Part shown: positions 1-64,000 of the stretch, in pieces
How positions within the stretch are numbered: the first letter of the stretch is position 1
Layout: the number at the start of each line of letters is the position of its first letter
Origin: an uncultured Gammaproteobacteria bacterium
GTDB taxonomy: Bacteria > Patescibacteriota > Microgenomatia > Levybacterales > UBA12049
Reading direction: 5' to 3'
Assembly: GCA_964562445.1 (NCBI GenBank)
Contig: CAZLSZ010000001.1
Span: 10,755-74,754, forward strand
Length of the DNA stretch: 64,000 nt
Made by a program: the position numbers and the translations under genes
The notes under the pieces: generated by a model
What the model was told of the DNA's origin: nothing
The model's database searches: none
What the model saw: the letters and a program-made list of their open reading frames with translations, nothing else

Positions 1-1
1 T

Positions 2-1129
2 CACGTCGACCACGGTAAAACCACAACAACTGCAGCTATCACTTCCGTTCTTGCAAAGAAGGGAATGGCGCAGGCTCGTTCATATGCAGACATTGATAAT
101 GCTCCTGAAGAAAGAGCTCGAGGCGTCACGATTAATATTTCACATCAAGAGTATGAGACAGAAACACGCCATTATGCTCATATTGATGCTCCAGGTCATG
201 CTGACTATATCAAAAACATGATTACCGGCGCAGCACAGATGGACGGAGCGATCCTTGTTGTTTCAGCTCCTGACGGTCCGATGCCGCAAACACGAGAACA
301 TATCCTTCTTGCCCGCCAAGTAGGTGTACCATCCATTGTTGTCTTCCTTAATAAGACAGATATGGTAGAAGATGAAGAACTCCTTGAACTTGTTGAAATG
401 GAAATCCGCGAACTCCTCTCCAAATATCAATATCCGGGCGATGACACTCCAATTATTAGAGGATCAGCATTGAAAGCAATTGAAGGAGATCCGAAGGCAG
501 AACAAGCTATATTAGATCTCGTAGCAAAAGTTGATGAATATGTCCCGACACCGGAACGCGCACTGGATAAGCCATTCCTTATGCCTGTAGAAGATGTTTT
601 CTCTATTAAAGGCCGCGGAACAGTTGTCACCGGAAGAATTGAAAGAGGTATTGTCAAGGTAAATGAGCCTGTGGAAATCGTCGGATTGGATAAAAATAAG
701 ACATCTGTTGTAACTGGAGTTGAGATGTTTAAGAAACAGCTTGATGAAGGACAAGCAGGAGATAATGTCGGACTTTTACTTCGAGGTCTTGAGAAAACTG
801 ATGTCGAAAGAGGACAGGTTATTGCAAAACCGGGTACGACGACACCACACACAGAGTTTGAAGCTGAAGCATATGTCTTAACCAAAGAAGAAGGTGGACG
901 ACATACACCGTTTTTCAAAGGTTATCGTCCACAGTTCTATATCAGAACAACTGATGTTACCGGTAACGTAACTCTTCCGGATGGTGTCGAAATGGTTATG
1001 CCTGGAGACACAACCAAAATGACTGTTAAATTAATTGTACCTGTCGCACTTGAAGAAGGTATGCGATATGCTATCCGCGAAGGTGGACGCACAGTAGGTG
1101 CAGGTGTTATTACAAAAATTATTAAATAA
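2..1129 (+). CDS. tuf: elongation factor Tu (5' partial; continues upstream of window)
   Basis: Open in-frame from nt 2 ([14 protein letters not shown]... = end of G1 region). Motifs DAPGHADY and NKTD. C-terminal beta-barrel domains conserved. Confidence 0.95.
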
Positions 1130-1170
1130 TAACACAATTTAATAGAGATCTTTAACAGTCTGTTGGTATT

Positions 1171-1479
1171 ATGGCAAAAGGAAGAATTAGAGTCCGTTTG
1201 AAGAGTTATGATGCACGTGTCCTAGACACTTGTTGTCAGCAAATTTTAGATTCCGTCATCAGAACGGGAGCTAAAGTGGTAGGACCGGTTCCATTGCCTA
1301 CTGATAGAAGTGTATATACGGTAAATAAGTCACCTTTTATCGATAAAAATGCCCGCGATCATTATGAAATTAAAATTCATAAGCGGCTCATTGATATCAT
1401 TTCGCCGACAGACAAAACGATCGATAGTTTAACAAATTTGTCGTTACCAGCAGGTGTAGATGTAGAGCTGAAGATGTAA
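1171..1479 (+). CDS. rpsJ: 30S ribosomal protein S10
   Basis: 102 aa. RIRVRLKSYD...PLPTDRSVYTVNKSPF...DHYEIKIHKRLIDI, classic uS10. Confidence 0.95.
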   Translation: MAKGRIRVRLKSYDARVLDTCCQQILDSVIRTGAKVVGPVPLPTDRSVYTVNKSPFIDKNARDHYEIKIHKRLIDIISPTDKTIDSLTNLSLPAGVDVELKM

Positions 1480-1608
1480 TCTTTGTCTCTACTTTTCAAA
1501 CGTTAATGCCCAATAAAGTAAACATGCTGATTGTATGATTGATTAAAAAAGCCTAATTATGGCCACCCCGTTTAGAGGGGCTCATATCATTAATATTGAT
1601 TTGAAGAG

Positions 1609-1633
1609 GTAGCCTAATGGCTATCTTTTTTTT
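1609..1633 (+). terminator. intrinsic-terminator-like hairpin in rpsJ-rplC spacer
   Basis: Stem gtagcc/ggctat with loop taat, followed by an 8-T tract. Sits in an unusual 190-bp spacer inside the S10 cluster. Confidence 0.45.
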
Positions 1634-1670
1634 GTCATAAAATTAGTCAGGTTCAAAATAATAAAAAAAT

Positions 1671-2588
1671 ATGATACAAACACTGATTGGTCAGAAAATT
1701 GATCAGACACAAAAATTTTTGGAGAACGGGAGAAGAATACCCGTTACGGAAGTCGCTGTTGCAGATAATTTTGTCGTGCAGGTAAAAACGACTGAAAAAG
1801 ACGCGTACACAGCTGTTCAATTAGGATGGGGAATCAAGAAGAAACCTTTTAAGGCTGCCTCAGGTCATGCAGGAAAGGCAAAACTTACAAACGTTCCCAC
1901 TGTTTTGCGGGAAGTACGTTTGCAGGATGAGAATGATCTTCCTGAAGTAGGTTCGGCAATTTCACTAGATACGGTATTTAAACCGGGAGATATCATCGAT
2001 GTGAGCGGTGTCTCCAAAGGAAAAGGCTTTGCCGGTGGTGTGAAGCGATATAACTTCAGAGGCGGTCCGAAAACACATGGTCAGTCAGACAGACATCGTG
2101 CACCGGGTTCAATCGGTCAGGGAACGACGCCGGGACGCGTGTATAAAGGAAAGAAAATGGCAGGACACATGGGAGATGAAGATGTCACGATCAAAAATCT
2201 CACTGTTGTCGATGTGGACGCGGAGAATAAAAAATTATACGTATTGGGGCTTCTCCCCGGTACAAAAAAATCAACCGTTGTGATTACTGTAACAGGCGAA
2301 ATGAAGAACTTTGTCCCATTGTTAAAGATAGAAACCTCTGCAAAGCAGAGCTCTGAAGATGTTGCAGAGCAGAATAGTGAGTCTGCAAAACAGGATGAAG
2401 AAGTAAAAGAAGCTGTTTCTGAAGTGGCAACCGAAGAACCAAAAGAGGACGTCTCTGCAAAGCAGAGTAAAGATGAGGTACAGGAGGCAGCAAAAGAAGA
2501 CAGTGCAGAAGAGAAGAGTGAATCTGTACAGGAAGAAAAAGCTGAAGAGAAAGAAGAAGTGAAGGAGGAAAAGGAAGATGGCAAGTAA
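1671..2588 (+). CDS. rplC: 50S ribosomal protein L3 with ~95-aa acidic K/E-rich C-terminal extension
   Basis: uL3 core (GWGIKKKPFKAASGH..., FRGGPKTHGQSDRHRAPGSIGQGTTPGRV) then tail SAKQSSEDVAEQ...[18 protein letters not shown]. Confidence 0.92.
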   Translation: MIQTLIGQKIDQTQKFLENGRRIPVTEVAVADNFVVQVKTTEKDAYTAVQLGWGIKKKPFKAASGHAGKAKLTNVPTVLREVRLQDENDLPEVGSAISLDTVFKPGDIIDVSGVSKGKGFAGGVKRYNFRGGPKTHGQSDRHRAPGSIGQGTTPGRVYKGKKMAGHMGDEDVTIKNLTVVDVDAENKKLYVLGLLPGTKKSTVVITVTGEMKNFVPLLKIETSAKQSSEDVAEQNSESAKQDEEVKEAVSEVATEEPKEDVSAKQSKDEVQEAAKEDSAEEKSESVQEEKAEEKEEVKEEKEDGK

Positions 2589-3399
2589 CACAAAACTGAA
2601 AACTGAAAATAAAGAAAAGGAAGTAAAAACGATGAAAAAAACAGTAAAAGCTGAGAAAAAAGTGGTAGTAAAAGCCGAGGATGTGAAAGCAGAAGGACAA
2701 ATATCTGTTACTCCTAAGCGTATAGTGAAGAAGGAGAAGGCTATGGATGCCGTGAATTTGAGCGTAAATGTACTGGGAATTGACGGGAAAGCGGCAGGAA
2801 AGATGGATCTTCCTGAAGAATTGTTCGGGCAGAAAATTAATAAAACGCTTATCGCGCAGGCTGTCAGAGTATTTTTGGTGAATCAGCGGCAAGGAAACGC
2901 GTCTACAAAGACCAGAGGTGAAGTTGACGGATCAAGTAAAAAGATTTATCGACAAAAAGGTACAGGGCGCGCGCGCCATGGTACCTTGCGCGCGCCAATA
3001 TTTGTCAAGGGAGGTATTGTATTCGGACCCAAACCTCGCGACTACAATCTGAGTCTGCCGCAGAAGATGAAGCAGAAGGCTTTGGTCAGCGCGTTGTCCG
3101 CGAAGGTGAAAGACAGTCAGATTTCGGTTATTTCCGGACTTGCATCTCTGGAGCCCAAAACAAAATTATTTGCGGAAATGCTCGAAAAGATCGGATTGAC
3201 TGATAAAAAGATAAATGTGTTGTTTGTCATGTCTCCTGAATTGCAGAAAGCACGACGCGCGGGACAAAATATTCAGGGAGTACAATTTGCAAATGCAGCG
3301 CAGTTGAATGTATATGAAGTCATGCGAGCAAAGACAGTTGTGTTGGATAAAACAGTGATTGCTCTTCTGCAACAGAGAGTAAAAAAGGAGGATAAATAA
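2578..3399 (+). CDS. rplD: 50S ribosomal protein L4 with K-rich N-terminal extension
   Basis: uL4 motif [33 protein letters not shown]. First ATG at 2578 overlaps the rplC stop. Alternative start ATG at 2743 (MDAVNLSV...) cannot be excluded. Confidence 0.85.
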
Positions 3400-3401
3400 G
3401 T

Positions 3402-3701
3402 ATGAATGCGCCGGTAATTATCAGACCATTAGTAACCGAAAAAGCGATGTCCGAGGCAAATAAAGACAAATACAGCTTTATCGTCGCAAAGGACGCGACA
3501 AAATCGCAAATAAAATATGCGGTAAAGAAAATGTTTAATGTGACAGCTGTCAGTATCGCGACCAGTATTGTGAAAGGAAAGTCTCATCGGGTCGGGATGC
3601 GACGGGCAGAAGTACAAAAGGCGGATTTCAAAAAAGCCATTGTCACCCTGAAAAAAGGTGATAGAATAGCGTTTGCAGAATCCGGAGCGGAGGGAAAGTA
3701 A
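3402..3701 (+). CDS. rplW: 50S ribosomal protein L23
   Basis: 99 aa, uL23 fold sequence ([10 protein letters not shown]...KYSFIV...AVKKMFNV). Confidence 0.9.
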
Positions 3702-3702
3702 T

Positions 3703-4467
3703 ATGAGTGCATTAAAAACAATAAAAAAGAAACATTCGGGACGAGACGCAAGCGGACAGGTAGTGGTGCGCCATCAGGGCGGCGCGCATAAGAGATATTT
3801 GCGCAGCATTGACTTTAAGCGCAATAAACAGCCGTCAATTGTGGGTAAAGTCATCGGAATTGAATATGATCCGAATAGAACTTGTGATATTGCTCTGGTA
3901 CAATACACAGATGGGGAGAAAAGATATATTCTTGCTCCGCAAGGATTGACGAAAAATGATACAATTGCTTCCGGAAAAGGAGTAGATATCAAAGTCGGTA
4001 ACGCGCTTCCGTTGGGAGACATGCCCGCGGGTACGTTTGTGCATAATATCGAGTTGACACCCGGTAAGGGCGGACAGATTGCTCGAGGCGCCGGTACAGG
4101 TGCCATCGTGAATGCGAAAGAAGGAGATTATGTCTTCTTAAAGATGCCGTCAGGAGAAATCCGACGTGTACATGTCAATTGTATGGCTACGGTCGGTCAG
4201 GTCGGGAATGTCGAGTGGAAAAACGAAGTAATCGGTAAAGCTGGACGATCCCGAAATATGGGCAGACGGCCAAGTGTTCGTGGTGTGGCTATGAATCCGA
4301 GATCTCATCCTCACGGAGGAGGAGAAGCGAAATCCGGAGTCGGTATGAAGAGTCCCAAGACCTATGCTGGTCGTAAGGCTGTCGGTAAGACCAGACGCCC
4401 GAATAAATATTCGGATAAGTATATCGTAACTCGAAGAAAGGGAGGAAAACATAATCCTACCAAATAA
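3703..4467 (+). CDS. rplB: 50S ribosomal protein L2
   Basis: Start chosen at ATG 3703, directly after the rplW stop. [17 protein letters not shown]..., [31 protein letters not shown]. Confidence 0.93.
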
Positions 4468-4469
4468 TT

Positions 4470-4754
4470 ATGAGTAGAAGTAGTAAAAAAGGACCATATA
4501 TTGATGAGAAATTACTGAAAAAGGTAATGACTCAAAAACAAAATAATAAACATGATGGAATCAAAACATGGGCGCGTGCCAGTCAGATTCCTCCGGAATT
4601 TGTCGGACATACATTGATGATCCATAACGGAAAGCATTTTATTTCCGTATTGATTAATGAAAGTATGGTCGGACACAGACTTGGTGAATTCTCACCGACA
4701 CGAACATTTAGAGGGCATGGTAAGGTTGTGGCACGTGAGGTAAGTAAGACATAA
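4470..4754 (+). CDS. rpsS: 30S ribosomal protein S19
   Basis: [18 protein letters not shown]...HNGKHFISV...[19 protein letters not shown]. Confidence 0.95.
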
Positions 4755-4755
4755 T

Positions 4756-5226
4756 ATGGAAGTACGAGCATTTTCAAAATCAGTTCGAGTAAGTCCGAGA
4801 AAAATGCGTTTGGTAGCAGATGCGATTCGCAATTTGCCTATTGAAGAAGCATATCGGGTGCTTGCGGTGACGCAAAAGCGCGCGGCACAGGGTATTGTAA
4901 AAACGCTCAATAGCGCGGTCGCGAATGCGGTAAATAATGCGAAGCTTGAGAGAAAAAATTTGGTAATCGACAGTGTAATGGTCAATGAAGCGCCGGCAAT
5001 GAAACGATTCCGACCGTCGACACGAGGGAGAATTCATCCCTACAAGAAGCGGGGTAGTCATCTGACGATTGTGCTTACTGAAAAGGTTGTTGTCGCTAAA
5101 CCCGTTGCCAATGCAAAGCCTGCATCGTCGGTAAAAGCAGACGCAAAAGAACAAGTACAGGTTGATGCGGAAGCGCCAAAAGCGGAAACAAAGAAAAAAG
5201 ATATGAAAAAGGAGGTAAAAAAATAA
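4756..5226 (+). CDS. rplV: 50S ribosomal protein L22 with A/K-rich C-terminal extension
   Basis: uL22 core (RVSPRKMRLVADAIRN...) plus tail AKPVANAKPASSVKADAKEQ...KKDMKKEVKK. Confidence 0.9.
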   Translation: MEVRAFSKSVRVSPRKMRLVADAIRNLPIEEAYRVLAVTQKRAAQGIVKTLNSAVANAVNNAKLERKNLVIDSVMVNEAPAMKRFRPSTRGRIHPYKKRGSHLTIVLTEKVVVAKPVANAKPASSVKADAKEQVQVDAEAPKAETKKKDMKKEVKK

Positions 5227-5883
5227 ATGGGACAGAAAGTAAATCCACATGTTATCAGACTTGGGGCAGTACATACATGGAATAGTCGCTGGTTTGATGA
5301 GAAGTCATACAAAACAGTGTTGCTTGAAGATTATGGTCTTCGAAAGATGTTGATGACTAGGCTGCGCTCGGCAGGTGTGGCAAAAGTGGAGATTGAAAGG
5401 TCCATTAATAGTCTCAAAATTATTATTCATGTTTCTCGTCCGGGTATCGTGATCGGACGGGGAGGATCAGGACTTGAAGAATTGAAGAAAGCGATTACGG
5501 CATTTTTTGCAAAAATCCGCGGGGGAAAGCAATTGCCAAAGATTGATATCCGAGTTGAGCCGATTAAAGAACCGAATCTCAATGCGTATCTTGTTGCAAA
5601 TAATGTGGCAGATCAGTTGGTACGCAGGCTGCCGTTTAAGAGAATTCTCAATTCAACAGCAGAACGTGTTATGGGCTCGGGCGCATTGGGTGTGAAGATT
5701 CTGCTTACCGGACGTATCGGAGGAGCGGAAATAGGCAGACGTGAGAAGATTCATATTGGGACAGTACCATTGTCAACAATCCGGGAAGATATCAGTTATG
5801 CACAGTTCCCTGCATTGACCAAAAAGGGATATATCGGCGTAAAAGTATGGATCAATAGACCTGAGGGAGGAGACACAGTTTAG
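5227..5883 (+). CDS. rpsC: 30S ribosomal protein S3
   Basis: KH and S3-C domains: [12 protein letters not shown]..., [19 protein letters not shown]. Confidence 0.95.
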
Positions 5884-5884
5884 T

Positions 5885-6295
5885 ATGTTAATGCCGAAGC
5901 GACAAAAGTATCGAAAGCAGATGCGTCTCAATATGAAAGGCGTCGCGAGTCGCGGGACGAAATTATCGTTTGGGGACTATGGTCTGCAGACGATGAGTAC
6001 CGGTTGGATCAGCGCGAGACAGATTGAATCGGCGAGACGCGCGATCAGTAATTATACACAGCGAGGCGGAAGAACATGGATTTGTATTTTCCCAGATAAG
6101 CCGATTACCAAGAAACCGGCTGAGGTGAGAATGGGTGGCGGAAAAGGAGATATTCAGGAATATGTAGCTCCTGTCAAGCCGGGACGCATTATGTTTGAGA
6201 TGACCGGTGTTTCTGAGGAAGTTGCACGGGAGGCATTACGTCTAGCATCACATAAATTGCCGGTAAAAACAAGAATCTTGGTAAAAGGACAATAA
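5885..6295 (+). CDS. rplP: 50S ribosomal protein L16
   Basis: [14 protein letters not shown]...[25 protein letters not shown]. Confidence 0.95.
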
Positions 6296-6298
6296 TAT

Positions 6299-6586
6299 AT
6301 GAAAAAAGCGGATAAAAAAGAATTAAAAATGAAATCGGTAAGTGAATTACAGAAGCACTTACAGGATGGATATGAAATATTGGCACAATTGCGAATGGAC
6401 AATATCCAAAGTAAATTGAAAAATACGAGAAGTATTACCAATACCCGAAAGGATATTGCCGTGATTAAGACAATGATTGTGGAGAAATCATATGAACCGG
6501 AAGAACAGAAAGAGCCGGTAGAAAAAAAGAAGGAAGAGAAACCGGTGAAAAAAACTAAAGAAAAGGAGGAAAAAGGGAAAAAGTAG
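6299..6586 (+). CDS. rpmC: 50S ribosomal protein L29 with K/E-rich C-terminal extension
   Basis: uL29 helix-rich core (LKMKSVSELQKHLQDGYEILAQLRM) then EPEEQKEPVEKKKEEKPVKKTKEKEEKGKK. Confidence 0.85.
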   Translation: MKKADKKELKMKSVSELQKHLQDGYEILAQLRMDNIQSKLKNTRSITNTRKDIAVIKTMIVEKSYEPEEQKEPVEKKKEEKPVKKTKEKEEKGKK

Positions 6587-6617
6587 CTCATAACGACGCT
6601 ACAACCCATAACTAACT

Positions 6618-6854
6618 ATGGCTAAAATATTAACAGGAAAAGTTATATCAACAAAAATGCAGAATACCGTTGTGGTGGAAGTATCTAGACGGGTGCCGCA
6701 CAGTTTGTACAAAAAACTGTTGAAGGTAAATAAACATTTTAATGTCGATACCGCCGGACAGACAGTCCAACTGGGTGATACCGTAAAGATTGTTGAGACA
6801 AAACCGATGTCAAAGACAAAGTATTTTGCAATAAAGGAAGTTGTAAAGAAATAA
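6618..6854 (+). CDS. rpsQ: 30S ribosomal protein S17
   Basis: [29 protein letters not shown]... Confidence 0.93.
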
Positions 6855-6855
6855 T

Positions 6856-7230
6856 ATGTTACAGTTACGAAGTATTGTTAAAGCAGCAGATAATTCAGGA
6901 GCCAAAGAGCTTTACATTATTCATGTGTTTGGAGGCTCCCGACGAAAGTTCGGTCGAATCGGAGACGTGGTAAATGCCGTCGTAAAGACAGCGATACCGC
7001 ATGGTCAGGTAAAAGATTCAGAAATTGTAAAAGCAGTTATTGTCCGCACTCGAAAGGAATTCAGACGGGCAGACGGGTCGTACGTCAGATTTTCTGACAA
7101 TGCAGTCGTCGTGATTGATAATCCGAAAGATAAAAATGTGCGAGGTACTCGTATTTTCGGTCCAATAGCTCGTGAGGTGCGAGACCGAGGTTTTATGAAA
7201 ATTGCCAGTATGGCAGTGGAGGTAGTATAA
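6856..7230 (+). CDS. rplN: 50S ribosomal protein L14
   Basis: [18 protein letters not shown]...[13 protein letters not shown]. Confidence 0.95.
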
Positions 7231-7234
7231 AAAT

Positions 7235-7540
7235 ATGAAAATTAAAAAAGGTGATCAAGTCGCAATAGTAGCAGGAAAAGAAAACGGTAAAAAAGGCACC
7301 GTTGAAAAAGTGCTTACCAAAGAAGCAAAAGTATTGGTGGAAGGAATGAACCAATACAAGAGGCATCTGAAGGCGCGTATGGCAAATCAAAAGTCTGAAA
7401 TAGTGACTATCACAAAACCTTTGCCGATTGCCAATGTGCAGCTGATTTGTCCGAAGTGCAAAAAAATAACACGTGTCGGATATAAGATGCTTAAAGATGA
7501 GAAGGTGCGCATTTGTAGAAAATGCAAAGCAGAAATATAA
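7235..7540 (+). CDS. rplX: 50S ribosomal protein L24 (KOW) with C-terminal CxxC-x17-CxxC zinc-ribbon-like motif
   Basis: MKIKKGDQVAIVAGKENGKKGTVEKV (KOW), then C-terminus ICPKCKKITRVGYKMLKDEKVRICRKCKAEI. Confidence 0.9.
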   Translation: MKIKKGDQVAIVAGKENGKKGTVEKVLTKEAKVLVEGMNQYKRHLKARMANQKSEIVTITKPLPIANVQLICPKCKKITRVGYKMLKDEKVRICRKCKAEI

Positions 7541-7541
7541 T

Positions 7542-8105
7542 ATGAATGTAAAAGTACAAGATAATATACAGGAAAATATAAAGGAAAATCTCGCGAAGAG
7601 CTTGGGAATTAAAAATCCTATGGCACTTCCCCGTTTGACAAAAATTGTCATTAATATGGGAGTCAAAGATGCCGTGAATGATAAAAAGTTTGTCGAGAAA
7701 ATGGGCGGAGCGCTCGCGCAGATTACCGGACAGAAGGCAAAAACAACGCGCGCAAAGAAGGCTATCGCGGGATTTAAGATCCGTCAGGGAGATGTGATCG
7801 GACTGGTTGTCACGCTTCGCGGTAAGAGAATGTATGCATTCTATGACCGATTGGTGAAGATCGTGCTTCCGCGTATTAAGGATTTCAGAGGTGTTCCGCG
7901 AAAGAGTTTTGACGGACGGGGAAATTACACACTCGGATTTCATGAGTATTCAACCTTCCCCGAGATTGATCCGGCAAGTGTCGACAAACTACAGGGAATG
8001 GAGATGGTTTTTGTCACGACGGCAAAAGACAACAAAGAAGGAATTGCATTGATCGAAACACTTGGTATGCCTTTTGCGAAGGAGGAAAAGAAGCAAGGCG
8101 AGTAA
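7542..8105 (+). CDS. rplE: 50S ribosomal protein L5
   Basis: Start at ATG 7542, just after the rplX stop. LPRLTKIVINMGVKDAV..., RGKRMYAFYDRLVKIVLPRIKDFRG. Confidence 0.93.
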   Translation: MNVKVQDNIQENIKENLAKSLGIKNPMALPRLTKIVINMGVKDAVNDKKFVEKMGGALAQITGQKAKTTRAKKAIAGFKIRQGDVIGLVVTLRGKRMYAFYDRLVKIVLPRIKDFRGVPRKSFDGRGNYTLGFHEYSTFPEIDPASVDKLQGMEMVFVTTAKDNKEGIALIETLGMPFAKEEKKQGE

Positions 8106-8139
8106 TGTGATATAATCACAAGGCTAAAAAGAATATAGT

Positions 8140-8325
8140 ATGGCTAAAACATCAGACATAGTAAAATATAATAAAAAATTGAAATATCCCGGTCGGGTAG
8201 TTAATATCTGTGGGATTTGCGGTCGATCAAAAGGCTATATGAGAAGATTCGGGCTTTGCAGAATTTGTTTTAGAGAACGAGCAATGAAAGGAGATTTGCC
8301 TGGCGTATTAAAGGCCAGTTGGTAA
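8140..8325 (+). CDS. rpsN: 30S ribosomal protein S14 type Z (zinc-binding, 61 aa)
   Basis: [23 protein letters not shown], the four-Cys type-Z signature. Confidence 0.93.
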
Positions 8326-8329
8326 ACAT

Positions 8330-8719
8330 ATGAATTACGTTATAGGAGATTTTGTTATTCAATTAAAAAATGCGTCATTGGCACGCAAGAAAACTGTGGT
8401 TGCGCCGTACGCAAATCTGAGTAAAGCAGTCGCGAAGGTGCTGAAAAAAGAAGGATTTTTGGAAGATGTGAAAGAAGATGTCGTTGACGGGCACAAAGTG
8501 CTCCAAGTCGCGCTCAGATATTCACGACGCAAGCCGGTGATTACGGATGTCGACTTGGTTTCTAAACCGTCGCTTCGTACCTACGTCAATGTTTCCGAGA
8601 TTGCATCCAAGCAGGGACGGGCAACAACAGTGATTCTTTCAACCAATACTGGCGTTCTGACAGGAAAGGAGGCAATAAAAAAAGGAGTAGGAGGAGAACT
8701 TCTTTTTAAGATTTGGTAG
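8330..8719 (+). CDS. rpsH: 30S ribosomal protein S8
   Basis: IGDFVIQLKNASLARKKTV...ILSTNTGVLTGKEA. Confidence 0.93.
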   Translation: MNYVIGDFVIQLKNASLARKKTVVAPYANLSKAVAKVLKKEGFLEDVKEDVVDGHKVLQVALRYSRRKPVITDVDLVSKPSLRTYVNVSEIASKQGRATTVILSTNTGVLTGKEAIKKGVGGELLFKIW

Positions 8720-8750
8720 TTCTGCAAGGCAGAATTATGAGGAGGAATAT

Positions 8751-9302
8751 ATGTCGAAGATCGGGAAATTGCCTATCACAGTCGGAAACGGAGTTACACT
8801 TGCGGTTGATGGTACAAAAGTCACCGTGACGGGACCGAAAGGGAATGCATCTCTGGATCTTCCTGAAGGAATCGGTATCGAGCAATCCGAAGGAAAAGTG
8901 ACTGTCACAGCACAAAACAAAGAGGATCGACAAGTACGTGCGATGTATGGTTTGACTCGGGCAAATCTTGCCAATCTTATCAAAGGTGTTGATAGTGGTT
9001 TTGAAAAAAGACTCGAGATTGTCGGCGTCGGGTACAAAGCACAAATGCAGGGAACTGACTTGTCTCTTTCTCTCGGTTTTTCACATCCGGTGAAATTTAA
9101 ACCATTGCCGGGTGTTACGCTCGCTGTCGTTGATAACGGTATCAATATCTCAGGAAGTGATAAAGTCGCTGTCGGGGAAATGGCTGCAAAAATCAGAGCG
9201 GCAAAACCGCCGGAACCATACAAAGGCAAAGGCATCAAATATAAAGGAGAACAGATTAAGAGAAAGGCAGGGAAAGCTGCAAAAGCGGCAGGCGCGAAGT
9301 AG
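8751..9302 (+). CDS. rplF: 50S ribosomal protein L6
   Basis: MSKIGKLPITVGNGVT...GPKGNASL...VGVGYKAQMQG, two uL6 repeats. Confidence 0.93.
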   Translation: MSKIGKLPITVGNGVTLAVDGTKVTVTGPKGNASLDLPEGIGIEQSEGKVTVTAQNKEDRQVRAMYGLTRANLANLIKGVDSGFEKRLEIVGVGYKAQMQGTDLSLSLGFSHPVKFKPLPGVTLAVVDNGINISGSDKVAVGEMAAKIRAAKPPEPYKGKGIKYKGEQIKRKAGKAAKAAGAK

Positions 9303-9325
9303 TGCTTTGGCAATAGGATTAACAT

Positions 9326-9676
9326 ATGGATAATACAAGAACAACAGCAAAAAGACAAAGACAAATACGGGGACGAAAGAAAATTTCAAACGTCAGTGAT
9401 CGTATGCGATTGAGTGTGTACCGCTCAAATAGTTATATGTACGCGCAGATCATTGATCATAATGGTGACACGCTTGTCGGTGTTTCTGAAAAGTCATTGA
9501 GCATCGGAAGTAAAGGTACACCTGTGGAAAGAGCAAAACAGGTAGGTGTTGCTATCGCGAAAGCCGCGAAAGAGAAAAAAATTAATGATGTCGTTTTTGA
9601 TAAAGGCAGTTTCGCGTATCACGGACGCGTGAAAGCTGTCGCTGAAGGAGCCCGTGAAGGAGGATTAAATGTATGA
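9326..9676 (+). CDS. rplR: 50S ribosomal protein L18
   Basis: RMRLSVYRSNSYMYAQIIDHNGDTLVGVSE...AYHGRVKAVAEGAREGGL. Confidence 0.93.
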   Translation: MDNTRTTAKRQRQIRGRKKISNVSDRMRLSVYRSNSYMYAQIIDHNGDTLVGVSEKSLSIGSKGTPVERAKQVGVAIAKAAKEKKINDVVFDKGSFAYHGRVKAVAEGAREGGLNV

Positions 9677-10197
9677 GCAGAAATTTCGGTAATCCGGCAC
9701 ATATGAATCAGGCACAAAGTGAATTTGAAGAACAGGTGGTACAGATCAATCGTGTTTCTAAAAAGACTAAAGGTGGAAACAAGGTGGGTTTTTCCGCTCT
9801 TACTGTTGTGGGAGACGGCAATGGTCGTGTAGGAGTAGCCTTAGGGAAAGCGCCTGACGTTTCTAGCGCGATCCGAAAAGGTATCAATCAGGCAAAAAAA
9901 AATTTGATTACAATTCCTCTGGTTGACGGCACTATTCCTTTCCGAATTGATATCAAAGTCGGCGCCGCCAAGATCATGTTGAAGCCCGCGCCTCCGGGAT
10001 CAGGTATTATCGCGGGCGGTGCTGTACGCAGTGTCGTTTCCGTCGCCGGTATCAAGAATATCTCTTCCAAAATGCTTGGGACCACCAATAAAATCAGTAA
10101 TATTTACGCGACACTTGAGGCGCTTCGCAAAGTTAGTGAATTAGCTGACCGCAAAAAAGAACGATTGAGTGATGTGAAAGCAGGAAAGACCAAATAA
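9673..10197 (+). CDS. rpsE: 30S ribosomal protein S5
   Basis: INRVSKKTKGGNKVGFSALTVVGDGNGRVGVALGKA...GSGIIAGGAVR. The next gene is rplO directly; there is no L30 gene. Confidence 0.95.
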   Translation: MSRNFGNPAHMNQAQSEFEEQVVQINRVSKKTKGGNKVGFSALTVVGDGNGRVGVALGKAPDVSSAIRKGINQAKKNLITIPLVDGTIPFRIDIKVGAAKIMLKPAPPGSGIIAGGAVRSVVSVAGIKNISSKMLGTTNKISNIYATLEALRKVSELADRKKERLSDVKAGKTK

Positions 10198-10199
10198 GT

Positions 10200-10643
10200 A
10201 TGAATTTACATAATTTAGAGAAAATTAAAGCAAAAAGCAAAAAAAGAGTCGGTCTCGGACATGGATCAGGCCGCGGTAAGACTGCTGGACGCGGGCAAAA
10301 AGGACAAAAAGCGAGAAATTCCGTACCACTTCGATTTGAGGGTGGAGCACTGCCTCTTACCAAACGACTGCCGTTTCTCAGAGGAAAAGGCAGAAATAAA
10401 TCTTTGCAGGAGAAACCGGTTGTTATCAATGTTGAAGCATTGAATGTTTTTGCAAAAGGTGCCACAATAAATGAAGAAAGTCTCGTCAAACAGGGTTTAG
10501 CGACCAAGGAATTAATCGACAGAAAAGGCGTAAAAATTTTGGGACGGGGCAATATGACAGTCGCATTGACCGTACAGCTTCCTGTTTCCAAAGGTGCTGA
10601 AGAGAAGATTACCAAGGCAGGCGGCAACGTAACTAAGAACTAA
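10200..10643 (+). CDS. rplO: 50S ribosomal protein L15
   Basis: MNLHNLEKIKAKSKKRVGLGHGSGRGKTAGRGQKGQKARN. Confidence 0.93.
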   Translation: MNLHNLEKIKAKSKKRVGLGHGSGRGKTAGRGQKGQKARNSVPLRFEGGALPLTKRLPFLRGKGRNKSLQEKPVVINVEALNVFAKGATINEESLVKQGLATKELIDRKGVKILGRGNMTVALTVQLPVSKGAEEKITKAGGNVTKN

Positions 10644-10690
10644 AAAGTGGGAACTAAGAATCTTTTCAGTGTGGCAATACAATAACGTTC

Positions 10691-11983
10691 ATGAACGCAA
10701 TTTTTCAAACTCTGATTAATAGCTATAAATCGCCTGAGGTCCGGAAGAAAATCCTCTTTATCCTCATGATCTTTCTCGTATTCAGACTCTTTGCGCACAT
10801 TCCCGTTGCCGGCGTAAAAATTGATCAACTCAAGCTCCTCTTTGAACAGAATCAATTTTTGGGATTTTTAAATATGTTCTCCGGGGGCTCGCTTTCGAAT
10901 TTTTCTATCATGGCTCTGGGGCTAAATCCGTATATTAATGCTTCAATTATATTGCAGTTACTTACGATGTTATTTCCCAAACTTGAAGCATTATCCAAAG
11001 AAGGAGAATCAGGCCGCAGAAAAATTAATCAGTATACAAGGTTTCTCACTGTGCCACTAGCAGTCTTGCAGGCAATCGGTGTTTTCGCTCTCCTTCGCAG
11101 TCAGGGGCTGGTCACCAGTCTCGCACCCGTAGATTTTCTTGCGTTTATTTTTACACTGGTTGCAGGATCAATGCTCTTGGTATGGCTTGGAGAACTCATA
11201 ACAGAAAAAGGTATAGGAAATGGTATCTCGCTTCTTATTTTCGGAGGTATTGTCGGACAGCTGCCGACCATGATGGGGCAGACATTTTCTACAGCGACTA
11301 CACAGTCCTCATTGGGTTTGATAAGTTTTGCTGTTTTAAGTCTGGGTGTTATCGTAGGTATTATTATTGTGAATGAAGCGACAAGAAGGATTCCTGTGCA
11401 TTACGCGAAACGTATGCGTGGCAGCAAAATGTATGGCGGACAATCCACACATCTGCCCTTGCGCCTTAATCAGGCAGGTGTTATTCCGATTATTTTTGCT
11501 GTTTCTATCGTCCTTCTTCCTTCTCTTCTGGCAAGTGTTTTTGGCACATCAAAAAATCCTGCACTCAGAACCATCGCTGAAAACATCAATATTTGGTTTT
11601 CTCCTAATGGTTTTTGGTATAACGCCTTATATTTCCTACTTGTAGTTGGATTCACTTTCTTTTATACTGCTGTAGTGTTCAATCCGAAAAAAATTTCGGA
11701 GGATATACAAAAATATGGTGGCTTTATCCCAGGGGTGCGACCAGGCAAGCCTACCACAACATATCTGAATTATATCTTGACGAGAATTACACTCGTCGGT
11801 GCTGTTTTTTTGGGTTTAGTAGCAATATTACCGCAAATTGCCCGTCAAATTACAGGCGTTCAGAATTTACTTTTAGGTGGAGTAAGTATGTTGATTGTGG
11901 TGAGTGTTGTTTTGGAAACATATAAAGCAATCGAGGCGCATTTGGTAATGAGAAACTATGAGGGGTTTCTCGACAGAAAATAA
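10691..11983 (+). CDS. secY: preprotein translocase subunit SecY
   Basis: 430 aa, about 10 TM segments. [47 protein letters not shown]. Confidence 0.95.
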
Positions 11984-11984
11984 T

Positions 11985-12536
11985 ATGAAGATAATTATTG
12001 TCGGTATACAAGGAGCAGGAAAATCAACACAGGGAAACCTGCTCAATAAAAAATTGAAGATACCATACCTTTCGACTGGACATATGTTCCGGGAAATTGC
12101 CAAAGAAAGAACACCGCTGGGAAGATATATTAAAGAAACTATGAATGCAGGTTTTCTTATTCCTGATTCGAAAACATTGGAGATTGTCGAAGAGTATCTC
12201 AGCAGACCCGAGTATGAAGACGGATATATTTTGGATGGTTTTCCCCGCACAGCAAAGCAGGCAGAACATTTCAAAAATGGTATTGATAAGGTAGTGTATC
12301 TGGAAGTATCTGACAAGGAGGCTCTTTGGCGGTTATCATTCCGTGGTGAAGGAGATGGCGCGGAAGCACGTGAAGATGATACCCTTGCCGCGATCAGAAA
12401 GCGTATTGAACTTTTTCATAAATTTACCAATCCTGTTTTGGATTTTTATCATAAAAAGCGTAAGCTCATCACGATAAATGGCGAACAGGAAATAGAAAAG
12501 ATCCATAAGCAGATAATGCATGAACTTACCAAGTGA
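11985..12536 (+). CDS. adk: adenylate kinase (short, no zinc LID)
   Basis: Start at ATG 11985, after the secY stop. P-loop GIQGAGKSTQ and NMP-binding YLSTGHMFRE. Follows secY as in canonical spc operons. Confidence 0.88.
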   Translation: MKIIIVGIQGAGKSTQGNLLNKKLKIPYLSTGHMFREIAKERTPLGRYIKETMNAGFLIPDSKTLEIVEEYLSRPEYEDGYILDGFPRTAKQAEHFKNGIDKVVYLEVSDKEALWRLSFRGEGDGAEAREDDTLAAIRKRIELFHKFTNPVLDFYHKKRKLITINGEQEIEKIHKQIMHELTK

Positions 12537-13105
12537 GAAAGAAACCGACACTATTGGGACTAACCGGCGCATTTGGGAGTGGTAAGACGACTGCCTCTTC
12601 ATTTTTTGTTGAAAACGGATTTGAGCGGATTACGCTTTCTTCATTTTTGGAAGAAGAATTACATCGCAGAAGTGATGCTCCCATTACCAGAAAAGCTCTA
12701 CAGGATTTAGGTAATGAGTGGCGTCAGCAACATGGAAATGGAATTCTTGCGAAAAAAGCGCTTTCGTATATTGATGAGAAGAATGTAGAATTTGCCGTTA
12801 TTGATGGTATTCGTAATCTCGGAGAAGTTGATATCATGCGCAAACAGCAATCGTTCTCATTGATAGCAATTGTATTAAATAGAGTACTCCGCTTCGAACG
12901 ATTGAAAAAGAACCCGCGCAGGGAAACATTGACATGGGATTTGTTTAGGGAGCTGGATTATCGTGATTTAGGCGTGGGAGAGAATGATAGTGGGCTTCAG
13001 GCAGGGTTATGTATTGCATTAGCGGACATTTTCGTCGATAATAACGGCTCTCCTGAGATATTTAAAGAAAAATTAAAGGAAGTATTTATGGAGGAATATG
13101 CATAA
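12533..13105 (+). CDS. P-loop nucleotide/nucleoside kinase family protein (dephospho-CoA kinase / dNMP kinase-like)
   Basis: Walker A GLTGAFGSGKTT at the N-terminus. Sits between adk and cmk. Exact substrate cannot be assigned from sequence. Confidence 0.5.
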   Translation: MRKKPTLLGLTGAFGSGKTTASSFFVENGFERITLSSFLEEELHRRSDAPITRKALQDLGNEWRQQHGNGILAKKALSYIDEKNVEFAVIDGIRNLGEVDIMRKQQSFSLIAIVLNRVLRFERLKKNPRRETLTWDLFRELDYRDLGVGENDSGLQAGLCIALADIFVDNNGSPEIFKEKLKEVFMEEYA

Positions 13106-13790
13106 AGGAATTATCATAGCCATAGACGGCCCTGTAGCGGCCGGCAAGGGCACTATTGCGCCGGAGCTGTCTGAAAGACTGCATGGGTTTTATCTGTATA
13201 CAGGAGCGACATACAGATGTCTTGCTCTGTATTGCTTGGAGAATGGAGTAGATTTTTCCGATACAAAGGCAATTATTTCTCAGCTTCCTAATGTAACGAT
13301 TGATTTACTTGATAGGAAGGTAATGCTTAATGGACGCGAAGTGACGCAGGAAATAAAAGGGATTGAAGTAGCGAGAAATACGCCTCTTGTCGCTGCTATC
13401 CCGGGGGTTAGAAAGGAAATGGTTAGGCGACAACAGGAGATCGGAAATATGCGTCGTGAAGAAGGCCAGACAGTGTTGGTTGAAGGCCGAGATATTGCTA
13501 CCGTTGTCTTTCCTGATGCGGAATTGAAAGTCTTTTTGACTGCTACTCCTGAAGTACGCGCGCAGAGAAGGCTTGAGCAGCATCAGATTATGGGGAATTC
13601 GACTGTCACATTTGAAGATGTCCTTTCGGATTTGCAGAAGCGGGATAAAGAAGATACGGAGCGTGTAGCCGATCCCCTTGTGAAAGATCCCGAAAATCAT
13701 GGGTATTTCATCGTGGATAACACAGGAATGAGTGAATCGGAGACAGTTGATATAATAATAGAAGAATTACAAAAGAGGAAGTTAATATGA
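13098..13790 (+). CDS. cmk: cytidylate (CMP) kinase
   Basis: IIAIDGPVAAGKGTIAPELSERL...YLYTGATYR and arginine-rich LID AQRRLEQ. Confidence 0.85.
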   Translation: MHKGIIIAIDGPVAAGKGTIAPELSERLHGFYLYTGATYRCLALYCLENGVDFSDTKAIISQLPNVTIDLLDRKVMLNGREVTQEIKGIEVARNTPLVAAIPGVRKEMVRRQQEIGNMRREEGQTVLVEGRDIATVVFPDAELKVFLTATPEVRAQRRLEQHQIMGNSTVTFEDVLSDLQKRDKEDTERVADPLVKDPENHGYFIVDNTGMSESETVDIIIEELQKRKLI

Positions 13791-14554
13791 TCGATATAAA
13801 AACACCCGAACAGATTAAAATCATGCAGCATGGAGGACATATCCTCGCGACAGTGCTGGGTGAAGTGATGGATCGTATCAAACCGGGAGTATCAGAGTTG
13901 GAAATGGATCAATACGCGGAAAAGCGGATCAGAGAAATGGGAGGCGAGCCCGGATTTATGAAAGTTGAAGGGTACAAGTTTACCACATGTATGTCTACCA
14001 ATGATGTCGTGGTGCATGGTATCCCCAGAAAAAATAATGTTTTCAAAGAAGGTGACATAGCGGGTGTAGATTGCGGTGTCTATTATAAAGGGCTGCATAC
14101 GGATATGAGTGATTCAAAGCGTGTTTCTGTAAATCCGAATCGTAAGGAGGATGCTATTGATACGTTTTTAGAAATTGGGAAATACGCGCTTGATGAAGCG
14201 ATTAAAGTCGCGGTTGTCGGAAACAGAGTCGGGCATATCTCCAAAACCATTCAGGATATTGTGGAGAGGAAAGGCGGATATAGTGTAGTGAGAAGTTTAA
14301 TCGGCCATGGAGTCGGCAAAGAATTACATGAAGAGCCGGAAGTACCCGGTTATTTACATGGTAAAATCGAAAAGACACCACTTCTAAAAGAGGGGATGAC
14401 TATAGCGGTGGAAGTGATTTATAATATGGGTACACCGGAAGTAAAACTGGATAATGACCACTGGACAATACGGACGCAGGACGGTAAACTTGCAGGATTG
14501 TACGAGCGAACCATCGCGATTACACCTGATGGTCCCTTAATGATAACAGTATAA
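13787..14554 (+). CDS. map: type I methionine aminopeptidase
   Basis: Pita-bread metal ligands: VVHGIP, DIAGVDCGVYYKGLHTDMS, GHGVGKELHEEP, EVIYNMG. Confidence 0.92.
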   Translation: MIDIKTPEQIKIMQHGGHILATVLGEVMDRIKPGVSELEMDQYAEKRIREMGGEPGFMKVEGYKFTTCMSTNDVVVHGIPRKNNVFKEGDIAGVDCGVYYKGLHTDMSDSKRVSVNPNRKEDAIDTFLEIGKYALDEAIKVAVVGNRVGHISKTIQDIVERKGGYSVVRSLIGHGVGKELHEEPEVPGYLHGKIEKTPLLKEGMTIAVEVIYNMGTPEVKLDNDHWTIRTQDGKLAGLYERTIAITPDGPLMITV

Positions 14555-14586
14555 GATGTTCTCTCAGGAGAGATTGTAGACAGATA

Positions 14587-14615
14587 TTGCTCTTTCGAGC
14601 CTAGTTTGTTATAAT
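14587..14615 (+). promoter_or_regulatory. sigma70-like promoter (TTGCTC-17-TGTTATAAT) 6 nt upstream of infA ATG, implying a leaderless infA mRNA
   Basis: -35 at 14587-92, extended -10 (TGn) TATAAT at 14610-15, ATG at 14622. No SD. Confidence 0.45.
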
Positions 14616-14621
14616 GCTCCA

Positions 14622-14840
14622 ATGGCTCACCAAGGCTCGTTTGAGAAAGACGGTGTTGTACGAGAAGCACTGCCGAATACATTATTTCGTGTCGAACTCG
14701 AGGACAAATCTATTATTCTCTGTCACCTTTCAGGTAAAATGAGAATGCATTTCATCAAGATTTTGCCGGGTGACCGCGTGCGCATTGAGATGACACCGTA
14801 TGATCTGACTCGCGGAAGAATAATGTTTCGATATAAGTAG
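14622..14840 (+). CDS. infA: translation initiation factor IF-1
   Basis: [57 protein letters not shown]. Confidence 0.95.
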
Positions 14841-14842
14841 AT

Positions 14843-14956
14843 ATGAAAGTACAAGCTAGTGTTAAAAAGAGATGTATTAAGTGTAAAATAATAAAGCGTA
14901 GAGGCGTAATTCGTGTCGTGTGTGAGAACGCGCGCCACAAACAAAGACAAGGATAA
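14843..14956 (+). CDS. rpmJ: 50S ribosomal protein L36 (37 aa; below the ORF-track size cutoff)
   Basis: Manually translated: [37 protein letters not shown]. This is the bL36 zinc ribbon (C11, C14, C27, H32), in the canonical infA-rpmJ-rpsM position. Confidence 0.9.
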
Positions 14957-14959
14957 TTT

Positions 14960-15367
14960 ATGAGAATTGCAGGCGTTACTATACCGGATGAAAAAAGAGT
15001 TGATATCGCGTTGTCCTATATCTATGGGATCGGACGCAGTAATGTTATTGAAGTTCTCGAGAAAGCAGAAGTCGCGGCTGATAAGAGAGCGCATACGCTG
15101 ACTGAAGATGAAATCAAGAGACTGACCAAAGTGCTTGAAACATATAAGATCGAAGGAGATCTCAAAGCGGAAATCGCGGCAAATGTCAGACGTCTCAGAG
15201 ATATCGGCGCGTATCGCGGGGTACGACATACACGGGGCTTACCGTCACGAGGACAAAGGACGAGGTCCAATGCCCGTACCAAGAGAGGAAAGAGAGTCAC
15301 CATCGGTGCGATCAAAAAAGAAGTGATCGCGAAGATGGAAGCAGCAGCGAAGGCGAAAGGGAAGTAA
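14960..15367 (+). CDS. rpsM: 30S ribosomal protein S13
   Basis: MRIAGVTIPDEKRVDIALSYIYGIG...RGLPSRGQRTRSNARTKRG. Confidence 0.95.
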   Translation: MRIAGVTIPDEKRVDIALSYIYGIGRSNVIEVLEKAEVAADKRAHTLTEDEIKRLTKVLETYKIEGDLKAEIAANVRRLRDIGAYRGVRHTRGLPSRGQRTRSNARTKRGKRVTIGAIKKEVIAKMEAAAKAKGK

Positions 15368-15397
15368 CTGAAAACTGATAACTAAAAATAAAATAAT

Positions 15398-15805
15398 ATG
15401 GCAAAGAAACAAATTAAAAAAGTAACAACAAAAGTAAAAAAGAAAAACGCGGCAGTCGTTTCAGAACATGGCAGAGTGTATGTCACGGCGACATTTAATA
15501 ATACACTTATTACCGTTACCAATGATAAAGGTGAAGCGCTTATGTGGAGTTCATCTGGGGCAAAAGGTTTTAAAGGCGCACGTAAGTCCACTCCTTATGC
15601 GGCGAGTATCGCTGCTGAAGATGCGGTAAAGAAAGTTGTCGAGCGAGGGATGAAATCTGTTGATGTATTTGTGAAGGGTCCGGGTTCCGGCCGTGATTCA
15701 TCACTGCGAGGCATCAAAAGTGCGGGCACGATCATCACATCTATCTCAGATGTGACACCAATGCCGCATAACGGCCCAAGATCCAAGAATCGAAGAAGAG
15801 TGTAA
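15398..15805 (+). CDS. rpsK: 30S ribosomal protein S11
   Basis: [41 protein letters not shown]...[12 protein letters not shown]. Confidence 0.95.
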
Positions 15806-15813
15806 TACATACT

Positions 15814-16416
15814 ATGGCAAGATATACAGGACCAAAACATAAATTAGCAAGAAGAGAAGGTATCAACCTGCTGGAGAAGACATCCAATTCTCTCACACGC
15901 CGATTGACTACTCCTCCGGGGGTGCACGGCAAAAAAGGAAAGAGAAGACCATCAGATTTCGGCCAGCAGCTTCGTGAGAAGCAAAAGGCAAAGGTAATGT
16001 ACGGACTTTTGGAAAAACAGTTCAGTAAACTGGTCGCCATGGCGGAATCACAAGAAGGAGATACAGAAGAATTACTGCTGTCTCTGTTGGAAAGAAGACT
16101 GGATAATATCGTGTATCGACTCGGTCTTGCAAAAACACGCAATATGTCCCGCCAGTTTGTCGGTCACGGACATGTGCTGGTTAATGGCAAAAAGATGACG
16201 ATTCCGTCCTATACCGTAAAAGTCGGCGATGTCATTACTGTTGATGATAAGGCAGCAAAGAATCCGGATGTCGTAAAAGCTCAGGAAGAAAATAATGAAG
16301 TTCTTGCATTTTTGGAAAAGAAAGGACCTGCAGGGAAGCTGTCCCGAATCCCCACAGGAGAAGATATTCAGGTTCCATTTAGTACAAGACAGATTATTGA
16401 ATATTATTCTCGATAG
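15814..16416 (+). CDS. rpsD: 30S ribosomal protein S4
   Basis: MARYTGPKHKLARREG... and S4 RNA-binding domain (LDNIVYRLGLAKTRNMSRQFVGHGHVLVNGKK). Confidence 0.95.
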   Translation: MARYTGPKHKLARREGINLLEKTSNSLTRRLTTPPGVHGKKGKRRPSDFGQQLREKQKAKVMYGLLEKQFSKLVAMAESQEGDTEELLLSLLERRLDNIVYRLGLAKTRNMSRQFVGHGHVLVNGKKMTIPSYTVKVGDVITVDDKAAKNPDVVKAQEENNEVLAFLEKKGPAGKLSRIPTGEDIQVPFSTRQIIEYYSR

Positions 16417-16417
16417 T

Positions 16418-16426
16418 GGTATAATA
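16418..16426 (+). promoter_or_regulatory. extended -10 element TGGTATAAT immediately after the rpsD stop (possible internal promoter for rpoA-rplQ)
   Basis: Exact TGnTATAAT. No clear -35 was assigned. Confidence 0.3.
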
Positions 16427-16492
16427 CCTATTACACATCTATGATGTTGTAGATTTCTATTGCCCACACGAGTCTATTTATAAGAATTAATT

Positions 16493-17422
16493 ATGGAAGA
16501 ATTACAATTTAAAGTAAAAGAAATTACTCTTTCTCCTGATTATGGAGAATTCGCTATCGAACCGCTCGAACCGGGATACGGACACACAATGGGTAACTCC
16601 CTGAGAAGAGTCTTATATACATCTATTCCCGGAACAGCTGTCACATCAGTCCGTATTACCGGCGTCAAGCATAAATTCTCAACACTCGAAGGATTAAAAG
16701 AAAATATTGTCGACTTACTCCTCAATGTCAAAGAACTCAATTTCAGACTTCCTGAAAATAAAGAAACAGCGACAGTTAAACTTTCCGTTAAAGGAGCAAG
16801 AAAAGTAACAGCTGCTGATATCGAAGCTGCAGACGGTGTAGAAGTGGTTGATAAAGATCAATACATCGGTTCACTTTCAGGAGAGAAAGCAAAACTTGAT
16901 ATGGAAATGACCATCGAAAGAGGCTATGGATTCTCTCTTGCGGAAGAAAGAAAAGCTACAGCTTTGGGAGATATGACTGTGGATGCTGTTTACTCACCTG
17001 TCCGAAGAGTAACATATTCTGTCGCCGCAACACGTGTCGGACGACGAACTGATCTCGATAAGCTTACTCTTAAGATCTGGACAAACGGAACAGTCGATCC
17101 AAAGGTCTCCCTTATGGATGCGGCAAAGCTTTTGACATCATACTTCAAGCAGGTCTATGAACCGAAGGATGTCGAAGCTCCTTCCGAGGCACCTGCCGCG
17201 ACCTCTTCAATTCCGCAGAATTTACTCAAAATGACAATCGATGAGCTGGATCTTCCGACAAGAATATATAACAGTCTTCGAAATGGAGGGATCGAAACAA
17301 TTGAACAATTGCTCGCGACTCCAAGAAAGGATTTAGTATCTATGCGCAATATGGGTGGTAAATCCATTTCCGTTATCGAAGAAAAACTCGGAGAAAAAGG
17401 CATTAGCTTAACATCTATATAG
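16493..17422 (+). CDS. rpoA: DNA-directed RNA polymerase subunit alpha
   Basis: N-terminal dimerisation domain (FAIEPLEPGYGHTMGNSLRRVL) and alpha-CTD (DLPTRIYNSLRNGGIETIEQL). Confidence 0.95.
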   Translation: MEELQFKVKEITLSPDYGEFAIEPLEPGYGHTMGNSLRRVLYTSIPGTAVTSVRITGVKHKFSTLEGLKENIVDLLLNVKELNFRLPENKETATVKLSVKGARKVTAADIEAADGVEVVDKDQYIGSLSGEKAKLDMEMTIERGYGFSLAEERKATALGDMTVDAVYSPVRRVTYSVAATRVGRRTDLDKLTLKIWTNGTVDPKVSLMDAAKLLTSYFKQVYEPKDVEAPSEAPAATSSIPQNLLKMTIDELDLPTRIYNSLRNGGIETIEQLLATPRKDLVSMRNMGGKSISVIEEKLGEKGISLTSI

Positions 17423-17454
17423 TTATCAGTTGAGGTCCCTAAGAAGTCCAGTGT

Positions 17455-17500
17455 ATCTGTTTATGGTTTATCAGTCTGATTAACTGTAAACAGATTTTTT
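17455..17500 (+). terminator. hairpin plus T6: attenuator/terminator between rpoA and rplQ
   Basis: atctgtttatgg...ctgtaaacagat, a roughly 12-bp stem whose loop contains the atcag-t-ctgat palindrome, followed by tttttt. Confidence 0.5.
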
Positions 17501-17510
17501 AGTATTACGT

Positions 17511-18080
17511 ATGAAAAAAAATGTATTCGGAAGACAGTTTAAGAGAGACGCGAATGAACGAAAGGCATTATTTAAAAACCTTTTGACCTCACTCGTGCTC
17601 GAAGAGCGTATCACGACATCGGAAGCAAAAGCAAAAGCCATCAAAAGCGCGGCTGACAAGCTCGTTACCAAGGCAAAAAAGGGCGGCGATAAAGCATATA
17701 AGTCTCTTGCTCCTGATGTGAATTATGTCGCAGTTGAAAAATTAATAAAACAAATCGCGCCGAGATTTATGAAGCGGGATGGAGGATACACACGAATTAT
17801 CAAAGTAGGAAACAGAATTGCTGATAATTCACCCGAAGTGATTTTGGAGTGGACCGAAAAAGCGCCCGAACCGGTAAAGAAGGATAAAAAAGTAAAAGCT
17901 GCGGTGCAGAAGGATGAAAAGAGTTTCTTGGAGTCGGAGACAGAAGATATTACTAAAGAATCCAAGAAAGCAGTGGAATTGGAAGAGAAGGCCGTAAAAG
18001 AGAAAAAATCAGAAATGCAGGTAAAGAAGGCGAAAACAAATATTTTGAAGCAATTAGTGACGAGACAAAAGAAAGGATAA
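17511..18080 (+). CDS. rplQ: 50S ribosomal protein L17 with K/E-rich C-terminal extension
   Basis: bL17 core (...GGYTRIIKVGNRIADNSPEV) then KKDKKVKAAVQKDEKS...KKSEMQVKKAK. Confidence 0.88.
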   Translation: MKKNVFGRQFKRDANERKALFKNLLTSLVLEERITTSEAKAKAIKSAADKLVTKAKKGGDKAYKSLAPDVNYVAVEKLIKQIAPRFMKRDGGYTRIIKVGNRIADNSPEVILEWTEKAPEPVKKDKKVKAAVQKDEKSFLESETEDITKESKKAVELEEKAVKEKKSEMQVKKAKTNILKQLVTRQKKG

Positions 18081-18083
18081 ACT

Positions 18084-18533
18084 ATGCAGCAGGCACAAAT
18101 AACGAAATCAACAAAAGCAGATGATATTAAAAGGTCATGGCATATGATTGATGCTAAAGGCCAAACGCTCGGAAGAATCGGGACACAGATCGCGACCTTG
18201 TTGATGGGCAAAGCAAAGCCGTATTTTGTCCGAAATCTTGATTGCGGAGATTATGTCGTCGTCGTAAACGCGAAAGATGTCAAAGTAACGGGAAAAAAAG
18301 AATTACAAAAGACATACTACAGACATTCGGGCTATCCGGGTGGTTTTAAGTCAGAGACATTGAAAGAGCTTCGTGCTCGAAAGCCGGAAGAAATCATCAC
18401 GCATGCCGTGAAAGGGATGCTTCCTGACAATAGACTCAAGGCAAAAATGATGGCGCGACTTTTTGTCAATGCTGACGAAACAAATAAGTACGAAAATAAG
18501 TTGAAAGGAGTGAGCAAGGGAGAAGAGAAATAG
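18084..18533 (+). CDS. rplM: 50S ribosomal protein L13
   Basis: SWHMIDAKGQTLGRIGTQIATLLMGKAKPYFVRNLDCGDYVVVVNA. Confidence 0.95.
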   Translation: MQQAQITKSTKADDIKRSWHMIDAKGQTLGRIGTQIATLLMGKAKPYFVRNLDCGDYVVVVNAKDVKVTGKKELQKTYYRHSGYPGGFKSETLKELRARKPEEIITHAVKGMLPDNRLKAKMMARLFVNADETNKYENKLKGVSKGEEK

Positions 18534-18544
18534 CTCAGAACATT

Positions 18545-19021
18545 ATGGCAGAAGTAACACAGACACAAAAAAATAAAAAAACAAAGAAGGATTATACCTT
18601 TGCCGTGGGACGCCGCAAGGAAGCGGTTGCCCGTGTACGGTTATATGCTTCCGTTCCTGCGGATTTGAAGTGGGAAGAAGCTGAGATTAAGAAAGGTGAG
18701 ATGTATGTGAATGGCAAGCTCATTTCCGACTATTTCGGTGGAGATATCGCGCGTCATCAATATACTGAACCGCTTCGTATAACCAACGCGCATCAATTGA
18801 ATTATACGTTTACCATCAAAGTTGTCGGTGGAGGTCCTGCCGGCCAATTGCAGGCTGTTATCGCAGGTATTGCCAACGCGCTCAACAAAGTTGATCGCGA
18901 AAAGAACAGACCGACCCTCAAGAAAAAAGGATTCCTTACCCGTGATCCGCGCGTCCGTGAACGACGAAGTGTGGGTACCGGAGGGAAAGCACGCCGCAAG
19001 CGCCAATCACCAAAGCGCTAA
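18545..19021 (+). CDS. rpsI: 30S ribosomal protein S9
   Basis: AVGRRKEAVARVRL..., C-terminal GGKARRKRQSPKR. Confidence 0.95.
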   Translation: MAEVTQTQKNKKTKKDYTFAVGRRKEAVARVRLYASVPADLKWEEAEIKKGEMYVNGKLISDYFGGDIARHQYTEPLRITNAHQLNYTFTIKVVGGGPAGQLQAVIAGIANALNKVDREKNRPTLKKKGFLTRDPRVRERRSVGTGGKARRKRQSPKR

Positions 19022-19037
19022 AACATCTCTTTGTCAT

Positions 19038-19062
19038 CCTGAATCTGCTTTGCAGATGAAGG
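19038..19062. terminator. hairpin between convergent rpsI and GIY-YIG gene (weak bidirectional terminator; shares the gtcatcctgaa motif with the repeat family)
   Basis: atctgc-ttt-gcagat stem with flanking cctga/gaagg extension. Confidence 0.3.
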
Positions 19063-19099
19063 ATATCCCACGAATGTGGGGAATAATTACTCTCACATT

Positions 19100-19372
19100 T
19101 TATTCAGATAAATCTTTAAATTTGGGGTTACTATTTTTAATAAGTTCAATTTTTTTCTTTCGTGTCCACCCTTTGATTTTCTTTTCAGCAGCGATTGCAT
19201 CCTCTATATTATGGAATGTTTCGAGATAGACAAGTTTGTGAATATTGTATTTTGCCGTATAATCAGGGATCAACTTATTTTTGTGTTCATATAATCTTCG
19301 CTCAATATTATTGGTAACACCTGTGTAGAGCATATAAGATTTACTCGTCAAAATATATAAAAAATAGCCCAT
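19100..19372 (-). CDS. GIY-YIG nuclease family protein (YhbQ/UPF0213-like, 90 aa)
   Basis: GYFLYILTSKSYMLYTGVTNNIERRLYEH...E, a canonical GIY..YIG..R..E core. Confidence 0.85.
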   Translation of the reverse strand: MGYFLYILTSKSYMLYTGVTNNIERRLYEHKNKLIPDYTAKYNIHKLVYLETFHNIEDAIAAEKKIKGWTRKKKIELIKNSNPKFKDLSE

Positions 19373-19430
19373 TATATTATCATAATATATTTTATGTAAT
19401 GTATGCTACCTCGCATACGCGAGATATTAT

Positions 19431-19460
19431 TCGCCAGCTGAGCTTGCTCAGAATGACATT
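19431..19460. repeat. palindromic repeat-family member (cgccagctgagcttgctcagaatgaca)
   Basis: ctgagc-tt-gctcag stem followed by aatgaca. Related to cgccagctggcgg...aatgaca at 35533-35556. Confidence 0.4.
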
Positions 19461-19462
19461 TA

Positions 19463-20428
19463 CTATTTGAGGTCGATGATGGTGATTTCTTGTCTTTCAA
19501 TTTCTTTACTTTTTGCAAACCCTTCTTTTATGGCATCGCGAAATGCCTCCATGCTTTGATATCTTTCTTCAGGTTTGAATGCCAGAGCAGTATGGACAAC
19601 TTCTTCAATCGGCTCCAGATTTTTTGCCATATTGTCTTTTAATGAATCCTCAAATAACGGTGGTTTAGCCGTTAGATGCGCCATAGCGCTTGCAGCGCGT
19701 GTTATTCTGTTATAAGGATTTCTTCCCGTAAAAAGTTCATACCCTACTACTCCCAGCGAATAAATATCTCCTTCAGGCACGCTTATTATTTCTTCTTCGC
19801 TTCCCACTCGTTCATGAGGGACATATGCAGGCGTACCGTACGGGTCGTATTCATAATATGTTTTTTCACCTTTTTTTAGCTTTACGGCCATTCCCCAGTC
19901 GATAACTTTTATATTGGGTACTCCATTTTCTTCATGAAACAAAATATTATCGGGTTTGATATCCCGATGCAGAACGCCTTGCTGATGAGCGTATTCTATA
20001 CCTGCGGCAGTTTGCGCGAGAATGTGTACTCCGCAGTGAATACTTGCGCGTCCTTCGCGTTTTAATCTTTCTTTTACAGATTTTCCGTCAGCAAACCGCA
20101 TGGCGATATACGGATATTCTGCTTCACGATCATATTCAAATAAGTGAATAATGTGGCTATGGATAAGTTTTTGATGTATGAGGGCTTCATTATCAGCCTC
20201 CTGTAGAGGGTATTCGTTTTTAAATACTTTGAGCGCGACAGTATTTCCCGTGGTGGTATCAGTTCCTTTATAGACTTCGGCTGTCCCGCCTCTGCCGATC
20301 TTTTTCCCCAGGATAAATTTTTCATTGAATGTCCTGCCCGGAATTAATTCTTTCTTTTGCATAAAAAAGGGATTATAGTAGAGATTACCCCATTTTGCAA
20401 GGGATTGAGGGGTAAATATGATTGTCAT
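19463..20428 (-). CDS. Hanks-type serine/threonine protein kinase (soluble, kinase domain only)
   Basis: GRGGTAEVYKG...ALKVF (G-loop and VAIK-like), HRDIKPDNIL (catalytic loop), DWGMA (DFG variant), GTPAYVPHE. Confidence 0.9.
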   Translation of the reverse strand: MTIIFTPQSLAKWGNLYYNPFFMQKKELIPGRTFNEKFILGKKIGRGGTAEVYKGTDTTTGNTVALKVFKNEYPLQEADNEALIHQKLIHSHIIHLFEYDREAEYPYIAMRFADGKSVKERLKREGRASIHCGVHILAQTAAGIEYAHQQGVLHRDIKPDNILFHEENGVPNIKVIDWGMAVKLKKGEKTYYEYDPYGTPAYVPHERVGSEEEIISVPEGDIYSLGVVGYELFTGRNPYNRITRAASAMAHLTAKPPLFEDSLKDNMAKNLEPIEEVVHTALAFKPEERYQSMEAFRDAIKEGFAKSKEIERQEITIIDLK

Positions 20429-20492
20429 GCTGAACTTGTTTCGTCACCCTCGCGCCTGCCTGCTTGCAGGCAGGTTCGGAATGACAGGGAAT
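20424..20492. repeat. nested palindromic intergenic repeat (gtcatgctgaacttgtttcg ... cctgcctgcttgcaggcagg ... ttcggaatgacag)
   Basis: 9-bp GC-rich inverted repeat at 20455-20474. Flanking motifs are shared with copies at 32218-32332, 35254-35346 and 37077-37196. Confidence 0.55.
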
Positions 20493-20502
20493 GTGGGGGG
20501 CT

Positions 20503-21717
20503 TTAGCGGGAGGAGTGTTTGAGTGATTCGGCGGCGATACTCACGGATATTCCCAGTGCCATACCCAGAAGGATACCGATCAGCCCTGCGGAGAATTTTC
20601 CTCCTTCTTTTAATGTCGCCAGTATTTTTTCCCGTCGCTCTTTTCCTTCAGGAGTAGAGGCATCAAATTCGGGAAGCATATCCAGGAGGGAATTAAAGTC
20701 TCCTTTGGCGACCCCTTCTATTACGTCACGCGCTTTGCCGCTATCCAAATCCCCCTCCTGCGCTCTTTTGAAGTATTCATCCATCGGATCTTCTCCTTTT
20801 TCTCGTGCTTCTTCCATCATTTTGTCCATTTGATTTACCATGCCGAGTTCTTTTTCTGCCTGTTCCAGCCGGCGTTTTGCGATCTCGTCATCGGGGAATT
20901 TGGTAAGTATATCTTTTTGTTGGGTTATTTCAGCTCTGAGTGATGCCGCTTGTTTTTCAATTCCTGCCGGACCTACTCCCAGCACATCCATCATCGCGTG
21001 AAAGTCATCTTTGTCCAGAATCGTCTTGCCGTCAATCGCCTGCAATGCTTTGTCAGCATCTTCCCGATCAGGGTGCCCTTCCGGAACGGTTTTATCGATA
21101 ATAGCTCGCATATCTCCTGCGGTGAGCATACCTTTCTCGCGTGCAATCTTTTCTATCTGCGTACTCATCTCATCGGTCATCTCCGGTGTTTCCATACTGG
21201 GATCAATCGTATCCAGATATGTCTTTACAAATTCCCGCTCCTCTCCGGTAAATCCTGCTTCTATGGCTTGTCTTTCCGACACAAGATTCATTCCCATAAG
21301 TTCACTTGGTGGGATAGTCATATCATATCTTGCAGCATCATCGCGGCCTCCTTCTCCTTGTTTGATTACTTTGCATGTGTAATTCCCTTTATCATCGATC
21401 CCTGTTATCTGGTCGACGTAAACATCATACGTCTCTCCTGTGGTACTGTCTTCATAGGTTGTTGCCAGCGGATTACCTTTGTCAGTGCCTTCTGTCGTAG
21501 GGAATGCAAGGGGGCCATTGGCAAAGTATTCTTGTTTGGGTTCATAAAGCTGTTTTGAACCTCGTATCTTGGTTCCTGATTCGTCATTCTCTTGAGATTT
21601 TTTGTTAAAGACACTACTTGCTACCAGTCCTATTTCTTTTGATCGGCGAGCTTGCTGCTCGGGAGATACTTCGCTTTCTGTTCGGGGTGGTGCTGTCTGC
21701 TCTGCTGCTTCTGTCAT
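20503..21717 (-). CDS. hypothetical acidic protein with C-terminal transmembrane anchor (tail-anchored), co-directional upstream of the STK
   Basis: 404 aa, D/E-rich, with coiled-coil-like middle. C-terminus GGKFSAGLIGILLGMALGISVSIAAESL is hydrophobic. No recognisable catalytic motif. Confidence 0.6.
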   Translation of the reverse strand: MTEAAEQTAPPRTESEVSPEQQARRSKEIGLVASSVFNKKSQENDESGTKIRGSKQLYEPKQEYFANGPLAFPTTEGTDKGNPLATTYEDSTTGETYDVYVDQITGIDDKGNYTCKVIKQGEGGRDDAARYDMTIPPSELMGMNLVSERQAIEAGFTGEEREFVKTYLDTIDPSMETPEMTDEMSTQIEKIAREKGMLTAGDMRAIIDKTVPEGHPDREDADKALQAIDGKTILDKDDFHAMMDVLGVGPAGIEKQAASLRAEITQQKDILTKFPDDEIAKRRLEQAEKELGMVNQMDKMMEEAREKGEDPMDEYFKRAQEGDLDSGKARDVIEGVAKGDFNSLLDMLPEFDASTPEGKERREKILATLKEGGKFSAGLIGILLGMALGISVSIAAESLKHSSR

Positions 21718-21761
21718 ATTCTTAATATAGTTGAATAATCCCTATAAATCAACTAACATGA

Positions 21762-24356
21762 ATGTATATGGCTAATATAGAGCAGATTTTGCCTGTAGTA
21801 AAAGAAAAGGCGAAAGATACAGGAAAACAAGGCGCGGCTAAAGTAAAACACTTTTTCGGTCGGGGAAATAATGTGTCTCCTCAAGAACAACCTCAAAAGC
21901 CGGCATATGCCACTCCGGAATTTAAGAAAAATTTTTTTGTAGATAGGGGCGTGACAACGGAAGCTGCGGTAAAAGGCAGAAGGAGAGAAACCAACGAACG
22001 ATCAGAATGGGTACAATTTTCTGAAAAGACGAGAGAAGGGTTTACGACGTTTTTGGATAATTATGCCACAAATCTCCATGATATCATGCAGCAGCCTGGT
22101 GGCGCGGATATTCTCAAGTCACAAGAGCATAGTAAACATATCTATAAGCTTCTTTCAGAAGGAGTGTCATTTGATGGGACCAAGCAGGATGATACCAAAC
22201 TCAAGGAGAATATCAAAAAAATGCTTGATAAACCATCCGGCTGGGTGCTTACCAAAGAACTTATGGAACAAGAAACAGCCCTCGGTCTTATGGCTTTGGG
22301 GTTGGTAACAAGCGAGGATATGGGGAAAAGTGGTAAGTTGAGAGCAGTAGGAGAATATCTCGGGCTTGTTGATAAAAAAACTGATTTTAATAATGACCCT
22401 GGCTCAGTTATGCATCGTAATATAGGCAAAGGTACCGGAGGGAGTATAGGTGCAGTAGTCGGTGGTGGTGTTGGAAATATATTATCACGTGGGAATGCTG
22501 ATTTCTGGTTCAATATTGGGGATACTATGGCAAATATCCCTCATGGAAGTGTTGCGATGTCAACATATATTGGTGCAGGGGTTGGGGCGGTCTTAGGAAG
22601 TAGTTTGGCAGAGGGACGGAGGAATAAGCAAGATGCAGGGATGAGAGGGGAGTTTGCTTCTCATGAAAGTGCTGTTCTTCCCGGCGAATTGAAAGATTAT
22701 CTGAAAAAAGTTTGGAAAGTAGATGTTGATGGTTTGAAGAGTAGCGAGGCTGATGTGCGGGATGTTATGGGGACGTTGGCAAAGAATCTTAAAACGCGGG
22801 AATCGTATTTTGATGATCTTGGAATACCCAAAGATGTGCGGGATATGTCTCCGGAGAGTAAATTAATTGGAGGACGTTCTGTTGCACGGAGTGGGGAGAA
22901 GATTACACAAAAAATAATGGCAGTTTATAAAGAGAAAGGTGGAAGCACTCCGGAACAATATATGGAGGCGAGAAAGGCAGTGCTAGGAAAAATAACACAG
23001 GAGATGATTGAAGGAATAGAAAGTAAACCAAAGGAACGCCCGCTAGCAACTATTGATCAGAAAATAAAAGACAGACAGGAAGGCGGAAAATTATATGAGT
23101 TAAAGAAAAATAGTGCTGCAACAATAGAATCTATTTCAGAAGCGGGTAAGAATATATCCTCTGTAACAGAGGAAATGGCAACTTTTCAAAATGTTAAAGA
23201 TCTAACTGCTCAAAAAAAACAACTCGAAGACGATTTAAATAATTTATATACTCATATAACACCTCAAGATAGGAAAGATGAAATACAAAAAGAGCTATTT
23301 GGTACAGGAGGACTTCAGGAGAAAAAGCGTGATACTGCCGATAAAAGAGCCGAAGCAATTGATGCAATTCGTAATAGACATCCTATAAAAGATGGGGAAA
23401 CGGCTGCTGATTATTGGAAAAAAGTTGGTCCTTCAATTGACGCGACTGAGGAAATTTATAATGAACAAATTAAGGAAGTGGAAGAAAAAATAAATAAGTT
23501 ACTTCAAGAGAAAGCACAAATTAATGAGTTTGAAGAACGAATAAAGGATATCGGAGATCAGCTCAAAGGATATTCTAATCTTATAGCAAGTTATCAGAGT
23601 GATCTTACGTCAATACAGCCGCTTTTTAGTCCTGGTGTGTTAGAAGATAGGACAATAGATCCAGCTACGCATTTGAAAACGATTAATAGTAAAGCTTCCA
23701 CGGGCGGATGGACAAAAGATGAAAATGACGAAAATAGATTGAGGCTTTTGAAAGCAATTGCAGTAGCAAGAGCAAGTTCGTCAGGAACTATTGACAATAA
23801 TTTGCTCGAAATAGAAATGAGTACACTATTATCGCAAGAAAAGAAGAAGAAAGCTGGTTTAGAACAGAGGTTAGGAACAGTAAATTATGAAAAGGAGATT
23901 AATGATCTTACCATAACAAAAACACTTATTTCTCCAGAAACACAAGCAAAGGTATTTGGGAAGGCAGGAGAAATTTCAAAACAAATAGATAAATATGTTG
24001 ATAAAGATATTGTAGACCCGAAAGATACTATATCAAAAACAGAAAAAGCCCTAAAGGGAGAGAAAGGATATTATGAAATATTAGATTTACTTTTTGAATA
24101 TAGAAAACGACCGGATAGAGAAGAATATTTTTCTCAAATAAGCAAAGTGGTTACTCAAGATGAGGTACTTAAAGCACTGCAAGAGCTAGCTGAACTAGCA
24201 GATATAGATTTAAGTACATTATCTAACCCTAATAAGTTGGCAGATGTTATGGACCAGATAAAAGCAAATAAAGGAAAAGTTACAAGTAAACATATTAGAG
24301 GTATGTTTATTCGCTTAATGGATAATAGTCAAAATCGAGCCTTGGCGATGAGCTAA
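21762..24356 (+). CDS. large hypothetical protein (864 aa): glycine-zipper segment plus long coiled-coil region
   Basis: GKGTGGSIGAVVGGGVGNILSRG...YIGAGVGAVLGSSLAEG (GxxxG-rich). The remainder is K/E-rich heptad-like sequence. Start could be ATG 21768. Confidence 0.6.
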   Translation: MYMANIEQILPVVKEKAKDTGKQGAAKVKHFFGRGNNVSPQEQPQKPAYATPEFKKNFFVDRGVTTEAAVKGRRRETNERSEWVQFSEKTREGFTTFLDNYATNLHDIMQQPGGADILKSQEHSKHIYKLLSEGVSFDGTKQDDTKLKENIKKMLDKPSGWVLTKELMEQETALGLMALGLVTSEDMGKSGKLRAVGEYLGLVDKKTDFNNDPGSVMHRNIGKGTGGSIGAVVGGGVGNILSRGNADFWFNIGDTMANIPHGSVAMSTYIGAGVGAVLGSSLAEGRRNKQDAGMRGEFASHESAVLPGELKDYLKKVWKVDVDGLKSSEADVRDVMGTLAKNLKTRESYFDDLGIPKDVRDMSPESKLIGGRSVARSGEKITQKIMAVYKEKGGSTPEQYMEARKAVLGKITQEMIEGIESKPKERPLATIDQKIKDRQEGGKLYELKKNSAATIESISEAGKNISSVTEEMATFQNVKDLTAQKKQLEDDLNNLYTHITPQDRKDEIQKELFGTGGLQEKKRDTADKRAEAIDAIRNRHPIKDGETAADYWKKVGPSIDATEEIYNEQIKEVEEKINKLLQEKAQINEFEERIKDIGDQLKGYSNLIASYQSDLTSIQPLFSPGVLEDRTIDPATHLKTINSKASTGGWTKDENDENRLRLLKAIAVARASSSGTIDNNLLEIEMSTLLSQEKKKKAGLEQRLGTVNYEKEINDLTITKTLISPETQAKVFGKAGEISKQIDKYVDKDIVDPKDTISKTEKALKGEKGYYEILDLLFEYRKRPDREEYFSQISKVVTQDEVLKALQELAELADIDLSTLSNPNKLADVMDQIKANKGKVTSKHIRGMFIRLMDNSQNRALAMS

Positions 24357-24377
24357 GATTATCGCTACAATAAAAGT

Positions 24378-24722
24378 ATGAATACAGCAAAGGATGTAAT
24401 CAAATTATTACCGTTTAGCGAAACGTTCAAGAACGAACTGCTCGCTAAGTACGACCTGATGGATGAGGATCAGCAGGTGGCTGTACTGCGGGCGGTGTGG
24501 GATCTGTATGATGCCCTTTATGAAGTCACGCTTGATGAAAATCTCAAAGCGGCTGAACAGCGTGCGCTCAAGGACGAAGAAAAACTCGACGAAGACTTCT
24601 ATATGCGGGTACGCAAACAAACTGATCAGGACTTCCAAAAGTTTGTCAGTGAGTCCTCAGCAAACAGTGATCTTTCCACAGCACGGGAAGAATTACAGAA
24701 GATTCTTACACAATCCTCATAA
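24378..24722 (+). CDS. hypothetical small acidic protein (114 aa)
   Basis: ORF with strong coding character. No known motif. Confidence 0.5.
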   Translation: MNTAKDVIKLLPFSETFKNELLAKYDLMDEDQQVAVLRAVWDLYDALYEVTLDENLKAAEQRALKDEEKLDEDFYMRVRKQTDQDFQKFVSESSANSDLSTAREELQKILTQSS

Positions 24723-24733
24723 ACCCCATAGTA

Positions 24734-24762
24734 TTGACTTTTTGCCTTCTTTTTACTATACT
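24734..24762 (+). promoter_or_regulatory. sigma70-like promoter TTGACT-17-TATACT, 13 nt upstream of the LysM-protein ATG
   Basis: -35 at 24734-39, -10 at 24757-62, ATG at 24776. No SD. Confidence 0.45.
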
Positions 24763-24775
24763 CTGAATCGTTTTT

Positions 24776-26947
24776 ATGGTAGAGAAAATATCATTATCAG
24801 AAATAGCTCGCAAGAAAATACGCCGTAGTGCAGCCACAGTTGGCGCGGCAGGTGTTGTCGCGATTCCGATGGCTGCAGTTCCTTCTGCAGCTCATGCCGA
24901 ATCCCCTGCAAATGGTTCCCCTGCGCATGTTCAGGTCGTCAAGGATGTCCGGACCGGAGGAGTAGATTTCGATGCCAAGAGAATACACCTTACCGGTGTT
25001 AAGCCTTCATATTGTGTCATCCCGGAGCCTCGGCAGGAGCCTGAAAAGCCTGAGAAAATAGATGAAAAATTATTTGATGTATATACCGTAAAAAAAGGTG
25101 ATACCCTTTCTGAAATTGCAGCGGACTCTCTCAAACAAAAAGAAGGACAGCAATTTGACTGGAAAAAAACACAAGAGGATTTTATGCTTACCGCCGCAGC
25201 ATCCGGTATCGCAAATCCGGATCTTATTTATCCCGGACAAAAGATACACATCCCGGGTAAAGAACTCCGACAGACAGTGCGTGATGCTCAGCAAGGGAAT
25301 GGGAAGAAAGAAGTAGTGGATACTGTAAAGGCGCTTACACAGGAGATCACGCATCGTGGATACCACAAGGCGGACAATGAAGCTCTGAATGTGCTTACCG
25401 CAGTTTCGGAAATCCAACAGCAAAATCCCCCGAAAGAGCCCACAGGATTAGCTGCCGATAAGAGTTTATTGGAAATAGCGACTGAATTAAATATTGCTCC
25501 CATTAATATTTCTACTCCTTTTCGATCGGATGTTGTTGAATCTCAAACGAAAATCGCTCTTGCCAATCAATGTATCGTAGGGACAGAAGCAAAATCACAA
25601 ACCACTATACGTGAACAATTGACAAGAAAAGGTGACACCAAATCAGATACTTATCTACGCGCGCGCATGGCAGAGGCAGCAACTAGCTATGATATCTCTA
25701 AGTATAATCATAACTCTAGGGATATACAGATGCAAAAAGGGGAGAAGTTCAATAAACTGTCCGGCGGTGTAGAATCAGTGTTGCAAGGAATTTCCTCCAT
25801 GAGTTTGCGGGATATGATGGATCTGAAATCATTGCGGGATCAGAAAAAGTTTCCAGATGATGTGTATACAGAGGTGGCTACATTATGGGCAGTAGCCGCG
25901 AGTAAAGATATTGGAATGATACTTAGTGAGAATGATCATCATACATTACGTAATGCAGCATATGGGCATCTCGTCGAAGCCTTGAGTCGTAATGATCGCC
26001 GTCAAGAACCTGATGATACCAAGAAACTCATTACTCTGCTCAATAAGGCAAAAACCCCCGAAGAGCGCGCTCAATTGATGCTTGATCATCCGAATGCGCT
26101 CAAACACTTCTTCCGTGATGATGCGCAAGGAGCAGTTCCACCTCTCAATCCTCCTGCGGTTGATATCTCACCGAAAGATCCCCCTAAAGATGAAGGGAAT
26201 GCCTTATTAGCTTATGGGAAAGAGCATGCTGGGTGGATTGCAGGAGCATTGGGGCTCCTTGCGCTAGGAGCGGTAGGTGTTAAAAAGAGAAAGGAAATAA
26301 AAGAAAAATTAATGCATAAAAAATATAAAGATGAGAAAGTGCAAGAAAGCTTAGCTTTGCGTAAAGCTGAGAAAAAGCACCTTACGGATGATGAAATTAG
26401 GGAGCAAATAAGATTAATTTATCCAAAAACAATGACGTGGAAGCAAGAAAGTAAACTAAGATTAAATACTAATAAAGGAAGACTGGATGTCCTTCCGAAT
26501 GAAACAAGTGTGGGGATGGATGAAGCTTCATTTAGAAAGTTTTTGGAATTTGTAAAGGAAAATCCTGATTCGGTTTATTGTAAAGCAGCACTCGACGAAT
26601 ATGAATCGCATAAAAAGGCTGGTACTGAAGATAAATATGCGTTTGTTGCAAGCGCGAGAACACGTCTTGCTACGAATCTGGAAGATGTGAAGTTAAGCAT
26701 AGAGGATAGAGATGTAACCAAGAGACCTCTTGGATATGTAAGCTTTGAGTGGAGACTTGTCGAAGTTATTGATCCAGCATCATTACCACCTCAACCACCT
26801 GCTCCTAAACGAAAGCCACGCAGAACACCTACTAGTCCGGAACCACAAGGTGGTACAACTCCGCCCGTTACTCCTGAACCGCAGGGTGGAGCTACACCAC
26901 CTGCACAGCCTGAGCCCAAGGGGGGGACGAAACCTCCTGAAAAGTAA
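24776..26947 (+). CDS. LysM domain-containing membrane/secreted protein (723 aa) with Pro-rich C-terminal tail
   Basis: N-terminal signal-like RRSAATVGAAGVVAIPMAAVPSAAHA. LysM: YTVKKGDTLSEIAADSL...IYPGQKIHIP. TM helix GWIAGALGLLALGAVGV then KKRKE. Tail PEPQGGTTPPVTPEPQGGATPPAQPEPKGG. Confidence 0.7.
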   Translation: MVEKISLSEIARKKIRRSAATVGAAGVVAIPMAAVPSAAHAESPANGSPAHVQVVKDVRTGGVDFDAKRIHLTGVKPSYCVIPEPRQEPEKPEKIDEKLFDVYTVKKGDTLSEIAADSLKQKEGQQFDWKKTQEDFMLTAAASGIANPDLIYPGQKIHIPGKELRQTVRDAQQGNGKKEVVDTVKALTQEITHRGYHKADNEALNVLTAVSEIQQQNPPKEPTGLAADKSLLEIATELNIAPINISTPFRSDVVESQTKIALANQCIVGTEAKSQTTIREQLTRKGDTKSDTYLRARMAEAATSYDISKYNHNSRDIQMQKGEKFNKLSGGVESVLQGISSMSLRDMMDLKSLRDQKKFPDDVYTEVATLWAVAASKDIGMILSENDHHTLRNAAYGHLVEALSRNDRRQEPDDTKKLITLLNKAKTPEERAQLMLDHPNALKHFFRDDAQGAVPPLNPPAVDISPKDPPKDEGNALLAYGKEHAGWIAGALGLLALGAVGVKKRKEIKEKLMHKKYKDEKVQESLALRKAEKKHLTDDEIREQIRLIYPKTMTWKQESKLRLNTNKGRLDVLPNETSVGMDEASFRKFLEFVKENPDSVYCKAALDEYESHKKAGTEDKYAFVASARTRLATNLEDVKLSIEDRDVTKRPLGYVSFEWRLVEVIDPASLPPQPPAPKRKPRRTPTSPEPQGGTTPPVTPEPQGGATPPAQPEPKGGTKPPEK

Positions 26948-27159
26948 AAACAGATCCTACAGATCCTGCCTCTATCCCATCAGTAGGAGGTGGACAGGAA
27001 GATGGAAATAATCGAACGCTAATAATATCGCAGAATGTTAATTTTATCAACATTCCTTTCGGTACATATCCTTCTTTACCCTATCCCCAACAAAAGGAAG
27101 ATAGTAAGGGAGGAGAAAAAGTTCCTCATCAGGTTTCCGGAGTTGCAGTATCCGTCGAT

Positions 27160-29562
27160 GTGGAAGGTGGAGAGCAAAAAGGCAATGCCCTCAAAAATGT
27201 AAAAGAGGGAGAAGATAATGATTATGGAAAAATGAGAGGTAAAATCAGTAGTTTAATAGACAAAGGTGCGAATATAGTTAATAGTATTAAAGATAAATTG
27301 AGTAGAGGTGAAGAAGATAGTGGAAATGTAGGAGGGGTAAAAAATAATAAAGAATCTTCCGTTACACCGAAAGCTGTTGAAGAGGTCTCTCCTCAATTTG
27401 AAGAATTTAATGCAGAGCATAGGGTAGATGAAGAGAAGAATGCGATAGAAGTCAGATCATATGGAGAATCAAATATAGGGGGCAGAGCACGAAATGAAGA
27501 TGCACATGGAACAAAGGGTAAAATCAGCTTTGCTGAGATTGGTGCAAATGGAACGTCAGATTCTGAAAAATATCAAATAATGGCAGAAATGCTGAATAAT
27601 GTAAAATTTGTAAATCCAAAAACGGGTGAAGAAGAATCATTTCAAACTTCAGGGGAATCAATAAAACAATTAGAAGAAAATCTGGGTAGTTATTTAGCGG
27701 AAGGTAAGCTAGGTAGTATTGATTTTGTAGCAGATGGAGCCGGCGGAGAAGGTAATGGTGAAGAAGCTAGTAGTATCGCTGGATTAGGTTTTTCTTATGC
27801 AATTGCTGAGGCAGTATCTCAAGGCGAAGACATTACACAAGATACAGTTCGTGAAGCTGTCATGTACGCACATAATTTAATCGTAGGGTATAACCTCCAA
27901 GATGATAAAAAGAAAGGAGCTTCCACATTTATTGCTTCAGTGACCAATAGTAAGGGGCAAACATATGTCGCTTCAGTAGGTGATTCTCGTGTCTATAAGC
28001 AAGATAGTGAAGGAAATGTTGTTCGAATCACAGAAGATCAGAGTCCTATGGAAGGTTGGGTTCAAAACGAGAGGAAGCAAATAAAAGTTGAAAAAAGAAA
28101 AGAAAATAGAGAATTTCAGTATCATGAATCCTTTACTGATATAGATAAAATTTGGGTTTCAAAACAGCTGGGTGGACGTGTTACAGAAGAATTAAGGGAA
28201 TCAGATATTCAAATATATGGAATGACTGTGGATAACCAAGAAAAATTGTTTTTAGTCTGCGATGGTGTTTGGGAAGGTATAAATCTCGCAGATAAAAATG
28301 TAAATGATGTATTACAAGAAGCCAGTAGAAAATACAAAACAAGCTTAGAACTTAAGGTATCTCCATTATTAGCAAAAAATTTTGCGGATGGGTTTGTGTT
28401 TAAAGAGGTAAATTTAAAAGGGACAGAGGGTATGTCGGCTGAAGAGTTATCCAAACATTTAACACGGCGAGAAGTTGGGGATTGGAGTAGGGATAATGTA
28501 ACAGCTGTGGTGGTAGAGAAAAGTAATAAAGTAATTCAAGAAAACGCGGATGATAAAGATAAAGAAGTAGTCTTTGACGAAATGCACTCTTCAGTATCAA
28601 TTGATGATGATGTAGAGAAAGATAATAATGGCAGTAAAATAAATGGAATAGAAAATTTAACAAAAACAAATGAGTATAAGGGCTGCAGACTTACATGGGA
28701 TAGACCTGAAGATACTGCATTAATGCCATATCATATGAAAGATATGGATGGTGAGTCTGTTCCTTATGTAAGAGCTGAAAGAATTTATAGGGAACTAGAA
28801 AAGTCTCAAATTGTTAATGAAGGTTCTACCCAAATATTATTAGGTTTTGGGTCTCAAGATCGTATACTAGAAATGGATAGATTTTCTTATAGACCTACAG
28901 CTTCTCTCTACTCAATATTTAGTGGATTCGGATGGCAATCTTCTGTCTCTGACTACGCTAAACAAGATTTTGAGTCATTTGTAAGGATGAGTTTGAGAGG
29001 TGGGAGTTCATCTGTTCAGGAAGCGCTTAGTGATTCTTTTACTGGAATGCATGAATATATGCGAAGTCTTAGGAAAATAAATAAGGAATCAGGCAGTTCA
29101 GCTCTTGTAGCATTTGTTACTAATAAAAAATTATATATCGCAAATGCAGGAGATTCTCGTGCAGTTATAGGTTCAGAAGGAAAGGCGATACGATTATCTA
29201 AAGATCATACACCAGATGATCCTGAAGAAAGACAAAGAATTGAATCAACAGGCAAGAAAGTTACTAAAACAGCAGGAGATATATATCGTGTTAATGATGT
29301 ATTGCCTGTATCGAGAGCATTAGGCTATTATGAAGCAGAAGTTAGCCCAGAACCGACCATAAAGACATACGAATTGGAAGGGAAAAAGGAAAGACTAATT
29401 CTTGCATCAAAAACATTATGGAATGTGATGAGTGATCAAGATGCTTTGGATTTAATTAAAGACACCTCTGATAGTAAAAAAGCATCAGAAGTATTGGCTC
29501 AAAAAGCAAAAGAATTGGGGAGTAAAGGAGATATCTCTGTAATCGTGGTAGATTTTAAATAA
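27160..29562 (+). CDS. tandem PP2C-family (PPM) Ser/Thr phosphatase, 800 aa; second domain degenerate at metal-binding Asp positions
   Basis: Domain 1: GGRARNEDAHG, FVADGAGGEG, ASVGDSRVY, LVCDGVWEG, DNVTAVVVE. Domain 2: LVAFVTNKKLYIANAGDSRAV, LSKDHTPDDPEERQRIE, VSRALGYYE, but SKTLWN replaces DGLWD and no DGHGG is present. The track start is a GTG; the frame is open a further 219 nt upstream with no start codon. Confidence 0.8.
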   Translation: MEGGEQKGNALKNVKEGEDNDYGKMRGKISSLIDKGANIVNSIKDKLSRGEEDSGNVGGVKNNKESSVTPKAVEEVSPQFEEFNAEHRVDEEKNAIEVRSYGESNIGGRARNEDAHGTKGKISFAEIGANGTSDSEKYQIMAEMLNNVKFVNPKTGEEESFQTSGESIKQLEENLGSYLAEGKLGSIDFVADGAGGEGNGEEASSIAGLGFSYAIAEAVSQGEDITQDTVREAVMYAHNLIVGYNLQDDKKKGASTFIASVTNSKGQTYVASVGDSRVYKQDSEGNVVRITEDQSPMEGWVQNERKQIKVEKRKENREFQYHESFTDIDKIWVSKQLGGRVTEELRESDIQIYGMTVDNQEKLFLVCDGVWEGINLADKNVNDVLQEASRKYKTSLELKVSPLLAKNFADGFVFKEVNLKGTEGMSAEELSKHLTRREVGDWSRDNVTAVVVEKSNKVIQENADDKDKEVVFDEMHSSVSIDDDVEKDNNGSKINGIENLTKTNEYKGCRLTWDRPEDTALMPYHMKDMDGESVPYVRAERIYRELEKSQIVNEGSTQILLGFGSQDRILEMDRFSYRPTASLYSIFSGFGWQSSVSDYAKQDFESFVRMSLRGGSSSVQEALSDSFTGMHEYMRSLRKINKESGSSALVAFVTNKKLYIANAGDSRAVIGSEGKAIRLSKDHTPDDPEERQRIESTGKKVTKTAGDIYRVNDVLPVSRALGYYEAEVSPEPTIKTYELEGKKERLILASKTLWNVMSDQDALDLIKDTSDSKKASEVLAQKAKELGSKGDISVIVVDFK

Positions 29563-29618
29563 TTTTATATAATTCTCCATAAATATATTATAATGAATGT
29601 GTATTTGGCTCATAGTAT

Positions 29619-29647
29619 TTGATTTCTCCTGTGAACGGGTGTATAAT
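29619..29647 (+). promoter_or_regulatory. sigma70-like promoter TTGATT-17-(TG)TATAAT, 8 nt upstream of the ATG (leaderless)
   Basis: -35 at 29619-24, -10 at 29642-47 preceded by TG, ATG at 29656. Confidence 0.5.
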
Positions 29648-29655
29648 GCTCTCTT

Positions 29656-30171
29656 ATGAAGGAAGGGCAGCCACGATTTATAAAAACAAAACGCACAGTA
29701 GCGGCGGGTGCTGTGGCAGGAGGATTTCTTCTGGGTATTCCGGCAGCCGCGAGTGCTGAAACGCCCCAGCCAACTCCGAGCAAAACCGCTTGCACAATGA
29801 ACGAAATAATTACGCATGAAAAATATAATCAGCCATATAAAACCTGTTATATAAATACTGCTAGCGCAAAAGAAGATAAAGATACTGATGATTTGCTCCC
29901 GTTTCTTTTTCTTGGTTTCTCTTTGGGAGTAGGAGGGCTGGCAACTGGGAAGATTGTACGTTCCAAAAAACAGTTTGAGAATGAATATCTCTATAAAAAA
30001 ACACAGAAACTATCCCCTCAACCCGAGTCATCAGACGATATACATGCAGTAGTGGAGAATTTGAAAAAACAATCGCTCACGGAAAAAGAAGAAAAAGGAT
30101 TTATGAGAAAGAAAAAAATAGATATACGCCTCTTCCTCATCAGTTCTCAACGACTGATTCCGGCATTATGA
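29656..30171 (+). CDS. hypothetical exported/membrane protein (171 aa; signal peptide plus one TM)
   Basis: AAGAVAGGFLLGIPAAASA signal. TM LLPFLFLGFSLGVGGLATG followed by basic residues. Confidence 0.55.
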   Translation: MKEGQPRFIKTKRTVAAGAVAGGFLLGIPAAASAETPQPTPSKTACTMNEIITHEKYNQPYKTCYINTASAKEDKDTDDLLPFLFLGFSLGVGGLATGKIVRSKKQFENEYLYKKTQKLSPQPESSDDIHAVVENLKKQSLTEKEEKGFMRKKKIDIRLFLISSQRLIPAL

Positions 30172-30365
30172 AACAAGTGCTGTATGAGTTGGGAGAGGAA
30201 CGACCATTTGGATCAGAGCTACTGCGGCAGAATCGACGACTGGATACAATACCTACAAAAGTACAACCTGATGTCTGTCGGCAAAAAGCGTATGTAATCA
30301 ACCATAGAAAAGGTGGTCACGAAGAATATACCGTATCTCTCGAAGAACGCGTAGTGATGTTGTAG
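30168..30365 (+). CDS. hypothetical small protein (65 aa), ATGA-coupled to upstream gene
   Basis: The start overlaps the previous stop (ATGA). No motif. Confidence 0.35.
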   Translation: MKQVLYELGEERPFGSELLRQNRRLDTIPTKVQPDVCRQKAYVINHRKGGHEEYTVSLEERVVML

Positions 30366-30369
30366 TTAT

Positions 30370-31017
30370 ATGAAAGAACGAAAAATAGTACAGAGTGCTC
30401 TTGCAGTAGGGCTTACATTGGGAGGTCCGACATTACCGGGGCTGTCTCTAGAGGCAGATCCTCCTACTCCTCATGTCATGCAAAGTACGGACAAAAAATA
30501 TCCTACAAAAGAAGAGGTAGAAGCCCAAATCGCCGAGAGAAATAAGAATGAATTATCGGGACTAGGAGTTGTAAGTTTGCTGAGTGCATGCGTAGTCGGT
30601 TCAGTAATCTACGCCAGACGAAAGTATAATAGATATGAAAGAGAAAAATCATTGTATCTTACCACAGCAGAACCTGTCTATGAGAAAGATGCTGCAATTT
30701 TTTCGCAAAGTCTCTATCGAAATGCCATTCCCAAGAAAGATGTAAAAAGATATGGGAAAGATCTTATGGAACGAGGTGGCAATCCCAAACATGAATTTTC
30801 AACAACCAATAAAGAAGGATTTATCAACGTCGCCAAGTCTGCGGGCATTCCGAATCGAAAAATATATGCAACTGTGTTGAATTATGATACGCTTTTGGAA
30901 GAGAAACCCAATCCCGAATCCGGTACAGTGAAAGCGCTTATTATCCAAGCATTCAATAAAAAAGATCAGACACGCTACGAAACCAAAATAGGGAAGAGAT
31001 TTTATAGAGGAAATTAA
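30370..31017 (+). CDS. hypothetical exported/membrane protein (215 aa; signal peptide plus one TM)
   Basis: ALAVGLTLGGPTLPGLSLEA signal-like. TM VVSLLSACVVGSVIYA then RRKYNRY. Same architecture as the 29656 gene. Confidence 0.55.
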   Translation: MKERKIVQSALAVGLTLGGPTLPGLSLEADPPTPHVMQSTDKKYPTKEEVEAQIAERNKNELSGLGVVSLLSACVVGSVIYARRKYNRYEREKSLYLTTAEPVYEKDAAIFSQSLYRNAIPKKDVKRYGKDLMERGGNPKHEFSTTNKEGFINVAKSAGIPNRKIYATVLNYDTLLEEKPNPESGTVKALIIQAFNKKDQTRYETKIGKRFYRGN

Positions 31018-32171
31018 TTTTTCTTGTTTTGCGCGATAGTAACAGCTTGCATTACCACAGTTCCAAGCGCGATAAGGAAGATAATGCCTGAAATAAGCCA
31101 GCCGAATACAGGAATGAGCGAGATGAGATAGATAACAACCGGTCCGATTATCACTGCTTTCCAATCAAATGTATATTGCTTTTTCTTATCATTCCGTTTG
31201 GTATACCATTCCATTATCCACCATCCGACAAATAGTTTGGCCAATATCCCCGCCAAAATAAGCACCAATCCGTAGAAGAGGAATGCTGCGATACCCAGCA
31301 TAAGAAGTATCAGCATGAGTATTGCTGCGATAGGAAAGAGGATGAGGAATGCAAACCCGATAACGCCATTTTTTACCGGATGCTCTTTCATCTGTCTGAA
31401 TATATCTACCGCGAATCGTCTGAAGAAATACAGGACGAGTAACCCGAGCAGAATATCAACTATGAGCATGTAGAGAGCACCAGATGTAAGAAAACCAGCC
31501 GCAGTTTTATTGTCATCCCCGTCTTCTTTTTGCGGTGTATAAATTGTTTGACCGTTTACTTTGGCGCTGGGGTCAAGTGATGCTTTATTGTCAGAGGTAT
31601 ATTTCAAATCGCCATTAATGACGGCGCGTGAGCCCAATGAGAGTTGTCCTACATATCCTTCTACTCCTTTACCGACAGTATTATTAACAGTTACTTGCCC
31701 TCCTGAGATAAGTACTTTGCCACCGACAGGCGCGTCAAGTTTGAGGGTCCCGCCTGCGAAAAGTACATCTCCGCCTATCTTTGCGTTTGGTGTCACGACG
31801 ACAGTTCCGCCGGTAACGACCAGATCATTTACGATATCACTATCTACGGTGATGTTTCCCCCTGCTACTCTGAGTGAGTTGCCAATTTTGTTTTTGATAG
31901 TGACATTGCCGCCTCCTACCATGACGCTCTGTCCCACAGGACTGTCGATATCGACTTGTCCCGCACCGACGATAGCATCGCTTTGAACGGGAGCGCTGAG
32001 TGATACGGTATCACCGAAAAGATAGATGTTTTTTATGTCAGCAGCATCAGAACTGACGACAATTTGTTCACCGGTGCGTATGTCTGCGGCGGAGGCGTGG
32101 GGAACAGAGACAATAAAAGGAAGGAGAAGGAGGGAAAATCCGAATATGATTCGTTGAATCAGCTTCATATG
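31014..32171 (-). CDS. beta-helical repeat (DUF4097/bactofilin-like) domain protein with signal peptide and C-terminal multi-TM domain
   Basis: Start chosen at ATG 32171 (MKLIQRIIFGFSLLLLPFIVSVPHASA signal peptide). Repeats GGNVTIKNKIGNSLRVAGGNITVDSDIV...GGTVVV...GGTLKL...GGKVLISGGQVTV. Five C-terminal TM helices. Confidence 0.6.
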   Translation of the reverse strand, partial: HMKLIQRIIFGFSLLLLPFIVSVPHASAADIRTGEQIVVSSDAADIKNIYLFGDTVSLSAPVQSDAIVGAGQVDIDSPVGQSVMVGGGNVTIKNKIGNSLRVAGGNITVDSDIVNDLVVTGGTVVVTPNAKIGGDVLFAGGTLKLDAPVGGKVLISGGQVTVNNTVGKGVEGYVGQLSLGSRAVINGDLKYTSDNKASLDPSAKVNGQTIYTPQKEDGDDNKTAAGFLTSGALYMLIVDILLGLLVLYFFRRFAVDIFRQMKEHPVKNGVIGFAFLILFPIAAILMLILLMLGIAAFLFYGLVLILAGILAKLFVGWWIMEWYTKRNDKKKQYTFDWKAVIIGPVVIYLISLIPVFGWLISGIIFLIALGTVVMQAVTIAQNKKN

Positions 32172-32217
32172 CGCAGTGTAGCATAAAATAGAGCAAGTTT
32201 CTAGAGGGTATTGTCTC

Positions 32218-32332
32218 GTCATTCTGGCTCTGTCCAGAATCGATTCTGGAGCCTGCCTGCCGGCAGGCAGGTTCTCACTTCGTTCGTCCCCAGAATGACA
32301 AGAGAGAGATGCTTAAACGAGTTCAGCATGAC
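32218..32332. repeat. nested palindromic intergenic repeat (gtcattctgg..ccagaatgaca inverted repeat enclosing cctgcctgccggcaggcagg; plus gtcatgctgaactcgt in reverse)
   Basis: Outer inverted repeat 32218-27 / 32290-32300, inner 10-bp palindrome at 32252-71, third motif at 32321-32. Near-identical outer element at 37134-37196. Confidence 0.6.
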
Positions 32333-32354
32333 TGCCTTAGTGTCATGATAGTTG

Positions 32355-32831
32355 TTATTCTGCCACGGGGCTGAAAATGAGAGGAACACTTACCTTATCC
32401 GTGTCGCGGCCATCTTTGGGTGAAGCTTGGAAAACTTCAAGAATAAGCTCTGTACCCGGTTTGAGATCATCATTGTCCAGAAGCACACCCGCACGGAAAT
32501 CTCCGAACTCTCCGGCTTCTTGGGCATTGGTCTGGGTATATGTTTGTCCGTATACTTTGCCTGTCAGTTTATTTTTCAACCGGAGAGAAACCATATTCTC
32601 AAAGACCCGTGCTTTTCCTTCTATGATAAGTTTTTGGGTAATGTGCTCATTCATTTTGGGAGATACTACGATAATATTTTGGGATGCGGCGGGAGCTATT
32701 GTCGGCGTAGGACGATAGAAGGGGGTATTTTTGACAATGTCAGGCTGCTGTATCGAGAGTGCCGCCAACAGCAAAACGATTGTCGCGACAGCTGCAATAA
32801 CGAGCCAAACTATCGTTGTTTTATGATTCAT
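32355..32831 (-). CDS. hypothetical membrane-anchored protein with Ig-like (Gmad2/GerMN-like) ectodomain
   Basis: N-terminal TM TIVWLVIAAVATIVLLLAAL. The beta-rich remainder (...KARVFENMVSLRL...GEFGDFRAGVLLD...) resembles GerMN/Gmad2 domains. Confidence 0.5.
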   Translation of the reverse strand: MNHKTTIVWLVIAAVATIVLLLAALSIQQPDIVKNTPFYRPTPTIAPAASQNIIVVSPKMNEHITQKLIIEGKARVFENMVSLRLKNKLTGKVYGQTYTQTNAQEAGEFGDFRAGVLLDNDDLKPGTELILEVFQASPKDGRDTDKVSVPLIFSPVAE

Positions 32832-32905
32832 ATCCTAAAATTACTGTAGCACAAATGTTCCGGTAGTGAAATGGTATAATCATCATACTGCTCAACAATA
32901 CTCGT

Positions 32906-33931
32906 ATGTGGAAAAAAAGTTTATTTATCAGAAATATACAATCGGATAGTTATCTGGAGAATTTTCTTATTTCAGCTGTTGTCAGCGTATTTTTAATCCG
33001 TATCTTCCTAGCAATTACGGACTATCCTATTTTGGGGGCAGGTAATTTGCATATCGCGCATATGTTGTGGGGGGGATTTTTTATGATGGCTGCACTTATC
33101 ACGCTTTTCTCGTTTCTCAGTCAGCGCGCTGCTGCCGTAGCATCTGTGCTGGGTGGGATCGGGTTCGGGGCATTTATTGATGAATTAGGTAAATTCATTA
33201 CGGCAGATAATAATTATTTTTTCCAACCCACTATAGCGCTGATATATATCATATTTGTTTTTATTTTTCTTATTACACGGTTTATTCCACGGTATCATGA
33301 ATTCTCGCAGCGGGAATATCTGGTCAATGCGATTGAAATGATCAAAGAATCTGCGATTGATGACTTTGATGCTGATGAGCGCCGCCGCGCTGAAGAGTAT
33401 TTACGTCAGTGCGATCAGCGTAATGAGATGGTAAAGGCTCTTCAGAAAATGCTGAAAAATAGCGCTATTGCGCCGAGTACTCGCCCCGGGCATTTTACGC
33501 GTCTGCGGCGTAAGCTACGGAGATTATATTATCGTGTCGCGGAATCAGATAGAATCCTTACGGCAATTACCGCCTATCTTGCCGCGTCAACCGCGTGGAC
33601 TTTTTTTAATTCCGTTTTATATTTCTCTCAGCGCGCGTACATGCATTATAGCGATATCGGACAATTATATTCCTCCATGCTGGCAGGATCATTTGTCGTA
33701 ATCGGTCTTTTTGCTCTTAAATTTTCGAGATTTGAAGCGTATCGATATTTCCGCTTCGCGATGCTCACAACTATTCTACTGACAGAATTTTTTTCTCTCA
33801 TGAATCCGGTATGGTATGAAATTTTTACTTTGGGAGCAAATGTTTTTGTTCTTTTGGTTATTAACTACGCGATGATACGAGAACAAAAGAAAGTAAAAAA
33901 CACCAGAGAAGGAGTTGTTGCAAAAAAATAG
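32906..33931 (+). CDS. hypothetical polytopic membrane protein (341 aa)
   Basis: At least six hydrophobic helices. No catalytic motif recognised. Confidence 0.55.
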   Translation: MWKKSLFIRNIQSDSYLENFLISAVVSVFLIRIFLAITDYPILGAGNLHIAHMLWGGFFMMAALITLFSFLSQRAAAVASVLGGIGFGAFIDELGKFITADNNYFFQPTIALIYIIFVFIFLITRFIPRYHEFSQREYLVNAIEMIKESAIDDFDADERRRAEEYLRQCDQRNEMVKALQKMLKNSAIAPSTRPGHFTRLRRKLRRLYYRVAESDRILTAITAYLAASTAWTFFNSVLYFSQRAYMHYSDIGQLYSSMLAGSFVVIGLFALKFSRFEAYRYFRFAMLTTILLTEFFSLMNPVWYEIFTLGANVFVLLVINYAMIREQKKVKNTREGVVAKK

Positions 33932-33954
33932 TAATTATGTTTAAATAATGCTGT

Positions 33955-34132
33955 ATTACGAGTGTCCCGCTTTGCGGGACCGGCAACCCTTCGGCAAGCT
34001 CAGGGTAGACCATTCAATATATTCAAGGTTAATCCTTAAGGACTTCTGCCGTGTCGGGTGCCTCTCTCCGGAAAAATGGAGAAATACGGCCATCGGGCAA
34101 ACAGCATAATCCCTTTGGTAAGGGATTTTTTT
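33955..34132 (+). promoter_or_regulatory. structured 5' leader of metK with intrinsic terminator sequestering the SD (riboswitch candidate, possibly SAM-responsive)
   Basis: GC-rich hairpin gtcccgc-ttt-gcgggac (33964-80). ggcaacc and ggtgcc motifs reminiscent of S-box elements. Terminator aatccctt-tggt-aagggatt plus T6 (34109-34132) ends 1 nt before the ATG and contains the only SD-like AAGGGA. Confidence 0.5.
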
Positions 34133-35245
34133 ATGATAAAAAAATTATTTACATCAGAATCAGTCTGCGCTGGGCATCCCGACAAAATTTGTGATCAAAT
34201 CAGTGATGCGTTGGTGGATGCAGTAATCGCACAGGATCCGCATGCACATACAGGTATTGAAACAGTGGCAGGTGCAAACCAAGTAAGTCTTTTCGGGGAA
34301 ATAAAGTCGAGCGCGTCAGTAGACTACGAAGCAATTGTGCGCAGTACTATTACCAAACTCGGCTACACGGTTGACGCGTGGGGTTTCAGTGATAAGTCTT
34401 CTTTTACCAATTTCATTCATCAGCAGTCTCCTGAAATCGCAATGGGTGTAGATCAGGATGGTGCTGGGGATCAGGGGATGATGTTCGGGTATGCCTGTGA
34501 TGAGTCACCTGAATTAATGCCGATGCCGATTATGCTTGCCCACAGTTTGTCACGCGCTATTGATAATGCACGAGCCGCAAAGAAGCTTACGTGGCTGCGT
34601 CCTGACGGGAAAGCACAGGTCACTGTCCGGTATGATAAAGGAAAAGTGGTTGGGATAGAGAAGCTGGTTGCGGCAGTAGCGCATGATGAGAAAATATCTG
34701 CTGAGGAAGTCCGTGCGGAAGTAATTGCCAAAATATTTATTCCTGTTTTAACAAAGTATGGCATAGCGCTTCCTGCAGATAAAGATATTACGGTTAACGG
34801 TACAGGATTATGGCACATTCCGGGGCCACAGTCTGACGCAGGATTGACGGGGAGAAAAATTGTGGTGGATACCTATGGTGGCTATGCACGCGTGGGGGGT
34901 GGGTGTTTTAGCGGGAAGGATCCGAGTAAGGTTGATCGAAGCGGAGCGTATGCTGCGCGATATATTGCAAAAAATATTGTCGCGGCTGGCCTTGCTAAAC
35001 AGTGCGAAGTAGGTCTTGCATATGTAATCGGGCAGCCCAAGCCGCTGATGAAGACTATCGAGACATTCGGGACCGCTACTGTCAGTGAAAAAGCGCTTGA
35101 GGATTTTCAGGAAAAGCTTATTGATACGTCAGTGAAGGGGATTATTGAATCGCTTGATCTGCTTCGTCCGATATATCTTCAGACAGCCGCGTACGGTCAT
35201 TTCGGCAAAGAACAATTGCCGTGGGAAAAAATAGCCTCAGTATAA
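34133..35245 (+). CDS. metK: S-adenosylmethionine synthetase
   Basis: Start at ATG 34133 (MIKKLFTSESVCAGHPDKICDQISDA). GAGDQGMMFGYA, GGGCFSGKDPSKVDRSGAYAARY. The longer track ORF (34058) would include the terminator. Confidence 0.93.
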   Translation: MIKKLFTSESVCAGHPDKICDQISDALVDAVIAQDPHAHTGIETVAGANQVSLFGEIKSSASVDYEAIVRSTITKLGYTVDAWGFSDKSSFTNFIHQQSPEIAMGVDQDGAGDQGMMFGYACDESPELMPMPIMLAHSLSRAIDNARAAKKLTWLRPDGKAQVTVRYDKGKVVGIEKLVAAVAHDEKISAEEVRAEVIAKIFIPVLTKYGIALPADKDITVNGTGLWHIPGPQSDAGLTGRKIVVDTYGGYARVGGGCFSGKDPSKVDRSGAYAARYIAKNIVAAGLAKQCEVGLAYVIGQPKPLMKTIETFGTATVSEKALEDFQEKLIDTSVKGIIESLDLLRPIYLQTAAYGHFGKEQLPWEKIASV

Positions 35246-35253
35246 TTATGCAG

Positions 35254-35346
35254 TCATCCTGAACTTGTTTCAGGATCTCTTATTGAATTCTTGTACTTTG
35301 CATCGGCAAAGTACCAAAACCCTGCCTGCCGGCAGGCAGGTCTCGA
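35254..35346. repeat. palindromic repeat-family members in the 318-bp convergent spacer (gtcatcctgaacttgtttcaggat; gtactttg..caaagtac; cctgcctgccggcaggcagg)
   Basis: Perfect inverted repeats at 35254-77, 35293-35314 and 35321-40. Further GC-rich palindromes at 35385-35405 (cgggggaag..cttccccc), 35405-19 and 35533-46 (ccgccagctggcgg). Confidence 0.55.
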
Positions 35347-35563
35347 GCTAGTGAAGTCGCGCTAAAATTATTCCATTCGCTTGTCGGGGGAAGTCCTTCC
35401 CCCTGTCGCACAAGGCGACGAATCCCCTTGACGTCTCATTCCATAATTTCTTCACGCGCTTTGTTCACGCGCTCGATAATGGCATATTTTTTGTTTTTAA
35501 TTTTATGTTTTTAGTTATTTGAGATTGCCACTCCGCCAGCTGGCGGATCGCAATGACAGAAGT

Positions 35564-36169
35564 TTATTTCGTGGTTCTTTTACGTATGGGGTGTTCCAGC
35601 AGTTCTTTCCCGAAGTTGTATCCCCAATACATAGATAATTTTGTATAATCCCAGAACTTTTTTTTATTGATGCGATATTTTTTGATGTGGAAGTCCTTCA
35701 TATCCATCTGATGCTCGACATTCTCAGTAATAATCTGGATAATTTTATCCGCAAGAGGGGTGGATATGAGTTCTCCGTCTGTTGTCATTCTAAGTGTCGT
35801 ATTCTGTGCATGTACAATCCTCTTTTTTTCGGTGGGAAGGATATATGGTGCGGCATTGGTTTTGAGGGAGCGTTCTTTGAGATAGAGATTAAATCCGTAT
35901 GTTACGAGCGCATAATAAAATGATAGAAGGGCCGAATCTAGTGTCTTTTCGGGAGTAAGTGCTGGCGTATAGACGCATGCAGTAAAGCCTGCGGTTAGTC
36001 CATAGCAGGCAGTCGCGATCTCGTCAGGGAGGAAAAACTTTGCGACAGTACTATCATCAGTGTATTGATTGATAAGATTAAATATCTCACTCGCGATCAA
36101 AACAGCCTGATCTTCCAACTGCGGTGTGTTTTCTGTGAGTGTCATGGACATTGAGGTATTATAACCCAA
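35564..36169 (-). CDS. hypothetical protein (201 aa)
   Basis: Co-directional downstream of the Cas4-like nuclease. No motif recognised. Confidence 0.5.
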   Translation of the reverse strand: MGYNTSMSMTLTENTPQLEDQAVLIASEIFNLINQYTDDSTVAKFFLPDEIATACYGLTAGFTACVYTPALTPEKTLDSALLSFYYALVTYGFNLYLKERSLKTNAAPYILPTEKKRIVHAQNTTLRMTTDGELISTPLADKIIQIITENVEHQMDMKDFHIKKYRINKKKFWDYTKLSMYWGYNFGKELLEHPIRKRTTK

Positions 36170-36213
36170 AGGGAATGTTTTAGAAACCTATCGAAGTGGG
36201 TCAAAAGATATGT

Positions 36214-37041
36214 TTACGGCAAAATGTAGAGATCCTGATTGTATCCGCTCGTTCCGACATATTCGGCTTCTTTCCGGATAATTGCCTCAAAAGGTCTGCA
36301 GGAAAAACAACCATTTTTCGGACAGATGAAATCATTATTTTCTCTTGCTGTTTTTACTTTCTTAGCGGCATCAAAAATAAGCTCGTAGGACTTTTCAAGT
36401 GAAGGAAGTGTAATCTCAAATGGTTCATTATCCCGATCGAGATACCAATAACTTCCTTTGCTTGCTTTTTTAGATTGGCAGCGGTCAACAATAAGGGTAT
36501 ACGCGGGAAGCTGCAGGGACGTGATCGATTCATCATTTTTTCCTGTTTTAAAGTCGATGATATGGACGGTATCACTTTCAGGAAGATATTCGAGCCAGTC
36601 GATCTTGCCGCAAAGAATAATATTTTCCTCTTCTGACAGAAAAAAATATGGCAGCTCTTTTTTGATCTTTATTGCTTTATTGAGGAGCGGACCGGGGTGT
36701 TTCATGACGCGTTCCAACATTTTTCTTCCTCGCTCTTTGACGTGTTCTTCCTGTTCTTTATTTTGAAAACCTCCGAGTTTCCCAGTCACTTTTTGCCAGG
36801 CTTCTTCATACTGTCCGATGAGAGATTTTGTGAAGCGCTGGTCTGCCGGAACGACAGATAATGCTTCAAGCACCTCATGGACTGTCTGTCCCAATGCTAA
36901 AGCAGGCGAAACAATATTTACCTTATGTCGGGTAATGGGGTCTTTATACATATTCCTTAGAAAATAAAGGCGTGGACAGCTGAGGAAATCATTGATGGAT
37001 GAGTTGGATACCCAAACAGCTTTGTAAATGTCTTTGGTCAT
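36214..37041 (-). CDS. PD-(D/E)XK nuclease, Cas4/RecB-like with Fe-S Cys cluster (standalone; not CRISPR-associated here)
   Basis: N-terminal Cys (SCPRLYFL), IIDFKTGK (D..K motif), QLPAYTLIV (QxxxY), C-terminal CPKNGCFSCRPF. Confidence 0.7.
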   Translation of the reverse strand: MTKDIYKAVWVSNSSINDFLSCPRLYFLRNMYKDPITRHKVNIVSPALALGQTVHEVLEALSVVPADQRFTKSLIGQYEEAWQKVTGKLGGFQNKEQEEHVKERGRKMLERVMKHPGPLLNKAIKIKKELPYFFLSEEENIILCGKIDWLEYLPESDTVHIIDFKTGKNDESITSLQLPAYTLIVDRCQSKKASKGSYWYLDRDNEPFEITLPSLEKSYELIFDAAKKVKTARENNDFICPKNGCFSCRPFEAIIRKEAEYVGTSGYNQDLYILP

Positions 37042-37076
37042 ATGGTTTATTATATCTAATAATTATTACTTTTTTT

Positions 37077-37196
37077 GTCATGCTGAATTCATTTCAGCAT
37101 CTCTCCCAAAAAATGTAACACTAACATTAATCCGTCATTCTGGCTTGTCCAGAATCGATTCTGGAGTCCTCACGTCGTTCGTCTCCAGAATGACAT
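37077..37196. repeat. nested palindromic intergenic repeat (gtcatgctgaattcatttcagcat + gtcattctggcttgtccagaatcgattctggag..ccagaatgaca)
   Basis: Inverted repeats at 37077-37100 and 37134-43 / 37184-94. About 90% identical to the outer element at 32218-32300 but without the inner cctgcctgcc palindrome. Confidence 0.6.
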
Positions 37197-37287
37197 ACTT
37201 TGTTTCCTGTTCTTAGTTTTCAGTTTTACGTTATATGGTATTATACATAATTTCATTTCTTCTGTGTGATGTGGTATACTCATTTTT

Positions 37288-37623
37288 ATGAGTGATGAGC
37301 CGAAGGTAAAAATTGAGGATATCAAGAAGGGATCAGATCCCGCGGTAAAAGACGGGGATCATGTCGTCATCCATTATACAGGGTGGCTAGAGGACGGCAC
37401 AAAATTTGATTCCTCCGTGGATAGAAAACAACCCTTTGAAACACCCATCGGTGTGGGCTATGTCATTAAAGGCTGGGATATCGGTGTAATCGGCATGCAG
37501 CCTGGTGGTAAAAGAAAACTTACTATCCCGCATGAATTGGGTTATGGAAAATACGGCGCGGGCGACGCCATCCCAGGATTCGCGACGCTTATTTTTGAAG
37601 TAGAACTCCTCGAAATAAAATAA
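37288..37623 (+). CDS. FKBP-type peptidyl-prolyl cis-trans isomerase (cytoplasmic, 111 aa)
   Basis: [18 protein letters not shown]...GVGYVIKGWDIGVIGMQPGGKRKLTIP...ATLIFEVELLEIK. TGgTATACT sits 7 nt before the ATG (leaderless-type). Confidence 0.9.
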   Translation: MSDEPKVKIEDIKKGSDPAVKDGDHVVIHYTGWLEDGTKFDSSVDRKQPFETPIGVGYVIKGWDIGVIGMQPGGKRKLTIPHELGYGKYGAGDAIPGFATLIFEVELLEIK

Positions 37624-37624
37624 T

Positions 37625-37918
37625 ATGGTGAAGTACAAACAACACGTCACGGATATGCTTGAAGTGAATAAAGAGTTGTTTCTTAGTTTTAAAGAGATTC
37701 ATGATAAATATGCTCAAGACCCCAAAAAGTGGCAGGCAGCTTTTAACGAAAAAGGCCGCGAAATCCTTCCTATTTTGCAGCGGTGGGAAAATAGTCTTTG
37801 CTCCAAATCTGAGTCAGGTAAGTTCGGGAAGTTTTCAAGTAGCTTGGCGGATAAATTCCGGGGAGAAATCAAGCAGCATTTCCCCAAAATCGACCATATC
37901 GGCATGCAATCCGATTAG
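37625..37918 (+). CDS. hypothetical protein (97 aa)
   Basis: ATG immediately after the FKBP stop. No motif. Confidence 0.45.
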   Translation: MVKYKQHVTDMLEVNKELFLSFKEIHDKYAQDPKKWQAAFNEKGREILPILQRWENSLCSKSESGKFGKFSSSLADKFRGEIKQHFPKIDHIGMQSD

Positions 37919-38070
37919 TCGATAATCTCGCGGATATCAATTCCCTGTTCTTCTGCGCGGGTAAGCGCATCTTCTTCATGGCCTGAGAGATAGGCATTCC
38001 TGAGTTCCTCAACAAATTGTTCAGGATAATCCACAAATTTTTCTTGATCGTTTAAATCTTCGTAATTCAT
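37915..38070 (-). CDS. possible small acidic protein (51 aa; below ORF-track cutoff)
   Basis: Manual translation MNYEDLNDQEKFVDYPEQFVEELRNAYLSGHEEDALTRAEEQGIDIREIID. Lies in an otherwise empty 390-bp region. Confidence 0.3.
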   Translation of the reverse strand: MNYEDLNDQEKFVDYPEQFVEELRNAYLSGHEEDALTRAEEQGIDIREIID

Positions 38071-38134
38071 ACTGAAGAAAGTGGATTATACTATAAGCTC
38101 TTGATAAATGCAAGCGTTAGTTTGAATATATTTA

Positions 38135-38278
38135 TTACGGGCGATTTTTGCGGTCTTCTTCTAATTGTTCAAATAGGTTCGGATTATCAAGCTTCTCTTG
38201 AATCTTCTCAATTTGCTTGCGCAGTTCCGCAATATCTTTGATGAGTTTTTCAGCAATTGGGCTCGGTTTTTTCCACAT
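38135..38278 (-). CDS. possible small coiled-coil protein (47 aa; below ORF-track cutoff)
   Basis: Manual translation MWKKPSPIAEKLIKDIAELRKQIEKIQEKLDNPNLFEQLEEDRKNRP. Confidence 0.3.
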   Translation of the reverse strand: MWKKPSPIAEKLIKDIAELRKQIEKIQEKLDNPNLFEQLEEDRKNRP

Positions 38279-38310
38279 ACTATCAGCATAACACATGGTA
38301 TCATAATAGT

Positions 38311-39039
38311 ATGTCCGGTCATTTTTTGCGTGAAGATGTTGTTAAAACTATTGAAGATGCGGGTGCTGTTTCGGTACGGGAGATAATGGATTCCTTGTCA
38401 TTGAATTATCGTGATCCTGAGGAACGGGAAAAAATAAATAGTTTATTGTATGGAGAATTGCGTCCACTTGTTATCCGAGATAAAAATGAAGATGGGATGC
38501 CGATATGGAGATTGAAGGGAGATTCGTTTGAAGCGGCAAAAGGACTTGAAATTATGTTTTATGCAGAACTTTCACGCCGTCCTTTTTTTGAAAAAGTAGA
38601 GTCATCTCTCGATACAAAAATAGAGAATAGGAGAAAAAGAAAGATATATCATCTTGATATCGCGGTTTCGCATGATAATCATTATCTTGATATTGAGATT
38701 GACGGATATGAACACATCCGGGCGGATGCATTGTACAGCATCCAGAATCAAATTGAAGAGAAAGGTGAGCATTGTGAAGTTGTGATAGATTGGATGGATA
38801 ATGAGAGTTCGTATGTAAAGTATCAGGATATTGATCGTCAAAAAGTATATAAGTGGTGCAGTGCACATCCCGAGTGGTGCATTAGGTATCATGAGGAATT
38901 ATTGTGGCCCCATGATATTATGAGAAATATGTGGCTTATCGAGAATGGATGGAAAATAATCCGGTTTTGGAATTTTGAAATAAAAAATTCCATGAAACGG
39001 TGTATTAAGGATGTAGAAGATATTATTACCAGTTACTAG
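38311..39039 (+). CDS. DUF559-type (Vsr/restriction-endonuclease-like fold) domain protein with N-terminal winged-helix-like region
   Basis: Start chosen at ATG 38311 (MSGHFLRED...). C-terminus YHLDIAVSHDNHYLDIEIDGYEH...ENGWKIIRFWNFEI matches the DUF559 pattern. Confidence 0.6.
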   Translation: MSGHFLREDVVKTIEDAGAVSVREIMDSLSLNYRDPEEREKINSLLYGELRPLVIRDKNEDGMPIWRLKGDSFEAAKGLEIMFYAELSRRPFFEKVESSLDTKIENRRKRKIYHLDIAVSHDNHYLDIEIDGYEHIRADALYSIQNQIEEKGEHCEVVIDWMDNESSYVKYQDIDRQKVYKWCSAHPEWCIRYHEELLWPHDIMRNMWLIENGWKIIRFWNFEIKNSMKRCIKDVEDIITSY

Positions 39040-39040
39040 T

Positions 39041-39772
39041 ATGGAAATAAAAACAAAAAAAACAGAAAAGATAACACGCGCGCTTCCTATCGCGATTTTG
39101 TTGGGATCGCTTGTCATTGCTCTGGCGATTATTCTCAATGCATTGGTGCAATTCATATCCGTGCAGAATCCCAAACAGCCGCATGAGCAGCAGGCGTTTG
39201 AGAATATTAATTACGTCACCGTCGCGAATAGTCCTACCTTGGGAAATAAGGACGCGCCGGTGACGATTATCGAATATACGGATTTTGACTGTCCGATTTG
39301 CGAGACAGCGACAAAAGAGGTATTGCCGAATCTGAAGAGAGAATATATCTCGACAGGGAAAGTGAAGTTTATTTTCAAAAGTCTGCCGCTTGTCTCTCTG
39401 CACAGTAATTCATTCCGCAAAACGGAGGCAGCGTTTTGCGCTCGTGATCAGAAGGGTGATGAAGGATTTTATCGATATTATGATGCGCTTTTTACGAATT
39501 TCGGTTTTTCACTCAGTATCGATGATACATTGATAAAGCTCGCGAAAGCGCAGCAGCTTGATGAAAAGCGCTTTCGCGAATGTCTGACAGAACGAAAATT
39601 CAAAAGTGTCATCGACGCGGAGGTACTCGAAGGAAACCTTATCGGTTCTCTCGGTACACCTACATGGTTGATTGGGAGAAGTGATGGTGATGGGATAAAA
39701 GATGCCGTTAAAGTAAACGGGTTGATAGAGTATAATGCATTTCGTACCATCATTGAGAAGCTTTTGAAGTAA
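39041..39772 (+). CDS. DsbA-like thioredoxin-fold thiol:disulfide oxidoreductase with N-terminal TM anchor
   Basis: TM LPIAILLGSLVIALAIIL. DAPVTIIEYTDFDCPICE (CxxC active site). TPTWLIG. Confidence 0.75.
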   Translation: MEIKTKKTEKITRALPIAILLGSLVIALAIILNALVQFISVQNPKQPHEQQAFENINYVTVANSPTLGNKDAPVTIIEYTDFDCPICETATKEVLPNLKREYISTGKVKFIFKSLPLVSLHSNSFRKTEAAFCARDQKGDEGFYRYYDALFTNFGFSLSIDDTLIKLAKAQQLDEKRFRECLTERKFKSVIDAEVLEGNLIGSLGTPTWLIGRSDGDGIKDAVKVNGLIEYNAFRTIIEKLLK

Positions 39773-39776
39773 TAAT

Positions 39777-40256
39777 ATGAAGACATTGTACGAAATATTA
39801 TCTGATTTGCAGATATCTTATGAAAAGCATGATCATCCTGCTGTGTTTACTGTTGAAGATTCGGATAAATATGATATACATCTCGAAGGCGCCCACACCA
39901 AAAATCTTTTTCTGACGACCAAAGAAAAGGATGCGTATTATTTATTGGTCGTAGAAAGTGCGAAACGGGTTGATCTGAAAAAAGTAGCCGCATTTGTGCA
40001 TCAAAAAAAGCTTACCTTTGCCTCTCCTGAGATGCTGTTTAAGTATCTGGAATTAACTCCAGGATCAGTTTCTCCGTTCGGTCTTATCAATGATGTGGGC
40101 AAAGATGTCATCGTTCTTGTGGATAAAGATCTCATGCAGTATGACAAAGTCGGATTTCATCCAAATATAAATACCGCAACCCTCATCATAGCTATGGAGG
40201 ACTTTAAGAAATATCTTGCGTGGTGCGGGAACAGATGCTTTTATGTGGAAGCATAA
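39777..40256 (+). CDS. YbaK/ProX-family aminoacyl-tRNA editing deacylase
   Basis: HTKNLFLTTKEKDAYYLLVV..., GSVSPFGLIND..., FHPNINTATL. Confidence 0.75.
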   Translation: MKTLYEILSDLQISYEKHDHPAVFTVEDSDKYDIHLEGAHTKNLFLTTKEKDAYYLLVVESAKRVDLKKVAAFVHQKKLTFASPEMLFKYLELTPGSVSPFGLINDVGKDVIVLVDKDLMQYDKVGFHPNINTATLIIAMEDFKKYLAWCGNRCFYVEA

Positions 40257-40264
40257 CACATAAA

Positions 40265-40447
40265 TTAATTGATCATTTTCTCTTCAGATTTTCTGTATTT
40301 TACTCTCCGTTTCCAATTTCCGTATGGATTATAGAAAGAAATTTTTATCCGTTTTCCGGTTATGTAGCTTAGCTGCTTTGCTATCTGATAGAGAAATGAA
40401 GCGATAATGGCTAGCATTATTGTAATAAGGAATTCTCCGAATGTCAT
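40265..40447 (-). CDS. possible small single-TM protein (60 aa); the longer track ORF is probably over-extended
   Basis: MTFGEFLITIMLAIIASFLYQIAK... then basic tail. Confidence 0.3.
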   Translation of the reverse strand: MTFGEFLITIMLAIIASFLYQIAKQLSYITGKRIKISFYNPYGNWKRRVKYRKSEEKMIN

Positions 40448-40588
40448 AGTGTGATGCCTTATGATTGTACGTGATTTGTTTATGCTCTGCAAGAATTTAA
40501 TATAGCCATTGACGATAGAAGAAGAGACTTTGTAGAATAAATTATACGGATCGCAAAAAATTTTGCATAAAAAAGGTGGTGATAGTAT

Positions 40589-40837
40589 ATGAATAATGAT
40601 GTAAAGAAATGGATACATATGGTTGCTTTTGTATTGGTTGTCATAGAAGGGATAAATCGAGGTTTATTTGCCATAATTCCGGCTGACCGTAATGGTATCG
40701 GATTTGATCTTATAGATCGATTGTTTGGTTTTAACGCGACATTGGTAGAATTAATCGGCCTTATGATTGGTGCTTCAGCTATTTATCTTCTTATTACACA
40801 TGCAAGAACATGTAGTGTATGTGAAGTAAATAAATAA
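40589..40837 (+). CDS. DUF378 family small membrane protein
   Basis: WIHMVAFVLVVIEGINRGLFAI...GFDLIDRLFG...LIGLMIGASAIYLL. Good RBS aaaggtggtga. Confidence 0.65.
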   Translation: MNNDVKKWIHMVAFVLVVIEGINRGLFAIIPADRNGIGFDLIDRLFGFNATLVELIGLMIGASAIYLLITHARTCSVCEVNK

Positions 40838-40868
40838 TTTGTCTGGTAGCGAAAATTTGATAAGTAAT

Positions 40869-41321
40869 TTATTTTATTTCTAATAATTCGACATCAAAGA
40901 TAAGCGTCGAGTTTGGCGGGATGTTTCCCATTTGCTGTTCTCCATATCCCATTGATGGAGGGATAATTAATTTTCTTTTCCCTCCGGTTTTCATTCCTAC
41001 TATACCTTCATCCCAGCCTTTTATTACTTGTCCCACGCCTATTTGTGTTTCAAACGGTTCATTTCTATCCAGAGATGAGTCAAATTTGGTGCCGTCACTG
41101 AGTTTTCCGGTATAGTGCATGACGACAGTATCTCCGCTTTTGACAGCCGCGCCTGTTCCCACTTTGGTATCTTCTATTTTAAGCGTTTGTCCTGCATCCT
41201 GATTTATATTTTTTGTTTGTTCTGATGGTTTCTTTCCTGTATCGACGCTGAAGATAAAATATCCGAAGAGGATAAGAGAAGCAATACCGAGAAGAATAGC
41301 AAAGAGAAAATTTCTTGTCAT
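40869..41321 (-). CDS. FKBP-type peptidyl-prolyl cis-trans isomerase, membrane-anchored (extracytoplasmic)
   Basis: Start at ATG 41321 ([26 protein letters not shown]). [18 protein letters not shown]...[27 protein letters not shown]...[11 protein letters not shown]. The track's GTG start lies inside the -10 box. Confidence 0.88.
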
Positions 41322-41327
41322 TGTCTG

Positions 41328-41355
41328 ATTATACACAAAAAAATATGCTAATCAA
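41328..41355 (-). promoter_or_regulatory. sigma70-like promoter TTGATT-16-(GTG)TATAAT, 6 nt upstream of the FKBP ATG (leaderless)
   Basis: Minus strand: -35 at 41355-50, TGn plus TATAAT at 41336-28, ATG at 41321. Confidence 0.45.
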
Positions 41356-41362
41356 TATGTTC

Positions 41363-42052
41363 TTATCTGCGGGGTGTCAGTATCCAAAGCAGAGTAATGA
41401 TAAGTATATCTAATACAATCGGTAGTATAAGATACAGAGAACTTTGAAAGAACATGGATTTTATCGTAGGTTGTTCAAAGAAAGAAAAAATATCTGATGA
41501 ACGTATCTGAATATCCAACAGATACATGATGCAGAGTGCCAATATCATGAAGAAAAGCAATTTAAGCGCTCCTTCCATATCTTTTCTACTTGAGAACATG
41601 GTATTGCCGATTTGGAAAACGCCGTATCCTATGAGGAGTATCCATGGTGTATGCAGTAGCTGATATTTTTGTGTAAAATATAATCCTCCTATAAGAAGTG
41701 TGGTGCCGATTATAAATGGTGCCGTACCTATAAAAAAACGTCTAAGCGTATCTGTTTTTGCGATTTCTACACTGCCGAGTTTTACATAATCTGCTTCAAT
41801 TTCAGGGAAGAGCGTCATTTTTCCTACTGGCACTCCCAAACATGCGGCAGTTATAGCATGCGCTACTTCATGTATCGTAGTGCCCGGCAGAAAAAGAAAA
41901 GCCAAGACATGTATTGCAGCCTTTTTGCTGTTGGTTATTCTATAGATGAGATAGGAGATAGTTTTTGTGAGTTTCCTGGAAATAAAAAAGAGAAGGAGTA
42001 GTTCAACAAAAAAAAATACAGTCCACAGCATATGTTTATTATACAGAAACAT
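41363..42052 (-). CDS. polytopic membrane protein with HExxH zincin-like motif (DUF3267-like putative metalloprotease)
   Basis: TTIHEVAHAITAACLG after the first TM. About six TM helices. Confidence 0.5.
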   Translation of the reverse strand: MFLYNKHMLWTVFFFVELLLLFFISRKLTKTISYLIYRITNSKKAAIHVLAFLFLPGTTIHEVAHAITAACLGVPVGKMTLFPEIEADYVKLGSVEIAKTDTLRRFFIGTAPFIIGTTLLIGGLYFTQKYQLLHTPWILLIGYGVFQIGNTMFSSRKDMEGALKLLFFMILALCIMYLLDIQIRSSDIFSFFEQPTIKSMFFQSSLYLILPIVLDILIITLLWILTPRR

Positions 42053-42100
42053 ATACCTATTTTGCTTCTTGCAAACGTAGAAATATTTAGTTTATTATAG

Positions 42101-42766
42101 ATGAAGAGTATGCCAAGAAAGACACTTGCCCTTATTTCTGGTTTAGTATTAGTTACGGTTATCCTTTTTGTTGTGGCGCTTCGTGCGGGACAACAGCAGC
42201 AACAGCCGGTTAAGCCTCAAAATGAAACTAACACAGCTGTTAAGGCAGAGCCGACAATCCCCGCTCATACTGTCCTTACTGTAGGTCCGAATCCTTTAGA
42301 AGTCGGACAAGGACAATTAGGTACTGCGCAAATTTCTGTAGATACTTCCGATAATAATGTCACTGCTATTCAGTTGGAAATGGGATATGATCCGAATCTT
42401 CTCAGTAATGTCAAAATTGTGCCGGGGCCATTATTTAAGAATCCAGCGGTACTCATCGATAAAAATGACCCCGTAAAAGGAAGATATACTTATGCATTTG
42501 GTATCACGCCGAGCGGTCAGCCTATTACAGGTAAAGGTGTTATCGCGACGGTTACGTTTACGCCCAAGGCAGGTTCAGCTGGGAAACAAACACAGCTTGG
42601 TCTTCTTCCCACGACACTGGTAACTGCTCGCGGTATTGCTGATTCAGTCATGAAGACAAGCAGTGGTACCGTGGTGAGTATTACTGCGTCAGGTACAAAT
42701 ACAACAGGCAATATCAATGTTCAGACAGCTCCTCTTGCTCCTCAGACTTCTTCATCTGCGCGATAA
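42101..42766 (+). CDS. secreted beta-sandwich protein, cohesin-domain-like
   Basis: Signal/TM LALISGLVLVTVILFVVAL. GQGQLGTAQISVDTSDNNVTAIQLEMGYDPNLL...ATVTFTPKAGSAGKQTQL resembles cohesin-type modules. Confidence 0.4.
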   Translation: MKSMPRKTLALISGLVLVTVILFVVALRAGQQQQQPVKPQNETNTAVKAEPTIPAHTVLTVGPNPLEVGQGQLGTAQISVDTSDNNVTAIQLEMGYDPNLLSNVKIVPGPLFKNPAVLIDKNDPVKGRYTYAFGITPSGQPITGKGVIATVTFTPKAGSAGKQTQLGLLPTTLVTARGIADSVMKTSSGTVVSITASGTNTTGNINVQTAPLAPQTSSSAR

Positions 42767-42808
42767 TTTATTCTTGACAAGACTTCTTCGTTACGGCAAA
42801 ATGTTCAC

Positions 42809-43411
42809 ATGGTATCTGATAGACAGCAAATTGTTGATTTCCTCTTTGAAGTAGGTATTTTATCCAAAACCCCCCGAACAGGTTTTCATTTTTTAGGAAG
42901 TGGAGCTCAATCAGTTGCCGAACATATCAATAGAACAGTATACATAGGCTATGTGCTTGCTTCTCTCAATAAAAAAGCGGATATGGCAACAGTTATGAAA
43001 TTATGTCTCTTTCATGATCTTGCGGAGGGACGGACAACTGATTTGAATTATGTACATCAAAAATACACACAAGCAAATGATGAAAAAGCTATTGATGAGT
43101 TAACTGCAAATTTACCCTTTGGTGAGGATATCGTAAATGCTACCAGGGAATTTAAAGAGAGGAAAACACTTGAGGGTACGCTTGCGAAAGACGCGGATGT
43201 ATTAGAATGGATATTATCACTCAAAGAACAATTTGATACGGGTAGTACTCGTGCTGAAAAATGGATGCAGCTTGCTTATAAACGTTTACAAACAGACGAT
43301 GCAAAAGAAATAGGCGAAATAATTTTACAAACATCTGCGGACCATTGGTGGTTTGCGGAGCAGAATGATGAATGGTGGGTAACCAGATATAAAAATAAAA
43401 AAAATAAATGA
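42809..43411 (+). CDS. HD-domain phosphohydrolase (YfbR-like 5'-deoxynucleotidase family)
   Basis: SVAEHINRTVYIGYVLA, LCLFHDLAEGRTTDL, KDADVLEW. Confidence 0.75.
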   Translation: MVSDRQQIVDFLFEVGILSKTPRTGFHFLGSGAQSVAEHINRTVYIGYVLASLNKKADMATVMKLCLFHDLAEGRTTDLNYVHQKYTQANDEKAIDELTANLPFGEDIVNATREFKERKTLEGTLAKDADVLEWILSLKEQFDTGSTRAEKWMQLAYKRLQTDDAKEIGEIILQTSADHWWFAEQNDEWWVTRYKNKKNK

Positions 43412-43414
43412 GGC

Positions 43415-43906
43415 ATGGATGATATTACGAAAGCAAAAATCATAATTGAGGGAAACAATTATCTCACGCTTTCAACCTGTTCAGGAGGGATACCATGGGG
43501 AGTTCCACTTTATTATGTATGTGATGAGCATTACCGTTTTTATTGGTATTCATTAAAAACAACAAGACATTCTCATAATCTTTATCATAACCCTCATGTA
43601 TCCTGTACGATTTTTAATTCTACAGCGACAGAAGATGAAACAGGAGGGGTGTATATGGAAGGGGTGGCAAAAGAGGTAGAGGCGTCTTATGTAGATGAAG
43701 CACTACGTATTTATTGTTCAAAACTTTTTGCTCACTCTTATGAAGAGAAAAAGCAGATGTTGGGAGTGTCACAGGATTTTTTAGGAGATTCGATTTTCCG
43801 CATGTATGTTTTTACTCCCTCAAAAATGTATGTATCAGGTGTTGCGGAGAATATCCATGGGAAGTGGATCGACAAAAGAATTGAAATTGCTCTAACGGAT
43901 TTATAA
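43415..43906 (+). CDS. pyridoxamine 5'-phosphate oxidase-like FMN-binding split-barrel protein
   Basis: AKIIIEGNNYLTLSTCSGGIPWGVPLYYV..., FYWYSLKTTRHSHNL. Confidence 0.6.
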   Translation: MDDITKAKIIIEGNNYLTLSTCSGGIPWGVPLYYVCDEHYRFYWYSLKTTRHSHNLYHNPHVSCTIFNSTATEDETGGVYMEGVAKEVEASYVDEALRIYCSKLFAHSYEEKKQMLGVSQDFLGDSIFRMYVFTPSKMYVSGVAENIHGKWIDKRIEIALTDL

Positions 43907-43981
43907 TTGGTACTTGCATTACCATAGACCGGATGCGATAATAGATTTATATCTAAATAAAATAGATAGAATAGTTTAGTG

Positions 43982-44052
43982 TCAGGATGCCATGAATCGA
44001 ACATGGACTACCGCACCCCCAGCGCGGTGTACTACCACTATACTACACCCTG
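43982..44052 (-). tRNA. tRNA-Pro (anticodon GGG), 71 nt, no encoded CCA
   Basis: Hand-folded minus strand: acceptor CAGGGTG/CATCCTG, D arm GTAT-AGTGGTA-GTAC, anticodon stem CCGCG/TGCGG with loop CTGGGGG (U33, GGG, G37), T arm CCATG-TTCGATT-CATGG, discriminator A. Confidence 0.8.
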
Positions 44053-44153
44053 TCTATGCAAATTTTATCATATTTATGCGCAAAATGTTAATGAAAAATA
44101 ATCGAAATTGCTACTTGTATTTTCAATTGAGCATGTTAGAATGGATATAAATT

Positions 44154-45260
44154 ATGGCCAGATCATCAAGTAATTCTCAAAAATCAGCACCGGTAGAACA
44201 ACAAAGCGATACTTCAAAAAAGTTAGAATCTATTAAAATGGCCATGGATCAGATCGAAAAGCAGTACGGTCGCGGCTCCATCATGCGTTTCGGTGAATCC
44301 TCACAAAAGTTTGATATATCAGTGATTTCAACCGGATGCCTTCCCTTAGATTTAGCACTTGGTGCAGGTGGACTTCCTCGGGGAAGAATTGTCGAAATTT
44401 ATGGTCCTGAAGCGTCAGGTAAAACAACTGTCTGTCTCTCAACCATCGCTCAGGCGCAAAAACATGGCGGGATTGCCGCATTTATTGATGCGGAGCATGC
44501 TCTTGATCCGCTTCGCGCTCAGCAGCTTGGCGTAAAACTTGATGAATTACTTATTTCACAGCCGGATACCGGTGAACAGGCACTAGAGATTACCGAGAGT
44601 TTGGTGCGATCAGGTGGAATTGATGTCTTGGTCGTGGATTCCGTAGCAGCATTGGTGCCGCGAGCAGAAATCGAAGGAGAAATGGGGGATTCTGTGATGG
44701 GACTTCAGGCGAGGCTTATGTCACAGGCTCTTCGCAAGTTGACCGCTGTCATTTCTAAATCCCGTACTATCGTAATATTTACCAATCAGCTTCGTCAGAA
44801 AATCGGCGTGATGTTCGGTAATCCTGAAACGACCACAGGAGGAATGGCATTGAAATTCTATGCGTCTGTGCGAATGGATATCCGTAAGATAGAAACACTA
44901 AAAGATGGGGATAAAGTAGTAGGATCACGACATCGTGTAAAAGTCGTGAAGAATAAAATTGCTGCTCCGTTCCGGATGGCGGAGTTTGATATCACTAATG
45001 AGGGGATATCACGTGAGGGGGGTATTGTCGATGTAGGTGTGGAGATGGGGATTATTAGCAAATCCGGTGCTTTCTACAGATACAATGATGAGATGCTTGG
45101 ACAGGGAAAAGCTGCTACTATTGAACGTATTAAAGAAAATCCTGAGATGCAAAAAGAAATTGTCACCAAAATTATGGCGCAAAATAAAGACGGGCGTGCT
45201 CCTCTCGTCGTCGGCGCTGATGATGAAAATGAAGAAGATGAATTTCTTCAGTCAGAATAA
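44154..45260 (+). CDS. recA: recombinase RecA (with ~25-aa N-terminal extension and acidic C-tail)
   Basis: [32 protein letters not shown] (Walker A), [11 protein letters not shown]1/L2 loops, tail DDENEEDEF. Confidence 0.95.
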
Positions 45261-45337
45261 TACTTCATATATTAGTTATTCGTTTCTATTTCATGTTAAA
45301 TATTTTATTGTTTGATATCATTTGATATAATTATGGT

Positions 45338-45811
45338 ATGGACGATAGTAAAAATTATCAACGCTATTTAGACCTCTGTTATCGGTATTTGACTCTTCGT
45401 AATCGTTCGCAAAAGGAAATATATGATTATCTGCAAAAGAAAAATGCGGAAGAAGATGTCGTAGAAAAGATCATTGCAAAATTGATTGAACAGCATTTTT
45501 TGGATGATGAAAAATTTGCCAGATCATGGGTACTTTCTCGAGCTCGCACCAAACCAAAAGGAAGAACAGTTTTGGTGATGGAATTGCGGCAAAAAGGTAT
45601 AGCGCAGGATATCATTGATAAAGTACTTTCGGAGGAATCTGAGGAGATTCCTGATGAATTGACACAGGCAAAAAATATTATTGCGCGGCATATGGAAAAA
45701 CTTGATGGTTTCCCACGACAGGCTGTTTATCAAAAAGTGGGCGCTTTCCTTATGCGGAGGGGATATAATTGGACAATTGCCAAAAAAGCAATTGATTCCT
45801 ATTTGGACTAG
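45338..45811 (+). CDS. recX: RecA regulator RecX
   Basis: YLDLCYRYLTLRNRSQKEIYDYLQKK...FLDDEKFARSW. TGaTATAAT sits 6 nt upstream of the ATG. Confidence 0.8.
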   Translation: MDDSKNYQRYLDLCYRYLTLRNRSQKEIYDYLQKKNAEEDVVEKIIAKLIEQHFLDDEKFARSWVLSRARTKPKGRTVLVMELRQKGIAQDIIDKVLSEESEEIPDELTQAKNIIARHMEKLDGFPRQAVYQKVGAFLMRRGYNWTIAKKAIDSYLD

Positions 45812-45982
45812 GATCTGGTAAAAGAAGTTGCATCAGAGCTATGTGTACGGTATAATAACGATAGCATTAGAAGTACGATTATCTCAAAAAAGAGAAAAGC
45901 GTTATGGAGAAAATAGAACACACCTTCATATTGTATATATAAATTTTACGCTGCTCAAAACGCTGCTTTTGCTAAAAATAGT

Positions 45983-47257
45983 ATGTCAGATATAACACAA
46001 CAAGACTTAATTACACTTGAGAAAAAACTCATCGAACGTCAGGAAAAATTGGACGCGAAAGCTGATACATTGGAGAGTAAAGAAGAAGAAGTTGCTAAAA
46101 AACGGGAAGATTATCTCAAAAAATTGGAATCAGTTTCCGGTCTTACTCGTGAAGAAGCGAAGACACAGCTTCTTGCAGAGACTGAGCGTGATGCCGCGGG
46201 GATGATGGCAAAAATTATTAAAGATAAAGAAGCGGAAGCAAAGCGTACTGCAGATATAAAAGCCCAAGAAATCCTTGTTGATAGCCTTAACCACGGAGCA
46301 TTAAAATTTGTGCCGGAATATACAGTTTCAGTTGTGAAAGTAGAAGATGAGGAGATGAAAGGAAGAATTATCGGGAAAGAAGGTAGAAATATCCGCGCTT
46401 TTGAACAGGCAACAGGTGTTGACGTCGATTTGGATGAAGAAGGTGCTATCAAACTTTCCTGCTTTGATCAGATTCGTCGTGAAGTTGCCCGCAGAGCTCT
46501 TGAAAAATTACTCAAAGATACCCGTGTGCAGCCATTTCGAATTGAGGAGATAGTAAAACAAACTCGTGAAGAGCTGGAAAAAATAATGTATCAGGAAGGA
46601 GAAAAGCTTGCAAATGAAGTAAGTATTTTCAGTCTTCCTGATGATTTATATCCTATTTTGGGAAGAATGAAATTTAGAACTTCCTACGGCCAGAATTTAC
46701 TGGTACATACATTGGAAGGGACAAAGATAGGTGTGCATATTGCTCAAGAACTCGGTGCAAATGTTGATGTGGTTCGTCTGGGCTATCTTTTCCATGATGT
46801 CGGTAAGGTACTTGAAGGAGACGGCAGTCATGTCAAGCTCGGCGTGGAATTACTTCGAAAATATAATTTCCCCGAAAAAGTAATTGATGTCGTCGCGGAA
46901 CATCATGAAGACAAGCCGTTTTCGAGTGTTGAATCAGTCATCGTGCATGCGGCTGACGCGTCATCAGCTTCCCGTCCGGGCGCTCGGTATGAAGATATTG
47001 AGAAGTATGGCAAAAGGCTTACGGAAATGGAACAAATCGCGAAGAAATATGAAGGCGTCGAAGACGCATACGCATTTGAAGCAGGAAGAGAATTACGTGT
47101 TATCATCAACCCCGGCAAACTGGATGACTCACAGACAGTACTCCTATCACGAAAAATTCAGGAGGAAGTCAGCAGATCACTTGCAGTTCCGGGTGAAGTG
47201 AAAGTGACAGCAATTCGTGAGTTCCGATCTGTTTATCCCGAGACGACCGTTTCATAA
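45983..47257 (+). CDS. rny: ribonuclease Y (KH + HD domains; no N-terminal TM helix in this ORF)
   Basis: KH: GRIIGKEGRNIRAFEQATGVDV. HD: LLVHTLEGTKIGVHIA...GYLFHDVGK...AEHHED...IVHAADASSASRPGAR. In the recA-rny arrangement. Confidence 0.88.
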   Translation: MSDITQQDLITLEKKLIERQEKLDAKADTLESKEEEVAKKREDYLKKLESVSGLTREEAKTQLLAETERDAAGMMAKIIKDKEAEAKRTADIKAQEILVDSLNHGALKFVPEYTVSVVKVEDEEMKGRIIGKEGRNIRAFEQATGVDVDLDEEGAIKLSCFDQIRREVARRALEKLLKDTRVQPFRIEEIVKQTREELEKIMYQEGEKLANEVSIFSLPDDLYPILGRMKFRTSYGQNLLVHTLEGTKIGVHIAQELGANVDVVRLGYLFHDVGKVLEGDGSHVKLGVELLRKYNFPEKVIDVVAEHHEDKPFSSVESVIVHAADASSASRPGARYEDIEKYGKRLTEMEQIAKKYEGVEDAYAFEAGRELRVIINPGKLDDSQTVLLSRKIQEEVSRSLAVPGEVKVTAIREFRSVYPETTVS

Positions 47258-47357
47258 TCCTCTTTCAAGGACTTGACAGAATACCCATTTTCCTTGTATT
47301 GTTAATCTAATCGTATGATTCATGAATTGTGTAATGCTACGAAGGGGGTGATTTTTC

Positions 47358-47630
47358 TTGACTAAAAAAGATCTTATTGAAGTTGTTGCAAAAAAAGCTA
47401 ATCTTACCAATAAAGCAGCACGTGATTCTGTCCAAACAACACTAAATACTATCCGTGATTCATTAAAACGTGGAGAAAAAGTTGTCTTAACAGGATTCGG
47501 CACATTTAGTGTGAGAAGTAGACAGCAGCGTGTAGGAAGAAATCCCAAAACAGGCGCAGCTATAACACTTTCAGCCAGAAAAGCGCCCGGATTTACCGCA
47601 GGCAAAACATTAAAGAAAGCAATCCGTTAA
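47358..47630 (+). CDS. hup: DNA-binding protein HU (TTG start)
   Basis: TKKDLIEVVAKKANLTNKAARDSV...GFGTFSVRSRQQRVGRNPKTGAAI. Strong SD aagggggtga before the TTG. Confidence 0.9.
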   Translation: MTKKDLIEVVAKKANLTNKAARDSVQTTLNTIRDSLKRGEKVVLTGFGTFSVRSRQQRVGRNPKTGAAITLSARKAPGFTAGKTLKKAIR

Positions 47631-47698
47631 TTAGCAGGATATGCTGAGAATAGAGCTCTTCTATTAATGTATAATTCGTGCTAATATACGAGTTATAT

Positions 47699-48685
47699 AT
47701 GGCTGCACTTTCAGTACAACATTTATCAAAATTTTATAGAATCCACCAAAAGGAGGCCGGATTTTTCGGTTCCCTAAAGGCTCTTTTTAAGAGGAAATAT
47801 TATAATTCCAAGGCTGTTGATGATATTTCTTTTTCTATCGAAAAAGGGGAGTTGGTAGGCTTTATCGGTCCGAACGGAGCAGGGAAGACTACTACATTAA
47901 AATGTCTCACCGGGTTATTGTATCCTACCTCAGGCGATATAAAGGTATTGGGATATACACCATTTGAACGGAATCATGCGTATCTACGGAAGATGTCGCT
48001 GGTTATGGGGCAAAAAAATCAGCTATGGTGGGATCTTCCTCCTCTTGATTCATTTCTTCTTAATAAAGCAATATACGGTGTGCCGGAAGCGGAGTATAAA
48101 AAGACAGTGAGAGAACTGTCGGAATTATTGGAGGTTGAGGATGTTTTGACTGTCCAAGTCCGTAAGCTGTCATTGGGGCAGCGTATGAAATGCGAACTTA
48201 TCGCCTCTCTCATTCATAAACCGCAAATATTATTTTTGGATGAGCCTACTATCGGGATGGATGTTGTGATGCAGCAGCGGCTTCGGGATTTTATCAAAGA
48301 ATATAATCAGAAATATGGCGCGACAGTTATCCTGACAAGTCATTATATGAAAGATGTCGAGCAGCTATGTGAAAGGGTAATCGTTATTGATCACGGAAAA
48401 ATATTGTATGATGGTAGTCTCCAAAATATTGTCAAAAAGTATACGACAGAAAAGAAGATAACGGTAGTAGTAACGGATACGGTTATGAAAAAGGATCTTG
48501 CTGCATTGGGAAGAATAGAAAAAATGGACGGAAATCAGATAGTACTTGCCGTAAAACGTGAACACGCAAATAAAACGGCGGCTCGGCTGCTGCATGATTT
48601 CCCGGTTGAAGATATCAATATTGAAGAAGCAAATATAGAAGAGATAATTCGTGATGTGTTTATGAATGAAAAGAATAATAAATAA
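47699..48685 (+). CDS. ABC transporter ATP-binding protein
   Basis: Start at ATG 47699. GPNGAGKTTTLK (Walker A), LSLGQRMK (signature), ILFLDEPT (Walker B). Confidence 0.9.
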   Translation: MAALSVQHLSKFYRIHQKEAGFFGSLKALFKRKYYNSKAVDDISFSIEKGELVGFIGPNGAGKTTTLKCLTGLLYPTSGDIKVLGYTPFERNHAYLRKMSLVMGQKNQLWWDLPPLDSFLLNKAIYGVPEAEYKKTVRELSELLEVEDVLTVQVRKLSLGQRMKCELIASLIHKPQILFLDEPTIGMDVVMQQRLRDFIKEYNQKYGATVILTSHYMKDVEQLCERVIVIDHGKILYDGSLQNIVKKYTTEKKITVVVTDTVMKKDLAALGRIEKMDGNQIVLAVKREHANKTAARLLHDFPVEDINIEEANIEEIIRDVFMNEKNNK

Positions 48686-48690
48686 TAGCA

Positions 48691-49485
48691 ATGAAATACA
48701 TTCATATATTTCTTCTCAGCTTGCAGGATACAATGACCAGTTGGACAAGATCGCTTGTTTGGCTGCTTATTCCACTTATTAATGGCGGATTTTTTATGCT
48801 ATTTTGGTTCGCTGCATACAGGCATAATAACGCGGTGCTACCGGAATGGGATGTGCATAGTATAATGACATATTACCTGCTGCTTATTATTTTTCAGGCA
48901 TTATTAAATTCTCATATCGAAGAAAAGGTTGAGTCTGATATCAGGCACGGTAATCTCGTACAGTATCTCATCAAACCCTTCCCTTATTATGCGATGATGT
49001 ATTTGCTGGAATTACCTTATCGTATCATTCAGGGAGGATTCGGATTTCTCTTTTATATTGTAGCGGCATTCTTGTATCCTCCTATCAGGCTTCCTTTATT
49101 ATCTGCGGAAAAGATGATTATGGCATTTATTATCGTTATCTTTGCGTCTTTTCTTTTTCAAACATATAAAATGGTTACAGCGCTTATTTCGTTTTGGACG
49201 AAAGACAATAAGGGGCTTCAGGATACCTCTGTGGTTGCGATTCTTTTCTTTTCGGGGACAAATCTTCCGTTGGCATTTATGCCCGCTTGGCTGCAAAATA
49301 TTGCAAATCATCTGCCTTTTGCGTATTTCATTTATTATCCGATTATTAGCTTTCAAGGGAAGCTTTCAACCCATGAATTATGGAATGTGATCATTATCCA
49401 AATAGGATGGTTGGTATTTTTTGTATTGATTTATAAAATATTATTATATAACGGCTTGAAAAAGTTTACCGCAGTTGGACAATGA
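48691..49485 (+). CDS. ABC-2 family transporter permease
   Basis: Six TM helices. Follows the ATPase. Confidence 0.75.
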   Translation: MKYIHIFLLSLQDTMTSWTRSLVWLLIPLINGGFFMLFWFAAYRHNNAVLPEWDVHSIMTYYLLLIIFQALLNSHIEEKVESDIRHGNLVQYLIKPFPYYAMMYLLELPYRIIQGGFGFLFYIVAAFLYPPIRLPLLSAEKMIMAFIIVIFASFLFQTYKMVTALISFWTKDNKGLQDTSVVAILFFSGTNLPLAFMPAWLQNIANHLPFAYFIYYPIISFQGKLSTHELWNVIIIQIGWLVFFVLIYKILLYNGLKKFTAVGQ

Positions 49486-50270
49486 AAAAATATCTTACAA
49501 TATATAAGCAAATAAATACGATTAATATGGCGCAGTTTTTGGCGTATAGAGTGAATTTTTTTAATGAACTAATCGCGACAAGCGTCTGGACAGCTCTTAT
49601 TATTGCGACGATGTTGCTTCTTACCGATAAAGCGACGATGGTGGCGGGGTGGACACAGGGAGAGATGCTATTACTTTCCGCGACGATAATTATTATTTTG
49701 GGGATATTCGAAATTCATTTTAAACGGAGTTTTTTCCTGCTATCGGATACTATTTTTTATGGAAGATTAGATGGTTTGCTCGTTAAGCCTGTGGACAGTC
49801 AGTTTATGGTAAGTTTTTCGAGCTATAAAATAATGGGGATATGGAGAATGATGATCGGTATTATTTTTCTCATAGTGGTGCTTCATAAATTTCATATTGT
49901 ATACACAGGCTTTCAGTTATTACAATACATTATATTGGTAATTGTAGGTAATGTTATCTATTATTCATTATGGTTTATGATGGCTACACTACTTATTTGG
50001 AATCCGAGATTATCCAACATTTTAGATGTTATGAATTCCATGAATCATGCGAGTAGATTCCCTCCGGAGATGTTTAAGGAATTTAATATATTTCTTTTCT
50101 TATTTCTTTTTCCGTATATGATTTTAGTTTCGACTCCGGTGAAGATGCTTTTGCATAAAGCTACTATAGAAGATATCAGTGTATTGATTATAACTGCTTG
50201 CGGAATGTTTTGTTTTACCCGTTGGTTATGGAACTATTCTCTCCGTTATTACACGAGCGCGAGTGGTTGA
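49482..50270 (+). CDS. ABC-2 family transporter permease (second subunit)
   Basis: Six TM helices. Overlaps the previous gene by 4 nt. Confidence 0.75.
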   Translation: MKKYLTIYKQINTINMAQFLAYRVNFFNELIATSVWTALIIATMLLLTDKATMVAGWTQGEMLLLSATIIIILGIFEIHFKRSFFLLSDTIFYGRLDGLLVKPVDSQFMVSFSSYKIMGIWRMMIGIIFLIVVLHKFHIVYTGFQLLQYIILVIVGNVIYYSLWFMMATLLIWNPRLSNILDVMNSMNHASRFPPEMFKEFNIFLFLFLFPYMILVSTPVKMLLHKATIEDISVLIITACGMFCFTRWLWNYSLRYYTSASG

Positions 50271-50274
50271 TATA

Positions 50275-50610
50275 AAACGTTCTGGGAAGCGAGTAAGCCA
50301 GATTCTGTTCTCATCGCAATTTATCTATGCCCTCTCTTTGTTACTCCCTTGTGCAGGTAAATAGTATAACGTTCGGAGGTTGCAGGAGGTAGGATTGCCC
50401 GTTTCACACTCACTCGTCTCTGTTGCTCTCAGATTCTGTTGATTCAGAATCTGTTCTGAACTCCGTTATGTGAGTAAAAGAGATCAGACACTAGCGCTTC
50501 ACTCATTTCTGAGATATACGTCAGATGTTGCCACCCATCCCATGCACATACCCTGTCTGGACTTTCCTCCCGCCGGCTGGCGAGTAGCGATTCTCCTTCC
50601 CAGGACGTTT
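50275..50610 (-). ncRNA. rnpB: RNase P RNA (bacterial type, ~335 nt)
   Basis: Minus strand reads GGGAGGAAAGUCCAGACAGGGUAUGUGCAUGGG (P4 5' strand / CR-I) near 50570. The 3' end reads ACAGAAUCUGGCUUACUCGCUUCCCAGAAC (P4 3' strand / CR-V). AGUCCAGA:UCUGGCUU covaries against E. coli AGUCCGGG:CCCGGCUU. P1 strands GUCCUGGGAAG (50606-50596) / CUUCCCAGAAC (50289-50279) pair. The region is higher-GC and ORF-poor. Confidence 0.8.
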
Positions 50611-50650
50611 GGTTGGTATTGTAGTGAAATTATCCAAGAAATGCAACCTG

Positions 50651-51451
50651 TCAGTCAGGAATGGCATATTTGGGGTCGGCGACTTTATATACGCGTATAG
50701 CCCAGCAAGCGATTGCACGACCTCCTCTGCCGTCATGCGCCATAACTTGCAGTTGATAGAATCCTTCTTTGAGACCAAGATCTTTTACATTCCATATAAG
50801 TTGTAGACTTCTTCCTTTATCTTGATAAAAAATCTTTGGGGGGACAGGTTCTGCTCCATAACTTACTTTTATACCTTTGTATTGATCTCCTCCGTCTTCC
50901 TGATCACTATTATTATATGATCCTCGTATAAAAGTGGGGAAAAAGGGACGACCGCCTTTATCAACAGTGTTAGGGAATATATAGAGAGCAGGCTCCCAGA
51001 TATATCCATCAGGAGCTGTTGCGCTTCGATCTCCCATTGTTTTTATTTGTCCTGAACTTCTGTTAATTTTTTCTTCTGGCGCGACTCGGAAAGGAGCAGG
51101 ACCATTGAGCCATACTTTAATTTGCCCATCAGATCTGACCGCTGCTCCGTGCTCCGGCGAATACGCGATGATAAGTTCAGGATTCGTATTTGCGCCGCCT
51201 TTTCTGCAAAGAGATTCCGCAGGCGGAGTAATTGTAGCTCCGCCAAACATATAGAGTTGGAGTGTGCTTTCTTTTTTGCCTGCAACTTTGTCATTGATAA
51301 CGACTTCTTTCCCTAATGGGATAGGGGCTTGAGAAGGCGCAGGACCTGTGGCAAGAAACGCAAATCCGATGAGGATTGCCATGATAAGCATGATATAAAG
51401 CGCTCCTGTATTGATTCTTCCTATTGGATTAGGTGATGTATATTTCTGCAT
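50651..51451 (-). CDS. hypothetical exported protein (266 aa)
   Basis: N-terminal TM/signal ALYIMLIMAILIGFAFLATGPAPSQA. No motif. Confidence 0.55.
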   Translation of the reverse strand: MQKYTSPNPIGRINTGALYIMLIMAILIGFAFLATGPAPSQAPIPLGKEVVINDKVAGKKESTLQLYMFGGATITPPAESLCRKGGANTNPELIIAYSPEHGAAVRSDGQIKVWLNGPAPFRVAPEEKINRSSGQIKTMGDRSATAPDGYIWEPALYIFPNTVDKGGRPFFPTFIRGSYNNSDQEDGGDQYKGIKVSYGAEPVPPKIFYQDKGRSLQLIWNVKDLGLKEGFYQLQVMAHDGRGGRAIACWAIRVYKVADPKYAIPD

Positions 51452-51503
51452 AGATCTCGCCTATCTCTATAGTGGCGTACTTGGTATTTTTTTTCAAGTG
51501 TTT

Positions 51504-54416
51504 TTACTTATGTGAACTGTTGCAAAGCATACTATATTCGCATGTTTTGCAGATGATTGATCCGCTGCATGTGAAGCTGCTTTTTGAGATTTCATCTACT
51601 TTTTGAACGATATATTCCTTTGCTTCCTCCAATTGTTCAGGTGTTCTGGTAGTTGAAACTTTTTTATTTTCTTCCAGGTAATATAATGTGAGAAGCACAT
51701 CCTCAGGTTTTTTATGAAGTAACGCATCATTTACCTCAGTTGCGGCGATACCGTAAAGAGACAACTGTAAATCGTCTTTTGCTTTTTTTTCAGTGAGTAC
51801 ATTTTTTCCAGTTTTATAATCAATAATTTCTATTTTTCCATTGGGAAGCCGGTCAATGCGATCAATTCTTCCGCTTATTTTTAATTTACCGATCATAAAA
51901 GAAAACGGCATTTCAACAGTCGCGACAGGCGGGATATTCTTTATATTCTCTTGCGCAAGTTTTGTTACCATCCGAAGTGCCTGTGTATATGTTTGTTCTT
52001 CATGTTGCTTGCTGGTATATCCGGCCGATACCCAATTTGTTTTCAGATAATTCTCCATGTCTTCGCGGCTGGCTGTGCTATTTTGTTTAAGATCTTGGAA
52101 GAAGTCTCTCAATGCTCCGTGTACACTTACTCCATAGCTGAGAGCAGGAGAGGGTTGAGACGGCATATTGAGAATATATCGGAGTTTGTAATGCAATGGA
52201 CAGGTAAGATATGTCTGTAATTGTGAGTACGAAATATAGGTAATATCCAGCGGTTCCCGTATCTCTTTTTCAGGAATTTTCTCTTCCACGATATTTGTAT
52301 TGAACACGTCAAGGAGTGAAAGCTGCTGTGCATCAGCTGCTACTGTTTGTTTTTTTATCAGCTGATGCACAGTAGCCTCTCCTAATGTTTCAGTAACAAA
52401 CGGTGACAATTTACGTTCCCGTTTGCCTTCATTATAAAAACGCGCTGCTGTTAGGTAGAGTTTTTCTTTTGCACGAGTGATCGCGACATAGAAAAGTCGT
52501 CTCTCTTCTTGGATTCCTTCATCTCCTTCCGGAAGCGCTTCACGGATAATATCGGGTGGAAGAGGAATTTGTTCTTTTCTGTCTCTACTTGGAAATCTCT
52601 GCGCGACGAGATTAACCACAAAAACATACGGAAATTCAAGTCCTTTGCTTGAATGCACAGTCAGAATATTGACGGCGTTATTGCGTGTCCAGTCCATCTC
52701 CGCCGCAAGCGGACTTTCCCCAAGTTCCATAGCTAGATCAATCCAGTCAACCACTGCAAAGACAGAAATATCTTTTTTATTGTGGGAATATGTTTGCAGT
52801 TTATTAAAAAATTTCGCGATATTTTGCGCTTCATTTTCTGTTTTGAGAGAACCGGGATCCAAATAATGTCCTAAGAGTCCGCTTTCCTCAAAAAATTGAT
52901 ACAGAATCTGCCCCGCGGATTCATGCGGCACGAGTTCAAGATGCTTTTTCAGCATTGTGATAAGAGATATAATTTTTTCTTTACCTTCTTTTGTCAGCAT
53001 TGTTTCCTCAACCTTTTCCATCGCTTCAAAAAGTGTTATATTACTTTGTTTTGAAAAATTCAGCATCGCTGATATATCACGTGCTTGTAGCGCGAAAATC
53101 GGCATCGTCATTACTCTATAGAGAGAAGATGTGTCTTCAAAGTTTGCCAATACATGTAAGTAGGCGATAAGATCTTTTATCTCTTCCTGTTGGTAGAGAT
53201 GATCCGGTCCGAGAAATTGAAATGGGATATGTAATCGATCCAGTGCTCTTTTAAATGGAATTGCGTGATCATTAGCACGGACAAGAATCGCGAAATCATT
53301 GTATGGACGATGTGTTTTTTTCACTTCTTTTTGTATTTCTTTGGCGACTCGTTCCGCTTCATCTTCTCCTCGCGCTTCATAGATAAATTCTATTTGTTCT
53401 CCTTTCTCTCCACGCATACCGATAAGTTTTTTATCTATTTTTTCTTTAATCTCTAGCCTGTCGGGATTATTTTGTTGGATAAGCGTATATGCCGCGTCCA
53501 AAATATTTTGTGTAGAACGATAATTTTTTGTCAAAGCGATAATTTTGCATCCGGGGAAGTGCGAGCGAAATTGCATCATATTTGCGATTGCTGCTCCTCT
53601 CCACCGATAAATACTTTGATCATCATCTCCCACGACTGTTATATTTTTCCGTTGTCCTGCCAGAAGAATTGCCATTTCGTTTTGGGCGAAATTTGTATCC
53701 TGAAATTCATCTACGAAAACATATTGAAATTGTCGCTGGTATTGTTTGAGTACTGACGGACGTTCCCGAAATAATTTCAGCGTATTGCTGATAAGATCCG
53801 AATAATCCATAACGCCTTCTTTTGCTTTCAGATCAGCGTACATCGTAAATGTCTGCGCGAGCTCCATGATTTTTTGTTTTTCGTCATCTTCAATCGTCTT
53901 ATCTTTCATGATACGATTTGCGTACGCGATGTATTGCTCCGGAGTTATGTCATCATCCCGCAGTCTGCTGAAATGTGTGAGCATTCCTTGGAGAAATTTT
54001 GTAGGATTTCCGAATGGACGAAAATATGATAGGTTGAAATCAAACAAATGTTTTCGCATAAAAAGTAAACATTCTGCTTCAGACATCAGCGTGAACGATC
54101 CGTTGAGACCGATATGAATGGCGTTTTGTCGCAAGACTCTGTCACAAAATGCATGGAATGTTTCTATCCAAAGTGTTGCGTACCCATACGGAAGGATTTC
54201 GTCAATTCTGCTTTCCATCTCCTGTGCTGCTTTATCAGTAAAGGTGAGCGCAAGGATATTTGACGGAGGAATATTTTTTTCAAGGATAAGGTGTTCTATA
54301 CGTTTGGTAACGACAGTTGTTTTCCCTGTCCCCGCGCCGGCAATAATGAGTAATGGATCGGTACCATGTGTCACTGCTGCTTGTTGTTCTTTATTGAGTG
54401 AGGATATATCGGGCAT
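51504..54416 (-). CDS. UvrD/PcrA-family SF1 helicase fused to C-terminal Cas4/RecB-type Fe-S PD-(D/E)XK nuclease (AddA/AdnB-like helicase-nuclease)
   Basis: Helicase motifs: IIAGAGTGKTT (I), VFVDEFQDTN (II), TKNYRSTQNIL (IV), VHSSKGLEFPYVFV (V), LFYVAITRAKEKLYL (VI). Nuclease: CPLHYKL, EIIDYKTGK, LQLSLYG, CSGSIICKTCEYSMLC. Confidence 0.85.
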   Translation of the reverse strand: MPDISSLNKEQQAAVTHGTDPLLIIAGAGTGKTTVVTKRIEHLILEKNIPPSNILALTFTDKAAQEMESRIDEILPYGYATLWIETFHAFCDRVLRQNAIHIGLNGSFTLMSEAECLLFMRKHLFDFNLSYFRPFGNPTKFLQGMLTHFSRLRDDDITPEQYIAYANRIMKDKTIEDDEKQKIMELAQTFTMYADLKAKEGVMDYSDLISNTLKLFRERPSVLKQYQRQFQYVFVDEFQDTNFAQNEMAILLAGQRKNITVVGDDDQSIYRWRGAAIANMMQFRSHFPGCKIIALTKNYRSTQNILDAAYTLIQQNNPDRLEIKEKIDKKLIGMRGEKGEQIEFIYEARGEDEAERVAKEIQKEVKKTHRPYNDFAILVRANDHAIPFKRALDRLHIPFQFLGPDHLYQQEEIKDLIAYLHVLANFEDTSSLYRVMTMPIFALQARDISAMLNFSKQSNITLFEAMEKVEETMLTKEGKEKIISLITMLKKHLELVPHESAGQILYQFFEESGLLGHYLDPGSLKTENEAQNIAKFFNKLQTYSHNKKDISVFAVVDWIDLAMELGESPLAAEMDWTRNNAVNILTVHSSKGLEFPYVFVVNLVAQRFPSRDRKEQIPLPPDIIREALPEGDEGIQEERRLFYVAITRAKEKLYLTAARFYNEGKRERKLSPFVTETLGEATVHQLIKKQTVAADAQQLSLLDVFNTNIVEEKIPEKEIREPLDITYISYSQLQTYLTCPLHYKLRYILNMPSQPSPALSYGVSVHGALRDFFQDLKQNSTASREDMENYLKTNWVSAGYTSKQHEEQTYTQALRMVTKLAQENIKNIPPVATVEMPFSFMIGKLKISGRIDRIDRLPNGKIEIIDYKTGKNVLTEKKAKDDLQLSLYGIAATEVNDALLHKKPEDVLLTLYYLEENKKVSTTRTPEQLEEAKEYIVQKVDEISKSSFTCSGSIICKTCEYSMLCNSSHK

Positions 54417-54446
54417 GGAGAAATTCTAACATAAAAGAAAGAAAAG

Positions 54447-56408
54447 TTGTATACTTATGTTATGGATATGTTGACAAATTTTTTTTGGGGAATTATTACT
54501 TTTTTTATGATTTTTGTAGGATCGATATTTTTTGTCATTATATTCGGAATCCTTTTATATAGAGTATTTTTGCGATTAAGATACAATAAGTTATTGAAAA
54601 AAAATTTAGAATCAAGAGAACGGTTAGTATTAGAAGTAAAAATATCAGAAAATAATGAAAGAAAAGAAGAGGGAATGGTAGCATTTCTTCGGTCACTCCA
54701 TAGATTTTTATCATCGGGTACAGTTATTAGTTTGGAGATAGTTTCGAGTAAACAATTTCTTTCTTATTATATAGTTACTACTAGAAATAAAAGACAAATT
54801 ATAGAATCTCAATTTTACGCTCAATTTCCCGATGCTGAGATTATGGAAGTAAAAGATTATCTTTCCCAATGGAAAGAAAATACCGAATATGCTGAACTTT
54901 CATATAAACAGCATAGCATGGCAGCATTAAAGAGCTACGAAAATAGTGATGAAGATATATTGAAAAATTTGTCAGCACTACTTGCCAAAAGTGACATGCA
55001 GGATGAGGTTGCAATTCAGTTGGTCATGGAAAGAATTGGAGCAAAGTCGATGAAACAAGGATTTTTTGCACTGTATTATAAAATTTTGAATTCATCAAAT
55101 GAGAGTAAAGCAACACAAAAATTATCACAGCATCTTTTTCTGGGGAAATTGCGTATTGCTTACACATCCCGTACAAAGCGTGAGGCGAGAATGAAATTAC
55201 ATACCTTTTTACCTATATTCAAGTCAGTAAAAAGTTCGAGTAATGAGCTCGTCAAAAAATCATCGTTTTTCCCCATTGTTCTTGCAAAAGCATTTGCGGC
55301 TCGAATATTTGAACAAGGAGATCTCTGGTCAATTCCGGAAATTGTTACACTCTATCATTTCCCGACAAAAGAAAATACATTTTCCAATGTAGTACGAGCT
55401 CATTCTAAAAGGGCTGCTCCACCTGATATCCTTCCTCGGGAAGGACAGTATCGGCCCGGGCAAATAGCATTAATTGGGGAAACAAATTACCGAAATGAAA
55501 AGATACCATTTGGTATTTTGGATGAAGACAGGAGAAGACATTTGTATGTTATCGGGAAAACAGGTGTTGGGAAAAGTCGATTTTTGGAATTATTGATGAT
55601 GAATGATATACAGCAGGAGAAGGGATTTTGTTTATTAGACCCTCATGGTGATTTGGCAGAAGCAGTCGTTAAACGTGTTCCTAAAAATCGTATCAAAGAT
55701 GTTGTATACGTAGATCCGTCGGATAGAGATTTTCCTATCGGGTTTAACCCATTGGAATATACAGATAATTATGAAAAAAGGCAGCATATCGCTTATTTTT
55801 TTATTGCGATATTTAAAAAATTATTTGCTTCTGACTGGAATGAACGAATGGAACACATTTTGCGAAATATTGTTCTTGCACTATTGGAGACACAGGATTC
55901 AAATGTCTTGGGTATAAATAGGATAATAACCGATACACAATATCGGCATAGGGTAATCAATCAGTTGCATGACCCTGTCGTTAAACAATTTTGGGCAAAT
56001 GAATTTTCATCGTGGAATGAACAATATTCGTCACAGGCAATAGTCCCGATCCTCAATAAAGTAGGGCAGTTTATCAGCAATCCTATCATCCGTAATATGG
56101 TTGGTCAGCAAAAAAATATGCTCGACTTTACGTCATTTATGAATGAAGGCAAGATTGTCATCCTGAATATTTCAAAGGGAAAACTTGGAGAAGATAATGC
56201 GGCATTATTGGGATCTATGTTTATTACCAAAATACAGCAAGCTGCTCTCTCACGGGCAAACATCTCTGAAGAAGAGCGAAAAGATTTTTATTTTTATATT
56301 GATGAATTCCAGAATTTTGCAACTGATGCCTTTCAATCAATTCTATCGGAATCCAGGAAATATCGACTCAATTTGACGATTGCGCATCAATATATAGATC
56401 AGCTATAA
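54447..56408 (+). CDS. TraG/VirD4-like (type IV coupling protein / FtsK-HerA superfamily) membrane-anchored P-loop ATPase, terminated by an in-frame TAA
   Basis: N-terminal TM helices. Walker A HLYVIGKTGVGKSRF. CLLDPHGDLAE (VirD4-like DPxGE). Walker B-like FYFYIDEFQNF. Ends ...TIAHQYIDQL immediately before the TAA. Confidence 0.7.
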   Translation: MYTYVMDMLTNFFWGIITFFMIFVGSIFFVIIFGILLYRVFLRLRYNKLLKKNLESRERLVLEVKISENNERKEEGMVAFLRSLHRFLSSGTVISLEIVSSKQFLSYYIVTTRNKRQIIESQFYAQFPDAEIMEVKDYLSQWKENTEYAELSYKQHSMAALKSYENSDEDILKNLSALLAKSDMQDEVAIQLVMERIGAKSMKQGFFALYYKILNSSNESKATQKLSQHLFLGKLRIAYTSRTKREARMKLHTFLPIFKSVKSSSNELVKKSSFFPIVLAKAFAARIFEQGDLWSIPEIVTLYHFPTKENTFSNVVRAHSKRAAPPDILPREGQYRPGQIALIGETNYRNEKIPFGILDEDRRRHLYVIGKTGVGKSRFLELLMMNDIQQEKGFCLLDPHGDLAEAVVKRVPKNRIKDVVYVDPSDRDFPIGFNPLEYTDNYEKRQHIAYFFIAIFKKLFASDWNERMEHILRNIVLALLETQDSNVLGINRIITDTQYRHRVINQLHDPVVKQFWANEFSSWNEQYSSQAIVPILNKVGQFISNPIIRNMVGQQKNMLDFTSFMNEGKIVILNISKGKLGEDNAALLGSMFITKIQQAALSRANISEEERKDFYFYIDEFQNFATDAFQSILSESRKYRLNLTIAHQYIDQL

Positions 56409-56453
56409 GAAGATATCAGATCAAGTGTTTTTGGGAATGTAGCATCATTATTT

Positions 56454-56783
56454 GTGTTTTCTGTTGGCGGCCAAGATGCTTCATTTCTTTCCAAAGAATT
56501 TGCGCCCATATTTACTGCCGATGATATCCTCAGTTTGGAGACTCGCGATATGTATGTGAAAATGTCCATAAAAGGGAGGGTTGCAAGACCTTTTTCAGCA
56601 AGAACCATTACGACATCTCCACAAGAACATAGTTATTTGCCTGATATTATTTCCTACACACATATGCAATATGCCACTAATAGAGTTGCTGTAGAACGAA
56701 ATATTGAAAAATGGACAAATGCGAAATCTACATTACATCAGGAGCATGCTGATAATTCCGAATTTCCGGAACCGATTCTCTAG
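56454..56783 (+). CDS. ORF in the same frame as the preceding ATPase; the sequence reads as its C-terminal region (possible pseudogene fragment or readthrough product)
   Basis: In-frame continuation across the TAA at 56406-08: ...DQL*EDIRSSVFGNVASLFVFSVGGQDASFLSKEFAPIFTADDILSLETRDMYVKMSIKGRVARPFSART. The first ATG of the downstream frame is at 56454. Confidence 0.4.
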   Translation: MFSVGGQDASFLSKEFAPIFTADDILSLETRDMYVKMSIKGRVARPFSARTITTSPQEHSYLPDIISYTHMQYATNRVAVERNIEKWTNAKSTLHQEHADNSEFPEPIL

Positions 56784-57703
56784 ACTGTGAGGGAATCCCA
56801 ATTATTATCTTTATCTGTCAATTGAGGTAATATAATTGCGGATATTTTTTCGTATTCTTCTTTAGAAAATTGCCTATTCAATATGCAGTACTCCTTATAT
56901 TGTAAATTGACGCAGCCGATACTATTTTTTACGCCTTTACAGTTAAATAAATACCAACTATCCTGACAGTTTGCAGAATTAACAACAAATTGTGAATTAT
57001 AGCAAGTGGGGGAGTCAACAATTTGATACGCATACTCACATCCTTTTGCAGCATATGTTAAGTCATAACTGTGTTTGCAATCAAATGTATCATATAAATA
57101 TCCACTATCTTCATTCCTTGATGAATCAAACACCATATAACAATTTTTGCTGTCATAATGGAAGTTTCCATATGGGGAATTAACATTTCTTTCGGAAATA
57201 CTTTGCGTTATGGGATACCGTGATTGCAGTTCTTCAACCACGCTAAGTACCTGTGAGGGCTGTAGCGCTTTATATTTAGGAAGAAGTCTTTCATATTCCT
57301 CTTGAGAGTATTGACGATTAAAAATGCAATACGATTTATTTTTTAGGTTGCAACATCCGAATATATCGTGACAATTGGAAATATTGTTGCAATACATCGC
57401 GTCTCTAGTATTATCCATGTCTGCGCTATAATAACAATTAAAGCATTTGTATAGATCAACTCCTTCATAACACGATTCTGACTCTACGGTATAATCGCAG
57501 TCTTGACTGTTTGCTACCAGATGGCAGTCAAATAAATAAACTGAGTCCGAACTTGATGACGTATCAAAACAATACGCTAAATTTTTAGAGGCAAATACAT
57601 GATCACTATAATTACAATTTTCGGAGTAGAACACTCTAGTTTCTTGTTTGGGGTATCGATCAAGTAATCGTTGTAATTCTTGAAAAAAAGTTTGCTTGGT
57701 CAT
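56780..57703 (-). CDS. cysteine-rich tandem-repeat protein (307 aa), unknown family
   Basis: Two ~130-aa halves, each ending C(I/L)(F/L)NRQ(Y/F)S(Q/K)EEYE(R/K). Each half is built from ~20-aa units of the form C-x-(Y/F)-x3-5-S-x5-Y-x2-4-C. About 30 Cys in total. Confidence 0.6.
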   Translation of the reverse strand: MTKQTFFQELQRLLDRYPKQETRVFYSENCNYSDHVFASKNLAYCFDTSSSSDSVYLFDCHLVANSQDCDYTVESESCYEGVDLYKCFNCYYSADMDNTRDAMYCNNISNCHDIFGCCNLKNKSYCIFNRQYSQEEYERLLPKYKALQPSQVLSVVEELQSRYPITQSISERNVNSPYGNFHYDSKNCYMVFDSSRNEDSGYLYDTFDCKHSYDLTYAAKGCEYAYQIVDSPTCYNSQFVVNSANCQDSWYLFNCKGVKNSIGCVNLQYKEYCILNRQFSKEEYEKISAIILPQLTDKDNNWDSLTV

Positions 57704-57704
57704 A

Positions 57705-58016
57705 TTATACTTCGGGTAAAGGGTCGTTTATGATAGGATCGTTGGATAAAAAGTAGTCTTCATAATCCTTTTTACAATATATGGGATTTTTTACCGTTGC
57801 AGGATTTTTTGCAACTATGATATCTTTTCCACATTGCTGGCACTGTGTTTTATAAAGCATACGTTCTCCTCCACGAAGTGTTAATCTCCGCATTTGTCTG
57901 CATGTCGGACAATTGTCGGGGAGTGGAAGTCTTTTTTCTTTAAGGAATTCCTGCTCCTGTGTAATGATAAGAAATTGCTTTCCGCATTTAGAACATTGCT
58001 TTGTTGTATTGTTCAT
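57705..58016 (-). CDS. double zinc-ribbon protein (103 aa)
   Basis: CSKCGKQF...CPTCRQ and CQQCGKDI...YCKKDY. Confidence 0.55.
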   Translation of the reverse strand: MNNTTKQCSKCGKQFLIITQEQEFLKEKRLPLPDNCPTCRQMRRLTLRGGERMLYKTQCQQCGKDIIVAKNPATVKNPIYCKKDYEDYFLSNDPIINDPLPEV

Positions 58017-58055
58017 GCGTATAGTATAGTGTATTTCTGAAACGCTTTCAATGCA

Positions 58056-58415
58056 TTAGAGTTTAACCTCTGCATGGGCGAGGGTGTGGGGCCAAAGTTT
58101 GGGGTCTCCATGGCGTACTGTATCTGTCGTGACAAGCATACCTTTATTTGGGATATGCCCTTCGTGTTTGCGAAGCTGATTTTCAAACGTTTGCCTAGCA
58201 AATTTTTTAAGTTCATAATTGTGCGGATCGCCTGTTTTATTGCCAAAATGCTTTTGAACTGCTTCTCTTGTTGTCCAAATCTCGACATTTCTTAGATTAT
58301 TTCCTCCTTGGTCAAAATGGGATACATTTATTTTATACATATTCCCTTTTGGTGTAACTTTTATGGGATGACTTGTTTGAATGGGTGGTACGGGATGTAA
58401 TACTGAAAGATCCAT
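58056..58415 (-). CDS. hypothetical protein (119 aa), first gene of a 3-gene operon with the Zn-ribbon and Cys-rich proteins
   Basis: His/Asn-rich (SHFDQGGNNLRNVEIW...HEGHIPNKG...RHGDPKLWPHTLAH). No family recognised. Confidence 0.5.
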   Translation of the reverse strand: MDLSVLHPVPPIQTSHPIKVTPKGNMYKINVSHFDQGGNNLRNVEIWTTREAVQKHFGNKTGDPHNYELKKFARQTFENQLRKHEGHIPNKGMLVTTDTVRHGDPKLWPHTLAHAEVKL

Positions 58416-58455
58416 ATGAAATTATTATTAATAATATAGATTTGTTTGTCAATTA

Positions 58456-59487
58456 TTATATATTTTCCTCAATTTCTTTTTGTACAGTTTTGCTCAGATG
58501 TTTTACGGAAGATAATTTTTGTCCCATCGTTAGAAATCCTTTGTTTACATTTGTATATTGATTAGACGCATTTCCTATATGCTTTCCGAGTATGTCAAGA
58601 GAATCATTTACTTTCTCATAATCTATTTGAAGGCTTTTAAGTAATCGTAATACTTCTTTTGATTGCTCTTCAATTTTATGTCCTTCATATGAAAGAAGGA
58701 TTGTTTGTAAATGCGCGTAAAGTGTCGTAGGAGAAACAATATACACACGCTTTACGCGCGCATATTCGACAAGTTCATGCAAATTAACGATTTCATAAAA
58801 TACTGATTCGCTTGGAACATACATGAGTGCGAAATCCATCGTTCCCTCATCAGGTAAGATATATTTTTTTGCAATTGCATCGATATGTTTTTTTATATCA
58901 CGTACAAATTCTTTTTTCAGAGAAGGTTTCATATTTTCGTCCTCTGTCAGAAGCATTTTTTGATAATTTTCCATCGGAAATTTAGAATCGATTGGGAGTA
59001 TCCCCGCATCTGTCATAATGGCAGCATCTACTTTTTCGCCGGATTTAAATTGATACTGCAGATGGAAACTATTTTTTGGAAAAATTTGCGTGATAAGATC
59101 TTTGAGAATCTGCTCTCCGATATTTCCACGCATTTTCGGACTTTTGAGAAAATCCTGTAATTCCTTCATGCTTCTGCCGATTTCGCTCATCTGGCCGACT
59201 TCTTTCCCGACGTCTCTAATCACTTCCGCAGCTTTATCCAATCTTTCGTTTAACTGTTTTGAATTTTCTTGGAGTGTGCGAACCATAGTAGAAGAATTTG
59301 AGTGCATAGAATCATTGATAGCTTTATTTGTCGTATCGAGTGACTGCTGCATTGTTTTGAGCCATTCGATAAGAGATTGATCAGTTTTTTGGTCACGCAG
59401 CTGTGCGATTTTTTTGTTTATTATAAAAATGATAATAAAAAAGAAAATTATAATTACGCTGAGGATAATGAGCAGTTCTGTCGACAT
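58456..59487 (-). CDS. rmuC: DNA recombination protein RmuC
   Basis: N-terminal TM and coiled coil. MRGNIGEQILKDL..., GILPIDSKFPMENY, ALMYVPSESVFYE. Confidence 0.8.
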   Translation of the reverse strand: MSTELLIILSVIIIFFFIIIFIINKKIAQLRDQKTDQSLIEWLKTMQQSLDTTNKAINDSMHSNSSTMVRTLQENSKQLNERLDKAAEVIRDVGKEVGQMSEIGRSMKELQDFLKSPKMRGNIGEQILKDLITQIFPKNSFHLQYQFKSGEKVDAAIMTDAGILPIDSKFPMENYQKMLLTEDENMKPSLKKEFVRDIKKHIDAIAKKYILPDEGTMDFALMYVPSESVFYEIVNLHELVEYARVKRVYIVSPTTLYAHLQTILLSYEGHKIEEQSKEVLRLLKSLQIDYEKVNDSLDILGKHIGNASNQYTNVNKGFLTMGQKLSSVKHLSKTVQKEIEENI

Positions 59488-59526
59488 AGCGCTATTGTAG
59501 CAAGTTACGATTTATTTTACCATGTT

Positions 59527-60276
59527 TTATGGTGTCATCCCTTCATATGCGAAGTGACTACCGGTGTTCCTGACGCAAACGTATTTCGTATTTGCCCGCA
59601 TATTTTCTGCATGTGGAGGAGAGTTCTTCCATAATGTTACGACATCCTGCTCATTGGTATTCATGGCAATATTTTCAACAACAGTACTCCATGAAGCATA
59701 TGGAAGCTTTTTTGTATCGATACGCTGGGAGAATCCGTCATGATTAAATGATGTGACAATCTCCTCAGCTCGTAATTTCGCAAAATCGCATGTAGCGCTA
59801 TTTTCTCTGACTATAGAAAGTCCGAGAGAAGTTCTATATTCATTAATTTTTTTGATTATGAGTGATTCTTCGGGATTCGTTTCAGGGGTGCTTTGTGTGG
59901 GAGAAAGACTTGCAGCTGGATTACTCATTTTTTTTGTGTCTACTTTTGTGATGTTGGGAGATGGCGATACAATTGGTGCATTATCTAGCTTTTTTTGAGA
60001 AGAAATAATTTGTTTTTCTTGCTGCACAAAGATTGTAGGAGTAGGATACACATAGATCGTGGGTGTAGGTCCGATAATATTTTTCTTACCTAGTATTGCT
60101 TTTCTTTGTGCAGATATTGTTGCTTGCTGTACAGCACTTGTTTTTATATGTTCAAAAAAATGTGGTTGTATTGGTGATATTTGCGCAAATGTTTTTTCGT
60201 TAGGGTGCAGGAGATAAGAAAACAAAATGACTACTATTACCAAAAATCGTAGTAGAGATTTTATCATGAGATACAT
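59527..60276 (-). CDS. CAP (SCP/PR-1-like) domain secreted protein
   Basis: Signal/TM LLRFLVIVVILFSYLL. IIKKINEYRTSLGLS...HDGFSQRI...VENIA...LWKNSPPHAENM. Confidence 0.7.
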   Translation of the reverse strand: MYLMIKSLLRFLVIVVILFSYLLHPNEKTFAQISPIQPHFFEHIKTSAVQQATISAQRKAILGKKNIIGPTPTIYVYPTPTIFVQQEKQIISSQKKLDNAPIVSPSPNITKVDTKKMSNPAASLSPTQSTPETNPEESLIIKKINEYRTSLGLSIVRENSATCDFAKLRAEEIVTSFNHDGFSQRIDTKKLPYASWSTVVENIAMNTNEQDVVTLWKNSPPHAENMRANTKYVCVRNTGSHFAYEGMTP

Positions 60277-60333
60277 TTATTATATCTGCATGAATAATGA
60301 TGTCAAGATTGATTTTGCAATCTAAATGACGTA

Positions 60334-61410
60334 TCAGAAATATAACTCAGGATCCGCTGTGATGTCTTTCCAACTTTTTATATTATGATGGAAGTACGCG
60401 GCTGCAGCGATCATTGCCGCATTATCTGTGCAGAGTGTGGGATGCGGTATATACAAATGTATAGTATTCTCTTTTGTTTCTTTTTCAAAAGCAGAGCGAA
60501 GTAGTTTATTTGCCGAGACTCCGCCTGAAAGTAAGACAGACTTCACATGATATTCTTTTGCGGCGCGCATCGTTTTTTTTAATAATACATCAATTATTGC
60601 TCTCTGAAGAGATGCGCACAAATCTGATAGTGTTTGTTTTTCTTCTAGCGATGCAGTATCCGTCAGCCGGATTTGATTCCAGCCCCCTTTTGTTGTTTGT
60701 GATGTTGTGCGGAGTAATGGGAAATGTTTTTTTGTGGTATTAAGGAATGCCGTTTTTAAACCCGAAAAGGAAAATGCATAATTTTTGTCATTTATCATGG
60801 GGCGAGGGAAAGGGAATGCTTTTTCATTGCCGGTTATTGCCAGTTTTGATATATGCGGACCTCCCGGATATGCATATCCCAGAAGTCTCGCGCATTTATC
60901 AAAACATTCCCCCGCAGCGTCATCTCTCGTGCCTCCCAAGAGCTGCATATCACCATGATTTCTCAGTAATAATAAGTCAGTATGTCCCCCTGAAACAACA
61001 AGGGCAATTGCAGGGAATTCTATATTGTTTTTATTGTCAATCCAATTGGCATAAATATGTCCTACCATGTGGTTCACCGGAATGATGGGTTTTTGTAATA
61101 CATATCCGATGGTTTTGATCGTTTCTACACCTACCAAAAGAGACCCGATGAGACCGGGGCCATACGTAATAGCGAGTGCATCAATATCTTTTATTGCAAT
61201 TTTTGCTTCATCAAGGGTTTGGGTTAGGACAGGAAGCATATATCTAAGCTGCTCTCGTGCTGCCTGCTCCGGGATGATGCCCCCTGTTTTACTATGCAGA
61301 TCTAATGATGAAGATGTAGTATTTGCTAGGAGATGTACCTTATTATTATCACCTGCAATAATTGCAGCTGATGTTTCGTCACAAGATGTTTCTATACCCA
61401 GAATAACCAT
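60334..61410 (-). CDS. tsaD: tRNA N6-adenosine threonylcarbamoyltransferase TsaD (Kae1/YgjD family)
   Basis: ILGIETSCDETSAAI. Metal-binding HMVGHIYAN. VVSGGHT, GGVSANKLLR. Confidence 0.9.
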   Translation of the reverse strand: MVILGIETSCDETSAAIIAGDNNKVHLLANTTSSSLDLHSKTGGIIPEQAAREQLRYMLPVLTQTLDEAKIAIKDIDALAITYGPGLIGSLLVGVETIKTIGYVLQKPIIPVNHMVGHIYANWIDNKNNIEFPAIALVVSGGHTDLLLLRNHGDMQLLGGTRDDAAGECFDKCARLLGYAYPGGPHISKLAITGNEKAFPFPRPMINDKNYAFSFSGLKTAFLNTTKKHFPLLRTTSQTTKGGWNQIRLTDTASLEEKQTLSDLCASLQRAIIDVLLKKTMRAAKEYHVKSVLLSGGVSANKLLRSAFEKETKENTIHLYIPHPTLCTDNAAMIAAAAYFHHNIKSWKDITADPELYF

Positions 61411-61484
61411 AATTGGTGCAATTATTATATCATGGAGCTTTATACTATTTACATTTTACAAATAAGCGAGGTACACTTAACTAT

Positions 61485-62150
61485 ATGTCCGCATCAACGA
61501 TAAAGATTATTGCTCTCATATTTATGCTGATTGATCATTTCGGTATGTTTTTCTTTCCACAGGTGTTTGCCTTCAGAATTATTGGCAGATTATCATTTCC
61601 ATTGTTTGCGTGGACGATTGCGAACGGAGCTCACCATACAAAAAATAGTGCACATTATTTTTTCAGATTGGTGCTTTTTGCAGCTATCTCTCAGATACCA
61701 TATGTGCTCTCTATACGGCAGCTTGCCCCAGGTTTTAACGGTTTAAATGTATTCTTCACACTGAGTATAGGTTTATTAACAATTATGTTTGTGAGGCAGA
61801 TAAAAGATACATTTTATCGATTACTGCTTACATTTCTTATGGCACTAATTGCTCAGTTAATAAATGCTGATTATGGGGCATACGGGATACTGGTAATTAT
61901 GATATTTTACTTCTTTTATCATGATTGGAGGAAAATGCTTATTGCGCAAATTTTTCTCATGGGGCTTGTCTCTCTTATCAGCTATTATTACGCAAATATG
62001 CTGGGGATGTTCCGAGTGTTTGGAATTCTCTCCGTATTATTGCTTCTTTTGTATAATGATAAAAAGGGAAAATCGCTGAAATATTTTTTCTATATAGTGT
62101 ACCCTTTACAATTTATTCTATTTTATTTTATGCTTGAGGCGCTCAAATAA
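61485..62150 (+). CDS. TraX family membrane protein
   Basis: Start at ATG 61485 (MSASTIKIIALIFMLIDHFG, the TraX N-terminal signature). Polytopic. Confidence 0.65.
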   Translation: MSASTIKIIALIFMLIDHFGMFFFPQVFAFRIIGRLSFPLFAWTIANGAHHTKNSAHYFFRLVLFAAISQIPYVLSIRQLAPGFNGLNVFFTLSIGLLTIMFVRQIKDTFYRLLLTFLMALIAQLINADYGAYGILVIMIFYFFYHDWRKMLIAQIFLMGLVSLISYYYANMLGMFRVFGILSVLLLLLYNDKKGKSLKYFFYIVYPLQFILFYFMLEALK

Positions 62151-62615
62151 CTATTTTGTTTTTTCGATGATAACCTCATCACCGACTTTTATATTAAATT
62201 TCTTAACTGATCCGGCGTTAATCTCTAATACTTTGTTTGCCGGAACTTTTGATCTATAGACCGGAAGATTTTCATTGGGATACAGGGGTGCTGGAACCTC
62301 CTCAAAAATGGTTACAATTTTGTTATCATTGATGTAAATAATATCAAGCGGAAACTCCATCCCTTTCATCCAAAACGGATAATCACCTTTATTGGGAAAT
62401 ACAAAAAGCATTCCCTGATTTGCGGGCATAGAACCTTTGCCAGATAATCCTTTTTTCAAATCTTCAGCTTTATCAATTATTTGCACGTTAAATGTTTCCT
62501 CTTGTACGATTACTTTCCCGTTTATAGGAGTGCCTTTTTTATATTGGAAAAATATTAACCCCCCAAAAATAAGGATAATAATCAAAAATACTAATAAAAA
62601 TTTATTAAGACTCAT
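62151..62615 (-). CDS. DUF192 domain protein (COG1430) with N-terminal TM anchor
   Basis: GLSGKGSMPANQGMLFVFPNKGDYPFWMKGMEFPLDIIYIND. Confidence 0.7.
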   Translation of the reverse strand: MSLNKFLLVFLIIILIFGGLIFFQYKKGTPINGKVIVQEETFNVQIIDKAEDLKKGLSGKGSMPANQGMLFVFPNKGDYPFWMKGMEFPLDIIYINDNKIVTIFEEVPAPLYPNENLPVYRSKVPANKVLEINAGSVKKFNIKVGDEVIIEKTK

Positions 62616-63112
62616 AGAATTTCTTTATCAAGTAAATGAAACAATGCTGTTGTTGATTTCTCGGAAATGTGCTCCGTAACATCTTTCACAATAGCACCTA
62701 TTTCCCTTGCCTGCCTTTCTTTATGAAAACGCAGTAAATCCCCCTTTGTAGTAGAGATTATAGCAGGTTTTATCATAAATACCAGCCTATCATAGTCTTT
62801 ATCGGTCATATGAGGCTCCAATAAGCAGATATAATCCACATATTGTATCGCTGAAAGGATCTTAGCACGATCTAACTGCGTGTTGATAGGTCTTTTTTCT
62901 CCTTTATTTTTCTTTATAGTTTCATCTGCTTCCAGCAAGATTATGAGAATATCTCCCTGTTTTTTTGCTTCCTGCAAAAAGGTAATATGTCCGACATGTA
63001 ACAGATCAAAGCATCCCCCTGCTACGACAACTGATTGTTTTTTTTGGGAAAGAATATCAGTAAGATCTTTAATGTTGGTTAAAGAAAAGATTTTATCCGA
63101 TTGTCTGTGCAT
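62612..63112 (-). CDS. cytidylyl/adenylyltransferase-like nucleotidyltransferase (RfaE domain II / TagD-like)
   Basis: VVVAGGCFDLLHVGHITFLQEAKKQGDILIILLEAD (HxGH motif). Confidence 0.7.
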   Translation of the reverse strand: MHRQSDKIFSLTNIKDLTDILSQKKQSVVVAGGCFDLLHVGHITFLQEAKKQGDILIILLEADETIKKNKGEKRPINTQLDRAKILSAIQYVDYICLLEPHMTDKDYDRLVFMIKPAIISTTKGDLLRFHKERQAREIGAIVKDVTEHISEKSTTALFHLLDKEIL

Positions 63113-63113
63113 A

Positions 63114-63998
63114 TTATTCTTTTGTGCCTTTCATGTATACGGCCTGCCAAGGGCGATAATGGGAGGTGAATTTATCTGAGAGGTATTCCTTTCCATCTTT
63201 TGTAACAATTCTTGTAAAGTAGACGTTTGCTCCCGGAGCGGCAAAATCAATTTGTTTTACCTCACCTTTGGGCATATTCGGATCGTCCTGATAGAGAGGC
63301 TCAGGAGCGGGAGATTCAGAAAGCATAATTGGTTTTCCTATGCTTACCTGACGATTATCTTTTGTTCCGTACAGCGTAAAGTATATTTCCTGCGCTGCCA
63401 CATCCACATATGTTTGAATAAGGATATGATGCATTGTATCATTCTTAAATCGCAGATCAACTGACGGAGTATATATAGCAGCATCAATCCCTGGTGCGGA
63501 ATCTTGTTCATAATATCCCACACGATATGCGTGCGGATTCCTTTCCACAATCGGAAGTCCGGTATTTAATGCGGCTCGAAAAAGTGTTGTAGATACTTGA
63601 CAGACACCTCCGCCGTCACCCAGTACTGTTTTTCCATTTTGTATGACGTATGCTTGTTTGTATCCATTAAGAGATGTGATATCTCCCACAGTTTTATTAA
63701 AAGAAAACGTTTCTCCCGGCTTGATAAGCATGCCATTGAGTTTTGATGCCGCAAGGTTTATATTATATGAGCGATTTTCAATAGATCCTTTAAAAGAAGA
63801 TTTCCCGCTGCCTATTTCTTCTTTAATTCCCAAGGAATTAGCTTTGTCTTCAGCAACAGCTGCCAATATTTTTTTTATAGGCAAGCTCATATTGACGGAT
63901 TGCTGCTCTCCTGTCTCAAGCACATTTTTTAGTTGGTTTATGACCGCCTGTTTTACTTCTATCTTATCTATTTCTTGTCCGTCCTTTCCTTCCCGCAC
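63114..63998 (-). CDS. VanW family protein (5' end runs off the window)
   Basis: ETFSFNKTVGD...GYKQAYVIQNGKTVLGDGGGVCQVSTTLFRAALNTGLPIVERNPH. The frame is open to nt 64000. Confidence 0.75.
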   Translation of the reverse strand: MREGKDGQEIDKIEVKQAVINQLKNVLETGEQQSVNMSLPIKKILAAVAEDKANSLGIKEEIGSGKSSFKGSIENRSYNINLAASKLNGMLIKPGETFSFNKTVGDITSLNGYKQAYVIQNGKTVLGDGGGVCQVSTTLFRAALNTGLPIVERNPHAYRVGYYEQDSAPGIDAAIYTPSVDLRFKNDTMHHILIQTYVDVAAQEIYFTLYGTKDNRQVSIGKPIMLSESPAPEPLYQDDPNMPKGEVKQIDFAAPGANVYFTRIVTKDGKEYLSDKFTSHYRPWQAVYMKGTKE

Positions 63999-64000
63999 TG

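Follow-up and report, generated by a model that had tools for sequence, protein, structure and literature searches.

The 404-aa, kinase and GIY-YIG genes at positions 19,100 to 21,717 of the window, by which we mean the whole 64,000-nucleotide stretch of DNA analysed here, are best read as three neighbours with different histories that are most likely transcribed separately. On this reading, to which we assign a probability of about 0.6, the gene of the 404-aa tail-anchored protein belongs to a conserved module, the gene of a Hanks-type kinase was added beside it, and the gene of the small GIY-YIG nuclease is unrelated.

Results

Gene order downstream of the ribosomal array

Open reading frame calls confirmed the three co-directional minus-strand genes of the preliminary description at unchanged coordinates (Table 1). 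As had been described, the set converges on rpsI, the conserved left edge of a variable segment, and diverges from the gene of an 864-aa 'giant' protein across a gap of 44 bp. One start codon was revised. The kinase reading frame spans 19463-20428 on the minus strand, and its start is most likely M23 (ATG at 20362), because the upstream ATG at 20428 lies within a repeat copy and a promoter precedes the M23 ATG by 9 nt, as in other kinases of the clade. Gene callers also choose the 299-aa form. On the far side of the giant gene, the LysM protein has hydrophobic segments at residues 18-36 and 484-502, and homologues of it were found in the related lineages L002 and L072.

Table 1. Features in and around the three-gene segment, in window coordinates.
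Feature	Position	Strand	Remarks
rpsI (ribosomal protein S9)	18545..19021	+	Last gene of ribosomal/rpoA array; ORF
Convergent rpsI/GIY-YIG spacer	19022..19099	.	GTCAT hairpin repeat ~19033-19064; second small hairpin ~19067-19080; folding -22.8 kcal/mol on + strand, z -3.4; z -2.5 on - strand
90-aa single-domain GIY-YIG nuclease, UPF0213 / bacterial Slx1-like family	19100..19372	-	PF01541 E=1.2e-14
Kinase/GIY-YIG spacer	19373..19462	-	GTCAT hairpin repeat 19433-19457; second hairpin 19407-19426; AT-rich promoter-like sequence immediately 5' of GIY-YIG ATG; folding -19.5 kcal/mol, z -2.35
299-aa soluble Hanks-type Ser/Thr kinase, catalytic domain only, DWG for DFG	19463..20362	-	Pkinase 162 bits
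Kinase promoter-like site TTGCAA-17-TATAAT	20372..20400	-	9 nt 5' of kinase ATG
Spacer 3' of 404-aa gene	20429..20502	-	Compound hairpin repeat 20442-20486; second GTCAT copy, opposite orientation, extends into 20424-20441; folding -27.9 kcal/mol, z -3.06
404-aa acidic tail-anchored protein	20503..21717	-	One arm of conserved divergent pair
44-bp bidirectional control region	21718..21761	.	Inverted repeat AGTTGAT-N12-TTCAACTA at 21728-21754
864-aa 'giant' protein	21762..24356	+	Divergent partner of 404-aa gene; weak Pfam glycine-zipper match
114-aa acidic protein	24378..24722	+	3' of giant gene; best-conserved module member
723-aa LysM-domain membrane protein	24776..26947	+	LysM E=7e-9; co-directional with giant gene
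800-aa protein, two PP2C phosphatase domains	27160..29562	+	PP2C E=4e-54, 2 stretches; opposite module flank from kinase

Promoter-like sites and hairpin repeats

The preliminary description had treated the three genes as a single operon, which we now regard as doubtful. The genes share a strand and the gaps between them are short: 74 bp, or 140 bp when measured to the revised start of the kinase, and 90 bp. Against this, each gene has a promoter-like site just 5' of its ATG and a stable hairpin after its stop codon (spacer folds, z = -2.3 to -3.4), and the block is intact in only two of nine informative lineages. All six kinase genes of the clade carry their own TTGnnn-17/18-TATAAT promoter, in which the TATAAT is perfect and lies 8-17 nt 5' of the ATG. 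The kinase genes' own promoters and the hairpin after every stop argue for separate transcripts, and three separate transcripts are the most likely arrangement as judged from sequence. Read-through may still co-transcribe the genes. The hairpins are without U-tracts and are not canonical terminators; they could terminate or stabilise transcripts.

Palindromic repeats in the spacers had been noted before, and GTCAT-anchored hairpins are indeed present in all three. The motif GTCATYCYGA occurs five times in the window against 0.45 expected, a number that none of 100 shuffles reached, and three of the five copies lie in these spacers. Like REP/BIME repeats, the elements are short, ~27-45 nt, and imperfectly palindromic, and their asymmetric end is fixed (GTCAT...ATCTC). 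They are scattered between genes in either orientation, in places as tandem arrays, and a stop codon often comes immediately before them. Their sequence, however, is unrelated to that of enterobacterial REPs, and no Rfam family matched them. They are present in the window and in L002 and absent from the same region of L072, L073, L074 and L076. We also considered the hairpins as an element linked to GIY-YIG genes, similar to REP/RAYT. Within 100 bp of GIY-YIG genes they number 0.30 per kb, and farther away ~0.05 per kb, a difference that is confounded because the hairpins are intergenic. With 5 versus 14 matches, and in 6 of 80 loci only, the link was dropped. The literature on GIY-YIG proteins and extragenic palindromes, YhbQ and COG2827 yielded nothing relevant.

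Gene content next to rpsI varies among relatives

Synteny of the trio in relatives was found in part. In L002 the order is 404-aa gene, kinase, kinase, GIY-YIG gene, again convergent on rpsI; the gaps there are widened to 636 bp and 698 bp and filled with repeats, and the second holds a called 65-aa gene on the opposite strand. In wider sampling the trio breaks up. L073, whose distance from the window is similar to that of L002 (rpsI DNA 83% identical), has the 404-aa gene followed by two kinases without a GIY-YIG gene, and the stop of the second kinase lies 7 nt from the rpsI stop. In L074 and L162 the 404-like gene and rpsI converge as immediate neighbours, without a kinase or a GIY-YIG gene between them, and L160, L161 and L071 carry different genes downstream of the 404-like gene. 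Overall, a kinase lies 3' of the 404-like gene in 4/9 informative lineages and a GIY-YIG gene occupies this position in 2/9. Thus the adjacency of 404-aa gene and kinase is recurrent, in one subclade only. In 67 loci anchored on rpsI and drawn from GTDB species representatives, kinase genes and genes of the three module families (404, giant, 114-aa) were all absent; several of the closest of these are uninformative because their contigs end just 3' of rpsI. At one GTDB rpsI locus, L058, a convergent GIY-YIG gene follows rpsI after ~1.2 kb.

The segment between rpsI and the 404-aa gene is hypervariable. At the DNA level, the resemblance to L002 and L073 breaks off at the rpsI stop (19021-19022) and resumes within the 404-aa gene. 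Compared with L002, housekeeping proteins are 84-95% identical and S9 88%, while the kinase, the 404-aa protein and the giant protein reach 34-49% (404-aa protein 44% and kinase 34% against the relative). Across relatives the kinase is 34-38% identical versus 88-97% for S9.

These comparisons bear on the idea that the tail-anchored protein, the kinase and the nuclease form one operon, for example one encoding a kinase-controlled nuclease tethered at the membrane. The same gene order, with a duplicated kinase, in one relative and the short co-directional spacing would fit it. We nevertheless consider it highly improbable, as the GIY-YIG gene is absent from 7/9 informative lineages, L073 included, the L002 gaps are wide and repeat-filled, and a separate promoter-like site and hairpin accompany every gene. 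The pairing of a kinase with a standalone GIY-YIG protein, singled out in the preliminary description, is not a recurrent one, since wider sampling splits the trio and none of the 80 closest GIY-YIG loci carries a Hanks kinase nearby.

The 404-aa protein and its conserved partners

The genes that stay with the 404-aa gene across lineages are the giant gene, divergent from it, and the 114-aa gene. A 404-like gene diverges from a giant gene in all 12 related lineages, and a gene of 114-120 aa lies 3' of the giant gene in all nine lineages whose contig reaches there. The 114-aa protein is 80-82% identical to those of close relatives. The giant protein has a conserved domain at its N-terminus, a glycine-zipper segment and a long C-terminus of helical structure, and a sequence search against the PDB gave no match for it. 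The module is restricted to a narrow clade of Levybacteria (CPR), and the window itself comes from a bacterium of this group. In some lineages it adjoins T4SS-like genes.

Giant and 404-aa genes share a control region of ~50 bp that is conserved among relatives. Its inverted repeat reads as two back-to-back -35 boxes, and each -10 box ends 2-6 nt before the ATG of its own gene. Both mRNAs are therefore predicted to be leaderless or near-leaderless. The control-region motif is unique in the window (0 expected). It was found once in each of 10 of the 161 loci fetched; all ten carry the giant and 404-aa pair, and in nine the motif lies at the junction of the two genes.

The 404-aa protein had been described as a D/E-rich coiled-coil protein with a C-terminal membrane anchor. 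Acidity (pI 4.6, 20% D+E) and anchor (a single hydrophobic segment at residues 377-395) were both recovered, and the coiled coil applies only loosely: in the AlphaFold model (pLDDT 85.6, pTM 0.79), helices form a bundle, residues 85-135 make up a small beta domain of four strands, and the C-terminus is a transmembrane helix. As in tail-anchored proteins, a single hydrophobic helix lies in the last 30 residues and an N-terminal signal sequence is absent; tail-anchored proteins are a topological class and not a homologous family, and the assignment is uninformative on function. The anchor topology is conserved throughout the family alignment. Both the anchor (GxxxGxxxG) and segments of the giant partner resemble glycine zippers, a hint of contact between the two proteins within the membrane.

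No Pfam, NCBIfam, PHROG or PADLOC profile matched the 404-aa protein, and its alignment found no match in JGI metagenome contigs. Among PDB sequences, its profile matched designed helical proteins only, and the fold, although predicted with confidence, had no known fold relative. A word-indexed protein search returned one homologue, and its repetition with a 27-sequence profile returned three proteins. An exhaustive profile search revealed the family, which comprises ~81 clusters at 50% identity and is uncharacterised. T199, in the motif 'GMLTxxD', is nearly invariant in the family, and the model suggests that it acts as a helix N-cap.

A soluble Hanks-type kinase with DWG

The earlier assignment as a soluble Ser/Thr kinase with DWG instead of DFG was upheld. 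The reading frame matches Pkinase with E=2.4e-47 (PF00069 cutoff 31.7 bits, profile positions 3-259 of 263), reads 'VIDWGMAV' at the DFG position and is soluble, as a hydrophobic segment is absent. Its motifs are GRGGTAEV, VALK (K45), E59, HRDIKPDN (D134, N139) and DWG (D155), and K45, E59, D134, N139 and D155 are invariant in the alignment of the clade kinases. Trp replaces the Phe of DFG in three of the six clade kinases, namely that of the window, the second L073 kinase and the L076 kinase, and in none of the other ~102 motif-matched kinase homologues checked. DWG occurs, and is tolerated, in eukaryotic CK2alpha; the substitution need not mean an inactive kinase.

Closest among PDB structures were the kinase domains of PknA, StkP and PknB. 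The window kinase resembles these Hanks-type kinases, which work with the PP2C partners PstP, PhpP and Stp1, in its full Pkinase domain and all catalytic residues; as in such systems, a PP2C protein is encoded nearby and envelope proteins, including the LysM protein, lie in the neighbourhood. In contrast to PknA, PknB and StkP, it has no transmembrane segment, no PASTA or other sensor domain, and DWG rather than DFG, and the kinase and phosphatase genes are non-adjacent, on opposite flanks of the module. The Stk1/PknB PASTA model NF033483 scored 185.9 bits, below its cutoff of 450, with the kinase domain alone matched.

The variable gene content between conserved flanks, the repeats and the extreme divergence of the kinase would also be expected if the gap after rpsI were a defence hotspot that holds a stand-alone anti-phage kinase (PD-T4-6 or Stk2-like) and a defence or selfish GIY-YIG gene, both unrelated to the module. 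PADLOC does report PD-T4-6 (E=9e-60) and mad6 (8e-56) on the kinase. These are generic Hanks-kinase profiles, however: the match is limited to the generic kinase core, the NCBIfam MAD6 model scores 150 against a cutoff of 460, and the PknB-type model and the PknA and StkP structures score equally well. Rapid evolution is not peculiar to the kinase, since the 404-aa, giant and other module proteins diverge as fast. Moreover, the kinase stays beside the 404-aa gene in four lineages whose 404 proteins are down to 27% identical, the window and L072 have PP2C partners on the opposite flank, PADLOC gave no match for the GIY-YIG protein, and no further defence genes were detected near the kinase. We regard a defence hotspot as unlikely.

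The PP2C genes are found at the same position in L072 as in the window. Three of the four kinase lineages gave information on them: the window and L072 have them and one lacks them. Next to the module, L074, L160 and L161 (no kinase) and L076 (kinase present) showed no PP2C gene. The co-occurrence of kinase and PP2C is thus imperfect and covers few lineages, L076 having a kinase and no PP2C nearby. Because PP2C flanks the module in the window and L072, reversible Ser/Thr phospho-control of the module and the LysM proteins appears to be the likeliest role of the pair.

Simple neighbourhood inertia has to be weighed here as well. The kinase, like the GIY-YIG gene, would then be functionally unlinked to the module and would regulate, for example, general growth or division, and its adjacency to the 404-aa gene could reflect inherited gene order rather than function. 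Its restriction to one subclade (4/9) and its own promoters agree with this, and tens of kb are collinear in the subclade anyway, with metK, Gmad2 and the module in both the window and L076. On the other hand, the module of the window and of L072 is flanked by a kinase on one side and PP2C on the other, lineages with the module by itself lack both, and the kinases evolved at the pace of the module proteins, unlike housekeeping genes. This leaves inertia as a somewhat unlikely account, to which we still allow some weight.

A minimal GIY-YIG nuclease

The proposed 90-aa YhbQ-like GIY-YIG protein was verified by PF01541 (54.8 bits, cutoff 22.6) and by PDB matches over residues 1-81, all to UPF0213 proteins: 1zg2 (E=4e-7) and 1ywl (E=2e-5). 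Like the members of the UPF0213 / bacterial Slx1 family (BH0048, PDB 1zg2; EF2693, PDB 1ywl; E. coli YhbQ), it is a single domain of ~90 aa, and the GIY, YIG, Arg and Glu motifs align. What sets it apart from them is its placement among hairpin repeats in a hypervariable gap. Prokaryotic Slx1-family members are known as minimal GIY-YIG domains without auxiliary domains, and the GIY-YIG domain's mobility has been remarked on (Dunin-Horkawicz et al. 2006, PMC1564403). In the accessible literature, no established biochemical function of the UPF0213/Slx1-like subgroup was found.

The window protein is 55-68% identical to copies on contigs without other window genes and 48% identical to the copy at the same position in L002. 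Extra GIY-YIG copies occur in 6/80 of the closest GIY-YIG loci, and some metagenome contigs are multi-copy. As the window and L002 genes share their position, they could equally well stem from one old insertion with rapid divergence since then or from two insertions. A GIY-YIG homing endonuclease of the I-TevI type was considered and rejected, as the protein has 90 aa and no additional domain and is free-standing between genes; Rfam found no intron RNA, its only match being a tRNA.

Discussion

Taken as three neighbours with different histories, the genes suggest the following course of events. The 404-aa protein would be the tail-anchored member of a three-gene module with the giant and 114-aa proteins, and one compact bidirectional promoter would drive the giant and 404-aa genes. 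The simplest relatives have the module with its 404 gene directly convergent on rpsI. In the subclade of the window, one or two soluble Hanks kinases would have been added between the 404 gene and rpsI, and in the window and L072 PP2C phosphatases stand at the far end of the giant-gene array. Kinase and phosphatase might then reversibly phosphorylate Ser/Thr residues of the membrane-associated module and the LysM proteins. The 90-aa GIY-YIG protein would be a stand-alone UPF0213/Slx1-like nuclease amid REP-like hairpins, probably with no functional tie to the kinase.

More speculatively, the module may be an undescribed, very fast-evolving membrane-associated apparatus of the Levybacteria clade that is switched in the subclade by the DWG-type Hanks kinase/PP2C pair. 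We hold this proposal to be rather unlikely as it stands. The module could then, for example, serve at the cell envelope or between episymbiont and host, as an interface on which diversifying selection acts.

Kinase plus GIY-YIG nuclease does not hold as a new system, which spares follow-up effort. Structure prediction of complexes, and phosphoproteomics in enrichment cultures, could instead be aimed at the 404/giant/114-aa module as a concrete target. For the lineage, the sequences indicate genes driven by promoters of the sigma-70 type that lie so near the ATG that the mRNAs should be leaderless or nearly so. Directly downstream of its ribosomal array lies a hypervariable slot in which kinases, a minimal GIY-YIG gene and REP-like hairpins vary at ~90% housekeeping identity. 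Beside this slot, the analysis delimits in a CPR lineage a tail-anchored protein family of unknown function whose constant companions are a giant glycine-zipper protein and a small acidic one.

Gene order at the end of the ribosomal array

The preliminary description had presented three minus-strand genes, for a 404-aa acidic protein, a Hanks kinase and a GIY-YIG nuclease, as an operon. All three ORFs were found in the window, convergent on the end of the ribosomal array (rpsI, encoding S9) and divergent from a giant gene with a glycine-zipper match, as had been claimed. The best-supported reading is that they are neighbours of differing histories. The 404-aa gene is best explained as belonging, together with the giant gene and a 114-aa gene, to the core of a conserved module of restricted lineage. 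The kinase would have joined this module within one subclade.

The source genome is of Levybacteria (Patescibacteria/CPR), and its S9 is closest, among GTDB species representatives, to that of a Levyibacteriota MAG (69%). Taxonomic labels in public records appear wrong for several CPR-like contigs. A protein of the related locus L074 (GCA_035526025.1, DATLDE010000012.1) carries the name 'Candidatus Limnocylindrales bacterium', and many fetched rpsI loci come under 'uncultured Gammaproteobacteria/Pseudomonadales'; judged by ribosomal proteins and gene order, these contigs fit Levybacteria/Microgenomates.

Coordinates of features in the window and in fetched loci (L numbers)
Feature	Location	Strand	Remark
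rpsI	18545-19021		convergent with the three minus-strand genes
Hypervariable slot	19022-21168		directly after ribosomal protein array; relative to L002 and L073
GIY-YIG gene	19100-19372	-	90 aa; GIY-YIG domain 54.8 bits, Pfam cutoff 22.6
Kinase ORF	19463-20428	-	Pkinase E=2.4e-47; VIDWGMAV at DFG position
404-aa gene	20503-21717	-	ORF
Giant/404 control region	21718-21761		motif 21728-21754
Giant gene			864 aa; divergent from 404-aa gene, 44 bp gap; weak glycine-zipper match
Tandem PP2C protein	27160-29562		800 aa
More hairpin repeat copies	32218-32246, 32304-32332, 35253-35282		
More hairpin repeat copies	37077-37106, 37134-37161, 37153-37194		
PD-(D/E)XK nuclease gene	36214-37041		stand-alone; beside repeat cluster 37077-37194
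UvrD-helicase/PD-(D/E)XK fusion	51504-54416		AddA/AddB-like, 970 aa
TrwB/VirD4-like coupling-protein gene	54447-56408		distant from module
Giant/404 motif in relatives, among others	L002 8158-8184; L071 3778-3804; L076 9964-9990		
Tandem hairpin arrays	L002 9440-9700, 11900-12960		
Tandem kinases	L002 10049-11824; L073 6367-8141		
T4SS-like genes	L161 7715-11562		
T4SS_pilin gene near module	L161 372-770; L074 1-288		two lineages
GIY-YIG gene pair	L091 2688-3300		85 bp between copies

The 404-aa protein and its module

The 404-aa protein has a pI of 4.6 and 20% Asp+Glu, and its sole hydrophobic stretch lies at residues 377-395, in agreement with the acidic, C-terminally anchored protein described before. 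No match was found in Pfam, NCBIfam, PHROGs or PADLOC. A word-indexed search returned one homologue, at 44% identity; an exhaustive profile search gave a family of 81 cluster representatives, mostly 400-500 aa, with matches running almost end to end. A C-terminal hydrophobic tail was present in 27 of 27 aligned sequences. The AlphaFold model with this alignment as input is confident (pLDDT 85.6, pTM 0.79). It predicts helices at the N-terminus, a small beta domain spanning residues 85-135 and a helical bundle, with a transmembrane helix at the C-terminus.

Neighbourhoods were taken for 11 family members, and phmmer and home-built profiles served to annotate the contigs. In 12/12 distinct lineages a giant orthologue diverges from the 404-like gene, and a 114-120-aa orthologue lies 3' of the giant gene in all nine lineages with a long enough contig. 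The giant/404 intergenic region, about 44-54 bp, is kept across lineages and contains the inverted repeat AGTTGAT-N-TTCAACTA. This motif occurs once in the window (0 expected) and in single copy in 10 of 161 fetched loci; all ten carry the gene pair, and in nine it sits at the junction. Each strand reads as a -35-like hexamer, TTGATT or TTGAAT (back-to-back -35 boxes), with a -10-like hexamer 17 nt on that ends 2-6 nt ahead of the respective ATG. Both divergent mRNAs are predicted to be leaderless or nearly so.

Each of the six clade kinase genes (window, L002, L073, L076) is preceded by TTGnnn or GTGACT, a 17-18 nt spacer and a TATAAT without mismatch that lies 8-17 nt from the ATG. These predicted promoter sites argue for separate transcription of the 404-aa and kinase genes, and probably also of the GIY-YIG gene, into mRNAs whose leaders are very short or missing. 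The proposed operon is disfavoured by these same sites.

A variable slot downstream of the 404-aa gene

What lies 3' of the 404-like gene differs among relatives. A Hanks kinase was found there in 4 of 9 informative lineages (one copy in the window, two each in L002 and L073, one long copy in L076), and a GIY-YIG gene in two, the window and L002. Synteny of the trio holds for L002, where kinases and a GIY-YIG gene follow, and fails in most of the informative lineages. In L073 the GIY-YIG gene is absent, and 7 nt separate the stop codons of the second kinase and rpsI. Direct convergence of the 404-like gene with rpsI was seen in L074 and L162. A prolyl-tRNA synthetase gene comes next in L160; T4SS-like genes (PrgI-like, a weak match, TraC-like and VirB4-like ATPase) follow on the same strand in L161. 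L074 has a PDDEXK_1 gene close to the module.

DNA similarity of the window to L002 and L073 spans the ribosomal array, ends at the rpsI stop codon and returns only inside the 404-aa gene, near 21168-21608. With conserved flanks on both sides, the kinase/GIY-YIG segment thus forms a hypervariable slot. Compared with L002, housekeeping proteins are 84-95% identical, the 114-aa protein 80%, giant 49%, GIY-YIG 48%, 404-aa 44% and kinase 34%. A defence hotspot at this segment, to which such variability might point, is quite unlikely. The PADLOC matches of the kinase (PD-T4-6, Mad6) span the generic kinase core only.

The only PDB relatives of the GIY-YIG protein are the UPF0213 proteins BH0048 (1zg2) and EF2693 (1ywl). 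GIY-YIG domains are prone to invading new loci (PMC1564403). Its 80 nearest relatives among JGI metagenome contigs share 53-68% identity with it, more than the positional counterpart in L002. These loci add up to 353 kb, with 30 at least 5 kb long, and contain no Hanks kinase, 404-family gene or rpsI. On six of them (L091, L102, L105, L142, L146 and L154) two or three close homologues of the gene lie within a few kb of each other, which would fit a gene family that is multi-copy and possibly selfish. The gene is best regarded as an ordinary nuclease of UPF0213 type that sits, along with REP-like repeats, in a gap of variable content and has no recurrent relation to kinases. The suggested kinase/GIY-YIG pairing is not a system, given 0/80 loci and 2/9 lineages, and each protein is of an already known kind. 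That the three products work together as a functional trio, as the order in L002 might suggest, is very improbable on these counts.

The palindromic repeats noted earlier are present in all three spacers. Of the five copies of the 10-mer GTCATYCYGA in the window (0.45 expected), three lie in these spacers, and each marks the constant end of an imperfect palindrome, GTCAT-stem-loop-stem-ATCTC; one example of this dispersed family is GTCATCCTGAACTTGTTTCAGGATCTC. The spacers fold as stable hairpins (z -2.3 to -3.4), which the terminator scan did not call because they have no U-tract. In L002, tandem arrays of 3-6 copies flank the GIY-YIG gene on both sides, and repeats occupy the 636-bp gap between 404-like gene and kinase; none were found in the corresponding region of L072, L073, L074 or L076. 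Similar copies occur on the unrelated metagenome contigs L096, L102, L105 and L134, and gene callers predict spurious short ORFs from them (CHPELVSGS, MLKQVQHDN). A general GIY-YIG/hairpin link was unsupported: gene and hairpin come within 300 bp of each other in just 6/80 loci.

Kinase and phosphatase genes around the module

The kinase ORF opens with an ATG at 20428 that falls within a hairpin copy. The second ATG, at 20362, has a TTGCAA-17-TATAAT site 9 nt upstream and is also the start called in the public record (299 aa); we accordingly place the predicted start at 20362. The sequence has no hydrophobic stretch, as expected for the soluble kinase claimed, and DWG does replace DFG. Clade alignment revealed a full set of catalytic residues. 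DWG occurs in three of the six clade kinases and in none of about 102 other homologues with a locatable motif. CK2alpha carries DWG, yet is active, so the substitution need not mean a pseudokinase. Best matches are the catalytic domains of PknA, StkP and PknB, whose sensor part the window kinase lacks; its score is far under the NCBIfam Stk1/PknB cutoff. The tandem kinases of L002 and L073 are 41-42 bp apart with a promoter each, and both paralogues have HGD for HRD (non-RD kinases). HRD is kept in the window and L076 kinases. The window kinase is overall nearer the first paralogue, and its C-terminal 'ITIIDLK' fits the second.

Across the module from the kinase, and in the same direction as the giant gene, are genes whose products are a LysM membrane protein and a protein of 800 aa that contains two PP2C domains. 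The first domain (187-371) is a weaker, PP2C_2-type match and may be degenerate; the second (576-790) is strong. PP2C genes occupy the equivalent position in L072, and none were seen adjoining the module in the kinase-less L074, L160 and L161. Because PP2C genes stand on the far side in the window and L072, the likeliest job of the kinase would be reversible phosphorylation of module or LysM proteins. L076 has a kinase with no PP2C seen nearby. It is unlikely that the kinase sits beside the module by mere inherited adjacency.

The module of 114-aa, giant and 404-aa genes is undescribed and has a narrow distribution. As a tentative and on balance unlikely proposal, it could encode a membrane apparatus that evolves fast, is switched by phosphorylation and is specific to these episymbiont-like bacteria.

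Follow-up and report, generated by a model that had tools for sequence, protein, structure and literature searches.

A GIY-YIG nuclease gene among dispersed tagged hairpin repeats: a probable new variant of the Ssn/SRM system from a Patescibacteria-like genome

Examination of a 64-kb stretch of DNA (the window), whose host is probably a member of the Patescibacteria, within the candidate phyla radiation, suggests, with a probability of about 0.8, that most of its dispersed palindromic repeats are SRM elements within the CGTC/TGTC-tagged REP superfamily, and that their partner is a 90-aa GIY-YIG protein, the product of the gene at 19100-19372, which is related to the Neisseria SsnA and is proposed by this homology to cleave single-stranded DNA (ssDNA). 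The Ssn/SRM system was described by Chenal et al. (2025, Nat Commun 16:2388; PMC11893778), and the window adds to it a new member with a repeat variant that is invisible to the published search pattern.

Anatomy and genomic distribution of the repeats

The initial annotation had recognized four repeat modules (i to iv) in intergenic spacers; the repeats are real, and all four were recovered where it had placed them. Modules i, ii and iv are one kind of unit, occurring singly or as a tag-outward dimer. Each unit is oriented and is built of an unpaired (C/T)GTC tag, a hairpin with a stem beginning with AT, and an ATC(TC) tail. The features of the region are listed below, with scores from a covariance model (R1, described in the next section) and with folding energies as ssDNA.

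19029..19070, plus strand: predicted SRM unit TTTGTCATCCTGAATCTGCTTTGCAGATGAAGGATATCC, 3' of ssn, tag directed away from the gene; 5-bp clamp, tandem G.A, 6-bp inner stem, TTT loop; R1 20.8 bits, E 0.0086; -7.6 kcal/mol, z -4.1
19100..19372, minus strand: ssn homolog, 90-aa single-domain GIY-YIG nuclease (Pfam PF01541, E 1.2e-14)
19371..19400, minus strand: promoter-like site ATTACA-18-TATAAT (consensus scan, 10/12 matches), a putative promoter between the accessory hairpin and the ssn start codon
19410..19423, unstranded: accessory hairpin CTCGCATACGCGAG, adjoining the unit upstream of ssn
19420..19461, minus strand: degenerate predicted SRM unit GTCATTCTGAGCAAGCTCAGCTGGCG, 5' of ssn, tag directed away from the gene; holds module iv copy 1; R1 11.1 bits, E 1.8, a weak match
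20424..20486, unstranded: degenerate composite with inverted ends GTCAT...ATGACA, containing the 5' half of a module i unit, GTCACCCTCGCG, module iii (20455-20474) and TTCGGAATGACA; no R1 match; -13.2 kcal/mol, z -2.4
32214..32300, unstranded: tag-outward dimer (module ii) with forward unit GTCATTCTGGctctgtCCAGAATC (R1 15.8 bits), reverse unit ending in CCAGAATGAC, and module iii inserted at 32252-32271; -21 kcal/mol, z -5.35
32303..32336, minus strand: module i unit GTCATGCTGAACTCGTTTAAGCATCTCTC; R1 18.5 bits, E 0.031
35249..35282, plus strand: module i unit GTCATCCTGAACTTGTTTCAGGATCTC, beginning 8 nt past the metK stop codon; 8-bp stem, 5-nt loop; R1 18.5 bits, E 0.03; -6.1 kcal/mol, z -4.0
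35321..35340, unstranded: module iii, perfect palindrome CCTGCCTGCCGGCAGGCAGG, not an SRM unit
35518..35561, minus strand: predicted SRM unit of the ATTGC class, GTCATTGCGATCCGCCAGCTGGCGGAGTGGCAATCTC; holds module iv copy 2; R1 14.4 bits, E 0.29; -9.4 kcal/mol, z -2.7; its clamp recurs in L028, L050, L051 and L057
37073..37106, plus strand: module i unit GTCATGCTGAATTCATTTCAGCATCTCTC; top R1 match of the window, 21.3 bits, E 0.0065
37130..37196, unstranded: tag-outward dimer (module ii) lacking the module iii insertion; R1 14.0 bits; -14.4 kcal/mol, z -5.0

The window holds a single ssn gene and about 10 units. The unit at 19029-19070 and the GIY-YIG gene, which is itself flanked by units, had both been overlooked earlier. 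Copies of module i lie at 20424, 35253 and 37077, and inverted at 32304-32332; full copies share 79-90% pairwise identity, and a compensatory change from C-G to G-C distinguishes the stems at 35253 and 37077. The two copies of module ii (32218-32300 and 37134-37196), estimated previously at about 90% identity, show 92% identity when the 20-nt module iii of the first copy is left out of the comparison, and the module iv copies at 19431 and 35533 are the 3' parts of two different minus-strand units (19420-19461 and 35518-35561). When folded as ssDNA all units beat shuffled sequence. The window contains 13 matches to GTCATNCTG against 1.27 +/- 1.03 expected, and three to the module iii sequence CCTGCCTGCNNGCAGGCAGG against 0.00 expected; GAATGACA alone is not significantly enriched there (5 vs 3.0 expected). 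The description of the repeats as GC-rich islands clearly fits only module iii (GC 0.80), the units ranging from 0.41 to 0.57 in a window of 0.40; their proposed placement between convergent or divergent genes fails for three of the six spacers, which separate co-directional genes.

These repeats belong to a family that reaches far beyond the window, because module i has matches in 114 IMG/VR stretches and module ii-like dimers are found elsewhere; a dimer on the metagenome contig L251, for example, is 80% identical to that at 37130-37196. The refuting case named in the initial annotation, of these copies alone and no wider family, therefore does not hold. The family also turns over: close relatives, with RecA 96-99% identical, do not all carry units at two orthologous spacers, and L245 and L247 lack both the 37073-37106 unit and the 37130-37196 dimer in their version of that spacer. 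L245 carries in addition a 98-nt gene-less dimer element.

The GIY-YIG gene and its flanking units

The 19100-19372 gene lies between two inverted units. Its product shares 39% identity over 85 aa with the SsnA homolog of N. gonorrhoeae (E 4e-22), and its Y6, Y16 and E63 align with Y6, Y17 and E64 of N. meningitidis SsnA (NMV_0044; CDD cd10448), residues proven essential in that enzyme (PMC11893778). The nearest PDB entries are 1ZG2 (BH0048, E 5.7e-08) and 1YWL (EF2693, E 2.4e-06) of the UPF0213/COG2827 group, which share the single GIY-YIG domain but are structural-genomics entries with no assigned function.

When about 80 loci with a homolog, drawn from over 20 phylum-level lineages, were surveyed for units within 150 nt of the gene, there was a forward unit upstream in 68% (53/78 loci, against a background of 1.8%), a reverse unit downstream in 73% of 78 loci (background 1.6%), and units on both sides in 45/76. 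The degenerate unit at 19420-19461 occupies the position of the upstream unit in those 53 loci. Such flanking is also seen in A. lipoferum, S. meliloti, N. gonorrhoeae, Rhizobium, Shinella and Aeromonas; the A. lipoferum and S. meliloti genes lie in 40-kb regions with hardly any further units. The arrangement of a unit with an accessory hairpin recurs in L001, L003, L245 and L250.

Model R1 was built solely from units flanking ssn homologs of other genomes, and its top seven matches are the window's elements. The E-values of individual units are modest (0.0065 to 0.37, with 1.8 for the degenerate unit 5' of ssn). The hairpin is further supported by covariation: its inner pair, which played no part in selecting the units, is formed in every case, as GC in 47, AU in 16 or CG in 5, whereas slid controls collapse.

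Relationship to published systems and proposed activity

The window's system resembles the published Ssn/SRM system in its approximately 90-aa single-domain GIY-YIG protein with the same catalytic Tyr, Tyr and Glu; in its repeat-gene-repeat layout with tags outward; in its intergenic, clustered repeats; and in the unpaired (C/T)GTC, AT-starting stem and ATC tail of the unit. The fraction of homologs with flanking repeats (68-73%) is likewise close to the 71% of SsnA homologs reported to have a nearby repeat, 42% being flanked on both sides; among the genomes that have over 200 SRM, 81% encode SsnA (PMC11893778). It differs in its stems and loops, which are ATNCTGAA with a 5-nt loop, ATTCTGG, and the clade-typical ATYCT / tandem G.A / GC-GNA-GC, as against the published ATTCCCGCG. 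Therefore the published pattern, HGTCWYN(0-2)YYVSBRHN(0-5)WNVSBRGN(0-2)RNCYNB, misses the window's repeat class of GTCATYCTGAGCGNAGCGAAGRATC with AT-rich stems, finding 0 sites in the window and 0/113 among the flanking units of the closest homologs. Because it matches none, the SRM membership of the window's elements rests on architecture, model R1 and gene association. Further differences are the accessory hairpin TCTCGCG.ATGCGAGA beside the window's unit and the Patescibacteria-like host, a group absent from the main text of PMC11893778. The stems tested with the published enzymes are less AT-rich than ATGCTGAA.

The units also match the CGTC-tagged REPs of Di Nocera, De Gregorio and Rocco (2013, BMC Genomics 14:522), which include the Neisseria dRS3 and the Rickettsia RPE-4 and RPE-6. 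The likeness covers the tag (CGTC, TGTC or CCTC), a stem opening with A-T, T-A, the 8-bp stem and 5-nt loop of module i, the common dimers and the want of a RAYT association; moreover, the window's gene has homologs in A. lipoferum, S. meliloti and Neisseria with exactly these repeats on their flanks. By contrast, the window's tail is CTC or TCTC rather than CCA, and many of its units have stems interrupted by tandem G.A or long loops. That study concluded that the CGTC-tagged family had no dedicated enzyme; the 2025 Ssn paper in effect supplies it, without citing the earlier work.

We propose that the strand reading GTCAT would fold into a hairpin once single-stranded, a state that may arise in replication, repair or transformation uptake. 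SsnA binds such hairpins as ssDNA with the cut falling a few nucleotides 5' of the tag, and four of its homologs cut biochemically solely ssDNA beside their own repeat (PMC11893778). By homology to these characterised enzymes, the window's Ssn would likewise bind the hairpin and cleave the single strand that carries it, a few nucleotides 5' of the tag, and would be expected to leave duplex DNA, RNA and the complementary strand alone. Biologically, the system could restrict or trim incoming ssDNA and modulate recombination, as in N. meningitidis, and/or allow the repeats themselves to spread.

Alternative explanations and minor elements

The last possibility may be taken further, in that the unit-ssn-unit cassette could be an IS-like selfish element whose gene-less dimers (module ii and the 98-nt element of L245) would be non-autonomous derivatives, end cleavage by Ssn leading to single-strand excision and insertion in analogy to RAYT/REPIN and IS200/IS605. 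This competes with a host function of the system and not with its identity, and we regard it as possible but less likely than not. As both tags point outward, the cuts predicted by homology would fall just outside each cassette end on opposite strands, and a resemblance to IS was remarked on by the authors of the Ssn paper themselves (PMC11893778). Ssn proteins 50-73% identical occur across more than 20 phylum-level lineages, many on contigs of about 1 kb; the A. lipoferum gene is inserted between sufB and sufC, inside the sufBCD operon; units concentrate in the 300 nt that flank the gene at either end; and the 19420-19461 unit 5' of the window's ssn shares 67% identity with the left half of the L245 dimer. 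The unit polymorphism at the two orthologous spacers points the same way, but its flanks are too diverged to map target-site duplications or exact junctions. Moreover, GIY-YIG enzymes hydrolyse DNA and are not known for strand transfer or religation, the inverted repeat runs well past the tag in L063 and L023, the L084 gene is flanked by complete dimers rather than lying inside one, phage records gave no Ssn homolog, and no excision or insertion event was observed.

The other readings address the identity of the repeats. The suggestion of mobile REP-like elements was right in kind, given the match to CGTC/TGTC-tagged REPs and the differing presence among relatives, but not in its RAYT partner. 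A classical REP/REPIN that owed its mobility to a RAYT (Y1 HUH transposase) gene at another place in the genome would share the short tagged hairpin, inverted dimers and intergenic siting, and RAYT (TnpA-REP) and IS200/IS605 systems likewise have a small nuclease gene between inverted tagged hairpins also dispersed as singles and dimers, with a protein that recognises ssDNA hairpins and cleaves beside a short conserved tag. The fold and chemistry are however unrelated, namely HUH tyrosine transesterification as against GIY-YIG hydrolysis. With the tag (C/T)GTC rather than GTAG, no PF01797 (Y1) or other transposase among the 46 ORFs, no case in any species of CGTC repeats on the flanks of a RAYT (Di Nocera 2013), and the strong association being with an Ssn-type GIY-YIG gene inside the cluster itself, this origin is scarcely credible. 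Ordinary TIR-type MITEs derived from a DDE insertion sequence and mobilised in trans are very unlikely: inverted TGTCAT...ATGACA does bound module ii and the 20424-20486 composite, but these termini are complete hairpin units also found singly, no DDE transposase was found in the window, no target-site duplication is visible at the element ends, and it is the GIY-YIG gene that stays beside the units across lineages. It is improbable, too, that the hairpins act mainly as RNA (intrinsic terminators, mRNA stabilisers or small RNAs), with the similarity reflecting functional convergence. Several units do lie just past stop codons (35253 after metK, 19029 after rpsI) and a few were flagged as weak terminator-like sites, yet such sites are not enriched (20 vs 14.5 +/- 3.4 expected), most units have no T tract, the 37073-37196 cluster separates divergently transcribed genes, and the units of a dimer are on opposite strands. 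Furthermore, termination needs neither an invariant unpaired GTC tag nor an ATC tail, an Rfam search gave no match, and SsnA does not bind the RNA form (PMC11893778); the terminator role offered by the initial annotation is accordingly not sustained.

Module iii, a 20-bp palindrome at 20455, 32252 and 35321, is a separate element that rides in SRM structures and appears as a precise hairpin-loop insertion; as had been noticed, it interrupts module ii at 32252, where it is exactly a 20-nt insertion relative to the 37134 copy. Finally, the ORF starts at 20428 and 32222 are probably spurious, since the ATGs there are made by the complement of GTCAT.

The tagged repeat units of the window and the ssn gene

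Each listed copy of the four repeat modules (i-iv) described in the initial annotation is present in the window where it was reported. The key to the whole repeat feature is a gene that this annotation overlooked, namely ssn; one flanking repeat copy was likewise missed. Below, a unit denotes a single oriented copy of the repeat and a dimer two units with their tags outward.

Repeat features and the ssn gene
19029-19070, unit on one side of ssn, overlooked in the initial annotation
19100-19372 (-), ssn, coding for a 90-aa protein with one GIY-YIG domain (Pfam PF01541, residues 3-74, E 1.2e-14)
19420-19461 (-), unit on the other side of ssn; its 3' part is a module iv copy
35518-35561 (-), a distinct unit; its 3' part is the other module iv copy
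Module i, one unit on its own (stem 8 bp, loop 5 nt)
Module ii, outward-tagged dimer
20455-20474, 32252-32271 and 35321-35340, module iii, CCTGCCTGCCGGCAGGCAGG, a 20-bp palindrome

Modules i, ii and iv are variants of one oriented unit, in which the (C/T)GTC tag is unpaired, the stem of the hairpin opens with AT and an ATC(TC) tail follows. Every unit in the window starts (C/T/A)GTCAT and has the tail CTC or TCTC. Full copies of module i are 79-90% identical, and one C-G pair of the stem has been exchanged for G-C, a compensatory change; unit A of module ii has a 7-bp stem and a loop of 5-6 nt, and in the remaining units the stem is interrupted or the loop is 14-19 nt long. All of the units fold as single-stranded DNA, the majority clearly better than shuffled sequences (z -2.4 to -5.4), with a weaker fold at 19420-19461 (z -2.0) and a degenerate copy at 32303-32336 as the exception (z -0.7). 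The core motif GTCATNCTG occurs 13 times in the 64 kb against 1.27 +/- 1.03 expected from dinucleotide shuffles, and CCTGCCTGCNNGCAGGCAGG 3 times against 0.00 expected; GAATGACA by itself is not significant over the same 64-kb window (5 versus 3.0 expected).

Repeat elements fill six spacers between 19 and 37.2 kb. Their earlier placement between convergent or divergent genes holds for two convergent spacers and one divergent spacer, but the other three separate co-directional genes. Similarly, the description of the modules as GC-rich islands applies to module iii (0.80) but hardly to the units, which have a GC fraction of only 0.41-0.57 versus 0.40 for the window.

The ssn gene has units on both sides within 500 bp, and both tags face away from it. 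Ssn proteins are defined as having a single GIY-YIG domain, about 90-100 aa and no additional DNA-binding domain; the window protein agrees with this, and its homologs are 90-100 aa long. Aligned pairwise with the 94-aa homolog of Neisseria gonorrhoeae (L082:1510-1791), the window protein shows 39% identity over 85 aa, about 90% of the protein, at E 4e-22, as compared to the published cut-offs for SsnA homologs of blastp E < 1e-10 and coverage of at least 75%. Its Y6, Y16 and E63 align with Y6, Y17 and E64 of SsnA and are invariant among 25 homologs. Judged from its sequence, in size, similarity and predicted catalytic residues, the window protein is a member of the Ssn family, and it has no match in NCBIfam. 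Relatives 50-73% identical to it are spread very widely among bacteria, many of them on contigs only about 1 kb long, and a tblastn search of a phage collection recovered no ssn homolog. The kinase adjoining ssn has no database relative below E 1e-40.

The repeats also intrude on gene prediction. In the window, the ORFs 19463-20428 and 31014-32222 are extended by ATG codons (20426-20428 and 32220-32222) that arise from the complement of GTCAT. Tails of translated repeat are found in the Ssn homologs P0004, P0034, P0056, P0082, P0100 and P0102, and extended database ORFs carry an N-terminal CHSERSEES and a C-terminal DSSLRSE or RFAQNDR. These tails in database proteins are read-through artefacts of the repeats.

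Co-occurrence of ssn homologs and units across lineages

To quantify the gene-repeat association we used 80 genome loci that encode Ssn relatives with 47-67% identity and represent more than 20 lineages at phylum level. Units were defined by GTCA[TC] followed by a 5-nt clamp recurring as its reverse complement within 5-40 nt; this definition replaced an earlier detector demanding a near-perfect stem, which found units in only 9 of 78 loci and missed a class with tandem G.A pairs. A forward unit ends within 150 nt upstream of the ssn homolog in 53 of 78 loci (68%) and a reverse unit starts within 150 nt downstream in 57 of 78 (73%), against 1.8% and 1.6%, respectively, at random positions of the same loci. 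Both sides carry a unit in 45 of 76 loci and at least one side in 62 of 76. These counts independently reproduce the published figures for SsnA homologs, 71% of which have an Ssn-related motif (SRM, a tagged hairpin repeat) nearby and 42% of which are flanked on both sides (PMC11893778).

The modal flanking unit is YGTCATYCYGAGCGNAGCGAAGRATCYC, composed of a 5-bp clamp, a tandem G.A and a GC-GNA-GC mini-hairpin. Among 68 flanking units GTCA is invariant, and T9 and the ATC tail are conserved in at least 90%. Their pair counts show covariation, also at the inner pair, which played no part in their selection and is GC in 47, AU in 16, CG in 5 and unpaired in none; the signal is lost when the pairing partners are slid. 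A covariance model, R1, trained only on foreign units flanking ssn homologs in other genomes, returned the window's elements as its seven best matches (E 0.0065 to 0.37). In the reverse direction, 114 IMG/VR stretches carrying module i and 38 carrying module iii yielded one Ssn-like ORF each, counts that are uninformative, as is to be expected where repeats far outnumber genes.

A tblastn search of a plasmid collection, which includes several mislabelled chromosomes, added ssn homologs from Azospirillum lipoferum, S. meliloti, N. gonorrhoeae, Rhizobium, Shinella, Aeromonas and others. The suf operon of A. lipoferum 4B is intact except that the homolog, flanked by CGTCATCCCCGCGAAGGCGGGGATCCAG dimers, separates sufB from sufC (L084/L085, NC_016623.1 255506-255799), and no further unit was detected in the 40-kb neighbourhood of the gene; this placement clearly indicates that the gene and its repeat dimers were inserted into a conserved operon. 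Likewise, 9 of the 10 units detected in 40 kb of S. meliloti fall within about 650 nt of the ssn homolog, the gonococcal gene is embedded among dRS3-type repeats, and Rhizobium, Shinella and Aeromonas show a plain layout of forward unit, gene and reverse unit.

Other loci show further arrangements. On the Planktothrix agardhii plasmid NZ_LR882964.1 (L088), dense repeat arrays and an ssn homolog have an MmeI-type restriction-modification gene on one side and drmA, which encodes the DISARM helicase, on the other, a defence-island context. Tandem arrays occur in Flavivirga (L060, about 9900-10450) and Photobacterium (L093, 5449-7619), where a repeat dimer plus spacer, or a whole cassette end, is duplicated head to tail; the Photobacterium array has 14 units downstream of ssn with a period of about 320-360 nt. 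In the metagenomic contig OBEQ011355677.1 (L251:1079-1140), a module ii-like dimer with 80% identity is located where two same-strand ORFs overlap (898-1128 and 1080-1391) and may have inserted into coding sequence, in the manner reported for the Rickettsia palindromic elements.

Relation to published repeat classes and alternative readings

Two published descriptions bear on the window repeats. The first is that of SsnA of N. meningitidis, a 94-aa GIY-YIG protein of the CDD family cd10448 (Chenal et al. 2025, Nat Commun 16:2388, PMC11893778), which binds the oriented repeat CGTCATTCCCGCGMAVGCGGGAATCYRG only as single-stranded DNA and cuts a few nucleotides upstream of it, is inactive on double-stranded DNA, RNA and the reverse strand, loses cutting upon the Y6A, Y17A or E64A substitution, and lowers transformation by repeat-containing DNA. 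Four SsnA homologs similarly cut one strand, only in single-stranded DNA, beside their cognate repeats, and 81% of genomes with more than 200 SRMs encode SsnA (PMC11893778). The second is the class of CGTC-tagged REPs (Di Nocera et al. 2013, PMC3733652), which includes Neisseria dRS3 and Rickettsia RPE-4 and RPE-6 and is characterized by a CGTC, TGTC or CCTC tag, a stem of 8-9 bp starting with an A-T and a T-A pair, a loop of 4-5 nt, a 3-nt tail with the consensus CCA, and frequent dimers; its authors stated that these repeats "apparently lack a dedicated transposase". The 2025 paper does not cite this work. From A. lipoferum, S. meliloti, Neisseria and further loci we infer that SRMs and CGTC-tagged REPs are probably equivalent, a link that would answer the 2013 paper's question of a dedicated enzyme.

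The window units share with the SRMs, whose canonical form is GTCATTCTGAGCGAAGCGAAGAATC, the tag (HGTCWY), a hairpin-forming repeat of 20-50 nt, a C after the palindrome, orientation and gene association. With the CGTC-tagged REPs they share the tag and the A-T/T-A start of the stem; for stem and loop length the agreement is mixed, module i lying within the ranges and the other units having a shorter stem, interrupted stems or longer loops, and the tail is CTC or TCTC as opposed to CCA. What separates them from described SRMs is the published search pattern, HGTCWYN(0-2)YYVSBRHN(0-5)WNVSBRGN(0-2)RNCYNB, which has 0 matches in the window (0.11 expected) and likewise 0 among the 113 flanking units of the 80 closest ssn homologs; the same implementation does match the Neisseria NTS, A. 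lipoferum and Rhizobium units. Since units belonging to the same system fail this pattern, the window repeats form a distinct class within the Ssn/SRM system. Thus, the feature is an additional member of that published system, with a variant repeat and a host group outside the published pattern, and we put the probability of this identification at about 0.8.

Several other interpretations of such palindromes were considered. The earlier description as REP-like is apt as regards the tag, hairpin and dimers, but its implied RAYT partner is not found: REP/REPIN elements with a RAYT require a GTAG-type tag, whereas the window tag is GTC, and a Pfam search of the 46 window ORFs detected neither a RAYT (Y1 HUH, PF01797) nor any other transposase. 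A MITE-like nature, also suggested at first, would in its terminal-inverted-repeat form account for the inverted ends; however, no DDE transposase is encoded in the window and no target-site duplication was seen, the ends of 32218-32300, 37134-37196 and 20424-20486 lacking direct duplications. Hairpins in spacers could also act in RNA, and a terminator role had been proposed for them. Such a role is not supported: terminator-like sites number 20 versus 14.5 +/- 3.4 expected, a T tract is missing from most units, and the genes on either side of one cluster are divergent. Rfam recovered only a tRNA at its gathering thresholds, and relaxing the cut-off to E 5 across 18.9-37.4 kb gave no credible family. 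The Ssn/SRM assignment is preferred over all of these readings.

The main value of the assignment is correct annotation, with the repeats as Ssn-related motifs and the 90-aa ORF as ssn. It further indicates that the published pattern misses the repeats of a whole Ssn clade, spanning Patescibacteria, Chloroflexota, Cyanobacteria, Acidobacteriota, Ignavibacteria and others; therefore, the published repeat-enzyme association counts may be underestimates. The same clade supplies new, AT-richer candidate recognition sequences for a family under development as ssDNA tools.

Repeat turnover, possible mobility and module iii

Among named matches, the RecA encoded in the window is closest to proteins of Candidatus Levyibacteriota and Patescibacteria. 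Two syntenic relatives, L245 and L247 (RecA 99% and 96% identical, respectively), could be compared at two orthologous spacers.

Orthologous spacers in the window and its relatives
PD-(D/E)XK to FKBP: window 246 nt, modules i and ii; L245 78 nt, no unit; L247 147 nt, no unit
After metK: window 318 nt, modules i, iii and iv; L245 169 nt, different unit set; L247 195 nt, different unit

Because close relatives differ at orthologous spacers, the repeats turn over on a short evolutionary scale. The metK spacer of L245 contains a dimer of 98 nt that has no gene, and its left half shares 67% identity with the sequence 5' of the window ssn; in both relatives the flanks have diverged too far for junctions or target duplications to be defined. 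The window's metK spacer also has, at 35283-35517, extra hairpins outside all modules, such as GTACTTTGCatcgGCAAAGTAC (about 35296-35317) and GGGGGAAGtcCTTCCCCC (35386-35403), in a stretch that does not align with the orthologous spacers. A second assembly of the same organism (L081, GCA_020049695.1, JAHZTP010151469.1, 2499 nt) breaks off within the ssn cassette, about 130 nt beyond the stop codon of the kinase; this break and the many ssn homologs on short contigs fit repeat-induced assembly breaks.

The authors of the SsnA study likened the repeat-gene-repeat layout to an insertion sequence and raised a domestication hypothesis, with mobility of the Ssn/SRM system itself raised as a hypothesis only (PMC11893778). 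The presence or absence of units between near-identical strains and the ssn insertion in the suf operon provide concrete material on this question. As the most likely mechanism we propose that in single-stranded DNA the GTCAT-reading strand would fold into a hairpin, which the Ssn homolog would bind and then cut 5' of the tag. By analogy to Neisseria, the window enzyme could trim incoming single-stranded DNA and control recombination; it could also propagate the cassette and the gene-less dimers. Because both tags face outward, cuts are predicted just outside each cassette end, on opposite strands, a geometry of the unit-ssn-unit cassette that suits excision. To our knowledge, GIY-YIG enzymes have no joining activity.

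Module iii, of the form CCTGCCTGC-NN-GCAGGCAGG, is a nested element without explanation in the Ssn/SRM system. Its distribution shows that it is not an SRM: it is absent from the 80 ssn genome loci, and of its 45 sites, which are spread over 38 IMG/VR stretches differing greatly in composition, just 7 lie within 60 nt of a GTCAT or ATGAC. Where comparison is possible it looks, from sequence alignment, like a precise 20-nt insertion into a hairpin loop without target duplication, or possibly an artefact. Its reported insertion inside module ii is borne out at 32252, where it occupies the second hairpin and removal of 20 nt leaves module ii copies that are 92% identical. In another metagenome (L250:1038-1058) it lies in the loop of an accessory hairpin, TCTCGCG...AATGCGAGA, adjoining an ssn gene, and at L232:2284 in the variable loop of a tRNA-Met that, without these 20 nt, is a canonical tRNA of 72 nt; this was the one of three suspected tRNA insertions confirmed by ARAGORN. 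Its sequence was not found in the literature searched for it.

We consider it improbable that there are two layers of mobile DNA here, one being a unit-ssn-unit cassette with its dimers mobilised by the GIY-YIG enzyme and the other module iii as an independent palindrome inserting into loops. If true, the first layer would be an active class of mobile elements, a hydrolytic, non-HUH counterpart of RAYT/REPIN, and would explain both the near-identical cassettes in more than 20 phylum-level lineages and the turnover between 96-99% related strains; module iii would then be a hyper-parasite of structured single-stranded DNA.

Other parts of the window carry further features. A long inverted repeat (37309-37623 and 40869-41180; 243 nt, 71% complementary, and a further 55 nt) corresponds to two opposed FKBP-type isomerase paralogs (37288-37623, +; 40869-41336, -). 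A coupling ATPase resembling VirD4/TraG is encoded at 54447-56408 and seems to be interrupted (56408/56454); the stretch that it opens, 54447-62150, also codes for a zinc-ribbon protein (57705-58016) and a TraX-like one (61413-62150), and may be what is left of a conjugative or DNA-uptake element. Finally, 44154-54416 and 58456-59487 contain the recombination genes recA, recX, RNase Y, an AddA-like UvrD plus PD-(D/E)XK helicase-nuclease and rmuC, a cluster that would be relevant if Ssn acts on recombination substrates.

Follow-up and report, generated by a model that had tools for sequence, protein, structure and literature searches.

The T4SS of Patescibacteria, which are related to the MPF-FATA conjugation systems of monoderm bacteria, are mostly without relaxases, and it has been proposed that they export proteins (PMC12102498, PMC10633639). 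VirB8 is nearly absent from these systems, and among the Microgenomatia VirB6 is scarce as well (PMC12102498). The T4SS machinery is essential for epibiotic growth of the saccharibacterium Southlakia epibionticum (PMC10633639), and before this T4SS-like machine no T4SS had been shown to be indispensable to the organism that carries it (PMC10633639; reviewed in PMC12857230). The Southlakia cluster includes large hypothetical proteins that are essential by Tn-seq (SEML1_0007, SEML1_0011 and SEML1_0013).

T3SS translocators and their chaperones (IpaB/IpgC, YopB/SycD) combine the absence of a Sec signal, helical or coiled-coil regions and a central hydrophobic two-helix hairpin with a neighboring gene whose product is small and acidic. 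EzrA, MapZ and DivIVA are membrane-tethered helical scaffolds of monoderm bacteria and are substrates of Hanks kinases. Glycine zippers are required for the membrane translocation or toxicity of the T6SS effector Tde1 (PMC10240207) and the T7SS effector TelE (PMC10434224).

Here these systems are compared with a gene, T, from a 64-kb stretch of DNA (the window), and with its two neighbors, up and S114 (Table 1). In several related lineages this triad is among the signature genes of the Patescibacteria T4SS, in loci that place VirB4, TraC-like (TrsD) and PrgI (VirB3) genes on one side of it and arrays of VirB2-like pilin genes on the other, sometimes near dnaA/dnaN. The triad differs from the described machinery in that its members match no Pfam profile of a known component, and in the window it lies away from the core genes. 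From this genomic context we tentatively propose, with a little less than even confidence, that T is the large subunit of a conserved, membrane-anchored, three-protein accessory module of the Microgenomatia-type T4SS/pilus cluster of CPR bacteria.

Table 1. Coordinates, in the window, of T, its partner genes and the features discussed in the text.
Feature	Position	Strand	Description
Hanks-type Ser/Thr kinase	19463..20428	-	321 aa, no TM; Pkinase E 2.4e-47
up	20503..21717	-	404 aa, acidic (pI 4.6), tail-anchored membrane protein, divergent from T
up/T intergenic region	21718..21761	.	44 bp, divergent
T	21762..24356	+	864 aa, ATG start, all-alpha, central Gly-zipper hairpin, unannotated family
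PEFKKNFF motif of T (aa 52-59)	21915..21938	+	conserved; N-terminus around the motif disordered
N-terminal helical domain of T (aa 85-199)	22014..22358	+	contains the best-conserved stretch, PSGWVLTKELMEQETALGLMALGL
Gly-zipper helical hairpin of T (aa 222-285)	22425..22616	+	two Gly/Ala-rich uncharged segments
C-terminal all-helical domain of T (aa 305-864)	22674..24353	+	pI 5.7; conserved last helix ...NRALAMS
Long heptad-patterned helix of T (aa 548-621)	23403..23624	+	74 residues, ~11 nm
S114	24378..24722	+	114 aa, acidic (pI 4.4), 21 nt downstream of T, same frame

The T protein and its family

The reading frame of T is a real gene, and its product has the Lys- and Glu-rich composition originally described for it (K 11.0%, E 8.7%, G 8.2%). 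The reported lack of a signal peptide also held, as there is no hydrophobic N-terminal segment and the first 40 residues are charged and disordered in the AlphaFold model. This model is confident and all-alpha (mean pLDDT 80.4). Residues 1-215 are basic (pI 8.6), and within this region the PEFKKNFF motif is docked on the N-terminal helical domain in the model, with a mean pLDDT of ~90 for aa 51-60 versus ~35-60 for the adjacent blocks. Residues P52-E53-F54-K55, N57 and F59 do not vary in the five closest homologs, and F59 is conserved in 92% of the 62 family members. The N-terminal domain is 81% helix, with 10-residue block means of ~88-96 across aa 81-180, and column conservation in the family peaks at aa 151-180 (0.55).

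The original prediction assigned ~550 aa of coiled coil to the remainder of T. Its helicity stood, since aa 305-864 are 76% helix in the model with 10-residue block means mostly >88, but the continuous coil did not, as the domain is built of ~25 separate helices. Strong heptads are found in the helix at aa 548-621 (a/d hydrophobic occupancy 0.76); the corresponding value for the 41-residue helix at aa 455-495 is 0.55, and the former is the sole clearly coiled-coil-like element of the protein. Conserved positions are spread along this domain (R346, G354, P364-E365, A403-R404, G649-W650, E761, G769-Y770, F778, Y780 and R786), and a terminal motif, (E/Q)A(L/M)A(L/M)(S/P), recurs throughout the family. 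No enzymatic motif was found in T.

The central glycine-zipper block that was first noticed in T is also real. It consists of aa 222-246 and aa 263-285, in each of which four (G/A/S)xxx(G/A/S) units form a chain. Between them, within a turn of ~20 residues, lies a charged core of 12 aa, RGNADFWFNIGD; G226/G230/G234 and G271/G275/G279 are without variation in the five closest homologs. A Gly/Ala-rich uncharged block occupies one shared alignment position in all 62 aligned members of the family, and it stands above chance because it keeps that position in every member and in most of them is the most hydrophobic part of the protein. The signature of a helical hairpin is found in the family as well: 12 of 14 members with a single stretch have a Pro in its central third, members with two stretches (n=31) have a loop of median length 8 aa, and Lys plus Arg number 2.7 and 2.1 per 12 aa in the two flanks versus 1.95 in the loop. 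On the basis of this family-wide position, composition and signature, the block is a conserved membrane-hairpin-like element.

The hairpin of T is only marginally hydrophobic (KD19 1.37; family mean 1.53), KD19 is >= 1.6 in 28 of the 62 family hairpins, and clear membrane proteins encoded at the same loci have values of 2.2-3.5, so that stable co-translational insertion is not assured. Its pLDDT in the AlphaFold model is ~30. Like the transmembrane glycine zippers of PF05433 (Rick_17kDa_Anti, Glycine zipper 2TM domain), T has two adjacent (G/A/S)xxxG segments with invariant Gly triplets that form a two-helix hairpin. However, T scores below the gathering cut-off of that family (16.5 versus 24.2 bits, E 0.0078), and it is the second segment alone, aa 267-285, that aligns. 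The zipper of PF05433 belongs to small lipoproteins or outer-membrane proteins, whereas the hairpin of T sits inside an 864-aa helical protein. No glycine-zipper family recurred among 32 members of the T family. The likeness to channel-forming or toxin-like proteins that had been suggested for T is one of motif only.

A profile search related 221 cluster representatives to T, and the alignment statistics given here refer to 62 members. In keeping with the restriction to CPR that had been raised for T, its named homologs are all ‘hypothetical proteins’ of Ca. Levybacteria and Roizmanbacteria; a repeat of the homolog search with the 62-sequence T profile gave only the four proteins of the first search. 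The RpoA encoded in the window is 81% identical to that of Levybacteria. A scan of GTDB genomes with the T alignment, for which the peptide patterns were too narrow, gave no match, and an S114 probe of GTDB genomes recovered three genomes. The family is single-copy, collinear and full-length over very divergent lineages, and Pfam searches of six giant members found no informative extra domains.

No significant sequence match to T was found in Pfam, NCBIfam, PHROG or the PDB, and Foldseek found no match to the PDB at E <= 0.001 with either model. The sequence and profile searches of the PDB returned coiled-coil matches only (the N-terminal domain of RipA, E 7e-5, and ApoA-I), both of which we judged compositional, and the long helix is the source of the weak RipA, ApoA-I and LmuB matches. 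In the Pfam, NCBIfam, PHROG and PADLOC scans of T, up and S114, the sub-threshold glycine-zipper match was accompanied solely by generic coiled-coil matches, to LmuB, RacA and a flagellar hook-associated protein. Two further identities were considered for T and dropped: a chlamydial Inc-like protein, suggested by the pairing of a bilobed hydrophobic domain with coiled coil, as this is a CPR organism with no T3SS, and a dynamin- or mitofusin-like protein, as T has no GTPase motif.

Conservation of the triad and its genomic setting

T, up and S114 constitute a three-gene unit that belongs to no Pfam or NCBIfam family; searches of PHROG and the PDB were also negative for up and for S114. The up protein has one TM (KD19 2.18), at its C-terminus, with a tail of 9 aa beyond it, and a C-terminal TM is present in 12 of 12 aligned members; this tail-anchored arrangement would leave the bulk of the protein in the cytoplasm. 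Window up is 44% identical to its counterpart in lineage L001 and 30% identical to that in L003, and by hhalign the up and T families are not homologous. In every lineage with enough flanking DNA, up lies upstream of T and is divergent from it, separated at most loci by ~45-55 bp (the shortest gap, in L010, is 8 bp). Promoter-like hexamers in the window's up/T intergenic region are present on both strands and are no commoner than in shuffled sequence, and promoter and terminator scans around the triad did no better than shuffled sequence.

An acidic S114-type gene of 112-118 aa lies a few bases 3' of T in 13 lineages, and at every locus with sequence upstream of S114, T directly precedes it. 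The order T-S114 is thus kept in 13 independent lineages between which T is only 21-49% identical. S114 is the best-conserved member of the triad: it is 80-82% identical where T is 38-49% identical, and against the Levybacteria and Roizmanbacteria versions it retains 36-40% identity, compared with ~25% for T. Assignment of S114 to the WXG100 proteins was rejected, as G or D comes directly after its conserved Trp in place of x-G, and it has no Pfam match.

T4SS genes adjoin the triad in 7 of the 13 lineages. In four of them (the Levybacteria group L011/12/15/25/26, L017, L021 and L023) the triad directly follows VirB4, TraC-like (TrsD) and PrgI (VirB3) genes, and VirB2-like pilin genes are found on its other side in the L011 group, L017 and L021. 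Pilin genes lie beside the triad in L028, L003-8 and L036. When the published definition of a T4SS cluster, location within 20 coding sequences of virB4 (PMC12102498), is applied, the T orthologs of L011, L017, L021 and L023 fall inside such a cluster, while those of L028, L036 and L003 have pilins only. The remaining 6 of 13 lineages have no T4SS gene in the flanks, which reach at most 10 kb to either side of T, and less at some loci. The T4SS genes that adjoin the triad agree with the published Patescibacteria T4SS inventory; that survey names neither the T family nor its partners (PMC12102498), and neither Pfam nor NCBIfam gave a T4SS family match for T, up or S114. Part of the linkage between the triad and the T4SS could reflect gene order inherited within one class.

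In the window, family HMMs found no VirB4, PrgI, TraC-like or pilin gene in the 64 kb, so that no virB4 lies within 20 coding sequences of T, and the only T4SS-related genes are a VirD4-like gene (54447-56408, ~30 kb from T) and TraX (61413-62150). T was first described as divergent from a kinase operon, and this needs amendment, as the immediate divergent gene is up and the Ser/Thr kinase gene lies behind it on the same strand, 74 bp downstream. Kinase genes adjoin up in the window, L001, L009 and L035. The window triad is followed by genes for a secreted LysM protein and a double-PP2C protein (27160-29562). Matches of the LysM protein to phage endolysin PHROGs are confined to its LysM domain. 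The triad has a chromosomal setting, beside the ribosomal alpha operon or dnaA/dnaN.

Within the cluster, T and up evolve fastest, with 24-32% identity versus 71-86% for VirB4 and 51-67% for pilins, which would be unusual for a core part of a machine.

Possible functions of T and its partners

If T is the large subunit of an accessory module of the T4SS/pilus cluster, it would attach to the cell's own cytoplasmic membrane through the tight glycine-zipper hairpin. Two helices joined by so short a loop, in a protein that lacks a signal peptide, would put both large domains of T on the same side of the membrane, most simply the cytoplasmic one; the N-terminal domain (~115 aa) and the C-terminal domain (~560 aa, including the 11-nm helix) would then both face the cytoplasm. 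There T may associate with up and S114 and serve the base of the VirB4/TrsD/VirB3 machine as scaffold or adaptor, or else regulate that machine, and it might cover roles for which Microgenomatia have no recognizable protein, such as those of VirB8, VirB6 or a cluster-encoded coupling protein. In the clade of the window the module would have moved beside Ser/Thr kinases and a PP2C phosphatase, a position that suggests control by phosphorylation. This topology, together with the classical tail anchor of the divergent partner up, does not bear out the original view of T as a surface protein or effector. The proposed tie to a symbiotic lifestyle is supported indirectly, in that related lineages embed T in a Patescibacteria T4SS/pilin cluster, a machinery on which the epibiotic growth of a saccharibacterium depends (PMC10633639).

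An alternative that keeps the link to secretion, and that we consider unlikely though the strongest of the competing readings, is that T is itself secreted by the T4SS as a translocator or pore-former, chaperoned by S114, with a hairpin that inserts into the host-cell membrane as a conduit or as an anchor for the epibiont. The marginal hydrophobicity of the hairpin fits a protein that is soluble before insertion, and the lack of a signal peptide fits export without a Sec signal. T also evolves faster than any other gene of the cluster, pilins included, as would be expected at a host interface; the gene for its small acidic neighbor is tightly coupled downstream and much better conserved; and both a short motif in the disordered N-terminus and the extreme C-terminal motif are conserved. 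The mostly relaxase-less Patescibacteria T4SS are proposed protein exporters (PMC12102498, PMC10633639), and the need for glycine zippers in Tde1 (PMC10240207) and TelE (PMC10434224) points the same way. On the other hand, T has no recognizable secretion signal, a single-copy, collinear and full-length family resembles a machine part more than an effector repertoire, the co-conserved up is tail-anchored in the producer's own membrane, and the PF05433 match is sub-threshold.

The described translocators and effectors offer T partial parallels. The features listed above for T3SS translocators, including the adjacent gene for a small acidic protein, are all found at T, but the resemblance is at the level of architecture only: T and S114 have no homology to the IpaB/YopB/SipB families or to the TPR class II chaperone. 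As with Tde1 (PMC10240207) and TelE (PMC10434224), T is a zipper protein genetically tied to a specialized secretion system; those effectors, however, pair the zipper with a toxin domain or with a small C-terminus that forms pores, and immunity genes accompany them, whereas T has no toxin domain and no evident immunity-like gene. In a more specific and likewise improbable form of this proposal, T would be the host-membrane-inserting translocon of the CPR T4SS-like machine, kept soluble by S114 and then exported through the T4SS/pilus to form, with its hairpin in the membrane of the host bacterium, a conduit by which the ultra-small epibionts acquire metabolites or deliver proteins. The extreme evolutionary rate of T would in that case reflect adaptation to different hosts.

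It is more doubtful still that T serves the envelope, cell division or the cytoskeleton as a scaffold comparable to EzrA, DivIVA or MapZ, under the control of Hanks kinases and a PP2C phosphatase and with no part in secretion. The T4SS genes near it in some lineages would then reflect inherited gene order close to the replication origin. T would share with those proteins a long helical build, a cytoplasmic location and a membrane tether; Ser/Thr kinase genes flank the triad in the window and three other lineages, and the LysM and double-PP2C genes follow it in the window. In 6 of the 13 lineages the triad stands apart from T4SS genes, which fits such a scaffold, as do the weak matches of the T-family profile to the coiled-coil domains of RipA (E 7e-5) and EnvC (E 0.015), regulators of peptidoglycan hydrolases, but these matches are confined to generic coiled coil and reflect compositional bias. 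In addition, L011, L017 and L021 retain the exact placement between PrgI and the pilin genes even though T is only ~21-26% identical among them, and the evolutionary rate of T is atypical for division proteins. T also differs from EzrA, MapZ and DivIVA in having no sequence or fold match to them, in an anchor that is a central hairpin rather than an N-terminal TM, and in its synteny elsewhere with T4SS genes.

A housekeeping SMC-like or chromosome-partition protein, the identity that the original prediction set against its own, is effectively refuted, as the matches of T to PADLOC LmuB (SMC-like; E 1.4e-5, aa 452-642) and NCBIfam RacA (E 0.008) are, like every other match, confined to the long-helix region and amount to a coiled-coil arm without confident homology, T lacks an ATPase head or hinge, a Walker A motif is found in just 2 of the 62 family members and not in window T, Foldseek gave nothing at E <= 0.001, and neither the membrane hairpin nor the synteny suits such a protein. 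Tape-measure proteins are long and helical and often carry hydrophobic Gly-rich segments, but it is most improbable that T is one of them or another mobile-element protein, as the likeness is one of architecture only, apart from the LysM neighbor, and T, up and S114 have no PHROG match, S114 relatives were not found on viral contigs, and the setting is chromosomal with no phage structural genes nearby.

Significance for CPR biology

The T4SS/pilus cluster that holds the triad in related CPR is thought to mediate the dependence of these bacteria on host cells. If the module proves unrelated to secretion, T would still represent a widespread, rapidly evolving, CPR-specific family of membrane proteins with no detected structural relative. 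An unannotated triad that several lineages carry inside the T4SS cluster, in which two proteins are membrane-anchored and the third is small and acidic, provides candidates for the missing parts of the machine, or for its first substrate or translocator, and suggests that components of the CPR T4SS are missing from present inventories. The three families, for which alignments and a confident structural model now exist, are defined targets for experimenters.

Protein sequence, predicted fold and family

The original prediction of a K/E-rich protein with a glycine-zipper block and no signal peptide was borne out for T, the product of a real open reading frame with the proposed length and an ATG start. 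K and E make up 11.0% and 8.7% of its residues and G 8.2%; two Gly-rich segments (aa 222-246 and 263-285) each contain a (G/A/S)xxx(G/A/S) chain of four units; and the charged N-terminus lacks a signal-peptide-like hydrophobic core. The sole Pfam hint on T was a sub-threshold match to PF05433, 'Glycine zipper 2TM domain', at aa 267-285 (16.5 bits; cut-off 24.2). The AlphaFold model is confident (mean pLDDT 80.4; 546 residues at 90 or above) and tempers the proposal of ~550 aa of coiled coil: aa 305-864 are 76% helical, but as ~25 helices, with clear heptads only in H548-621 (74 residues; a/d occupancy 0.76, against 0.55 for H455-495, the second longest helix).

T belongs to no described family. 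Word-indexed searching of 5.8 billion proteins yielded no more than four homologs (26-49% identity). Among 1.84 billion cluster representatives, a T profile matched 221 at E <= 0.001, of which 123 reached E <= 1e-30; nearly all were full-length matches of 900-1600 aa. Recurring Pfam matches were absent from 32 family members, as were Pfam domains from six giant ones and NCBIfam and PHROG matches for the family; named members are 'hypothetical protein' entries of Candidatus Levybacteria and Candidatus Roizmanbacteria. In an alignment of 62 members, most are 16-28% identical to the window protein, and a Gly/Ala-rich uncharged block is kept at the same position in 62 of 62. Also conserved are an N-terminal PEFKRNFF motif that docks on the first helical domain in the AlphaFold model, a PSGWVLTK...ALGL stretch, invariant residues dispersed through the C-terminal domain, and the ending ...(E/Q)A(L/M)A(L/M)(S/P). 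Two homologs, P0001 (aa ~410-640) and P0004 (aa ~400-1010), carry an insertion of 250-650 aa between the positions of window residues ~390 and ~400, consisting of recurring D[KIR]WGQ … NP.F-type motifs and lacking a Pfam match.

The Gly/Ala block is the most hydrophobic part of most members (mean maximum 19-residue Kyte-Doolittle hydrophobicity, KD19, 1.53 vs 1.13 elsewhere) and bears the sequence signature of a tight helical hairpin. In 12 of the 14 members with a single uncharged run of at least 34 residues, a Pro falls within the middle third of that run, and the 31 members with two stretches have a median loop of 8 residues, often with a lone Asp/Glu beside Pro. K+R residues number 2.7 and 2.1 per 12 aa in the two flanks and 1.95 in the loop, a slight excess for the flanks.

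A conserved gene triad and its neighbours

T is accompanied by two genes whose products have no Pfam, PDB or PHROG match: S114, which encodes an acidic protein of 112-118 aa (pI 4.4-5.0) and lies directly 3' of T in 13 of 13 independent lineages with available locus DNA, and 'up', an acidic, 400-540-aa protein encoded divergently 5' of T at every locus with upstream DNA. The T-S114 gap falls to a few bases outside the window, and that between 'up' and T is ~45-55 bp at most loci (8 bp in L010). 'Up' is a textbook predicted tail-anchored protein, with a single strongly hydrophobic C-terminal segment (KD19 2.2-2.45) followed by 6-14 residues; it has no homology to T. Conservation is far stronger in S114 than in T, at 80% vs 49% identity between the window and locus L001, and 36-40% vs about 25% against Microgenomatia relatives.

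Features of the window and of Levybacteria locus L011
Feature	Position	Strand	Description
Putative GIY-YIG-type ORF	19100-19372	-	90 aa; between ribosomal protein S9 and kinase
Hanks kinase	19463-20428
'up'	20503-21717	-	Acidic, predicted tail-anchored; divergent from T
T	21762-24356	+	864 aa; ATG start
S114	24378-24722	+	21 nt 3' of T, same frame
LysM protein	24776-26947	+	723 aa; Sec-type signal peptide (…PSAAHA/ES); one LysM domain
Double PP2C protein	27160-29562	+	800 aa; PP2C_2 aa 187-371, PP2C aa 576-790
Small protein	29656-30171	+	171 aa; after PP2C gene
Small protein	30370-31017	+	215 aa; after PP2C gene
VirD4/TrwB-like coupling protein	54447-56408	+	Two N-terminal TMs
TraX	61413-62150	+	F-pilin acetylase family
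L011, 736-aa protein	2235-4445	-	Unannotated, conserved; one central TM
L011, second giant tail-anchored protein	18098-21172	+	Unannotated, conserved; 1024 aa, TM at aa 992
L011, 537-aa protein	21192-22805	-	Unannotated, conserved; polytopic

Hanks kinases stand beside the triad in the window's own clade, flanking 'up' also in L001, L009 and L035, and in the window a kinase and the double PP2C gene bracket the triad. The secreted LysM protein that follows the triad contains a hydrophobic internal segment around aa 484 and, C-terminally, a run of PEPQGG(T/A)TPP-like repeats; L001 and L009 have relatives of it 3' of the triad. Both small proteins after the PP2C gene have signal-peptide-like N-termini and no database match. 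L001 has a GIY-YIG gene at the position corresponding to that of the putative window ORF.

The window contains the ribosomal alpha operon, and its RpoA finds its best named matches in Candidatus Levybacteria/Levyibacteriota proteins (81% identity), which places the source of the window among Levybacteria-like Microgenomatia, in keeping with the CPR (Patescibacteria) origin first guessed. RpoA matches at ~80% identity also carry the names Acidoferrales, Sulfotelmatobacter and Methylomirabilota; misbinning or mislabelling is suspected, as for L017 (CAZYWG010000006.1), a probably misbinned or mislabelled contig of a MAG titled 'uncultured Gammaproteobacteria bacterium' that carries a Levybacteria-like type IV secretion (T4SS) cluster with a VirB4 86% identical to that of the Levybacteria locus. 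Exact copies of window proteins in L033 and L037 (GCA_020049695.1; contigs of 1-1.3 kb, contig numbers exceeding 800,000) indicate the same organism, present as fragments of a very large fragmented assembly.

Linkage to type IV secretion genes

In Levybacteria L011/12/15/25/26, L017, L021 and L023, the triad directly follows three T4SS genes, in the order 736-aa protein, VirB4, TraC-like, PrgI and 'up' on one strand, with T and S114 on the other. One to four T4SS_pilin genes follow in L011/12/15/25/26, L017 and L021, and pilin genes adjoin the triad in L028, L036 and L003-8. These neighbours are signature genes of the Patescibacteria T4SS, which comprises VirB4, TrsD, VirB3/PrgI and arrays of VirB2-like pilins, frequently lies close to dnaA and mostly lacks relaxases; in Microgenomatia, VirB8 is almost undetectable and VirB6 scarce (2025 survey, PMC12102498). 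The polytopic L011 protein may be a divergent VirB6 analogue, and homologs of it and of the 736-aa protein occur in L017, L023 and L036. Southlakia epibionticum requires the same kind of cluster to grow as an epibiont (PMC10633639; review PMC12857230), and the cluster of this species includes essential hypothetical giants; the triad is mentioned neither in the T4SS passages of PMC10633639 nor in the main text of PMC12102498.

The T4SS linkage is not universal. Up to 10 kb on either side of T, core genes are absent from the window, L001, L009, L035, L013/14/16 and L034, and VirB4, PrgI, TraC-like and pilin genes were detected nowhere in the window, whose only T4SS-related genes, for the VirD4-like protein and TraX, lie about 30-37 kb from the triad. 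Per-gene identities, together with 91% identity for RpoA against only 49% for T between the window and L001, identify T and 'up' as the fastest-evolving genes of the cluster.

Amino acid identity between paired loci
Protein	L011 vs L017	L021 vs L023
VirB4	86%	71%
TraC-like	76%	51%
PrgI	51%	51%
Pilin	51-67%
S114	51%	47%
'up'	32%	25%
T	26.5%	24%

Possible roles of the triad

With so short a loop and no signal peptide, a two-helix hairpin would place both large domains of T on one side of the membrane; the tail-anchored partner and the flanks' slight surplus of K/R make the cytoplasm the simplest choice. The best-supported reading, tentative and put at a little under an even chance, is a complex of T, 'up' and S114 at the cytoplasmic face of the membrane, accessory to the VirB4/TrsD/VirB3-pilin machine.

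The main rival, that T itself is exported and inserts into a host membrane, is unlikely but draws on several observations: the hairpin is only marginally hydrophobic (KD19 1.37 in the window and <1.6 in the Levybacteria ortholog, vs 2.2-3.5 for clear membrane proteins of the same loci), T evolves faster than the pilins, the tightly coupled, better conserved, small and acidic S114 resembles a secretion chaperone, and T6SS and T7SS effectors depend functionally on Gly zippers (PMC10240207, PMC10434224). Against export, the family is single-copy and collinear across great distances, and the co-conserved 'up' would be anchored in the producer's own membrane. The more specific idea of T as a translocon that the CPR T4SS delivers into the host membrane is rather doubtful, and would be of high interest if true. 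Less probable still is that T serves, independently of secretion, as an envelope or division scaffold under the control of the neighbouring kinases. The results all but rule out SMC-like and phage tape-measure readings.

The evidence is genomic and structural-predictive throughout, and in the window the triad is not adjacent to T4SS core genes. The data document the gene and its family, the hairpin, fold class, synteny and evolutionary rates; membrane topology, complex formation and function are inferences from them. An accessory complex of T, 'up' and S114 would serve the VirB4/TrsD/VirB3-pilin machine as scaffold, adaptor or regulator, might provide functions that have no recognisable protein in these genomes, and in the window clade may have come under Ser/Thr-phosphorylation control. 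The most fitting classification of the triad is as a new candidate accessory module, specific to its lineage, of a known kind of machine, the Patescibacteria T4SS.
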